Source: Octopus bimaculoides (lineage: Eukaryota). Taken from it: a stretch of DNA of 52,105 nucleotides. Of the stretch, positions 1-52,105 are shown piece by piece (the first letter of the stretch is position 1; each line of letters starts with the position of its first letter). A program made the position numbers and the translations under genes. The stretch is taken from contig NC_068983.1 of the NCBI RefSeq assembly GCF_001194135.2, positions 110,908,833 to 110,960,937 of the forward strand. Reading direction: 5' to 3'. The notes under the pieces are model-generated. The model made no database searches. It saw only the letters and a list, made by a program, of their open reading frames with translations, and had not been told where the DNA came from.

Positions 1-43
<43 letters not shown>

Positions 44-60
44 TATACATACATATATCT
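1..60. repeat. (TA)n/(CA)n microsatellite
   Basis: Direct dinucleotide runs at the window start. Confidence 0.95.
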
Positions 61-917
61 GTGTGGGTGTATGTACGTGAATGAGAGCGTTGTTTATAAC
101 ATGCAAGAAAAAATGAACTCGCTATATAAGATAGAGTATAATTATATTCATTCGGCTACTCAATTATTGCTCTTCACCTTTACTTCAAGTTTCAAGTACC
201 CCTGAAGGAACAGTCTTCCATATTGGGCAATAACTTCGATTTACATGCCCATCTGATCAATCGCTTTTCGTAGTCTTCAAAAGCAGAGGTCATTGACCGA
301 CAAGTGTTTTTGATCTTCACTTTATCTCCTTTATTAGTTTCCGATCAAGGGCCATGCATGAATTTAAATACTTTTCGTTTCATCTAGGATCGCATTTTCG
401 ATTTTACTGTCAAGTTTATTCCACTGCTTGTTCAGTAAATATTTTACTGGTTCTGTTTATTTCAACCAATGAAATACATTTCCCTGGTATATTTGTCAAG
501 TCAATAGAGCTGAATACTTGTTACCTCCTCCTTCACTAAGGCATAGGTATTGCTTTTATTCGTGTTTTTTTTTTTTCTGTTTGACCGTGGACAATATATC
601 TCAAGAACCCTTAAATGGATTCCGATGAAACTTTAAGGGATGCTTGGCCTTGTGATCGATCCTAGACCAGACAAGGATTCTGGATTATTTTTCCTGTTTT
701 TGATAGCGGTCGGGTTCATTTCTAATATTTTGGATTGCGGGAGATGTCGAGTTAATTTCGGATATTCTCATTTTAAAAATTATCTCTGGCTAATCGTTGA
801 GAGGATGTTGGTGTTGCCTTGGCGTAGGTTTGCGCTCTCTGAGTGTTCTTGTTATGTATAAAATGTGTTCGCATTATTCGTACATACCCTGAGTATATAT
901 ATATATATGTATGTATG

Positions 918-961
<44 letters not shown>

Positions 962-1070
962 AGCATTATTATATGCAGATATGTATATGTGCATATATTC
1001 GTGCATTATACAAATAATATTTAAATCGTAAATGTATGCATACATATGAACTTACAAGCATATATAAAAA

Positions 1071-1373
1071 GGCAGAGTTATGGCTGTGTGGTAAGTATTT
1101 GCGCCCCAACCACATGATTCTGGGTCCAGTTCAGCTGTGTGGTACGTTCGGCAACTGAATTTCATAGCCCCAGTTGACAAAAGCATTGTGAGGGAACTTG
1201 GTAAATGGAAACTGAAAGAAATCCCATCAGACGTGTATGTATGAGTGTGTGCGTCTTTATGCTGTGTTTCTCCCGACTATATGGTAGTCGATGGAGGTTT
1301 GTTTTCCTCAATGTAAACTAGCGACTTGGCGATAAAAGAGCGATTAACAGGCTCTCAAAAAACAAGTACTCGA
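1071..1373 (+). mobile_element. Degenerate copy of bipartite tRNA-derived SINE (family A)
   Basis: Head ggc...tggctgtgtggtaagt...ccaaccacatg, then ggaaactgaaagaa, a microsatellite spacer and a decayed second half. Aligns by eye to 1829-2240 and 28651-29160. Confidence 0.75.
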
Positions 1374-1828
1374 GTCGATTGGTCTTGCTGGCTGTGTGGT
1401 AAGTATCTTACCTACCAACCACATGGTTCCGAGTTGAGTCCCGCTGCGTTGTCGATTGATCTTGCTGGCTGTGTGGTAAGTAGCTTGCTTGCTAACCACA
1501 TGGTTCTGAGTTCAGTCCCGCTGCGTTGTGCCTCGGGCCGACCAAAGCTTTGTGTGTGGATTTGGTAGACGGAAACTCTGTGTGCGTGCGTATATGTGTG
1601 TGTATGTATATGTATGTATGTGTGAGTGTCTGTGTTTGTTCCCCTACGTCGCTTGAAAACCGATGCTGGCGTGGTTACGTCCCCGTAACCTAGCGGTTCG
1701 GCAAAAAAATCAATAGAATAAATATTAGGCTTACAAAGAATATATCCTGGGGTCGTTTTGCACGACTAAAGGCGGTGCTCCACCATGGCCGCAGTCAGAT
1801 GACTGAAACATAAAAGAATAAAAGAATA
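1374..1828 (+). mobile_element. Family A SINE with tandemly duplicated head
   Basis: 77 bp unit repeated at 1374-1450 and 1451-1527, followed by SINE body, TG/TA spacer, second half and taaaagaa tail. Confidence 0.85.
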
Positions 1829-2240
1829 GGCGTAAGAGTGGCCGTGTGGTAAGTAACTCGCTTACGAACCACATGGTTCCGGGTTCAGTCCCACTGCGTG
1901 GCATCTTGGGTAAGTGTCTTCTACCATATCCTCGGGCTGACCAAAGATTTGTGAGTGAATTTGGTAGATGGAGACTGAAAGAAGCCCGTCGTATATATGT
2001 ACATATATATATATGTATGTGTGTGTATATGTTTGTGTGTCTGTGTTTCTCCCCGCCAACATCGCTTGACAACCGATGGTGGTGTGTTTACGTCCCAGTA
2101 ACTTAGTGGTTCGGCAAAAGAGATCGATAGAATAAGTACTAGGCTTACAAAGAATAAGTCCTGGGATCGATTTGCTCGACTAAAGGCATGCCTCAGCATG
2201 GCCACAGTTAAATGACTGAAACAAGTAAAAGAGTAAAAGA
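1829..2240 (+). mobile_element. Full-length family A SINE
   Basis: ggcgtaagagtggccgtgtggtaag head with ggttcagtccc B-box-like motif, internal (TA/TG)n, 3' half ending gtaaaagagtaaaaga. Near-identical layout to 28651-29160. Confidence 0.9.
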
Positions 2241-2305
2241 TTATATATATGTATATATATATGTGTGTATATATATATGTATATATGTGTATATATACGT
2301 ATATG

Positions 2306-2357
<52 letters not shown>

Positions 2358-2358
<1 letters not shown>

Positions 2359-2492
2359 GACAGACTTCTTTCAGTTTCTGTATACCAAATCCACTCACAA
2401 GGTTTTCGTCGACCCGAGGCTATATTAGAATACACCAGACACCCAGGAAGCATAAGGTTGGGAAGCAAACTTCTTACCACGCAGCCGCATCT
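2358..2492 (-). mobile_element. Family A SINE 5' half, inverted
   Basis: cttctttcagtttc...accaaatccactcacaagg...cttaccac is the reverse complement of the family A first half. Confidence 0.8.
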
Positions 2493-2605
2493 TACATACA
2501 TACATACCTTCGTACATATATATATACATACATACATACATTCATACGCACACACACATATATATATATATATATGTGTGTGTGCCTGTGTGTATGGATG
2601 TGTGG

Positions 2606-2643
<38 letters not shown>

Positions 2644-2673
2644 TCAACAGCGACGCTTGCTGGGTTCGGCTTC

Positions 2674-2716
2674 TCCACATCGATTAGGGGCAAATACCCC
2701 GAAACTTATCTGTGGA
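2674..2716 (+). ncRNA. Degenerate minimal type I hammerhead ribozyme-like motif
   Basis: Stem I TCCACA/TGTGGA, stem II GGGG/CCCC and GAAAC are intact. Core reads TCGATTA instead of CTGANGA and the triplet ATC cannot pair C15.2. Confidence 0.5.
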
Positions 2717-2933
2717 TGTTTGAACCACCGTGGGGAAGCTTATGACCTCCCCTATTCGAAGGTTGTAATGGACACAAGTTTGTATGCCATATAGCTAGCT
2801 GGAGGCGATGGCCTCTTGACGCTAATTAACAGCAGCATTCGTCTTATTTTTCTGGACTGCGATGTTAGCTTGGCTATAACTATTAGTACCCAGTACTGCT
2901 GCCGTAGTCTCCTTTAGAGACATTTAGAAATAA

Positions 2934-2972
<39 letters not shown>

Positions 2973-3510
2973 GAAGAACTAATAAATAGATAGAAGTATT
3001 CACACAGCATTGTTTATGATGCTTCGGGGCACTCCTGACCATAATATCAATAAATGTTGATTTATAGGATTGTTCGATTAGCAAGGCGACTGGTGTATTG
3101 CTTAAAAGTTTATTCAATCATTGTTTTTTCCGAAATCCAAAGGAAGCGAATTGACAATTTGCCAAAATGAAGGCTGGTTCTTAAAGTTGAAGTAAATCTT
3201 AAGAATAAAATTGCCTCCTTTGGTAAGAGAGATGTAACATAATAAAAGCCATCATACGAAGTTTATCGGCTGTTTACTTTAAACTAAATGGGAAGAATTT
3301 ACATAAATACTAAAACAATAAATACCAAGACAGCAATTTTATCGATAGAAAGACTGCTATAAATGGTTCTTTACTTACAACCTTTTGCAATAATATATGT
3401 CTGAAATAAAAACATGTAATTATACAAACACACACATACACAAACACATACACATACACACACATAGTCACACACACGCACAGACACACACATACATATA
3501 TACACACATA

Positions 3511-3729
3511 TATACAAGAGATGTTATGAAGTTTCTGATTTTAGGTAAAAAGAAATACAAGCGGATAAGTTAATTGTGATTTTTTTCAACATATTCCCCT
3601 TTCAGCTTTACACGCTTATTGAAGCGATCCTTCAGATTTTCTCAGCCTTGTGAAAGAACTTCGAAGGCTGGAAACCTACTCAGGCGTTTCGTGATATCCT
3701 TAAAGACAAATTTTTTTAGCAACCCCTTG

Positions 3730-3733
<4 letters not shown>
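3511..3733 (-). mobile_element. Non-autonomous mariner derivative (MITE-like)
   Basis: TA-flanked imperfect TIRs (tacaagagatgttatgaagttt / rc tacaaggggttgctaaaaaaattt). Minus strand encodes LKDRFNKRVKLKGEYVEK, matching the mariner transposase C-terminal RWxKCxxxxGxYxE motif. Confidence 0.75.
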
Positions 3734-3780
<47 letters not shown>

Positions 3781-4230
3781 GTGTGTGTGTGTGTAAACGG
3801 AAGACTGGAGGCATATACAAGACTGGAGATGAAGAAAAAAGGTTGGGCGTTCCTCTAAAATCCTTATTAACAATTATAATTTCTGATGAACTTTTGACAA
3901 AGCAATACATGCTTTCTTGTATCAACTACTGTCTACAAATTCACTCTGTATATATGCTTATAAACCTTTAAGATTTCTGTTGAACGTATAAACAATTATG
4001 ACCTTATTATACTGCCCATTGTGAACACTTTTATGTAAACTTTTAAGCTCAATGCCTCTCGTAAAGACTCTTATCACTGTATTTTAATACATCTATGTTA
4101 ACTAAATTTTAACACCACAATGGTTCCGCAAAGCTTTTCACTTTGCTTTTGAAAACCATTTGTTAAAATAAGTGAACCCGGTCAAGTCAATAAACATCTT
4201 TAAAAGACCTCTGCATTTTCAAATCCTTTT

Positions 4231-4262
<32 letters not shown>

Positions 4263-4868
4263 NNNNNNNNNNNNNNNNNNNNNNNNNNNNNNNNNNNNNN
4301 NNNNNNNNNNNNNNNNNNNNNNNNNNNNNNNNNNNNNNNNNNNNNNNNNNNNNNNNNNNNNNNNNNNNNNNNNNNNNNNNNNNNNNNNNNNNNNNNNNNN
4401 NNNNNNNNNNNNNNNNNNNNNNNNNNNNNNNNNNNNNNNNNNNNNNNNNNNNNNNNNNNNNNNNNNNNNNNNNNNNNNNNNNNNNNNNNNNNNNNNNNNN
4501 NNNNNNNNNNNNNNNNNNNNNNNNNNNNNNNNNNNNNNNNNNNNNNNNNNNNNNNNNNNNNNNNNNNNNNNNNNNNNNNNNNNNNNNNNNNNNNNNNNNN
4601 NNNNNNNNNNNNNNNNNNNNNNNNNNNNNNNNNNNNNNNNNNNNNNNNNNNNNNNNNNNNNNNNNNNNNNNNNNNNNNNNNNNNNNNNNNNNNNNNNNNN
4701 NNNNNNNNNNNNNNNNNNNNNNNNNNNNNNNNNNNNNNNNNNNNNNNNNNNNNNNNNNNNNNNNNNNNNNNNNNNNNNNNNNNNNNNNNNNNNNNNNNNN
4801 NNNNNNNNNNNNNNNNNNNNNNNNNNNNNNNNNNNNNNNNNNNNNNNNNNNNNNNNNNNNNNNNNNNN
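4263..4868. other. Assembly gap (N run)
   Basis: Run of n flanked on the left by (TA)n. Confidence 1.
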
Positions 4869-6205
4869 TATAATGTGTAGTATAAGAATTACTAGGCAAC
4901 AAATATCTTTTTGTTTCCTAAAATTATCTTTGCTTCTAAAGGGGATAATTGCAATTGAGAAAAGCACCATATGTGAAAGGGAAATATCGTGAATAAAGAA
5001 CCCCTTAAAGCTGACATAACATTAATGAAAAGGAGAGGCTTATTGTCTAGAGATAAGAAAAAGTCATGATGGATACGTGACCTATCTCCAGCTGCCAAAG
5101 GACCTATATAAATATACATATATATATAAGTGTACAGCATATTTATCGATTAGCTAATTATCATTATTCAAAGGAATATGAGCTGAGGGATGTAACTCAG
5201 AGGGGCCAATATCATGTACGTGAACACCATAGAGAAATGCAGGTAGAAAATAATATATTATACAAAAAATTTCTTGATTTATTGAATCCATTTACACCTC
5301 TTATTGCTGTATCAGAGTTACGAGAAGGCAATTGAAATGAGCTCCGCATAGGAAGGGAAGATTCTCTCAGGATTCCAGAATCTTTCAAATTTGACACCCC
5401 TTTACGGAATATGATGTTAATACATATACTCCTATCTGTTATAAATATACATACCACTGGTCAACCTGAGTTATTTCTCTTACCTAATATTGTGTGTACA
5501 TACGCACATTTATATGTACATACACACATATATCTATATGAAAAGCCTGCAAATATGTATACTGTTATGTACATTCGTGAATGGACATCGAAATAACGCG
5601 TGTAAAATTTTAGAACTATGCCACAATAATTTCTGTCGCCACTAATGCATCGAAAATGGAAAAAATGGGGGAAAAAACGCTTCTACTGATTTAGTAACTA
5701 TAACATACGGTTTCCATTGCATCTTCTTCTGGTGACTTTTAAATGACCGTGATGAAATTACTTTAAAATACGACTTTACCATGTATTTTTTCTATGTGAC
5801 TTTATCTTCTGCCTCAACAAAGAGGGTGGAGGGTGTATTGTAATTTACATCTACATGAAAACGTTACTGAATTTGATAAATTACAATATTTATGATATCT
5901 TTGTATACTTTTAGGCATTTGTAGAGGCAGAAGATGAAGTTATAGAAAAAACATGTTGAAGTCGTATTGCAGAGAAATTTCATCACAGTCATTTCAAAGC
6001 TACTCGAAGTAGATGCAATGAAAATTGTATTTTATAGTCAATATATAAGTAGGGGCGATGTTTTTTCACAGAAGATATTGTTATAGAGTCCTGAGATTTT
6101 ACACCACTCATTTCGATGTACGTTCACAAATCTGACGCTCTGTCCCCATCACGAAATCGAAAATCGTGAAAAAACGCTCCATTCTAATATATATATATAT
6201 ATATA

Positions 6206-6308
6206 NNNNNNNNNNNNNNNNNNNNNNNNNNNNNNNNNNNNNNNNNNNNNNNNNNNNNNNNNNNNNNNNNNNNNNNNNNNNNNNNNNNNNNNNNNNNNNN
6301 NNNNNNNN
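6206..6308. other. Assembly gap (N run)
   Basis: Run of n within (TA)n. Confidence 1.
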
Positions 6309-6359
6309 ATATATATTTATATATATATATATATAGTTGAAATTTATAGAAGAAAAAAT

Positions 6360-8292
6360 AACGAAGAAAGGTGTATGAACAACAAGCAGGTGTACTAGTT
6401 TGACTGTCGGGGAAATGAAGAAGTCTTTTATGTTTTGAGCCTACGATCTTCAACAGAAATGAATAAGAGAAAATAAACGGAGAGGGAATGAGAAGAAATG
6501 TGTAGAGTTAGTGGTCAAGCAACGCGAATGATTAGAAAAATTTTTTGAAACAAAATGCTGAAAGAAAGGGAGTGTTAAGTTAGAAGTTTGAGTCAGTCGG
6601 TTTGTAGTGGATGGAGGTAGTGAGAGCAGAGTGGTGTATAGTGACACAAATGTCGAGAAATTCGACGGAAAAGCAAAGGAGCGAAGATGGAATATTAGAT
6701 TCAGTTCACGGTGAAGGCGGGAATCCGGATGTCCCCTGTGCAAATACAGTCGGAAAACAGACATATGTTGTAGCGAATGACTGGTAGGGCGGAAATGTCG
6801 TGAGACCGAGGAGTCATTGCTCAGTCTCATGTCTCGGACGTGCACCGCGAACCAGTCAGTTAAGCGGCGTCTCTTTTCATCTATGTATAGGGAAGGGTAG
6901 AAAGAGCAGGAGATGCAGTATATGACGTTGCTAGGTAAAGGAATCGGTGATATGATAGGGACGATGATGGATGCCTGTGAGGATGGTGGTGTTAGAGAGG
7001 TAGGGGCAAGTACGGTAGCCTGGGCGGCAGTAGGGAATGAGAAAGGGAGGTGTGGTTACTGAAGAAACTGTGGACCAAGTAGTCATGTAGGTTATGGGCT
7101 CGTTTGAAGGAGGGAAGGGGGTAGGTTGCGGAAGAAGTGAGAGGTGGAGGGGCCAGACTGGAGTCACTGCAAGGTTCGAAGAATTGTGCGTTGCAGGGGA
7201 GGGTGGAGGGGCGGTAGGTAAAGGGAAACGGGAGACGGTGGGGTGGGTGTGGAGAGAAAGAGCAGTGGTGCGGTCCACAGAACGTGCCGTAACAAGGGCA
7301 CTGTGGTTAGTTGTGAGTGGGTATCCATGAAGGATGAAGTGGCGAGACATGAGTTGAGATTGAGACTCAAAGTCATGGTCGTCACTGCAGAGCCTGCGCA
7401 GACGGAGGAATTGGAGTAGGGGATGGAGAGCTTGGTGTGTGAGGGTGGAAGGAGAAGTTAAGGTAGAAGTGTGAGTCAGTCTGTTTGTAGTGGATGGAGG
7501 TAGTGAGAGCGGAGTGGGGGTATAGTGACACAAATGTCAAGATTCGACAGAATAGTTAGAAATAATGCAGGAGAATTCGAGAGCAGGGTGGAAAGATTGG
7601 ACAAACAAGAGGAAGGAGTCTAGTTGTTCGCGGGAGAGCGAGGTCGTACCGATACAGTCATCGATATAACGACCGTATAGTTTGGGAGTAGGACCAGTGA
7701 ATCGTGAGAATATTTGGGCCTCAACGTAGCCAACGAACAGGTTCGCATAGTTGGCGCCCATTCTCGTTCTCATGGCCACTCCCTAGAATTGTTGGTAAAA
7801 GTCACCCGCGAACGAGAAGCCCTTAAGGGAGAGAACAAGTTCGGCCGGATGAAGAAGTATGGAGGTGTCAGGTTGGGGTTAGGTCGAAGGTCCAGAACGT
7901 GTTTTAGTGGAAGAAGGCTTTCGTTGTGTGGTATCACCGTATATAAACTCTAATCAAGAGCGAAGATAGCAAGAGTCAGGAGAAGTTTAGAAGGGCCAGG
8001 AGAGAAAGAGAAAGAGTTAAAGACACGGAGAACATGGTAGTGTCGTGGATGTTGGAGTGGAGGAAAGCGACTGGGAGGAGCAAGCATACGGTCGAAGTAT
8101 TTAGAGATCAATTCCGAGGTGCAGATTCAGGTGGAGACAATGGAGCGGCCAGGATGGTTGAGCTTGTGGTTTTTAGGAAAGAAGTAAATAGTGGAGAGCG
8201 GAAATGAGTTTGGTGGGGCGAAGAAGAAATGATGTCATGGATAGTGGAGGACACAGTCTGTTGGTAGTTAGGCATAGGGTTGGAGGGTAGAG
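6360..8292 (-). mobile_element. Penelope-like retroelement, 5'-truncated and frameshifted (RT + GIY-YIG + 3' terminal repeat)
   Basis: Minus-strand peptides MAMRTRMGANYANLFVGYVE...YGRYIDDCIG (PLE RT core), QFLRLRRLCSDD (thumb), EHVRDMRLSNDSSVSRHF...LIFHL (GIY-YIG C-terminus), then a decayed hammerhead motif. Confidence 0.9.
6424..6459 (-). ncRNA. Decayed hammerhead motif at the PLE 3' end
   Basis: Minus strand reads ttt CTGTTGA a gatc gtag gctc AAAA CAT A aaaga. Same scaffold as 15796-15830 but with core substitutions. Confidence 0.5.
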
Positions 8293-10596
8293 GGCAATAA
8301 AAAGATTTGTATAGCAATATGTTTCAACACAGGATTTCACATCAGGTATCTTGCAAAACAAATACATAAATATAATAATTATTTGTCAAAATGAATGAAA
8401 GAAAAGGAATTACGAAGCAGCAAGCTCAGTCTTTTCTTTCAAACATATATTACTATCACGTGTATCTGCAAGTGCGATCTATTTTTTCCTTTTTATATTT
8501 CTTAATTTATCTTTATGCTTGGTCTGGAAAGATGATGTTCCCAAATCCATTAGTCTGACATTTGGAGTCTTTTACAATGTCATTTTCAATATAAAGTCGT
8601 ATGTAGTACACATTGTCTGTTTTAAATCAAAATTATTCTACACTAATAGCGAAATACAAATCTAGATTAGACATATAGTGATAGATCACAATGATGTATT
8701 ATCAAAAATATATCATGATATGAAATCTCTCAGGATTGAGTATTATATGATTTTAAATGCAATGTTGAGTATTTATTTTATGTGTTATATAATTATTCTC
8801 AACATACTTAAGAATTAAACGCAGCATGCGTGGGCACCAAATCATTCTAAGAGTTCAATTAAAAAATAAGATGGTGAAAGTCTTGAAATGTGAAGCTAAT
8901 TGAATTAGGAAAACTATTTGTTCCTAAGGAAACGTAAAAGACTAAAAAACAGAGATATGAAATATCCTCAATAAAATCAAATTAAGATTGAACATAGTCG
9001 TTTTTCTTAATATAACACACATACTCACTGACACACACAGGTATGCACATGCACACACATATAGATAAACCTCCGTACATCTTCCATCGGACAAATTTCA
9101 CTGAGATGCTATTGATCAACCGGAGCTTATAGAACGATGCACTTACTTGTCCCATGTGCCACATAATTGTGCGGAATTGACTTGAAAGTCGTTTCGAAAC
9201 GAAATTATAAACTGAATATTAGGTTATGAATACGTCTATAATTTAACAATATCCTACTTGAGCTCCTTGGTGTTTTATTGTTTCAAGAAAACTTTGATTA
9301 TTCTACTTGATTCTGCATCGTTTATCTAAACTTAAGTCTATCTCTTGTTGATGTAGTTGTGAAGAAAGTTATTAAACTGACACAAGTAAATAAATAGTAT
9401 TTATTTCTTGGGGATTAGACACCCGTATCATAACAGTATCGCAATGTGAAATTACATAATATAATAATCAATTATGACCACCTCTTCTAAAGAGTTACGT
9501 TCAAATAATATGACGCAGCTTTTAGATTTCCCTATAGATACGAAATACAGCATAATTATTAAAACAACACATTTAAAGCAGTTTTTGTTTAAGATCCCGG
9601 AGAAACGTATTTGAGATGCTGCAAATTCGACTCGCTGTAGAACCATTTGTGCCAGCAATTGTTAAATTTAGAAGTGCAGAAGGCATACCACCTTGTTTCA
9701 TTGATTAGATAAATTCTACAAAGATTTGAAACGATTAACTTTGCTGGTAACAGAAATTTTATAAATGATTCCGGATAATTTTCACAATGAATAATTTGTT
9801 ATAGCAAAAACTTTTGCTATTTTGAGTTAGATATTTTTATCACATCATTTGGAAATTATTTGATATATAAACTGGAAATGAAGGCAATTCATCATCAATG
9901 TAATTATGTGGTTATGATGATTGAAATGCCCGGCTTATACTAATATACTTCGCAAACATTAGAACATGGCGTTAGAAAATCGCTGCAACTAAACCAACTT
10001 TAATTTCGAAATCACTTATGATAATTCTATTACACACCTGCAGTGTAAAATAATGGTACATTTTCGTCATGAGATTTCAATCATAGCATTGCTGGATATC
10101 AGAAAATATGTTCAAATTGCGAAATTCATTTTGATTAAGATTAGCTGTATTAAAGTAAGTTGAGATAGCAGTGTCCCACAGTATACTGCACTGACATTGT
10201 CATTGTTTTATATCTGAACAATGGAAAATATATTAAATAGAAAATGTAAAAAACAAATAGGAAAAATAGCAAAATCGATCATGCAACTTCAAAAGAGTTA
10301 TTCGTTTGGTATTAAATTGCAAAAATGTAAGTTTTATTAAAGCTAAACCAAAAGTATGTGTGGTAAAGCAAACCTTCACACGTTAAATGTCGGTTCTGCA
10401 ATACACAACATCTCAAACGGTGTCTAACAGAAGATTACCTATGTGGCTGGTCGTTGCAGAATAATTAGAGGCACTGAAATTATATTTTCGTATTCCACCT
10501 TACTACTGTAAAAAAAAGAAGAAAACAACGGACAGACTTGTTCCACTTGATATAATATTATAATGATAATTCAAACAGCAGCAGCAGTAGCGATAA

Positions 10597-10597
<1 letters not shown>

Positions 10598-10662
<65 letters not shown>
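10598..10662. repeat. (AGT)n microsatellite
   Basis: Direct trinucleotide run. Confidence 0.95.
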
Positions 10663-10663
<1 letters not shown>

Positions 10664-11256
10664 CGTTGTTGTTGTAGCAGAAGTAGTAGTGTAAAAGAGA
10701 ACATAATAGATCGTTTTATTTTCAACCACATTATTGATATGTTGTTCCATTTTGTTTTCCTGTACCTCTAAACTTCATGAATACTTCTATGAAAATAATA
10801 ATAGATGAGGACGGATGTTTTCATTTACATACATTTGGTTAAAATCTTAACATGATTGATATTGTTGAAGATTTTCAAAACAAAAATAATCAAGTATTTT
10901 GAAGGAAATTTCTCGGTAAATATTTGTTTGAATGATACATTTTTATATATCGAAACAAATATATGGTTATATAAGTTTGAATGGAGACAGTTATTCGCTT
11001 TGAAAAATAAGTTTGACAAATCTAAAGATTTATGTCACCAAGCGAACATATGTGATTTCTTTCGATGTTTTATATTTGCAGTGATTTTGTGAAGAGTCAA
11101 AACTTGTAATAACATTTGGAAATAGGAGTATTTAATTAAATTAAGAGTGAACTGATAGCATAGACGTAATTGACATGTAGATATGATCATTTTTATCATT
11201 TGATTTGTTTTTTTCTTATATTTCTAAATATCTTTAACTTAAACACAGATTGCACA

Positions 11257-11425
11257 ATGGCATATATCCAAAAATTACTGGAGACATGTGTACTAATGAG
11301 CATGGTAATTGAGGTTTCATTTGGTAGAAATTTTCCGTTGAACAACACGAACACACTTCAATTGGAGGCAAAACTACCCGAAGTAATATCCGCAGATTCT
11401 ATTCCAATGAAATCAACTACATACA
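11257..11425 (+). CDS. First coding exon of Pif-like LamG protein (putative signal peptide + linker)
   Basis: Acceptor aacacag at 11248, ATG at 11257, MAYIQKLLETCVLMSMVIEVSFG-RNFPLNNTNTLQLEAKLPEVISADSIPMKSTTY. Hydrophobic stretch ends in small residues (SFG). Donor A|gtaagc is phase 1, matching the phase-1 acceptor at 29272. Confidence 0.7.
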
Positions 11426-12129
11426 GTAAGCTATCGTGATATTATTTTTCTTCTTTTCAAGAGGTTACATGTATATTTTCAAATAACTGTAATGTTAACA
11501 TGCAGGAAGACACACATAGAATACATGTGCAGACACGACTTTTCATAAATTTTTTTTTTCAAATCTTATTCAAAAGTTCAACACCATAGGTGACCTTTTA
11601 CTTTTATACATATTGAATCGTAAGATTACTGACAAACTTTGATATTACACAAGTAAAAAAGACAATACTGTGTGTATGTATGTATATATCTAGCAATCTT
11701 ACTATCACTTGACATACAGATAGATAGCAATATCTTTCTCACTCTCTCACTCCACACACATACACATATATATGCTAACACACAAATGCATACATATATG
11801 CTTCGCGCTCCAACAACTGATAGAATGGCATAATAATGACTATCCTTTCGAAAGCACGTTAGTGTCATATTTAAATTGGGTGACACCTACTGGAACTCAA
11901 GAATAGGATTCAAATTATCTACTGACCGTTTACACATTATATATACGTAACACCATATACTGACGTATTTAAAAGCAAAGGATTCGACATTTGCTACATT
12001 TACTCTCAGAAATTAGAAAATAGTAAGTAAATACAAGAAGACATTTTGTTAAACCGACGAAATATTCTTTCATACATGACAATAATGATTTTTGATATCA
12101 GCACAACTTCATAAATAAAGTCTATATTG

Positions 12130-12360
12130 GCAGTGAATACCAGATCGAGTAATATGTCTTTTCGACCAAGATAAGGAATGAGCGGTGCTTGAGTAAAACT
12201 CTAGTATTGCTAGGATGAGATTTCCCATCCTTCTGAGTACTTTTGGCTGACGCGACACTTTATGTCAAAACACCAGTATCCCGTGATGCAGTGCGTCATT
12301 TAGACCATTTTGTTGAACACACTGATGTCTAAAATAGAGAGGTTATTCTCATAAAACATA
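12130..12360 (-). mobile_element. Old Penelope-like RT thumb remnant
   Basis: Minus strand ENNLSILDISVF...KCRVSQKY resembles the PLE E..LPFLD...Y.K...S....K.G region; heavily decayed. Confidence 0.35.
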
Positions 12361-13079
12361 TACTACAGCATTCACAATAGTTTGCGTGAATCCGCCTGCT
12401 TAGACATGTTAAGAATAAATATGCAAATAATCATTCCTGATCTCGCCGTAAATGGTGCAAACAACGCTTTTAATTGTCATTTTGTTTTGGTTTATTTCAT
12501 TTAATTTCAACGAACAGATTAAGCTAAACTACATGTAATTATATCACATTAATATTTTCGTTTTGCTAATATTGCTGAATAAAAAGCTACTCTAAATAAT
12601 CCCTGTAAACCAAACATTATATGAGAATATCGAGACTATAGGACTGCCCAGATTTAAAAGTGAAATTAGCACCAATTATGCATTAACAACTATTAAATGA
12701 GGGTTGGACATCAAGGAACACATGTGAAAGTTCAAAATATCAGTCATTTTTGAAGCAGTTCTTATTCATAGAAAGATATCTTCTACTTGGGACTTTTTTG
12801 TTAATGCTCTGCATTTAACGTGAAGAAGAAATATCATTAAAAATCTGATATTGTATATCCATTCTGTGCAACAAAATATAATAACAACGACAACAGCCAC
12901 AACATATAATCTTAGCTAATCATCTTTTCCTGATTGTTAAATATTGCTGTGATCCCTTATTTCCATCCATCCACCCCTCCGTTTTCTCTACTGACGATTC
13001 TTGGAAGAGCTATGGTGGTAGAAACCACAGGCACCTCCTCAGTAAGGTCCCATTAAAAGTAACCTACATTATATTTACC

Positions 13080-13950
13080 TGCTGGATTGCTTAACATGCC
13101 CAGCTGAGACTATAGATATGATACAGTAATCTCGTTCTTAGTCTTCCCGTAGGCCTCCTGCCGGTGGGCTCGGCTTGAAAAGGCTGTATTACAATACTTT
13201 TCTGTAGCATACCAGTCATATGTTGGCAGCACTGGAACGATGATGTCTCAGTGCAGAGAAATAAGAGCTCGACAAAGAGAGAAGTCTTTATCTCCGAGCT
13301 ACGCACCTATGGCGTAACGTTATTCTAAATCTTTTGGTGAGAATACCATTTCGGCTGCGTGTATTTGCGATCGTACTCATTGTCATTCATGACGATAAGT
13401 GAGAATCAACGTGAAAAATCGAATTGACGATAGCGGATTTGGTTCTTCTGCAGGTTGAATGTTGGAGCTGGAACACTACTGTGCAGCACCTGCGATTTTA
13501 GCATCCAACTCAACCTCCAGTTTTCCATCCCTACCGATCTAGTGTTGGGTAAATACATTTTTTATTGAGTGGACATTTCCTTTTTCGGATTATTTCTGAA
13601 CAGAAACAGAGACCAGTTAGAAAAGGCTGAAGAGACATTTTCTCGATGTGTCTGAATATTGCAGCTAAACTTGTGAGGCACAGATTCGTCGTTATATAAA
13701 TATCTTCAGTATTTGGGCTAAAAAGTCATAAACGCGAGAGAAGTGCGGTTAGGACGTTGGCTCTTGGATTCTTGTCATCGTTGTATCGCAGTACTGATTG
13801 GTAATCCCTGTAGATATAATAATGGAAAGCATACATCGGCAGGGACCTGGCTGGATTTATAACACCAATGAACTACGAAAAACCCAAATCGGCCCAGTTT
13901 AGACATACGGAAAGAAGAGCTGTATTCTGAATGTGTAGGACAAAAAGTAG
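13080..13950 (-). mobile_element. RTE-clade LINE 3' fragment (pseudogenised)
   Basis: Minus peptides GRDGKLEVELDAKIAGA and QAEPTGRRPTGRLRTR..W resemble the RTE post-RT region (DGKLE.E...RI..A; GRRP.GRPR.RW). Confidence 0.6.
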
Positions 13951-15795
13951 CATTTGCTGTAGCTGTGATATCAAAAACCTCTTGAGAGTACATAGCCGTA
14001 AAGGGTTGGAGAAATAAGGTGGAGCGCAATCTACCCTCCGTCACAGTTCCAGAGACAGCAGTAACGGTAGTATTGCCATTTTCCCTTCCACTACCGTTTT
14101 CTCTCCTAATGGTTACACTAAAGGGTTCCTGAAGTATGAGCATGATCCAGTGGTGTAGTCGAGAACCGTTTAATCTTAGCTTAAAACCTCTATCAGTGCT
14201 GCTTATTTACTTTCAACTCGTACAGATTATATCCTGAATGGAGGGACATTCTGCACCCCTAGATTTTAGACAGTTTACATTATTTATTGTTGTTTCTTCC
14301 GTCTTTTCACAACTACCTGCTTTCTACTTGTTGGCTTTCTTTGAAAACAGAAAATGTTTTATGTAACCTTCATGGTTTTTAACTATCCATTGTATTTTAA
14401 TCGTTCTTTATGAATTCCTACAATACATATTTTAGAATAATTTTCTATCTGCACAAGCTTCCTACCACTTTGTATTCCTCGTAAATCTATGTCAGATTTC
14501 AACTGGCGCTTTCGAAATTCAGTCATTAGTAATTTATTTCCCAGATATAAAATGAATTTTAAAATATAAATTACAATTACATAAACTGTAATTTCCTGCT
14601 GAGATTCTCGACTGCGACGTAGAATCAAGGCTGGATGGATTGGGGCTAATTGTATTGTCATTTTGCGTTCAGATGTTTAAAGTGTCAATGCAATGCTTTT
14701 ATGACACACTCTCTTAATCTTTTCTCATCACATACCCCCTCCTTTTCTTTCTATTATCTAATGATGACGATTATTGCCCTACAATACTATTTCCCACAAT
14801 GCTGTTGATTGTTTTCCTATAAAGATCGACCTGGTACAATATTCTCATTTTCTAAATTTTTCTTCTACATTTATTTATAGCTCGACAAGCACAATTCTCT
14901 CTCTTCCACTGCTTTCTTTTGATTGTTTCTTGTTTAGTCAGTTACTCAGAATCCTCTATATCTCTTTATCTTCTTCTTCACCTCGTTTTTATTGTTCGTT
15001 TATCTTTGGATATTTCTATTATATTTTTTATCCTATCCATTTGTCTTGTTACTTCTATCCCTCCCTTCTCTATTTCTAAATTCCGACAAGATGTATTTTT
15101 TGAAATGCAGACAAACAAAATATCTCGTCCCTGACATTTATGTATCCGTTAAAGGTTCTCAAGTTCAAATATTTTTCAAGAGAACATACTTAACATTGTT
15201 TTGGACCCGTTAACATAATATCTGGCTTTAGAGTGAAATTTTCATTTGAAAGTGATCCCTTCGCGTTTAGGTTTCCAGATTAAAACCTAAAACTCGAAAG
15301 ATGGTTGTTATATGCGGATTTAAATTTTCAGTCTACGTCCCTGATATAACATTTGTTCACTATGACTATTGTCGTAGTTCTGTGAAGCCTGCGCTTCATT
15401 AACAACAGAAGATATATCGCACTTCCGTCCTAGAGGACATTTGAATTTGTCTTTACATGTGCATCCAGGGCTGGCTTGATTTGTCTTTTGCTTATTGATA
15501 TTTGACAGGTAAAGGTAATTTTTATTGTGTCAAAGATTTTATAGTGAAAAAAGGGTCTGGGGGAGTCCGTTTCGATTAAGTGCAACATTTTCTACCTACA
15601 TTTGTCCTAACATTAATGAATACGTATGTATGTATATATGTATATATATATGTGCGTATATATATAGTCGAATCGAAAATTAAAAGTTGAACATTAACAA
15701 TCGAGTATTAAAAATAACGATATCAAAATAACAAGGAGACGTACACATGGAATGTTGTAGTTTGACGTTTGATAAAGGTCGGAAAAAAGGTTGTT

Positions 15796-15830
15796 TTTTA
15801 ACGTTTCGAGCATAGCTTTTCGTCAGAAAG
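15796..15830 (-). ncRNA. Minimal type I hammerhead ribozyme-like motif (PLE terminal repeat)
   Basis: Minus strand cttt CTGACGA a aagc tat gctc GAAA CGT T aaaa: intact CUGANGA and GAAA, short stem II, palindromic ACGT stem III, weak U-A stem I. Confidence 0.65.
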
Positions 15831-16561
15831 GAAAACAAAAACAACACGCGTGTGGTTACATGACATAACGAGACAGAGAGATAAAGAAAGATAGATAAAC
15901 AGATAGATAGAGAGAGACAAAGAGAGAGAGAGAGAACTTCCTGATGGTTTGATGATTATTGTTTCACACCATCTATTATTTACGCATTTAATGTATATGA
16001 CAATACTACTAACATAGACAGTGTGATACTTAAAATAATTTTCATATTTCAAGTTTAGGATATTTCTTGACGTTTTATATTACGCAAAGATAATAATTTA
16101 GTTCAATATCGAATAAAGTCTTGAATTGGGAATCTAAGAAAACTGGTGGAGACCTCCGTCTGCAACAATAATCTCATAGAGGATTTGCTGTGTCAATAAG
16201 TTCGCCTGCTGAAATATTATATGAACTATCTTAATTCAATATTGGTTATGTATGTTTATATACATGATACATATAAATTGATTCTGAACGGCACAAGTGT
16301 GTGTGTGTGTGTTTGTCTGTGTCTGTGTATTTGTTTCGGGAAAATCATTTTATCTGAAGCGCTATATTGAGAGGACGAAAAAAGTACGAAAAAAACATTG
16401 TTTCATTTGGCGATTCTCAGCTGTTTGAATGCCAAATCTGGAGATAGAAAGATAGGGATAGCAAAAAAAAAAAACCCAAAAAAACCTTCAACTCAAGTCT
16501 TATTTATGTCACACTCATCGTGAAACATATAACTTCACATCCATATATGTACACGTGGACA

Positions 16562-17756
16562 TGCGAGAGTGCTATCAAATGTAATGCATAAATAGGTATA
16601 AATGTATATTAACTGAGAGAGGTCTTTCAAATTATATATATTGTTAGAGTAACATTTTGTCTATTAAAAGATACTACGCAATATAATTTCCATCCAAAGC
16701 GATGCATTTTCACCATTGTCGAACCAGACACTAGGAAACACTTTGAGCTTTGCACTGTTGTGCCCACTACTTCACATCATCTCTGTTAGTGAATAGTTGT
16801 TCCTAAAAGCCTTTTTCCTTAGACTGAATAGGGAGTGCAAAATCCTAGGTGAACCAGACCCGAGGTGTACAACTAATCCAGTGAATTTGTTGATTGAATT
16901 GTTTATTGTCGAAGGTTCGTGTGATGACGCATTGTCTTGATTTAAATGTATCGTTTTAAGTTATTTGTTTAGTTTCTTCCTCCTAAAACAATATTTTACA
17001 TTTTTCAACGTTTCTAGTGAATGTGCTGCTCACTGTGTATGATACAACCACATTCCAGGAAATGAAGAGTGACATCCTTATCATATTCTAATAAAGAAAC
17101 CATTACTTTCTTTGCCGATCTCTCGCTCTTTTAGAAATGTGTCTATATTTCTTGAAATCACCCTTCAGCTTCGGAAGTTTAAGATACGTACTTGTCACTG
17201 CGTGTAACAAAAAATATATCTTTGGATTTCAGTAGATAAGAGTAGGGTCCCACAAATCTCTGTCCTTTAAATCAAGCGTCGATTAACGAGCTATTAGCTT
17301 TGCATCCATTTTCTAATCCCCAAGGTCTTCTGTCATGCATAGTGCAGTCCTACAACCAGCTCACGTATTATAACTCCGTTGTCCACGCGATTCGGTTGAA
17401 CCACTGACTGGTGATTCCTGTCAGTGGTCGATATTAACGATTTCTAGTTGCATTATTTGACTTCTATGCCGGTTCCACTCCTTTGTATCCTTCATTCACT
17501 TGCACACATTACTCTTGTCATCTCTGGAAACAACCTGTAGCCTTCTGTGAATGTAAGACAGCTTACATCTCTCCTCCGTCACAATCTCAATGACATCACA
17601 TTGTTTCTGCTTGGAACCCGTTATATGTCTGCAACAAAGAAGAATAATAGAGAAAGCGTTACTCTACTAGCATAAGCAATTTAAACGACTTATACCAATT
17701 CATAAAAAAAAAAATGTTAGTCCCAGTTTTGCAGTACTTTCGGCACAATTCTCGAA
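16562..17756 (-). mobile_element. Decayed full-size mariner transposon
   Basis: Minus peptides KQKQCDVIEIVTEERCKLSYIHRRLQVV (HTH), RKVMVSLL..DKDV..HFLE (catalytic domain) and LVRQW*KCIALDGNYI (C-terminus). Degenerate TIRs cgagagtgctatcaaatgtaatgca / rc cgagaattgtgccgaaagtactgca. About 1.2 kb. Confidence 0.75.
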
Positions 17757-17930
17757 TGTATTCTAGCTAGAATGAAAATATAGCATTCAAATTAAGAACA
17801 CGTAAGACACGGTAGAATATATATTTATTCCAACGTAAGACATAATAGAATATATATTTATTCCAACTTATTCCAGTTTCGTTTTAGGACTGGTCAAAGA
17901 CAAAACCGAAATTAGCTTACAATTTCATTT

Positions 17931-17988
<58 letters not shown>

Positions 17989-18116
17989 CGCGTGTACTTT
18001 ATCCAGCAGAGGTATGGCAGACCGATTAATCGGTTTGATTTGCAATCACCATACCGTTCCAAAATCAATCGCACCTTGTGGCGTCTTATTTAAGTTTCTT
18101 TTAACTTATTTCATAG

Positions 18117-18170
18117 CCATAGAGGGAAAATGTGGAGACGGAAATTGCGAAGGAGCTCCCCAGACGGTTT
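18117..18170 (+). CDS. Candidate 54 nt symmetric (phase 1-1) internal exon of the Pif-like gene
   Basis: Polypyrimidine acceptor tttcttttaacttatttcatag; open frame (T)IEGKCGDGNCEGAPQTV; donor T|gtaact. Frame-compatible with both neighbouring exons. Confidence 0.4.
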
Positions 18171-19523
18171 GTAACTATAATTTAAAGATCCAGCCTTTTA
18201 ACACTTATCCTTCTTTAGAGGGATAAGTAAAAATACGAATATCCGTAGAATACCTGGCCATTTTATTTGCTAGTTTAATGAGAAGGTATTTCAGTCTTTC
18301 AAAGTACAGAATACTCATCACCAAAACTGACGGATATCCATTTACTTTGTTTTTTGATTTACTTCACAAAGTTCAATATTACCTGTTTCTAGTGGTCAGT
18401 AAATACTAATATATCAGCATGCCTGCAGACACATCTCAAAATGTTTCACCAACTACTTCCTGTATTTTAATTACCTAAATCTCATTCTGACTTGTCATAA
18501 ATCTTCTTTTATACTCATATCCTGAAAGAATGAAAACAATCACGAACAGAAGAGCGAAGTATGACACATTCTATCTCGATCAAAGTGGCATAGCAACAAG
18601 AGCCTGGGGATGTAGAGGAAGAGTTCAAAACACAAAAGACTTTTTCAAACATAGACCATAATTTTCAGTCAGTTGCATTACAATTACTTCATTACAGTGG
18701 CATTAGGTAAAAGTTTATATATATTAATTACATAGATATGTAGAAAGCTCTCTCTTCAACTGTATTCCTTTGTAGATTTGTGTGTGTTTAAGCGAATGTT
18801 TAATGGTTAGTATTTTTACATTTACTGAGCAGTTTTTGATGCCTGCACTCAACATTATCAGTGCTGGTCCTAGTTGTAGTCTTGATCTTCAGCATCATAC
18901 ATTTTAACTTAATCTGAATTTCTACAAATATCACCAGTTCAAATATCATAGAATTTTGTATAATTAGTGTGTTTAACTACAACGAGTTTCGTTTCACTTT
19001 CTAGAACTTTCCAGATGAATTCAATTCTTTCAGAATTGTCATATCCTTTTCATGTTATCATTAAACATATAGCTAGCGAAGATATGCTGAATATTGTTTA
19101 ATTTACTATTTTGCATTCTTGCAGAATAGGTCTTCTCGTAGATAAACATTATCTTCAGCATACTATGGTAACATTAGATTATATATGAATTTTGAATGTT
19201 GTTATTGTCGTACTATTCATTAAGTTGAGATAAAAACGTTTGTAATATGCAACAATTCGCAATTTTCACAGGAAATAAAGACCGATTTTTATACAAATGT
19301 TTATTTTGAATATTCTTTGCCTTTCTAATGTTTCTTGTTTGATCATTAATATCAAGAAAAATCTATTTTGTGATATTTCCTGGTCGTTTTTAAGAATGAA
19401 TTTCATTGTTCTTGTTAACTATAGGGATATAATAGTATATATATTTTAATGATATGTATTTTGTACGCTAGTAAGCTAACGATTATGTCAATAATACTAA
19501 TGGTAAACTTTGAATTCACACTT

Positions 19524-19680
19524 CGGCACAAGGCCAGCTATTTCGTGGGAGAGGATAAGTCGATTACATTGATCCCAGTGATAAACTAGTACTTATTTTC
19601 TCGACCCCGAAAGGTATGATAGGCAAAGTTGACTTCGTGAGAGTTTGAACCTAAACCATAAAGACGCACGCTAATATTAC
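19524..19680 (-). mobile_element. tRNA-SINE family B (Meta/RUDI-like central domain), inverted partial copy
   Basis: Reverse complement contains tcaactttgcctatcatacctttcggggtcgagaaaataagtact; homologous to 19703-19920 and 32198-32418. Confidence 0.8.
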
Positions 19681-19702
19681 GTTTAATATGACATCTTTAG
19701 CG

Positions 19703-19920
19703 AAGGCGATGAGCTGGATGAATCGTTAGCATTCCGGGCAAAATGCTTAACGCCATTTCGTCCGATTTTTGCGTTCTGCGTTCAAATTCCACCGAGGTTG
19801 ACGTTGCCTTTCATCCATCAAAATTGATAAAATAGTTATCAATCGACGTCTTGGAGCGATATAATCGACTTACTCCCTCCCCCGAACTTACTGTCCTTGT
19901 GCCAAAATTTGAGACCAATA
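19703..19920 (+). mobile_element. tRNA-SINE family B
   Basis: aaggcgatgagctggatgaatcgttagc head, gttcaaattcc B box, gttgacgttgcctttcatcc body, ccttgtgccaaaatttga tail. Confidence 0.85.
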
Positions 19921-20336
19921 TTATATCTCTAGTTTTCTTACTTGAACAACAGGTGGGTGTTCGAACTATAAGGCTAATTTAACTAATCCAATACTATATG
20001 AGGTCTACGTGAATGGAATTTGGATGACCAGACGTTGTGCATTAGGTTCCCAGTTCAATCAGTCTCTGTGCTCCTGTTCGTCTTTTACGAAAAGTAAAAC
20101 TGGTAAGTTCTTTAATGTTGATTTTTATAAGAAAGCGGCATCTCAATGCCTATTTTAAAATATTCATCAACTGAATATTGTATGAAAAATATGATTACTT
20201 TCCCCAAAAAACATAAATTGTATAATTTTGCTAATAGTGTATATTTCATGCATTTGTACGAAACTAAAAGAAGCAATTGGTTATTAAATGCAATGTTTTA
20301 TTGTCTTAATTAATTGTTTTTGCAAACGTTTGCAGT

Positions 20337-20520
20337 GATACAGTTCTATATTTTAGAGATGAGGAATTATGTACGTTATTTGCATTATTTACATTTAACG
20401 GATATTTGTCCACATCTTGTTTGTTGTTAACACGTTTCAGCTGATATACCTTAAAGCCTTCATCAGGTATCTTAGGGAGATTTCGAACCTGGGTTCTCAT
20501 TCCTAAGGTATTTTTCAATT
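20337..20520 (-). mobile_element. 3' module of hammerhead-bearing SINE (family D), inverted copy
   Basis: Reverse complement ttgaaaaataccttaggaatgagaacccaggttcgaaat...cctgatgaaggct...gaaacgtgttaac matches 20990-21140. A 3 nt deletion removes the cleavage triplet context. Confidence 0.85.
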
Positions 20521-20530
20521 TTATTATTAC

Positions 20531-20558
<28 letters not shown>

Positions 20559-20561
<3 letters not shown>

Positions 20562-20769
20562 TAGTTTTATTTTTATAACGTGCTTTCACTTCACTACCGA
20601 GCGCAGCTCTGTGCGCCTTGGGTATGTGCTGTGGTTTGCTGTGGTGCTCTTATGTTTACTGTATTGAAAGTGTTTTGCGTAGAATGTGTGCAGTACCCAG
20701 TAGTGCAATTTTCTGTATGTTATATATATTTGTAAGTCCTGGTGTTTTTGTTATGTATTTGTCTGAATA

Positions 20770-20776
<7 letters not shown>
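20559..20776 (-). mobile_element. R4/Dong-clade (RLE) LINE 3' end flanked by (TAA)n
   Basis: Minus strand KYITKTPGLTNIYNIQKIALLGTAHILRKTLSIQ* matches the RLE-LINE C-terminal QK..LLGTA.ILR motif, followed by a short 3' UTR and (TAA)n. Confidence 0.75.
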
Positions 20777-20860
<84 letters not shown>

Positions 20861-20875
20861 TTGCCCACGGGCATA

Positions 20876-20930
20876 TGGCGTAGTGGTTAAGAGCGCGGGC
20901 TACTAACCCCAAGATTCCGAGTTCGATTCC
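20876..20930 (+). promoter_or_regulatory. Pol III type-2 internal promoter (A and B boxes) of SINE head
   Basis: A box TGGCGTAGTGG at 20876-20886 and B box GAGTTCGATTCC at 20919-20930, with an anticodon-arm-like gcggg-ctactaa-cccc between them. Confidence 0.75.
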
Positions 20931-21036
20931 AGGCAGTGACCTGAATAATAATAATAATAATAATGATAATAATAGCAACAATGATAACATTGAAAAATAC
21001 CTTAGGAATGAGAACCTACGTTCGAAATTTCCCCAA

Positions 21037-21082
21037 TATACCTGATGAAGGCTGGAGGGTATATCAGCCGAAACGTTGTGTT
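21037..21082 (+). ncRNA. Minimal type I hammerhead ribozyme
   Basis: ATAC/GTGT stem I (one G-U), CTGATGA at 21042-21048, stem II GGCTG/CAGCC, GAAA at 21070-21073, palindromic ACGT stem III, triplet GTT with cut after 21077. Confidence 0.7.
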
Positions 21083-24000
21083 AACAACAGAGAAGATGTG
21101 GACAAATATCTGTCGAATATAAATAATGTAAATAACGGTTGCAGTGAATCTACAATATTTACTTTATGCCCTATATATGCTTTATTCTTTGTTCATGTAC
21201 TGTGCATTTCGGTTGCCTCAATAAGTGTGTGAAGGTATTATTTCAATTAATAAATGCTTAATATATCCCTATTTGCAAAATATATCTTATTAACAAAATA
21301 TATCTTATTTCTTTTTATATTGTTCTCATTAAATTTTGTATGGAACATCGAATCTGTTTTCTCCTAGCAATTTAAAATCAAATTTGCCATTCAACTTTTC
21401 AGAGTTGGACAAATTACTTTTCTAACCCAGAGTGGTAGTTTGGTGAAATTGTCAGTATGTTGAATGAGACGATTGGCTTTATCTTCTTGCGGCCTAAGTG
21501 CTTGTGTAGTAGACTCAATCCATTTCTCTTTTTAATACAACTATGTGGACCCTGGGTTACTTTGTAGCAAATATTTCAGTCAGGTTTCCAATTTAAAGGT
21601 AACTTCTTTTGTCATTCCGATTAGTATGAAATACTTAAAAAAATAAGAGATCATGAATGTTGCTGCCTCTCCCTGACTAAGCTTTTGTAGAGTAAACTGC
21701 TATTTGTTGATTGATATTTAAAAATAACATAGATACTAAAAAATTTGGGGCACCTGTTATATTATTTCGGGAGATATTGGCATGTTGAATTATCTGAGTC
21801 AAGATTTATTTATCCTTTAAATTTCTTCATAAGAAAATGATGCGAATGCAAAGGAGCGATAAGTTCTTTGTGAGCTGATTCTAATAACCTATTTCTGGTT
21901 TTGGTTCCACTAATTTGAATCCAGTTCTATTGCGGTGGCACTGGAAAGTAGACATGCCTATATACTGGATCCAACATGCTATACTCACCACTGTAGAACT
22001 TAGAACACAGTAAATAGTGAGTGAAGTATTGATAATGTTATAGTGTTGATGCTACAACTTTTAGAGTTGAGTAATTTCTCTACGGGATATTTACACTCAT
22101 GCAAACACATTATGCATTTGTAAATTAAAAATTTTAGCCTTATGCGCAGAGCATTGTTGACAACAAGATATGAACCGGAGCCAACATAATTGCATGTCTG
22201 ATACCTATCAACTCAGCTAATTTTCTTTCTCTTATCCCAGTTTAGTACTTTTGCGATTTGCTTTACTATATTGTGATAACATATGAGCTTCACTTATACG
22301 TACGTGAAAAGTCAATATATCTTCTTCAGGAGGTAATCACGGCAGAATAAGAATATTCTGATTAGCGAATTTCTGATATATTTTCAACTCGCGTTTAGAA
22401 CCATTTCAATTAACTTATTTCCTTCAAAAATCTTCTGCATCCTGTCTTCATCCATCAGTGAAAATCGATTTTTCTTTTCTAGACTGGTACTGTTGTACAT
22501 CAGTGCATATTCAGCAAAAGTGTCTAAGATATAAATTCAATTACTCCACAACTCTAGTAGTGTATGTAGTGGTCTAAACGACTTACCATGTTCAATATTC
22601 AACCTAAATTTCTCTCTAAATAATCCTTCATACGTTAGGCAAAATAAGTGGTATGTCGAATGTAGCAAAGTATATTAACGTCACCAGTTTTATCAAGTAC
22701 GATGATACGGGTAACATCTATTACAATGTTTTATTAGCATTCAGGAATATAATGTTCTATGATTTATCTAATGTAATTATAAATTAGGTCAGGGAACTTG
22801 TATAAGCTGAAAATTATAACTTGATTCCAGACCCATCACGCAAGGATTTAAATATTTGTTGTCTTGCATTTTCCACAAATTACGAAATATTGACTTGTTT
22901 TTGATAAATAACAAAAACCTTACTGTTATATTTATAATTTCACATAAACAATTAGAAGCATGAAGAAATTCAGCTATTCAACATGATTTCCGTCTGTACG
23001 ATGCCGTCTCCGACAATTTTGTAAGATGTGTCTAGTTATTTGCAGTTAAACATTTCAAAGTGTATTTGCATATACTGCACATAATACAATGCATCAACAT
23101 ATATATTAATAATCGGAGCTGCCTTTGATATTGAATCAATGCTCCTATTTCATATACGATGCTAAATCTTGTAACAATATTTTATTTACAGTATCTTTCC
23201 TAAATTAAGGAAATCTATACAAAGTGAAACTACATTCACCTGCTTCGAGAGTATGCAGATTAATAATGCTTTCTGTATTTGCTTGACAAGTCCAAAACGA
23301 AAAGAAAACTAATTTGTCTTTCCTAAGGCGTAGAACGTGTTAAAGAGAACATAAATTACAACCCCGCTACATACCCCAATATAAATTCAATTGCTTTTTA
23401 TACAATATTCAAATACTATAAAACTGATGAGAATTATCGATATATTATTCCATGGCAAACACTAGGTATGTACGTTTGCAGTTCATATTTCCTACCTGTC
23501 CTAAATGCTGTGCAATTTTAAATTTATAAAAATGCTACATACAATTACCTGAAAGTAGTTGTTATTATTTTCGCAAAACTATTTTTCAGAGTTATTCAAA
23601 CTTAAAATAAAATGCTGTATTTAATGCAAGGAAATCCTAGACGTCCATCTTATGGATGCTTCAGATTTCAATGTTAACGCTTGACCTTCATATAAGACAA
23701 GTTATCGCAAGAGCTCATTTATCAATAGCACATTAAAAATAAACCCTGCAATCCAAAGAAATACTTATCTTCTTCCTTGGTGTGAATAAAGATTTGTGGC
23801 AATAGACGAAAGAAGCGGTGGTAATGTGAAGATGCAAGCCATTCTAATAATTGTTGATTTCCGTTGCACGTTTGCACAAGTCATTACCTTTTTCTTTTCG
23901 GTTGATGTATTATCTTTACTGTAATTTCTCTAGTGAGATTGCTTTACAACGTCCTTTATGTTTCTTAAATTCACTATATTTCGATAAATATGTGGTTTAA

Positions 24001-24336
24001 AATTAATACATCGGCCATTTGTAATTCCCTATACAATTTCAAAGTGTATTGGAACAATTAACCAATTGAGGTGCACAATACAACGAAAAGAAACGAAAAT
24101 TATCACAAAAGCTCAGGCATGGTTTGCAAGTATAACGACATTTTAAAGAGTTCAGACATATCATCATAGCTCTCTTCTGTCGATTACTTTCATTGAAAAC
24201 AAACAAAGCGTGCATATCTAAAACAACCTAAAGACAAATGACTTTCCAAGGTATTGCTGAGTTAGTAGAGCTACAATGTGAAATAAGTATCCGCATAGAT
24301 ATATTTGAGATATAGTGTGTTTTATATAAAAATATA

Positions 24337-24500
24337 TCTATCTATCTATCTATCTATCTAGCTAGCTAGCTAGCTAGCTACAGATATATAGAAAGATAGA
24401 TGGATAGAAATAAATAAATAAAAATAGATAAATAGACAAACGGACAGATAAATAGCTAGCTAGATAGATAGATAGATAGATACATAGATAGATAGATAGA
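24337..24500. repeat. Compound (TCTA)n/(GCTA)n/(GATA)n tetranucleotide repeat
   Basis: Direct reading of the repeat units. Confidence 0.9.
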
Positions 24501-24901
24501 CAGGTGCGTGGTTAGGGTATTGAACTGACGATCGCTTGATCATAGATTCGATTCCCAAACCAGGTATATTTATCATATTGTCTGTATTTCTCACTCTATT
24601 TACCCATGTGAGCCATTTTCAGACAAGCTAGCCATCTAATCTACGCCTTCAACATGAACGCAACATTCAAAATGCTGTCAAAATACTGCCTTGATTTACC
24701 TGAGATTATCCTTAAGGATCTATACGCTCACTGAAGTACAGACCAACGCCCCAACCTTCTGGAAGAAGATGAGCTGGGATCTTTATTCTCCTGTCTTTAT
24801 TCTATTACCTATTGTTTTATACTTTTGTATTCTTCTGTCTACTATTTTATTCCTTTATAAACTGTGAATTCCCTGTCTAGAAATTTCATACATACTCACC
24901 C

Positions 24902-24979
24902 TGTGTCTGATGACAGAATACCCAGTGTATGGAGATGCTAACCTATTACTTGGGATATTCCAGAAACATCTGTAAGACA
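24902..24979 (+). ncRNA. Type I hammerhead ribozyme with long stem II
   Basis: Stem I TGTGT/AGACA (one mismatch), CTGATGA at 24907-24913, long stem II gaatacccagt / acttgggatattc, GAAA at 24963-24966, stem III ACA-tc-TGT, triplet GTA with cut after 24974. Confidence 0.65.
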
Positions 24980-25114
24980 TCCAACAACTGATGAAGGTTG
25001 TTCTTCATGTTACTTGTTTTGTTTTCCATTTGTTTCTCTCGTTTGTGTATTCAACTCATTTGTTTTCGTATTTCATGTTGTTTACGGTGTGTGACGTCCT
25101 GTACCCACATATGC

Positions 25115-25153
<39 letters not shown>

Positions 25154-25429
25154 TGTGTGTGTGTATGTGTGTGTGATTGTGTGTGTGTGGCGTGTGTGTG
25201 TGAGAGTGTGTGTGTGAAACACGTGTAGAATTATATTATTCATAACATAAACCAACCGAAAATCTCCTTTATATCATAGATTGTCTCTACCTCCAAGGTA
25301 TGTTAGTGAATGTTCAGGAATAATGCACTTATATTTTTAATATTTAGGAAAGGAAAGGATTTTCAATAATAATACAAAATACTAAAATGAGGCTTTAGGT
25401 GAAGTGAGTATAATGACAGATTTAAGTTC

Positions 25430-26000
25430 ATTTCAGACGCTGGCCTTGTGGGTTGCCTAGGTACAGAGAGCGGTGCCAGAATTGGCTGAGCGCTTACCTC
25501 TTCAATATTGGTCCGGTGACCCTGAGATTCTTTGCTGATCATTCCAAGCCGAGTACGGCACAATTTCTTTTCGGAAATAACCCGAACTTCACGACAGACA
25601 TGACGATGGTGGGTGATTTGGGTAGACAGGCTACAATTGAAGATCAGCACAAAACCCTGAAATCAATAAGGAGTTCTACACATTTAACCGCGGTGAAGAC
25701 CCACCACTATGGCAGAAAGAGGTGTAGAAGGAAAGAGATATTACCAGCTCTTCTAATCTATTGTGAAAACTAATGTTCCCACATTATTTTTTCCCACCCA
25801 AGGGAGATTCTATTCCCTTGCATCATAGGTACCATATCATTTTCGACAGGAACAATATAAAGGTATCCTACTTTTCTGTACCCAATGTGACTAACATTGC
25901 AGCCACATGTAATGGGTTGAAACTTGCTAAATATATTGCCAGAAGTCATTATGTCATAGCAGATGACACTGGTTGGCATACCACGAATTAAGCTCAACCA
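25430..26000 (+). mobile_element. Decayed Penelope-like element (RT-EN linker region)
   Basis: Frameshifted peptides SIVKTNV and LHHRYHIIFDRNNIKVSYFSVPNVTNI match the PLE motif S.VKTNIG...HPLHKIFNRNTVKVSYSC.PN. Confidence 0.65.
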
Positions 26001-26265
26001 GACCATGCAGATTGCAGTGTTTCCTCCAAAGGAACACGCAGCGAGGAGAACTACCAAGGGAAGAAATGATTTCTCGAGAACACCAAAGACATGAGCGAAT
26101 GCGAACACGACACATTAGGTTATACCAATCAGTTATGCATTTCACTGTACATTGAATGAACGACTGACCTGTTCACTTTAGCACCGTCCAACACTTCCTG
26201 GTTATAACTTCAGAACTCCCGGGAATTTCCCCTTGAATATGCAGTAGACACATACAAACGTAGTA

Positions 26266-26310
<45 letters not shown>

Positions 26311-27463
26311 TGTTTAGACACAGTAGTAGAAAATATTACATTCGCGCTACGGTTAATCCCGTGAAACAACATATTTCTATGCAGAAGCACAACTCTGTAA
26401 CCAGATAATATAGCTCTACTTCATTCACTGAATATATCCATAGTTAATATGATAACAAGGTAATTTATATTTTAAAATGTCTGGTGAAGATACATGCCAT
26501 TAATGTACCAGTGAGGTTTCATCCCTGCGGGTTGCATACCAAGGTGGGGTTGTGGATTGTATTAGCTAACACACTCTCCTTGTACGAACCCCTTTCTTAT
26601 TCTGCGTATGTATCCTACCCGTGCTTGTATCGAGAACACTTTTATGGATTACCGGATTATTGCACTACTAGAGACAATAAGATGCATGACAATGGATAAC
26701 TTCGTGTGCCAACCGACCTGACTTTGATCAAGAATGTACAATGACCTAAAAGATGACGGAGAAAACTTGTAATATAACGCCTTTTTGGCGGAATGCAACT
26801 TGCATTTCGTACGACTTTGGACTGAGTTGGCTTAAAACTTAGTAGACCAGACGAATGCACATCAAAGTCTCGAGAAAAAAAAAAAACATTGCTTATGTGA
26901 ATACAAACAAACATTACAATGGCAAGAGACAGTCAATAGGTGCGCGATCGAGAAGGGTAGTAGTAACTTAAGAAGTTTAGTTGCCGTACGGTATGATATT
27001 AAGGAGGAAATTCATGCACGAGTATATGTATGCATATATACGTACTGGTGCATCGTGAACGCTCGCATGTACATGTATGTGTATGCATGTGTGAACTTGT
27101 ATGTGTGAATAATTTCTCGTATGTGTCCGGCAGAGTATGTTCAGGTATGTGCATATAATCGTATACGTACGTTGATGAACGCGTGCGAGTGGCTGTATGC
27201 GTGATTAGACGTTACACCACATTCCACTCACTAGAGGTTACGGAGATATTTACAAATACTTGCTTCCTCTACCATAATGCTGGTTCCTTGAAGCTAAGTT
27301 TATGAGCCTGTGGTCATCTGTAGTGACCACTATCTCTCTCCATCCCTCATATACGTCAGTAGCTGTTCGTAGAGCGAGTGATATTTTCGCTATTGTTGTC
27401 ACGTTTGTAGCCGCTGTGACTGACGTTTGTATTGTCTTTACCATTGTTAGCATTGCTTTGGAG

Positions 27464-27513
27464 TTTCTTCTTCTTCTTCTTCTTCTTCTTCTTCTTCTTC
27501 TTCTTCTTCTTCT

Positions 27514-27590
<77 letters not shown>

Positions 27591-27672
27591 TTCCTCTTCT
27601 TCTTCTTCTTCCTCTCCATCTTCCTCTTCTTCTTCTTCTTCCTCTCCTTCATCTTCTTCTTCCTCTTCTTCA

Positions 27673-27707
<35 letters not shown>

Positions 27708-27783
27708 TTCCTCTTCTTCTTCTTCTTCTTCCTCTCCATCTTCCTCTTCTTCTTCTTCTTCCTCTTCTTCATCTTCTTCTTCC

Positions 27784-27819
<36 letters not shown>

Positions 27820-27861
27820 TCTTCTTCTTCCTCTTCTTCTTCTTCCTCTACTTCTTCCTCT

Positions 27862-27911
<50 letters not shown>

Positions 27912-28019
27912 ATCTTCTTCTTCTTCTTCTTCTTCTTCTTCTTCTTCTTCTTCTTCCCCTCCTCCTCCTCCTCATTCTTCTTCTTCTTCTTTCTTTCTTT
28001 CTTTCTCTCTTTCTTTCTC

Positions 28020-28074
<55 letters not shown>
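27464..28074. repeat. ~610 bp polypyrimidine tract: (CTT)n/(CCT) compound repeat ending in (CT)n
   Basis: Nearly purine-free + strand. Source of the poly-L, poly-K and poly-F pseudo-ORFs. Confidence 0.95.
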
Positions 28075-28075
<1 letters not shown>

Positions 28076-28650
28076 AATATCTATGTGCACAGTTGTGAAT
28101 GTGCATAAGTGTCTATCTAAAGATGTACGAGAGGGCGTAGCATCCACTGTCTTCTTTGCATTGACCATTTCTATCTTATCCTGGGCATTTTGTCACCCAG
28201 TATTCCATTGCATGGGCATAGTAAGTAATTTGCGTAATTTGCGTATATTGAACAAAGCTAATGATGTACTTTGCATCTTGTGTAGAAAACACTAACGTGG
28301 AGTTTCGATGAGAATGCAATTTCGCCAAACAGCTGCATAATCTTGCCAGTTGATTTACTGAAACAATTATTCCGCACACTAGTCTATCCCGAGGTTTGAT
28401 GACAATAGTCTAACAGCAATGGACGCAAGAGTCTAATGGGGAACTTATTACCGAGCCCTATCATATGGTTATGTGTCGCAATTTCAAGTGCGTGTATATA
28501 CTGTAAATAATGAGAGAAAATATAGGGAGACGCGCAAGCAAGGCCGTTTGGTAAAGAGGTCATATTATATAAACAAAATCGTAGCTTTTTAGTTTTGCAT
28601 TCAAGTGGGGAAGTGCTGAATCTTATATTAGATTTTATTAATATATCATA

Positions 28651-29160
28651 GGCGTAGGAGTGTCTGTGTGGTAAGTAGCTTGCTTACCAAGCACATGGTT
28701 CCGGGTTCAGTCCCACTGCGTGGCACCTTGGGTAAGTGTCTTCTACTATAGCCTCGGGCCGACCAAAGCCTTGTGAGTGGATTTGGTAGACGGAAACTGA
28801 AAGAAGCCTGTCGTATATATGTACATATATATATATATATATANNNNNNNNNNNNNNNNNNNNNNNNNNNNNNNNNNNNNNNNNNNNNNNNNNNNNNNNN
28901 NNNNNNNATATATATATGTATGTGTGTGTGTATATGTTTGTGTATCTCTGTTTGTCCCCCCCCCCAACATCGCTTGACAACCGATGCCGGTGTGTTTACG
29001 TCCCCGTAACTTAGCGGTTCGGCTAAAGAGACCGATAGAATAAGTACTAGGCTTCCAAAGAATAAGTCCTGGGGTCGATTAGCTCGACTAAAAGGCGGTG
29101 CTCCAGCATGGCCACAGTCACATGACTGAAACAAGTAAAAGAGTAAAAGAGTAAAAGAGA
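28651..29160 (+). mobile_element. Full-length family A SINE (contains assembly gap 28844-28907 in its microsatellite spacer)
   Basis: ggcgtaggagtgtctgtgtggtaagtagc...ccgggttcagtccc...gtaaaagagtaaaagagtaaaagaga; well preserved relative to 1829-2240. Confidence 0.92.
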
Positions 29161-29271
29161 TATCACATGCTAAAACTCTCCCCTGTTTTTACTCTGAGTT
29201 TCCCGTTCATTGACAGTTCTTTATATATAAAAATCAAAGGCTTGATAGCTTCTTTCAATTATCTCTTTCAG

Positions 29272-29630
29272 ATTGTGTTAAAGAACTGCATATCAATTTT
29301 GACAATGGTATAAAAGATATTTCGTCTTCCCTTCAGACAATTGCAATTATGAATGTAAATACAGAAGATGGTAAAGGAATATTTAATGGTGGAAAATTGA
29401 CACTTTGGAGATATAATGGATATTCATTTCCTAATGGAATCACGTTTCATTTATCCTACAAAAGAACTGACTTCACAGAGGGATTGCAAGCAATTTTCAT
29501 GAGCTGCGATGAAAATAATCACAAAGCCAATCTTGGCATTATGCTGAACGCTACCTCTGCTGCAGAAGACAAAGTGCATATCTTTGTTCGTCCAAATAGA
29601 CGCAACACGGAATTGGTGTTTGCATCGCAG
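29272..29630 (+). CDS. Exon encoding the N-terminal part of a LamG/ConA-like domain (Pif/BMSP-like)
   Basis: Acceptor atctctttcag, 359 nt open frame xCVKELHINFDNGIKDISS...GKGIFNGGKLTLWRYNG...LQAIFMSCD...ELVFASQ, donor CAG|gtatat. The pattern C..ELH.NFD.G..D.S...G...F.G...L..WR is typical of molluscan Pif-like LamG domains. Confidence 0.88.
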
Positions 29631-29723
29631 GTATATATTTATGTTCGTAAATATGTGTGTTGTGCTTATATGTATCAAGATATGTTACAGGGAACCGTGT
29701 ATCACTGACTGACTGAAGATAAG

Positions 29724-29783
<60 letters not shown>

Positions 29784-32197
29784 TTTCTAAATATAATTTA
29801 AAATTACTACATACAGTAGAATTATGGCGTCTGAAGATTGATCAAAAGTTCATAGTTTGATTTTCAGTATGGTCTGACACACTTATTTCAGAAGTAAAAT
29901 GTGATTCTGAGGTTTGTACGGTAAACACAAACATTAAGCTGATTTAACCATTATATTTCTCCCATATTTGTATGTAAATATATTTAATCACTTAATGGTG
30001 GATTACTCATTTAATCACAAAGACATAATATATAATTTGGCCTTTGGGAGTTATTTAGAATTTACACGACCTTAGAAGCACACAAATTTATGAGATGCGC
30101 AGTTTAATATATTTCAATTTAGTTGTTACATACGTTAAAAAGAAAAGAAAAAAAAGAGCCAAATATATGAGATACCATATTCAGTTCTTTAATCAATGAG
30201 AAATTGTGCGGATTATTAACCCTAACAACTGAGTGTCAGCATCAGTTGGTGATATACTAAATATATCAATTCAGAAATATAATAAGAGAACAAAGTTTTC
30301 GGTATATTAATTAGTCACCAAATATAAAATAGAATTAAATTTAATCATTTCATGCAAACTTTAAGCAACTCATTATTCCATTTCAATACTTGAATTTAAC
30401 GGGCTCTTCTTCTAAGGAGAGTTAGACCGAAATTAAGTTAATCTCCAATTTTTGATCAACTTTGCAGGAGTTAATTTTCCTATTAATTTCGGTAACTATT
30501 TCTTCTCAATAAGTCAAAGCACCTACCCTTAATAACAAAGGTAATAAACCTGGCTGATTCTTAAAACCATATGAGACCACCAATATATATAAAATACATT
30601 CATTCAGGCGTAAAGTATTAATTTAATAGAAACTACTGCATTCATCGGAAATTATTTGTATATGCTCTTAAACAACTCCTAATGAAACATTTCATTAATT
30701 CATAATAATTTATCATCCTATGTATTAATAAATTTTGTCCCCAGTGACGCGTTCTGATAGTAAATATCAAAGTCCCACATACCTCAATGTATGTATTTAA
30801 ATTACACTGGCATTATAGTATTCAGTCATTTCTTTCACTATATTAATAGTTATATATATCTAAATATCGACGTATACAGTAATTGGAAGCGAAGGAAATA
30901 CAGATCTTTCCATAAGTAATAACATACATTATAGAGTGATTACTTTCATAATTACTTTTCAAATATTAGCTTATTTCTAAAGGTCATAAATAATTAAGTA
31001 TGGCCATAATTACAAAAATTAAATTAACATTGATACTCACACAATTTTGTTCTCCTGTTTAACATCAAAATATTTATAATTGCCTTGTAGTTTATAATAC
31101 TTCGCTTGATTCATCATGTTGTTTCAGAATTAACATCCTGTGGAGTCTTGCACGCTTTTTCTGTGGTTAAAATAGAAAGCATTAAAATAAGCGTATGCTA
31201 TAATAAGCAGTCCTTAACCTTCTTACTTTCAAAATTAGTCAACCGTAAGACATAAGTTACAAAACCATCGAATATAAGTGAACACAAAGACAGTCAGTCA
31301 CAGGCATACATACATGGACATTGGCTCACACACTCATATATGTGACTGTGTGCGGAAATCAGATTACATTCGGTTTTATATAATATACGTCATCAGGTTT
31401 AATACAGGATTTTCCTGAAATTGAATACATTTTTGAAGTTTGATTTAAATTGATTAACTAGGTAACAGCTATTCATATTATTACATAAATATATCTGTTG
31501 GAATCAATGGCGTAACCTTATAATAACTACATTTGTTTCACAGTTACATGCGTCCTATTTCCTAAGATGTTGAAAGTTTGAGCAACTGCCTGTAGCAAGG
31601 AACGAGTCACTCCCGACGGAAACTGCAAATATCAAATGTATATTTTTTGGTGTTTCATACTTAATTAGTATCGTATTTTGATGCCGCAAACGATGTTATG
31701 TGTTTTTGACAATGCTCAGGCTGTGCAAGCATTCGCAACCAATTACTGTTCTATTGATAAAGATTTTTAATCTCCCATTCTATCACTCGTCCGAGAAATT
31801 ATGAAGAAGAGCAATTTTCTGCCCTTCCTTGTACAAACCTGAAAAAATGTAAAAAAAAATAGTGAACGTGATTCCCAGTTTTAAAATCAATTCTATAAAA
31901 TATAATCTAAACCAATCAATAAGTTCATAATTTCAAGCATATTGCCGAAAGTGTCATCTGTTTCAATGCAATTATTAATATGCTGTATATTTTGATAAGA
32001 CTAATCAAATCATGTGGCTGAAATGTTTTTGAACATTTTAAGACTAACACTATTTCTACAAACTTGATTTAAATAACGATGACAATTAATATATACAGTG
32101 AGATGAGAGAAATGAAAAATAAATTGATGACACCTTCAATGTAATTAATTGCCAGCCATGAATTTTGATATTAGCTGCAATATGAATACTTACCCTT

Positions 32198-32418
32198 AAG
32201 GCGGCGACCTGGCAGAATTGTTAGCACGCCGAACGAAATGTTTAACGGAGCATTACGCCCGTCTTTACGTTCTCAGTTCAAACTCTACCGAGGTTGACTT
32301 TAAATTTCATCCTTCCAGGGTCGATGAAATAAATACAAGATTAGCACTTGGGTCGATGTAATTGACTTACCCCCTTTCCCTGAAATAATTAGCCTTGGGC
32401 CAAAATTTGAAACTGATA
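32198..32418 (+). mobile_element. tRNA-SINE family B
   Basis: aaggcggcgacctggcagaattgttagcacg head, ttcatccttccagggtcgatgaaataa core, ccttgggccaaaatttgaaac tail. Confidence 0.85.
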
Positions 32419-33552
32419 TTAATACTTGACCCGGCTTAATGTAGTACTCTTTGACGTTGAATTATAATGGTATAAAAATATCACGAACCAAGTGGAATAC
32501 TTGTGTTATTTATCAAACTGATTCATAAACGTTTACCAGGCTCTTTTAGTGATTTAAGTCTCAAATTCTAGTCATGCTCACGAACTACAGTCATCGATGT
32601 AATCAAGTGCATAGTTGATTATATCGTCTCCCCATTACATGACTAGTATTTATTATATCGGCTTAAGAAAGATAATACCAAATCAAATTGTTAACAAAGG
32701 AACTAGAATGTAACGAAATGCAACCAAATGCTATATAGTATATTATTAGAAGCACTTTAAGTTCCACTATCTAAATTCCGTAAAAGTTCTTAATTTTTGT
32801 CTATGTAACTTGGAGAGTAATACTGCATCAAAGGAGTGTGGATTTAACTTGAAGATGCAAGCCTACTCTTTCATAGCCGTATAATTCGAATTGTTGGAAA
32901 TAAGTATTTTACACTATTTATTATCGATTCCAGTTTTATCCTTATATCAGAATTTATATGGCACATATACTTCAATTATAAAACCTGCTGTCTGCAGTTG
33001 ATTTTTCATTCGATTTACTCTACCGCTAATTTATAATTAACCTTGTAAAAAGAATGAAATTTACAACATTCGTCCTTTTCCATGTATATGTTTTTGATGA
33101 TATCGACATATTCAGTGACTCTCCAGAACATTGCTAAATACTTTAATAAAACTGTAATAACAAAATAATAATGACTAAAAAAGGTGGAATGATGGTAGTA
33201 ATGAATAGTATGTCGTATGATGTGTGCTAAAAGCAACAATAGCTAGATGTAGGTACTTAAATACTCGACATCCATGAAATAATATTTCAACGATTTCTTC
33301 TCGGATAAGCAAAAGTTCTGTAATAAGTCCATAAGCCGATGCTAATAAAAAAATTGCAATGACTAAGGTCATCTGACAGTTAGTATATACATTAACCACA
33401 TAAGTTTATGTTAGAATACAATGGTCTGCATGATTTTATTAACGTATCTTTTTTTGAAATACATATGATAAATAGCGATTCAAGGTGTTTTTTATTCCTC
33501 TATATCACATCAAGTTTTCAATTTATACAGAAAAGTTACTTTTCTCTGTTGT

Positions 33553-33921
33553 TGGATACACCGTCGCTTACGACGTCGAGGGTTCCAGTTGATCCGATCA
33601 ACGGAACAGCCTGCTCGTGAAATTAACGTGCAAGTGGCTGAGCACTCCACAGACATGTGTACCCTTAACGTAGTTCTCGGGGATATTCAGTGTGACACAG
33701 TGTGACAAGGCTGGCCCTTTGAATTACAAGCACAACAGAAACAGGAAGAAAGAGTGAGAGAAAGAGTACAGCAGAGTTCGCCACGAATCCCCTGCCGGAG
33801 CCTCGTGGGACTTTAGGTGTTTTCGCTCAATAAACACTCACAACGCCCGGTCTGGGAATCGAAACCGCGATCCTATGACCGTTTGTCCGCTTTCCTAAAC
33901 ACTGGGCCATTGCGCCTCCAC
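33553..33921 (-). mobile_element. tRNA-SINE family C (CephSINE-like)
   Basis: Minus-strand tRNA head gtggaggcgcaatggcccagtg...gtttcgattcccagaccgggcg. Central ccagttgatccgatcaacggaacagcctgctcgtgaaattaacgtgcaagtggctgagcactcc is recalled as the cephalopod Ceph domain. Confidence 0.8.
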
Positions 33922-34030
33922 ACTTTTCTCTGTATAACATAACTAAATGATAATATATACTACCAATGAAAAGGCTTACCTTATATTGATTTGAATATTA
34001 AATCTAATATATTTTCTTTAATTTCTAATT

Positions 34031-34600
34031 GTGAATATGTCTAGAGGCTGCGCAAATTCACCAGAGATATTTATATTTTGCTATGTCTCCGGGCTATTCA
34101 CCCCTTCTTACTCTTGGAACACTATTACTCCTTTGTTGAAGGGCTGCTATTTAGTTTATTTTGGCTGCAAACTGAGAGAACAAGACAAGCCATTTGTACC
34201 TCACAGAGCTTACAAGAGTCGCATTAGTTAGTTCCAAATGTAGTCACTTGGAAAACTGAATTGTATGCCCTTTGGAGTACAAATGTTATGGTGGGAACAG
34301 ATGAACGCTCATGATGACAGATACTTCTGTATCACTAAAGTAACTGGATTCAATAAGAATACTAAGGATCGCATAATATATCCAAATATTCCGTCAGCAA
34401 TAAGGCCTGCCCCACACTCAGATGATACTCCTGTATCTCTGCTACCTGAGAGAGGAAATTTCATCAGAGGCTGATATTAGTGATACTAATGAGATGGAAG
34501 TAGACTATGAACCACCAAGAAATGACGATCCTAACTTCTTCAAACAAGTTGAGTTCAATGACTTGCTGAGAGACCATAACCTTAACCAGTGTAATTTGTA
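34031..34600 (+). mobile_element. 5' fragment of a DNA transposase ORF, probably CMC/Chapaev3-like (pseudogenised)
   Basis: MSRGCANSPE.FCYVSG...YLVYFGCKLREQDKPFVPH and MPFGVQMLWWEQMNAHDDRYFCITKVTGFNKN...IIYPNIPSAIRPAPHSDDTPV match a widespread animal transposase N-terminus (YFGCKLGDQDKPWAPH; MPFAVPM.WREP.NH..DCYFC). Superfamily name is from memory. Confidence 0.65.
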
Positions 34601-34648
34601 TTAAATAAGCGCACGTTTTATTAATGATATTCTCATAATTATTTACAG

Positions 34649-34739
34649 AAATCCGACTGGAATGATGTATATTTCTTGTTCAACAAATATTACTTGAATG
34701 CGACTGTGAATCATGAGACAAAATCTATTAAAGTTTCAG
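34649..34739 (+). CDS. Pif-like LamG exon
   Basis: tttacag|KSDWNDVYFLFNKYYLNATVNHETKSIKVS G|gtaaat; 91 nt, phase 0 to 1. Contains the LamG W..V...Y/F......VN motif. Confidence 0.85.
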
Positions 34740-37249
34740 GTAAATTTAACTTTATCTTACAAAAGAAATTATTCGTGATTATTTGTATTTTACAATAATT
34801 ATCCATGTGTATTACATAGTCTAAGTTTTTAGATAGTGCAACGCAACGTCGTATATGTAATTTCCGTTTATCTGACTCTAGAGTTTATTCAACTCATGAA
34901 ATAAATTTTGCGTACAGTACTTTCAGTGCTAAAAAAAGTATCTGACGTAGAAGCTTGCTTCATTGTGTTCTTTCTTACTTATTCGGTTTATTTGTATACA
35001 AGCGGTTGGCATACGTACCTTACAAACATTATATGCTTCGCCATAACGTGGTGAAAGTCGAGTCTCTTGAGTGAAAAATCTATTAATTATAGAGAAGAAA
35101 TCTCTCATTGCCACATTTCATTCACTAGTAATCTTAGTCAACAAATATAGCAATCATTAGCTGATATAATCATAAATGATATACCTTTTATTTACTAATG
35201 AGATCTTTTGTAATCGAATGTTACTTATTTTTAATTTCAGAATAAATGCTCTTAGGATTCAAATATATTTAACTGAATTTAAATGAAACCACTATATTAC
35301 GGTCATTATATTTATCGACAATAAACGTCATTAAGTGAACGACAAAGCTAGCAAAGCTTGATCTTGAAACCTAGATGCAGGAAACGTCTGTCTGTATCAA
35401 ATTTAATTCACTGCTCTGCAACATTCGTCAGATCCCTACAAAGCTATAATAAAGACTATTTTCTAATTTTAGCCCACAATCGCGTACGTGTAAATAAATC
35501 TATCAAAACGTACATCTGCTGTTTATTTTCTCGGGCCCAAGTATGCAATGTTGCCTATTTTACGTTATCAAAAGTTTTAACTTTAGAACTTTTTTTCCAA
35601 TGAAAATAAGGTTTCAAGGCCCACCTCAAGTTCCTAGTACTACGCTATTCAGAGACACCTATATTTAATTTGAGCTGCTGTGATGTGTTTAGGCTGATGA
35701 AAGTCATAGATGTGTTCTCCTCTCTGGTGGTGCGATATTCCAATAGAGTTGATATGGAAGAATGATATCTCGCATTGCCCCTTAGCATTTTAATCTCCCA
35801 GAAAATACAAAATATAAGTAACATATCTCGTGAAAGTTAGGTAGAGTGGTTAGTATTCTATTTAGAATGTGACTTTACATTGAAAAATGCCACATTGCAA
35901 CTAAGAAACCTGCTAGCTTTTGAAGTTAGAGCGTATAGAGTCAAAACTAAATATTTCATTTTCCTTGTACCGCTTCTAAACTTCAGATATGACAATTTAA
36001 GTTGCATCTGATTCCAATTCGTGAAATATATTTTTCCTGTTCATTTTGATTGATATTCCAACTTCAATGTATTAAGATATTTTAATTATTTAAGATGTGG
36101 GGACAATTTAATTACTGTTCAGATAACAGGTGCACTTCAGCAGACACCATCTGAGCATTTTATATACATTTATGCGCTACTTAAAATGGGCAAGAAATCA
36201 TAGTTTGGACTGAGATTTAGGTTTGAAAATGCAGACACTTTACAGACAGTTACGCATAATTTTGTTTATATCCATATCAGAAAATTCAGTTGATGTTTGA
36301 AATGTGACAGACGGTGCAATCCAACGTCTCTGGCTAAAGTATTTATATAGTTTATATACATTATTTTAATTACTAATACCACCAATTATTAGCAGCCTAT
36401 GTGGATAGATATACGTACATTGAAGCATGTATAACTCATACATACTCACTCATACATGTATACATACTCACATATACGTACACACACAGTATTTATAAGA
36501 TAAAGGGTTGCAGTATTTATGACAAATATCTTACGATGTTGTACGCGAAAGTTAAGAGACAAACGTGAACACTACAATGTCTACAGTTTCAAAATGAACC
36601 AATATTAACTCATGGGTAAAAATCTTTAATGTACTTTAATGTGTGTATCAGTTTCTCTTTCTCTCTCTTTCCTTTGTTTGTTTATTTGTTTTTTCCTTCT
36701 GTCTTTCACTTTCTCTCCAACACTCTCTTCTACCCATCCGCTACATACTTGATAGTGGATTTGTTTTCATGTATCTGTAAGTTACATTAGATAATAAATT
36801 TATCGCTCCAACTTGAACAGAAATGCAATGCAGGGCACTGTCACAAGTATATGTATGTTGCCTGAGACAGCAGTTCACCATTCGTTATAAATGAAGAAAT
36901 TCTACATTCATGTTTTTAAGGTTTGGAAATTCATTTGATTTCTGGCACGTTTAAGTATGTATCATGGTCCATCTGGTGGTGACTTCTTCAGCTTCAATGT
37001 TTGTCTGCGTTACGCAGCGCCAACATTTAGTGCACTTGCTGCTGTTACATTCGCTGTCTGTTCTATAGTCGTTTGTGGGTTCGATCATTTGCTACTGCGG
37101 CATTGCTGATTAGTGAATAATATAGTCGATGCTAGTTGTCTATCTGCATAATAATGATAACGACGCTAAAATAGGCCGCTATAGCGACAGGAGCCTAATC
37201 ATATTCTGTAAAAGTCTATAATAAACTTCTATGCAATCCTTTATTTTTC

Positions 37250-37674
37250 CACACATAGGATCGATTTTCTTCACTACTTCATGGGAGACGACCCTGCCTG
37301 ACACGAGTCCCAGGCTCAGCTGGCTCCGGCTGATAGTACCTGGTATGTGCCCCTATCCAGAGTTACGGAAAGGAGACAACCTTCAAAGAAATCCGGAGTG
37401 GAGCCCCGTAGGCGGTTTAGAGTTCGACTCGACACTTCCGGCAGCTCCTGCAACCAAGCAGGTGCCAAACGTAATGCTCTGCACTCCTTTGGGCTACATC
37501 AGCAAGGTCGAGAGTGGAATCCTGACGATTGGGCTACCCGGGATTTTCTTATATCTATCCTAGGCCTGCGCAAGACTGGAAAGGACATGAAGTGTAGAAA
37601 CCAGACTGGATTAGTTTATGCGCAACTCCATTGTCTCCAGAGACAAAAGGGTGCCAACAACAACAACAACAACA
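37250..37674 (+). mobile_element. GC-rich non-autonomous element, probably RTE-derived (5' UTR-like part + 3' end with (CAA)n tail)
   Basis: GC island with no meaningful ORF, ending tgtctccagagacaaaagggtgcc(aac)n, resembling RTE-type 3' ends with short tandem tails. Confidence 0.5.
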
Positions 37675-37937
37675 GGGAGCCATATATCACTCAAATCAAG
37701 TATAAATGTCATTAAAGAAATATAGCACATTGCATAGTACACTTTTAAACACACTCTAAAATAGATAAAATTTAATGTTCTCGATCAAAGCTAACTTGGG
37801 ACAGCACATTTGATCACAAACAATTTTATGAGAGATAACTTTGATTTAATAACAACAATAACAATGCGTTTTGCATTTAGAAAAAAATCAGTTCTTTTCA
37901 ACCTAAATAATATCTAAACTTTACATGTTTTCTACAG

Positions 37938-38020
37938 AACAGAACATGCAAACTGGAGGATATAATATACTCTTTGGGGCATGTGCACCACTGAAACCGT
38001 TTATAGGATATATGGATGAT
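37938..38020 (+). CDS. Pif-like LamG exon (C-terminal strands)
   Basis: ttttctacag|(E)QNMQTGGYNILFGACAPLKPFIGYMDD|gtaagt; 83 nt, phase 1 to 0. IG.C....F.GYMDD is the canonical LamG C-terminal signature. Confidence 0.88.
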
Positions 38021-38115
38021 GTAAGTGTCATTATTTTCTTATTATGCGCTGATTTAATTATCATAAAAATTTAATTTATTCATTTTATTCCGCATATTAC
38101 GTCCAATTTCTGCAG

Positions 38116-38195
38116 AATTTGAGGCGTATTTCTGCTATATATAGCAGAAATATTTTGAATTCTTCAAAACAGGAAAAAAACGCTCAGCAAGAACA
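38116..38195 (+). CDS. Following exon of the Pif-like gene (reading frame ambiguous)
   Basis: Acceptor tttctgcag at 38115 after a 95 nt intron; strong donor CA|gtgagt at 38196. The in-phase frame reads NLRRISAIYSRNIL...; the +2 frame reads FEAYFCYI* with stop at 38142-38144. Confidence 0.6.
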
Positions 38196-38884
38196 GTGAG
38201 TTAGTTTTTTGTCGTTTACATATTTACGTTCTTTGGCTTAGCGGATGCACATCATGTACATCTAATATCATGTTACTCACTTTCTGGTCAACGATTTCAA
38301 TAGCTTGTCTAACTGCTCATGACAAAGAGTTACTGAAAGATAGTTAAGTTAAATGTACTTGTCAGTATACTTAAAAGGTATGAAAATGTTTTCAAGTTTC
38401 ATAATCACAGAGGAATGCTGCTAAACATTGAAATTGTCAACCACGAAATGCTAATCTGAATCTTTAGATAAATTTGAGCCCGAAGTGCGTATATTTGGAC
38501 TCTGGTATTGTGTACAACATGCGTGAACTATGATCGCAGTTCAAGAGTTAATAACACTTTTATAAAGAATGTATCTTATTAATATCTAAGCAGTATTTCT
38601 CACATCTGCGTTACAAAAGTGCTCGCTCTTTAAGGCAGTCTAGAAGTAATTAAGATATTCTCCTCGAGAGATCCAACTTCATCAAACGTTATTTAACGAC
38701 CATTGTAAGATTTGAGTGACGGTTTGACGCTATGTCAAAAGTGTCTACGTTAAATCAGTCGATCGTGAGGTTCCGTCTCTTGAACCAACAGAGGAGATTT
38801 GTGCATGAATATATATAGATATATGTGTATGAGTGTTTATATATGTGTGTGTGTGTTTCCACCGTGTGTGTATGACTGTGTGTG

Positions 38885-38951
<67 letters not shown>

Positions 38952-39099
38952 CTAAAAGGAATTCCAACTCTGTTTTTATGTTTTATTTATATTCTTATAA
39001 TATTAATGTAGATTATAGAATATATAGTATATATAGTAAAATGAAATGAAGTATTGATTGTCTTATTGAATAAATGAAATATTGAATATAAAATATTAA

Positions 39100-39730
39100 A
39101 TATGAAAGGACTAGTATACTTTATTGCATTTAAGCAGTCTTCAAGGTCTCAGGTTGAGACAGGTGTTTTCCAATCACATGTTGCCAGATGGCTACTCAGT
39201 GGTATTTGGCGGACTTCTGGATTTTTAATTTGTTGTCAATGCACACGCGAGCGTTCTGATAGTGCATTACCTGTCTGGACAACGTACAGTTCTTCACAAT
39301 TTGGGTATTTGATGCAGTAGATTAAATTTCTGCTTTTGCAATTCATGTTTGCGTTTGTGAATATTTTCCCTGTTTTTGTGTTCATATATGGGCCGGTATG
39401 AATTAATTGACATGTACCGCATCGGCTATCATTGCATTTAGACACAGTGAATGGTTGATCTTTGTTGCTAAGATCAAACCTTGCCTTTGTTAATAACTTT
39501 TTCAAGATTTTAGGCTGTCTCTTACTGAGAGTTATAGTTCGATGTGTATTGATATTTCTCAATTCCTTACTTTGTGCAATGATTGGTAGGTTTGCTTTAG
39601 CGACATTGAAGATGGCATGGATTGTGTGTCACTATAAATGGTATGATTTGTTCTTGTTTTTCTCTTCTTTGTGGTGTCCTCTGTTGTTGTATGGGCATTT
39701 TCAAGGCCCGCTGAATAGTCAACAGATGGA
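39100..39730 (-). mobile_element. Penelope-like GIY-YIG endonuclease segment
   Basis: KRQPKILKKLLTKARF...VSKCNDSRCGTC...NMNCKSRNLIYCIKYPNCEELYVVQTGNALSERSRVH: CxxxxCxxC knuckle plus a LIY...YVGQT-type GIY-YIG motif. Confidence 0.9.
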
Positions 39731-39789
39731 AAACATACCAACGAACATATAAACAATGAAATGAAGAAACTCACGGAAATCATACCAAC

Positions 39790-42276
39790 AATTATAACGT
39801 CTACCAAAGAAAACCTACCACAACTTCCATGGATATCAGAAATAAATGAAAGAAATCTGGAAAACGAAGCACACCGAAAAAGAAAACAAATGTGGCAAAC
39901 TTGGAAACAAATCTCTCAATATAAGCAAACAAAACGTCTGAAAAGCATATAAATGCGAAAAGTATGCTGAAACACACTCGAAATGGATTTCTTTAGCGGC
40001 ACCTATAATTCCTTGGAAGTACCTAATTAAAGAAATTGCATGAGAACCAGAGGAGGAAACGAAACTTCGATGGGACCTCGCCGTAACAAAATTCAGGACC
40101 GACATTTCTATTACCCTGTCTAAACAATCCCTTTACAACACCAAATACGAAGCAATCGAAAGTCTTTTTGAAGATGAAATATCAAAACTAGCAACTGGCA
40201 ATGTAAAAGAAAAAATGCGTGAACTATGGATCAAAGATATCTCCAAAGAAGAGAACAAATCAAGAAAATTATGACAGCAGAAACAACTATTCCTGGATAA
40301 ATATTCTACCAACTGCGGTAAAGACTTTAGAACCCAGATAAATGATAGTAAAAATGAACAATCTCACCAACGTAACAAAAACCAGAGCATGAGGCAACAT
40401 GAAGGCCCAATCCGCTAGGAGTCAAAGAGGAACTACGGTAACAACTCTACCCTTTTTGTAAGCAAACTCTCTAATATACACATTATAAACAAAAGAAACA
40501 TGAACAAAATAAATATTCCTCTGATCAGACCAATAGATGTAGAAACAATAGATCATTTTCAAAGCCTCAACAAAGATTACCTACAAAATACTGGGCAAAA
40601 AACCGACGTAGAACCGGAAACAATAATAAATCATCCTCTCAGATCATTAAAATCAATACTAACAAATTGAAAAGAAAGATGTATAATTCCGAAAATAGGA
40701 CGGAAAACATAACACAGCCAGGTAAAATAACACAACCAAAACACAAACTTCAAGTCAAAACCAACAAAAATAGAAACCACAAACAGAAAAAAAATCATTT
40801 TTTAATGCCATGTCAAAAAACACCGGGGATATAAAATTTCCAAGAGGAAACATACCCAAAACAGCTGGACATATAGATCCAAAGATAATTAATCTTTCCA
40901 AAAGAGATCTTGGCAATGATGAAACCCAACTCCTGTTAAAAGGTCTGAAATTTAGACCTACACCAACAGTCAACTTCCATGAACTAAAGGAAGATATCTA
41001 GAAATGCTGTCGTAAGTTACGACTTGTGGAATTGTTCACCACCAATAATAATAATAATAATAAATAAATAAATAAACCGAAGATTCCTTAGTGAGGAATA
41101 AATCAAATTTCACCCCACCAAAAGGCAGAAATATCTACCTTGACCAATATACTGTTACCCTATCAAATTTTCCCCTAAAACAAAATACCAAAGTTAGGCC
41201 GAACATTAACAAATCAGAGATATCTGCACTTAAACGCATACAAAACGATGAAAGAATAATAATTAAACAAGCAGATAAAGGGGGTGCAATTGTTATCATG
41301 GTTGTGGAATACTACAAGCATTTCGTTGAGGACCAAGTGAAAACTACAACCTTGTGTTGTGGAACACCCTCGAATATAGACCACCACATCATGAAGAAGT
41401 TCAACCACCTGGTTTCAAAACACTACAACTCACTCACTGACAACGAAAGAGACTACATCACCAATTTCGAGCCAAAACCCAGCAATTTTTACGGCTTACC
41501 AAAAATACATGTCAGAAGATATTCAACAGGCAGTAAAAGAATAAGGAAGTGAATTAATAAAATTGGTATATCCAAATGATTTAAAACTTAGACCAAATAT
41601 AGCTGGCCAAGCATGCCCTACCAACCATCTAAGCAATTTCATCGACAGTATTTTGAAACTACTATGTACCTACATACCCAGCTTAATTCGGGAGGACATC
41701 GATTTTCTATCCCATCTTCCCAAAACCACTGAAACAAATTCAATCCTAGTAAGCTTTGATGTAATAAGCCAATATCCCACCAACATCCCACATGATTTAG
41801 GAATAAAGGCGGTCAAATACTGGGTAGATAAACATAGAAAAGCGATTCCCAACAGATTCACAGTGACATTTATATTAGACTCAGTAAGACTTATTCTGGA
41901 AAACAACACTTTCTTCTTCAATGGAAAGAACTACATTCAAATTAAAGGCACGGCTATGGGAACGAGGTTTCCTCCCGTTTATGCGAAGTCGGTGATAGGA
42001 TACTTACAACAAAAACTCTACCAGGAAAGAGAGGAGAGATACAGTACTGGATTTAGGAGGTATCTTGAAAATGCATGGAAGAGATACCTCGACGATTCCT
42101 TCATAATCTGGACAAAATCTCAAAACACTGAGGAAGAACCCAATATCCTCCTGAACAACCTACACCCATCCATCCAATTTACAGAGGAACTGAGCAGTAC
42201 CAAATCACCAATCCTAGATATAATGGTAATTAAAAAGAACACCGCCATTACCACGGATATATATGTCGGTAACTGA
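39790..42276 (+). mobile_element. Penelope-like element 5' region and RT (frameshifted; RT recognisable 40880-42276)
   Basis: IINLSKRDL...LLLKGLKFRPTP; IIIKQADKGGAIVIM; FYGLPKIH; LRPNIAG; LVSFDV; GTAMGTRFPP; WKRYLDD; ends at TDIY. Confidence 0.92.
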
Positions 42277-43019
42277 AAGAATATAAGAAACATCGTTCGC
42301 AAGTGCCACTACATCACAAACAACAACAGCAAATGAATGTCCCTAAACAACAACAGCAAATATAAGAATATAAGACAATGATTCATACGACATGGCCTTT
42401 CCCTCTGGAATCATTCCGATAGGTTTTGAGAAGAAGGGGACGATACTGAACCTAAATATCCAAAAGAGACCAATGCAAAGCAAAGAAAAGAGAAACAAAA
42501 GAGCGCCAAAAAAAAAATCCGACGACCAAATAGGTGGGTGGAGGCATGCCCTTAAGTGACATTTCACCAACGTCAACGGTAATGGAAGCTAAGGCGTGCT
42601 GTTGAGCACCATCATCTTCATCACCACCATAAATACTATCACAGACACCACCACTAACTACGGCCTTATTCATTCATACACACAACAACAGTCAAATCAC
42701 ACACCAACTCGAGCAGAATGGTATTAACTACACAGCGACACACACAAACAATAATGACAAATGGGCCACGCACACAAATTTACAAGCATAGCACACAATA
42801 TCTACATCGCATTAACCCTTTGAATTCCAGCATACATAAAAACCATCAACATACCACAACACAATACATCTTAAAAAAACAACTGCCCCATTGGAATAGG
42901 AGATTTAAGACTGAATATTAGGAAAAGGCTATACAATGAAAGTTTTGTGGAAACAGCTGTAACCAACCGGACAGCCTACGCACCGGTAAATTATAGGGCT
43001 AAAGTAAGCGATCCTCTCT

Positions 43020-43640
43020 CACTTTTCCCCCATTGCTGAACCTTATCTTGGAAGGAGGACTAACTGCTCAACGTCCCCAGCTCCCTTTGTGTAGATTCAG
43101 GGGCCATCACGAAGCAAGAATTTCTGATCTACAAACCAACTTTTGGAGGAAAAGGGATCTACATATAGACAAGTCGATCGGGGTTGAGAAAACTGTGTTT
43201 TTTCGAATGATTTAGGTCTCACGATATGGACCAGGTTTAGAACTAACGATAGGAAGAGAAGAAAAGTTAGTGGTCCTGAATGTGAACAATGGTTAAGGAA
43301 GCGCCTTCTTATTAGTATATGTTTATTCTCTGGCAGGGCAGGACAGCTAGAATTCTTCAATCGTCTGGAGGGTTCACTCAAAACGTCCAGCGCTTTAGTA
43401 CTAGTGGGTGGCTGGAATGCTATCTTGGGTACAGGCTTGGATTGTGCAGAGTTAGCAAACAATCTCAGATGTTTCCAACTTTCTGGCAATTACCGACTGC
43501 ATTTCACAAATGTGCCGATGGCAAAATGGATAAACTACAGCAGGTCACCCAAGTCCTATCTATATAATTTATTAGCCAATAGATTTTTGATCTGTCCATG
43601 CCTTGATCCTATGACAGATCTTTGGCGTTGTTCCTGTGTT
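43020..43640 (+). mobile_element. L1/Tx1-clade APE endonuclease fragment (pseudogenised)
   Basis: QLEFFNRLEGSLKTSSALVLVGGWNAIL (GDWN motif) ... NVPMAKW ... SYLYNLL (SYLD motif). Confidence 0.7.
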
Positions 43641-43654
43641 AGAAACAATAGTTA

Positions 43655-44060
43655 TTAGAGCACCGAGTTGCGAAAAACGTTAGCACGTCGGTGAAAATGT
43701 TTGGACATACTTGACCCAGTCATTTATATTCTGAATCTTTATTCTGAATTGAAATCCTTTTCTGGCTTTCAACTTTCTAAGTGCGATAAAATTAAGCACT
43801 GGACAAGTAGTGTGATAGCGATTAATTTCGTGTATACAAAATTGCTGGTTTTGCATCTAAAATAAATGAAGTTAGAGAGAAGGGTGTTGGCAGAAACGTT
43901 AGAGTAAAGAAAGCATACCTTTATTCAGCTTTCTTTATGCTTTAGATTCAAAAGTAATTTAAGTGCAACTTGGCTTCCGTGCATTCGAGGTGGATAAAAT
44001 AAAGTACCAATCAAGTCTAGAGTCAAAGGCATGGTAGCTTTGTGCCTGGATTAGAAACTG
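43655..44060 (+). mobile_element. Two strongly decayed family B SINE copies
   Basis: aacgttagcacgtcgg...gataaaattaagcactgg and ttggcagaaacgttagag...ggataaaataaagtacc echo the family B head and core. Confidence 0.55.
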
Positions 44061-45961
44061 CTACTGAAGCGGGTGGAATAGTTGAAGTGATAAAGTGCTG
44101 CAAGGCACTTCTTTTAATTCTTTATGTTTTGAGTTCAACTTTGCAATTCAGGCTTCCACAATCAATAAACTAAAGTATCAGTCAAGTGCTACTGTTGATG
44201 ACATTAATTTACCCTTTCATCTAAAATTTGTTGGACTTGTGCCTAAATTTGAAGCAATTATTATTATTTTCATCATCATCATCATCATCATCATCATCTG
44301 TCATGATCATGATCATTGTTATTGTTATTGTTATTAATCTCTTATGAGTAGTAATGGTTGTCTTTGTAGTAAAGTATGTTTTCTTGTTGGTAGTAAATAT
44401 GAAAAAGAATTTATTGTATTTATGTATCCCGTAAAATATTTGTTATGACATTAACGCATCATAATAACAATTATAAAGCTATTCAATCATATATAACTTC
44501 CATTTCAGCAATATGTTGTAGTTTTTAAACTCGTACGATTTTTCTATTTCACATAACTGTTCCATACATCAATTATCGGAGAATTGCTATCAGTTCTCTG
44601 CAAAAACAGTTTCGCTTATTAATGATGAGAAAATATGTTGTATATTTATTTTGGTAACTAACAGTTTTTGCTATGGTGGAATAAATGCGAAATTAGATTC
44701 AGAACACAAGCATTAATACTTAATATATGTATACTAGCGGCGCACTCTATACAATTGGTTGTGGTCATTTCACATAATCCAGTAATTGATATTGAAAGAG
44801 GTGCGACTAGTGTTCTCTCGTTCCGAATAAAACACTTTTCATATGACAATGTAATATGAGTGTATATATGTGTGTATATGCTTGCGTGTGTATTCGCTTA
44901 TCTAGGACCGTAAAATGAATTAGTATTCCTGGTCTACGAAGATGCTTCAATTCACATTGAAGACTTTTTCTGTTACATTGTTAGTGCCATTGAGTAATAC
45001 GCAGAAATCAATACAAGAGTAGTTACAGGCATGTCAGTATGTATCTATTATTGTGCGTGTTGTTAAACAAAGTCTGTATCATCAATATAATTCCACAACA
45101 AAAACTCATTCTCTTCACACACATTATTAAGGACTTTAAAAAAGAAGCGGATGTCACGCAATATCATGTCAATCAATTATAATTTGTGACTACGTCCCAT
45201 GGAAAGAACTGAATATATTTGTATGTTAGAAAGTACATTAGTATCTATGATCTCACGAACTGAGAATGCAACATACATTTACTTTCCTAACAAAGACCGC
45301 TTTCCTAACAAAGACCGCTTTCCAACCAGTACGCGAATTATGACCTTCAAAAAGACACCTTTGCAATGCATATTTCTTTTCGTTCAAATGTACAGTTTAG
45401 ATCCCAACTAAAGATCGCTAGTATCATAATTATCATAATGTTCGCACATTACTATTGCTCTACGTTCAATTTCTATATTTATCACTGTATTTATAGTGAT
45501 TTTAAATATTTGCGTGAGGGATCTTGTACCTAACGGATTAATCAGTTCATATATATATATATATACAAATTAGAATCCAGATAATGGAGAAGTAGCGTTA
45601 ATATAATTCATTATCCGCAAAAATTCAACATATTCATTTGCAGCTAACTCGATTTTGCCCCAAATAATTAAATTCCAGTAATTAGAATCTTTTATCGGGC
45701 ACAATCTCGTTAGAGGAGTAAAAAGGACATATCGTTAGGTTTTTACATGTTATTGCAGTTGATACATTATATTAACACTACTCCATTTTCTGGATTTTAA
45801 TTTGAATATTAATAAACCAAGATTTGTATTATTATTTTAGGAACATAAATATTCACAACAAAATAATAGGTGACACACCTTTAGGTGGTTTTTATAGGCT
45901 CTATTTAAATTTACACACACACACACACATGTATATGTATGTATATATAGATATATATATA

Positions 45962-47176
45962 TATTGAGCCATCTCATAAATAATGTGGTTTTTCAATTGC
46001 ATGAACTAAAAGTCGTAGTGGGACGGGATAAGCTACCTGCAATAACTTGCTATTAAAGCAGGTAGTAATTTTGCCTTGTACTTATTCTTAGTGCAAGTTT
46101 TGAAGAGTGCACTTAGATTTTAACACTTATTTTTTCAAAACTATGATAGCAGTGACGAAGCAGCATGTTCGGCATAGTTCACTCTATGAGTTCAATAAAG
46201 GCAACAATACTACGGAAAGTGCGAGGAATATTAATGTCGGATATGAAGATCAGACAATATTCGTAAGACAGTGTCAACGGTGGGTTACAAAATTCTGAGC
46301 CGAAAACTACAGCCTAGAAAACAAGCCACGTCCTAGAAAACTGTAAAGCTCGACGAGGACGTCTTGCAAGCCCTGATGGAACAAAATCCATCGTAACTGT
46401 TGAGGAACTAGAAGAGAAGCTAGATTTGTTCATTCAACTATTCATTGACACCTACGTGCCATCGGAAAGGTCAGCAAATTGGGTCAATGGGTTCCTTACA
46501 AACTTTTGGAGCCTAATCGCACAGAGAGTGAATGTGTGCTCTTTTGTTGTCATGTCTCATAAATAGTGACTGGTGACAAAAAACGGGTTCTTTATAAAAA
46601 GCGCCGATGACAGTGAGTAGGGAAAGGAGAAACACTGGCACCCGAGGCTAAAGAAGGTCTTCACCTATGTAATTTGTTATCTGTTAGATGGGATATGTAT
46701 GGTTTAGTCCACGTTGAACTTTTAAACCCAAAGCAAACGATAACATAGGAGGCGTAGTGCAAGCAGATTGAGCGGCTTAAGTCAACGCTAGAAGAAAACG
46801 ACCGTTTTTTGTTTGAAGACCAAAGTGTTCTTCCATCAGGATAATTCTCGGACACATACAGCGAAGATAAAATTCCAAAGCCTGGAGCAGTTTGAATGGG
46901 AAACGATGCTCCACCCACCCTACTCGTTAGACATTGTCCAATATGATTATTATCTATTCTGCAGTGTTCAAAATCATTTGGATGGAAAAAATATGACTTC
47001 TGTAGACGAGATTAGAACAGTACTGGAGAAGAGGGCCGTGCATGTCAACCAGATAGATGGAAGAGCATTACAGAAAATGAAGGAGAAGGTATTTTAGATT
47101 AAAACAGAACTTTGTCTAATTACAAAAAAATAAAAGATGTATAAAAAAACCGCATTATTTATGGGATGGCCTAATA
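45962..47176 (+). mobile_element. Near full-length mariner transposon (inactive)
   Basis: TA-flanked 30 bp TIRs (26/30 identical by hand count). Transposase pieces AVTKQHVRH..LYEFNKGNN...RQCQRW, WVPYKL, IVTGDK, FHQDNSRTH and HPPYSLDI, interrupted by stops and frameshifts. Confidence 0.93.
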
Positions 47177-47989
47177 TCTATATGTGCATGAGTGTGTTTG
47201 TCTGTGTGTGCGCGTGTGTGTGTGTGTGTGTATGCATGCATACATACATATATGTATATATATATATATGTGTATACAAATCTTACGGAATCGAATTTAC
47301 ATTTATGTCCCTGGATCCTACATTTATATTAAGCGCATAACTGTATATAATTATTGGATATTTCTTTTCCAGATATCATTATACACATGCATTCCAAGAG
47401 AAGCAAAGTGAAAGACGAGCCACCGATCTGTTAAACTAAGGAAGAGCTTACGATATTTGTTAACTCAGATATAATCGACTCATCCTAGCATTATTATAAT
47501 TTTATGTATTATTTTCTGCACTGCGTTAAAATATATGCAATGATATAGAAGTTGGGACAGTATAAATCTAAAAGCACAAGATAAGATGCTTTACAGTATT
47601 TAGTATAGTATCGGTATTGAATGGGTTTCACTCACTCCGAACTTTATTTCTTTATTCACCTATAATATTTTTATTCACTGTAATATTTGTCCATTTCTTT
47701 TGGCTAATACAATCACTTGCTGTGAAGATTAACTTTGTGTATGTTATAATTAAACAATAAAAATAAAATACTACTGAGCTTGTTCTTTAACATGATTACT
47801 ATTACTGCTTTTAAATTACGATATATCTTTCTGCATGGTAATTACTTTGCATGTGTATTATTAATGAATGATATTATTAATATAAAGGTAAATTTTTTGA
47901 GGTTGAGTATTGCATGACTTTAATGCTCATATATATCTCCAGAGAATCTGGAAGCTCTGGACTCAGAACATAATGCTGGTAATGCATAT

Positions 47990-48290
47990 CTTCATGTTCT
48001 CTGCTCTTTCTTATAAAAGGAGAAATATGCTAGGTCAATGCTAGCAGTTCGAATGTTCGTAGATGGGAAATTGTTATTCATTCAAACACTCTATCGTAAA
48101 TACAAACACTACATCGTAAATTCATCCTTTTCAATCGATACACTCTTTTTTGTGGAAAGCATTCGTTAAATGACCCATTTCCACTCTGCAACGAATATCT
48201 GCCTCTTCTCTTCTCCAGCCATCTATAACAGAATGTCCAATTCATTATTTTCGGAAGTAATCTTAAAATGAATCCCCTCGCGATAATGTC
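47990..48290 (-). mobile_element. Old LINE post-RT fragment
   Basis: Minus strand DGWRREEADIRCRVEMG...AF resembles the DG..E.DI..RI.MA..AF motif; many stops. Confidence 0.35.
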
Positions 48291-50085
48291 ATTATTCTAC
48301 AGTTTAAATGATAAACGATGTTAGTCTGGGTATTTTTCAAAATAGAATGATTAAATGAAAATACTATTATTTGACTTTGTTTCGTTTTCTTTCGCTGGTT
48401 TCTTCAAATTATTGTGTGCCTTTACTTATGAACAATTTCTTTAAAATACACGAAAGAAATAGCTAAATAATTATGTGTAGATATTCTTATATTTGAGGAC
48501 GCTTCTATGTTTTTGTTTTTGCCAAATAACCACACGCGCTCTATACTTGTTCTCCACTTCAGCTTCATTTAAAGTCGTATTGTAGTGTCCTTTGTCTGAA
48601 ATCTTTCGTCACAATATTCTGCGACCTCTTCAGTGACTCTTAATCCCATGTGACTTTTCCTGTTCTGTTTAGTCCATTTTCAGACAAAGGTCACTAAAAT
48701 AAGAACACTACAATAAGGACAAAGGACACTAAAATAAGAATAATAATAGAGCAGAAGTGAAAGACAAATACATAAATATAAGCTTGAGCAGATAGTTACA
48801 GCTAAAGTATATCCGATGTATGACAATGACAATACAACAGATTCGATATCATGTCTACAAATATAAACACATATACTCTCGGATCACACACTGTCATTAG
48901 ATTTACAGTTTACGTATTCATATTTAGAAGTAATTGTTTTAGAACGTGTGCAGCGCGTCTCTTTTAATAACTTATATGAAGGGTGGGACCACTGCATAGA
49001 ATATTTCTCACGCGTTCCAATATCTAGAATATATAGAGTCCATAAGCTTAATGTTAAAAATATTAAAGTTAACTGTAGCAGATAGGTTAATGAAAGCAAT
49101 ACTTCAGTATCGAACCGTACTATGTTGAAATATGACACGTTATGTATAAAAAGACAGGTATGTATTGTTTCCGTCTAGTTTATTAACAGAATAAGATTTA
49201 TTGTTCTTTGCGTGTGTGTATCTCGGGATGAAACCAGAAATAGACACATCCGCATGTGTCTGCAGTGTTAGGTGCGCGGTTGCCTCGGTCTTGTTCTATG
49301 AAAGAGAACAGTTTATCAATCACTAATTAGTTTACGATAAATTTAGACAAAGGTAGTATTAACTAATAAAGCAATTCGGCAATGAATAATACTGCTGGGC
49401 ACCGTTCGAAAGTGATATGCTTAGCAAGCGATAATTGCATCCAACAGTTTGTCAATAATATAATTAGCTAACGACGTCGTTATAATAGAATATATGCATT
49501 GAATACAACGACAGCATGGAATATATTTATGGAATATATCTATAAATTGATATAATTTGCCAACAATATAGTTTAGCAAATGTATAAAGTTTGTAAATAA
49601 TGTAAGTAGACAAAATGCAGTTTTTATATTAAAATGGTTAGCTTACGCCATAGTCTGATAACAATATATTAGAAAATTATATAGTTATCTGAAGATATGA
49701 TGACAATGGATAAACATAATCTGTGCTAGAGGTAGTCATGATTTATTCATCTAATGAGATAATGGTTTATCTTGTTGCATTTGGTCCAAAACGTTCTATC
49801 ACACATCCAATAACTCTCAATATCAAAATCGATTAACTAATTAATGATTAACAAAATCATTTCAAACAAACTTACCACACGTAATATATTAGGCAAACAT
49901 ACATTATATTATGCAAACAGGCCTGGGTGAAATGTGTTTGCTTGCTTTCTTTTTCAAACATTAACGTCTATTTTAATGTAAGATATTGGTTCATATTTTA
50001 TAGACAATTTAGAATTTAATGATAAACTTGAATTCAGTAGGATTTGTAATAAGAGCAGCAAAAAGATACTTAGGTTCCATCTCAG

Positions 50086-50150
50086 GATATCTAGACATAT
50101 CAGAATTAACAACCACGGGAATAAGGAGACCAAAGTCCCTACGTCTCAAT
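50086..50150 (+). other. Candidate orphan exon (coding status unknown)
   Basis: ttccatctcag|65 nt|gtaagt, followed 109 nt later by a strong acceptor tttttctttgcag at 50259. Two frames are open. Confidence 0.3.
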
Positions 50151-51029
50151 GTAAGTTGTACAAAAAAAACTCCCAGTTACAGAGGGAATTCTTAGATACA
50201 GTAAGAATCCAACACTTTTAAAGTGCAGCCATGTCTCCACCTCATATTTTTCTTTGCAGAGTAAGCAAAGGCTGATATATTTGAACATCACATAGATACT
50301 ATATCACCACTTCAGTTGTACATTTTATTTAAGAGCACAAACCGGACAATGTTATATTGTGCTTCATATATCTCACACAATTTTGGAATGTTTCAGTCAG
50401 CAGTGGTGCAAAACAGTATAAATAATTAGTGAATGCTTAGGGATTCATATAAGAAGCCGCAAAGCTAATTAGAAATACTTATAGAGTAAAGAGCAGGGTT
50501 ATCTCAATGACTAATATTTTAATTCTTTCGTCATGTATGGGAGAAAAATCAAGAAACTTTCCAGCATTATTAGACCTTCTTAACAAACAAGCATAGATTT
50601 CAATATTCACCACAGTATGGATGAAAGAATCATTAAGCAGAGTTATACATTTTACACGATCATCATGGTCAGTTAGTATCCGTTTATCCTTTACTCGTTT
50701 TACTACCGTACATTTCACATTCAGGGGCATGTAGTCGATCATATCGCCATGGTTATGTTTTCAACTTGATACTTATATTACCAGATGAGTTACTGAATTA
50801 TCACGATAACTATTGGCGGAAAGATATGCAACTTAACGTATGCATTCTCACAACGTATGTATAAACACACATATTCTACTCTTTTTTCATATATATTTTC
50901 AGAAAATTAAAGCACAACACATTTGAGGTTTGTGAATATTTTATAAAACGTATCATATTTTCTTAGTAGTCAGAAAGTTTTTAAACACTATTTATACATA
51001 CATAGAAACATAAATATATACATATATGA

Positions 51030-51069
<40 letters not shown>

Positions 51070-51122
51070 GTGTGAGTCGTATGTGTGTGTGAGTTGTGTA
51101 TGTGTATGTGTGAGTTGTGTAC

Positions 51123-51800
51123 GTAAGCAAATGTGGGGACAAGCAAATGTGGGGATAAGCAAATTAGATAGATCAATATATAAAGCATATTGAATTAAAT
51201 GAATTACAAATATCATATATGTATACATATAAAAAGAGCCAACTTACACAGAGTACAAATGATATATAAAATTAAAAGGGTAGACGAATGGTATTAAAAA
51301 TTCAACAACTGTTTCTGGTGGGTCGGTGATCCATAATAATGTTTGTAGACTAATTCCATCAGATAATGCGGCGTTATGGATGCATTTAACCTAAAATGAG
51401 ACAAGCCTCTGTTTTCAGGGCAGAGACCTTAAATTTGAGATCTTAAAGCAGATAATTTGAAAGATCTTTAAGATCTCAAATTCAAGATCACTTCCCTGTA
51501 GATGGAGGTGCATCTCATCCTACGCTAAATGCATGCATACGGCCGCATTTTTCTGATGGAATCAATTTACAAATGCTGTTATGGATCACCGAGTCCCCAG
51601 AAAGGGTTGTTAGATTTGTAATACCTTTCATCCACCACTTTAATTTTCTATATCATTTGTACTCTGTGTAAGTTGGATGTTTTTATGTGAAAAAAAAAAA
51701 AATATATATATATATATATATTTAATGTATTTAATAACTTTATATATTGATCTGTCTAATTTGCTTATCCCCACATTTGCTTATCCCCACATTTGCTCAA
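51123..51800. repeat. ~680 bp imperfect foldback (long inverted repeat / MITE-like)
   Basis: Perfect blocks 51432-51448/51466-51482 (17 bp) and 51239-51266/51649-51676 (28 bp). Outer arms agcaaatgtgggga...gatcaatata pair with 51740-51797. All share a centre near 51457. Confidence 0.9.
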
Positions 51801-52002
51801 GTTTAAATATCTTGAGCAATACAAAGTGTATTTTATACGGAGAACATCTAGATCTCATCTACGAACTATATGTGTGTGTATAATATATATATATATATAT
51901 ATATAAGCAATGTTAATTCTCTAAATGAAGTATTAACAGTAACTGCACGATAAAGTGAAGTGTATTGCCACTTAAGTGTGGCTGACCCCTAGGGGTGGAT
52001 GT

Positions 52003-52105
52003 TACTATTGCTTTAGCCCCAGGAGGACATCTCCTCCAGCTGGACACAATAGTGTGTCGTTAAGCCAGCTGGAGGAGATGTCCTCCTGGGGCTAAAGCAA
52101 CAGTA
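52003..52105. repeat. 41 bp near-perfect inverted repeat (hairpin), may extend past the window
   Basis: 52003-52043 pairs with 52065-52105 at 40/41; 21 nt loop. Confidence 0.95.

Follow-up and report, generated by a model that had tools for sequence, protein, structure and literature searches.

The window (the whole stretch of DNA analysed, 52,105 nucleotides) lies on chromosome CM046603.1 of Octopus bimaculoides, a shell-less cephalopod, as the original prediction had supposed. It contains one gene with six coding exons on the forward strand (positions 11257-47411), annotated there as "asparagine-rich protein" of 296 amino acids. The gene is a minimal member of a molluscan shell-matrix protein family: it codes for a chitin-binding-like (CB-like) module followed by a LamG-like (LG) domain only, without VWA and without a canonical ChtBD2 array. 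We consider this reading, combined with a role as a matrix adaptor that we infer for the product, to be the best explanation overall and a probable one.

Exon map and transcripts

In all six exons the window encodes exactly the protein entry P0001 ('asparagine-rich protein [Octopus bimaculoides]'), and the gene call in GCA_001194135.2 (CM046603.1) corresponds to window positions 11257-47411. The coding sequence comprises 891 nt (296 codons and the stop), while the gene ends near 47.8 kb. The features are as follows.

Exon 1: 11249..11425, forward strand; 5'UTR 11249-11256, ATG at 11257, coding sequence 11257-11425; RNA contigs X4, X9 and X10.
Exon 2: 19953..20102, forward strand; 150 nt, phase 1 to phase 1; tblastn of P0001, AG/GT borders and RNA.
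Exon 3: 29272..29630, forward strand; Cys108 and the N-terminal two-thirds of the predicted LamG/ConA-like domain; RNA contigs.
Exon 4: 34649..34739, forward strand; predicted LamG domain continued; spliced joint from 34739 to 37938 (GT..AG) in X4, X9 and X10.
Exon 5: 37938..38020, forward strand; predicted LamG domain continued; no stop codon before its GT donor.
Exon 6: 47373..47806, forward strand; coding sequence 47373-47411 (ISLYTCIPREAK), then 3'UTR; tblastn, sequence and RNA loose end.
Assembly gap: 28844..28907, no strand; in intron 2, 365 nt 5' of exon 3, within a high-copy interspersed repeat.

Contigs from three RNA runs (X4, 1355 nt; X10, 1857 nt; X9, 824 nt) cover exons 1, 3, 4 and 5 exactly and give the exon order 1, 3, 4, 5, 6, with an exon of 150 nt between the first two. 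In all three, the match starts at 11249, after an AG acceptor, and continues to the donor at 11425; at least one further 5'UTR exon is located outside the readable window. An in-frame TAA, reconstructed from the RNA contig loose end plus 11249-11256, stands 12 nt 5' of the ATG, and therefore the observed transcripts have no N-terminal extension. Over exon 3 the RNA contig match runs exactly from 29271 to 29630, and this exon scored best against the family HMM in six-frame translation (E=9e-25). At the other end, the RNA contig loose end beyond 38020 reads ATATCATTATACACATGC..., which is the window from 47373 onward. Exon 6 has the stop TGA at 47409-47411, carries the conserved C290 together with the predicted final LamG strand, and shows AATAAA-type signals in its 3'UTR near 47757-47770. 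The X4 contig, judged by its length, would put the 3' end at ~47806, and a longer 3' form reaching ~48328 is implied by the X10 contig.

Inclusion of exon 2 is based on loose ends, length arithmetic and a k-mer index, no RNA contig having been placed directly on this exon. The gap between exon 1 and exon 3 is exactly 150 nt in the X4, X9 and X10 contigs, the loose end after exon 1 equals window 19955-19984, i.e. exon-2 sequence, and 11 of 11 sampled exon-2 words are present in each of the three. In a sister species the end of exon 2 is likewise spliced to exon 3.

The original prediction had assembled five exons into a coding sequence of 756 nt (702 nt without an optional exon) within a locus ending at 38144. 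Four of them (11257-11425, 29272-29630, 34649-34739 and 37938-38020) proved exact by AG/GT borders, P0001 and RNA contigs X4, X9 and X10. Exon 2 and the terminal coding exon (47373-47411) had been overlooked, leaving both the coding sequence and the gene too short; the exons nevertheless joined in phase without exon 2 because 150 nt is a multiple of 3. The optional exon (18117..18170, forward strand) has zero RNA depth, is absent from P0001 and is excluded by the 150-nt contig spacing. In 11426-29271, 401 segments that are bounded by AG..GT, in frame and free of stops occur by chance, and this is one of them.

The repeat bearing the assembly gap (~28640-29171) has a DNA word depth near 10^6, compared to ~12 in the flanking single-copy sequence. 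Unique contigs end at 28676 and restart at 29136 around the gap, which is present identically (28844-28907) in GCA_001194135.2. Since exons 2 and 3 are adjacent in the transcripts, the gap leaves the reading frame intact.

Expression and splicing are visible in a subset of RNA runs, with contig word depth of up to 305. Several RNA runs lack the gene, and two deep 2026 RNA-seq runs, of which ~6% each was sampled, gave zero reads for it. Related octopods have the gene and express it as well; in exon 3, sister-species contigs differ by four synonymous and two conservative non-synonymous changes.

Domains of the protein

The 296-residue protein probably starts with a signal peptide (aa 1-23, MAYIQKLLETCVLMSMVIEVSFG), encoded in exon 1 along with a linker that has an NNT sequon. 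Hydropathy reaches its maximum over aa 10-18 and S-x-G occupies positions -3 and -1 of the putative cleavage site, so that the signal peptide, which had been proposed from the outset, is plausible as a prediction; its hydrophobic core includes two glutamates. After the short linker come a four-cysteine module (aa ~58-100) and a predicted LamG/ConA-like beta-sandwich (aa ~108-292, exons 3-6). There are five N-x-S/T sequons (one in the linker, two in each of the following regions), and N (9.5%) is the most abundant residue, ahead of L and S (8.4% each). A low-complexity CaCO3-binding region, acidic or basic, like that of Pif80 is absent from the 296-aa sequence. Pfam detects no VWA in P0001, and neither tblastn with 97 full-length homologues nor a six-frame search revealed a VWA-like exon anywhere in the window, in agreement with the original prediction.

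Exon 2 encodes aa 57-106 (SGCSNYKANLTNPILYEVYVNGIWMTRRCALGSQFNQSLCSCSSFTKSKT), a CBM_14-like module with cysteines C59, C85, C96 and C98, which are followed by C108 in exon 3. These five cysteines are invariant in 39 sequences, C290 being nearly so. The module precedes the LamG domain in every aligned homologue, and query region 59-101 aligns with its tandem copies in other proteins. In the SNCD motif the near-invariant Asn is replaced by Ser in the octopus. We found no Pfam match to CBM_14 in the octopus protein, even at E<=10, and no canonical CBM_14 by six-frame search elsewhere in the window; among 39 homologue segments trimmed to the matched unit, CBM_14 was detected in seven. PDB profile searches with the module returned the chitotriosidase chitin-binding domain (E=0.04) and squid chitin-binding beak protein 3 (E=0.9), both above normal thresholds. 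Alignment to canonical CBM_14 with hhalign gave E=3e-4 with a probability of only 39%, the cysteines being in register. Weakly but consistently, these comparisons suggest that the module is distantly related to CBM_14/ChtBD2, and weak 'CBM_14L' classes have been recognized (PMC11291548).

The large domain downstream of the CB-like module is predicted to be a LamG/ConA-like two-sheet jelly-roll beta-sandwich. Laminin_G_3 gives no Pfam match in the octopus protein, even at E<=10, and is detected in 28 of the 39 trimmed homologue segments. The AlphaFold2 model built with an alignment (pLDDT 91.9, pTM 0.77) has 13 strands over model residues 61-237, corresponding to aa 112-288. Foldseek matched it to 289 PDB entries at E<=1e-3 with LamG-like domains at the head. 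The best matches (E 6e-8 to 1e-5) were botulinum-toxin Hc-N, NEL, AbnA domain 4, thrombospondin-N and neurexin LNS, which are ConA-like/LamG jelly rolls. Our domain calls thus rest on transitive homology and predicted fold, and on these grounds the originally proposed LamG of the type that is C-terminal in Pif/BMSP-like proteins holds.

Family placement and possible role

An exhaustive HMMER search yielded 99 matches at E<=1e-3; all those with a named source organism are molluscan, and most align by their C-terminal ends. Among full-length matches, Pfam found CBM_14 in 30 of 55, Laminin_G_3 in 17 and VWA in nine. Pif/BMSP, LamG3/Pif-like and NRP shell-matrix proteins of molluscs have in common a conserved C-terminal unit, the pair of CB-like module and LG domain, and an LG domain downstream of a CB domain is the Pif/BMSP pattern (PMC7747718).

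Within this family the octopus gene appears to sit nearest the bivalve NRP (asparagine-rich, prism-layer) group. In the neighbor-joining tree it branches with NRP-type proteins. Its sister group belongs to the NRP set in 131 of 200 bootstrap trees, a modest value, and exact monophyly of the NRP grouping was recovered in 72 of 200. Its distance to NRP-type proteins is 0.72-0.79, as opposed to 0.87-0.89 to the cephalopod/gastropod LamG3/Pif-like proteins (P0086, P0100, P0101 and P0102), which form a separate clade. The supposed Pif/BMSP-type kinship is therefore right as to the common CB and LG unit, and off in that the nearest relatives appear to be bivalve NRPs, not Pif or BMSP proper.

The octopus protein is probably secreted and N-glycosylated, and it would probably act as a matrix-organising adaptor. 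Its CB-like module and lectin-fold LG domain may attach to chitin or a different polysaccharide and to partner components of the matrix. Candidate sites are chitin-based extracellular structures of the animal, for example the stylet/shell-sac remnant, the beak, radula or statocyst, or the cuticle of sucker or oesophagus. It might be argued instead that the protein serves as a soluble lectin or in pattern recognition, as an immune or mucus factor, which binds foreign or mucosal glycans and is not part of a structural matrix. Folds of the ConA-like/LamG kind commonly act as scaffolds for binding glycans and ligands, the protein is small and probably secreted with its five sequons, it lacks an acidic mineral-binding low-complexity region, and the octopus has no external shell. 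However, those of the closest homologues that have been characterized, H2A0M0 (the Pinctada NRP) and the 'sushi-like' shell protein of Mytilus coruscus, belong to the shell matrix, the related LamG3/Pif-like protein of cephalopods is one of eggcase matrix and epithelia (bioRxiv 10.1101/2021.07.10.451900), and evidence of immune induction is lacking. We consider such a role unlikely. Quite improbable, in our view, is a decaying shell-matrix relic, transcribed at a low level and functionless in a shell-less animal. It could explain the loss of the N-terminal domains of bivalve relatives, the failure of Pfam to recognize the domains, the Asn to Ser change in SNCD and the runs in which the gene is missing. 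Yet the open reading frame is intact, the six exons are canonically spliced, every invariant cysteine is kept, the AlphaFold model is confident and contig word depth in RNA runs reaches 305. Moreover, related octopods retain and express the gene with mostly synonymous differences.

The original prediction viewed the gene as a truncated Pif/BMSP paralog consisting of a signal peptide and a stand-alone LamG, with no chitin-binding-type exon. Four exons do join in frame, and Pfam finds canonical CBM_14 or VWA neither in the protein nor in the window. Nevertheless, in all three RNA contigs exons 1 and 3 are separated by exon 2 (150 nt), the sister species splices it as well, the module is invariant across the family, and the shorter model ends without a stop codon. 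The transcripts, then, essentially contain the extra ChtBD2 exon whose presence was to count against a stand-alone LamG, in the form of a weakly CBM_14/ChtBD2-related four-cysteine module. The stand-alone model is refuted as the main isoform and has very little probability left. A truncated architecture is correct with respect to the absent VWA; the CB-like module, on the other hand, is retained, and ChtBD with LamG3 but no VWA was already on record in cephalopods, shell-less octopuses among them (bioRxiv 10.1101/2021.07.10.451900). The octopus gene with its CB-like module and LG domain adds to this published architecture and is of modest interest in that respect.

Comparison with known systems

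We now compare the minimal CB-like and LG gene of the shell-matrix family, our preferred reading, with its known counterparts. The alignment of the exon-2 module with CBM_14/ChtBD2 peritrophin-A domains (chitotriosidase ChBD, PDB 6so0; squid beak protein 3, PDB 7bwe) covers the middle and C-terminal part of the latter. The module shares their 'C-P/A-x-G-x-x-F/W ... C' pattern with cysteines in register, and occupies the position of the CB domain ahead of LG. In contrast to these domains with their six cysteines, it has four, Tyr and other residues standing in place of the C2-C3 pair; it ends in a C-x-C motif and scores below Pfam thresholds. Chitin binding is putative and not assured, because this pair of the canonical domain is missing.

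Pif/BMSP proteins (nacre VWA - chitin-binding - laminin G) have the same CB and LG order on the C-terminal side (PMC7747718, PMC11291548). Homologues with VWA and CBM_14, such as the M. coruscus 'sushi-like' shell protein, are among the top matches (E 5.9e-18). The octopus protein is set apart from published descriptions of Pif/BMSP by the absence of VWA, of an acidic/basic low-complexity mineral-binding region and of a proteolytic two-chain organization.

The LamG3/Pif-like proteins of cephalopods are secreted, lack VWA, have a chitin-binding-type region followed by Laminin_G_3 and occur in shell-less octopuses. Yet they are ~420 aa long, possess canonical CBM_14 domains (E ~1e-10 to 1e-11) and are distant from the octopus gene (E ~1e-4 versus 1e-22 for NRP; 23% identity). 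They are a lineage paralogous to it.

The best-scoring relatives are NRP of Pinctada margaritifera (H2A0M0) and the 'asparagine-rich protein-like' sequences of Mytilus, Dreissena, Saccostrea and Argopecten, with E-values from 2.8e-22 (P0003) through 7.5e-18 (P0005) to 1.3e-15 (P0008, i.e. H2A0M0) and coverage of aa ~36-294. Bivalve NRPs are 458-2320 aa long with extended N-terminal regions (Ig-like, repetitive or unassigned), whereas the octopus protein has only the putative signal peptide and a 34-aa linker before the unit, and identity is only 24-33%. The Pinctada NRP is a 'prism uncharacterized shell protein' in UniProt, while the octopus is without an external shell. Nonetheless, the RefSeq name is the same, the match spans both the four-cysteine module and the LG domain, and the invariant cysteines are common to both.

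Exon structure and expression of the gene

The joined exons of the original prediction had a single database match, P0001, a 296-aa protein annotated as ‘asparagine-rich protein [Octopus bimaculoides]’. This protein maps onto the window in six blocks with 100% identity (tblastn). On GCA_001194135.2 CM046603.1, the publicly available gene call coincides exactly with window positions 11257-47411; the window is the CM046603.1 sequence offset by 1256 bases, with identical N gaps. The guess that the DNA comes from a shell-less cephalopod was thus right, as the gene call in the O. bimaculoides assembly matches. The rebuilt coding sequence (891 nt) translates into P0001 exactly. The exons are as follows:

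11249-11425: exon 1, encoding the probable signal peptide
19953-20102: exon 2, 150 nt, missed originally; falls between exon 1 and the first LamG exon, with AG/GT borders
29272-29630: exon 3
34649-34739: exon 4
37938-38020: exon 5
47373 to about 47806: exon 6, missed originally; 47373-47411 encodes ISLYTCIPREAK and then a stop

The five exons proposed from the sequence alone do have AG/GT borders and do join in frame, but the resulting model stops at a GT donor and has no stop codon. Nor is the set complete, since P0001 contains two more segments, 19953-20102 and 47373-47411. Omission of exon 2 keeps the frame because its length is a multiple of three, and for this reason the original join looked coherent. 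The exon proposed as optional, 18117-18170, had to be abandoned: RNA depth there is zero, the 150-nt spacing leaves no room for it and P0001 lacks it. This segment is only one among 401 expected in the interval that are bounded by AG..GT, in frame and open.

The gene is spliced, expressed and conserved. Three RNA runs from the same organism (X4, X9 and X10) yielded one spliced contig each, matching 11249-11425, 29272-29630, 34649-34739 and 37938-38020 with zero mismatches. Each of the three contigs has exactly 150 nt between exon 1 and exon 3. Past exon 1 they read GGGTGTTCGAACTATAAGGCTAATTTAACT, as in window 19955-19984, and the base preceding exon 3 is G, matching position 20102. The joint between exons 4 and 5 is GT..AG, and past exon 5 the contigs continue with 47373 onward. 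All 11 sampled exon-2 words were present in X4, X9 and X10 (k-mer index), the only same-organism runs classed as RNA that contain exon 2; the same three contain exon 3. Moreover, RNA contigs of a closely related species also join the end of exon 2 to exon 3. Direct placement on exon 2 (window 19900-20160) at 80-95% likeness gave no contigs for X4, X9, X10 or X25. The contigs left unplaced nonetheless read into exon 2, and the missing placement is regarded as a tool artefact.

In the transcripts, 11249 is preceded by a 5'UTR exon (at least 41-61 nt long) that is spliced to it and ends in ...TGATTGAACAACTTGGGGTTATCAGCTAAC. Neither the readable window nor the sequence L001 contains this exon; it may be located in the N gaps 4263-4868 or 6206-6308, or further upstream. 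There is a TAA in frame 12 nt 5' of the ATG, and therefore an N-terminal extension is ruled out in the observed transcripts.

Expression of the gene is restricted. The transcript was present in one run from 2015 and two from 2020, whereas sibling runs in those studies have none of the sampled words, and two 2026 raw-read runs (X41 and X42) had no reads in the ~6% of each that was sampled. Several related species have orthologous sequence that is transcribed. Against these, exon 3 shows four synonymous and two conservative nonsynonymous differences (K121R and N215H), too few for a formal test.

Intron 2 contains an assembly gap (28844-28907), 365 nt 5' of exon 3, that sits within an ~530-bp element with a DNA word depth of ~10^6 versus ~12 in the flanks. 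Unique genomic contigs end at 28676 and restart at 29136; the gap was not closable with short-read contigs, and the public chromosome-scale assembly keeps the same gap. Continuity across it is irrelevant to the reading frame, because transcripts join exon 2 straight to exon 3. Other features observed in the window are listed below.

28640-29171, 17930-17995 and 29724-29783: intronic interspersed repeats or microsatellites of very high copy number; word depth ~10^6 in DNA versus ~12 in single-copy flanks, abundant in RNA runs on both strands
27465-27991: (TTC)n microsatellite in intron 2, ~176 copies, 86% match, giving spurious poly-Leu, poly-Phe and poly-Lys ORFs
41091-42276 (+): two adjacent ORFs in intron 5 (153 and 237 aa), with no Pfam match at E<=0.01; the second has ‘RYLDDSFIIW’, whose resemblance to the reverse-transcriptase YxDD box suggests a degraded retroelement
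51126-51797: large imperfect palindrome or inverted repeat downstream of the gene, 78.6% identical to its own reverse complement over 687 nt
6001-8000: strong strand asymmetry just past the second assembly gap (GC 0.43, GC skew +0.41)
6450-7533 (minus strand): long Pro/Ser/Thr-rich ORFs
1374-1529: a 77-bp unit duplicated in tandem (2 copies, 89% match)

The LamG domain and the four-cysteine module

Pfam searches with either P0001 or the originally proposed model gave no LamG or CBM_14 match even at E<=10. Since Pfam is silent on the octopus protein, domain identity was taken from homologues and fold. A word-indexed homologue search matched P0001 alone and, with a profile, five proteins. HMMER, run exhaustively against 1.84 billion representatives (E<=1e-3), revealed 99 relatives, most of them 350-2300 aa long and most matching by their C-terminal 230-250 residues. 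All matches with an organism named in the source are molluscan. They include the Pinctada margaritifera Asparagine-rich protein/‘prism uncharacterized shell protein’ (UniProt H2A0M0), a Mytilus coruscus ‘sushi-like’ shell protein, ‘asparagine-rich protein-like’ sequences of Mytilus, Dreissena, Saccostrea and Argopecten, and gastropod ‘SCO-spondin-like’ proteins. The profile search added ‘protein PIF-like [Haliotis asinina]’ and octopod LOC115219174 proteins (CBM_14 + Laminin_G_3).

Among the full-length matches (n=55), CBM_14 was detected in 30, Laminin_G_3 in 17 and VWA in 9. Once matches were trimmed to the region corresponding to octopus residues 52-296 (n=39), Laminin_G_3 was found in 28, Laminin_G_2 in 9 and CBM_14 in 7. 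AlphaFold2 run on the single sequence was useless (pLDDT 34); rerun with the 39-sequence alignment, it produced a confident model (pLDDT 91.9, pTM 0.77). Foldseek matched this model to ConA-like/LamG jelly rolls in the PDB (E 6e-8 to 1e-5), among them the botulinum-toxin Hc N-subdomain, NEL, domain 4 of the arabinanase AbnA, the thrombospondin-1 N-domain, PAPP-A and the neurexin LNS domain. The proposed LamG domain is thus borne out by homologues and predicted fold, though not by Pfam on the octopus sequence itself.

In the trimmed alignment, the exon-2 segment is conserved to the same degree as the LamG domain. Five cysteines (C59, C85, C96, C98 and C108) are invariant across the 39 sequences, C290 almost invariant; the exon-2 module has the consensus C-x(11-12)-Y-x(5)-G-W-x-x-R-x-C-A-x-G-T-x-F-x(4)-C-x-C. 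Disulfide bonds are predicted within the set C59/C85/C96/C98 and for C108-C290. Several comparisons relate this module to CBM_14. Pfam assigns CBM_14 to 7/39 homologous segments, and two repeat proteins have partial CBM_14 matches over the module (profile positions 22-48). A PDB profile search found the chitotriosidase chitin-binding domain (E=0.04) and, at lower scores, a chitinase ChBD and squid chitin-binding beak protein 3. Alignment with ten canonical CBM_14 domains from the same match set (hhalign, E=3e-4, probability 39%) put ‘C-A/P-x-G’ and the terminal cysteines in register, with CBM_14 cysteines 2 and 3 missing from the module. A canonical-CBM_14 HMM run on the six-frame translation of the window ranked the exon-2 ORF first (E=0.066). 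These signals are weak, and all point in one direction, toward a putative relation between the module and CBM_14.

Weakly scoring ‘CBM_14L’ classes have already been recognized in Pif/BMSP proteins (PMC11291548), and the LG domain has been described as placed directly downstream of the CB domain (PMC7747718). Based on the weak matches and this published CBM_14L/LG pattern, we consider exon 2 to encode a CBM_14-related four-Cys module with putative chitin binding. Other molluscan proteins also contain the module, tandemly repeated and adjoining canonical CBM_14 domains. Four homologues (P0054, P0081, P0022 and P0044) have arrays of 2 to ~7 copies, immediately preceded in one of them by a canonical CBM_14, which suggests that the module represents a repeat family of its own, derived from CBM_14 and uncurated.

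The four-Cys module and the LamG domain form a single conserved unit. The original prediction envisaged a stand-alone LamG protein with no chitin-binding-type exon between signal peptide and LamG; exon 2 lies precisely there, and the architecture is probable signal peptide, linker, CB-like module and LamG. The search of both strands found no VWA or canonical CBM_14 exon anywhere in the window, and no second family member that would indicate a tandem family was found in it. The N-terminus has a hydrophobic core, with two glutamates within it, and small residues at -3 and -1 relative to the junction between MAYIQKLLETCVLMSMVIEVSFG and RN. Asparagine is the commonest residue (9.5%) and there are five N-x-S/T sequons.

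Possible function

The octopus protein belongs to the molluscan CB+LG shell-matrix superfamily. It is probably secreted and glycosylated, and probably serves as a small adaptor within an extracellular matrix based on chitin, where the module and the lectin-fold domain would bind polysaccharide and partner proteins. Its relatives suggest, as candidate places of action, the stylet sac, epithelia that secrete cuticle, the beak or radula and the statocyst. One main rival to a matrix adaptor is a soluble lectin or immune factor. The other, that the gene is a decaying relic, is opposed by an ORF that is intact, conserved and well expressed.

A bolder reading of the adaptor role is that the CB-like + LG cassette is the self-sufficient functional core of Pif, BMSP and NRP. 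The shell-less octopus would then keep a core-only copy of the NRP lineage and use it in making some chitinous or mineral structure other than a shell (the stylet, which is the shell vestige, statolith, beak, radula or sucker lining). We regard this as rather unlikely; if true, it would offer a direct handle on the roles of shell-matrix genes after shell loss.

Relation to known shell-matrix proteins

Since the gene already has an annotation and the wider theme has been published, the gain is incremental. Proteins with ChtBD and LamG3 but without VWA have been reported in cephalopods including shell-less octopuses (10.1101/2021.07.10.451900), as has a single-VWA BMSP in O. bimaculoides (PMC11291548). 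Our literature search found no paper on the NRP-type octopus gene. What is specific here is modest: an NRP-lineage copy cut down to the bare CB-like + LG unit, as one conserved cassette. With it, the shell-matrix-related genes persisting in shell-less cephalopods gain one small, expressed member of NRP type. Were its site of expression to be the stylet sac, statocyst, beak or sucker epithelium, the gene would provide a compact model for a unit organizing chitin-based matrices and help to explain why such genes survived shell loss.

In a neighbor-joining tree of 74 trimmed units, from a comparison lacking authentic Pif and BMSP sequences, the octopus gene falls within the NRP group, apart from the LamG3/Pif-like clade. 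Bootstrap support is modest (131/200 for a sister group inside the NRP set and 72/200 for exact monophyly). Judged by E-value, bivalve NRP-type proteins (1e-22 to 1e-15) are far closer to the octopus gene than is the octopod's LamG3/Pif-like paralog (~1e-4).
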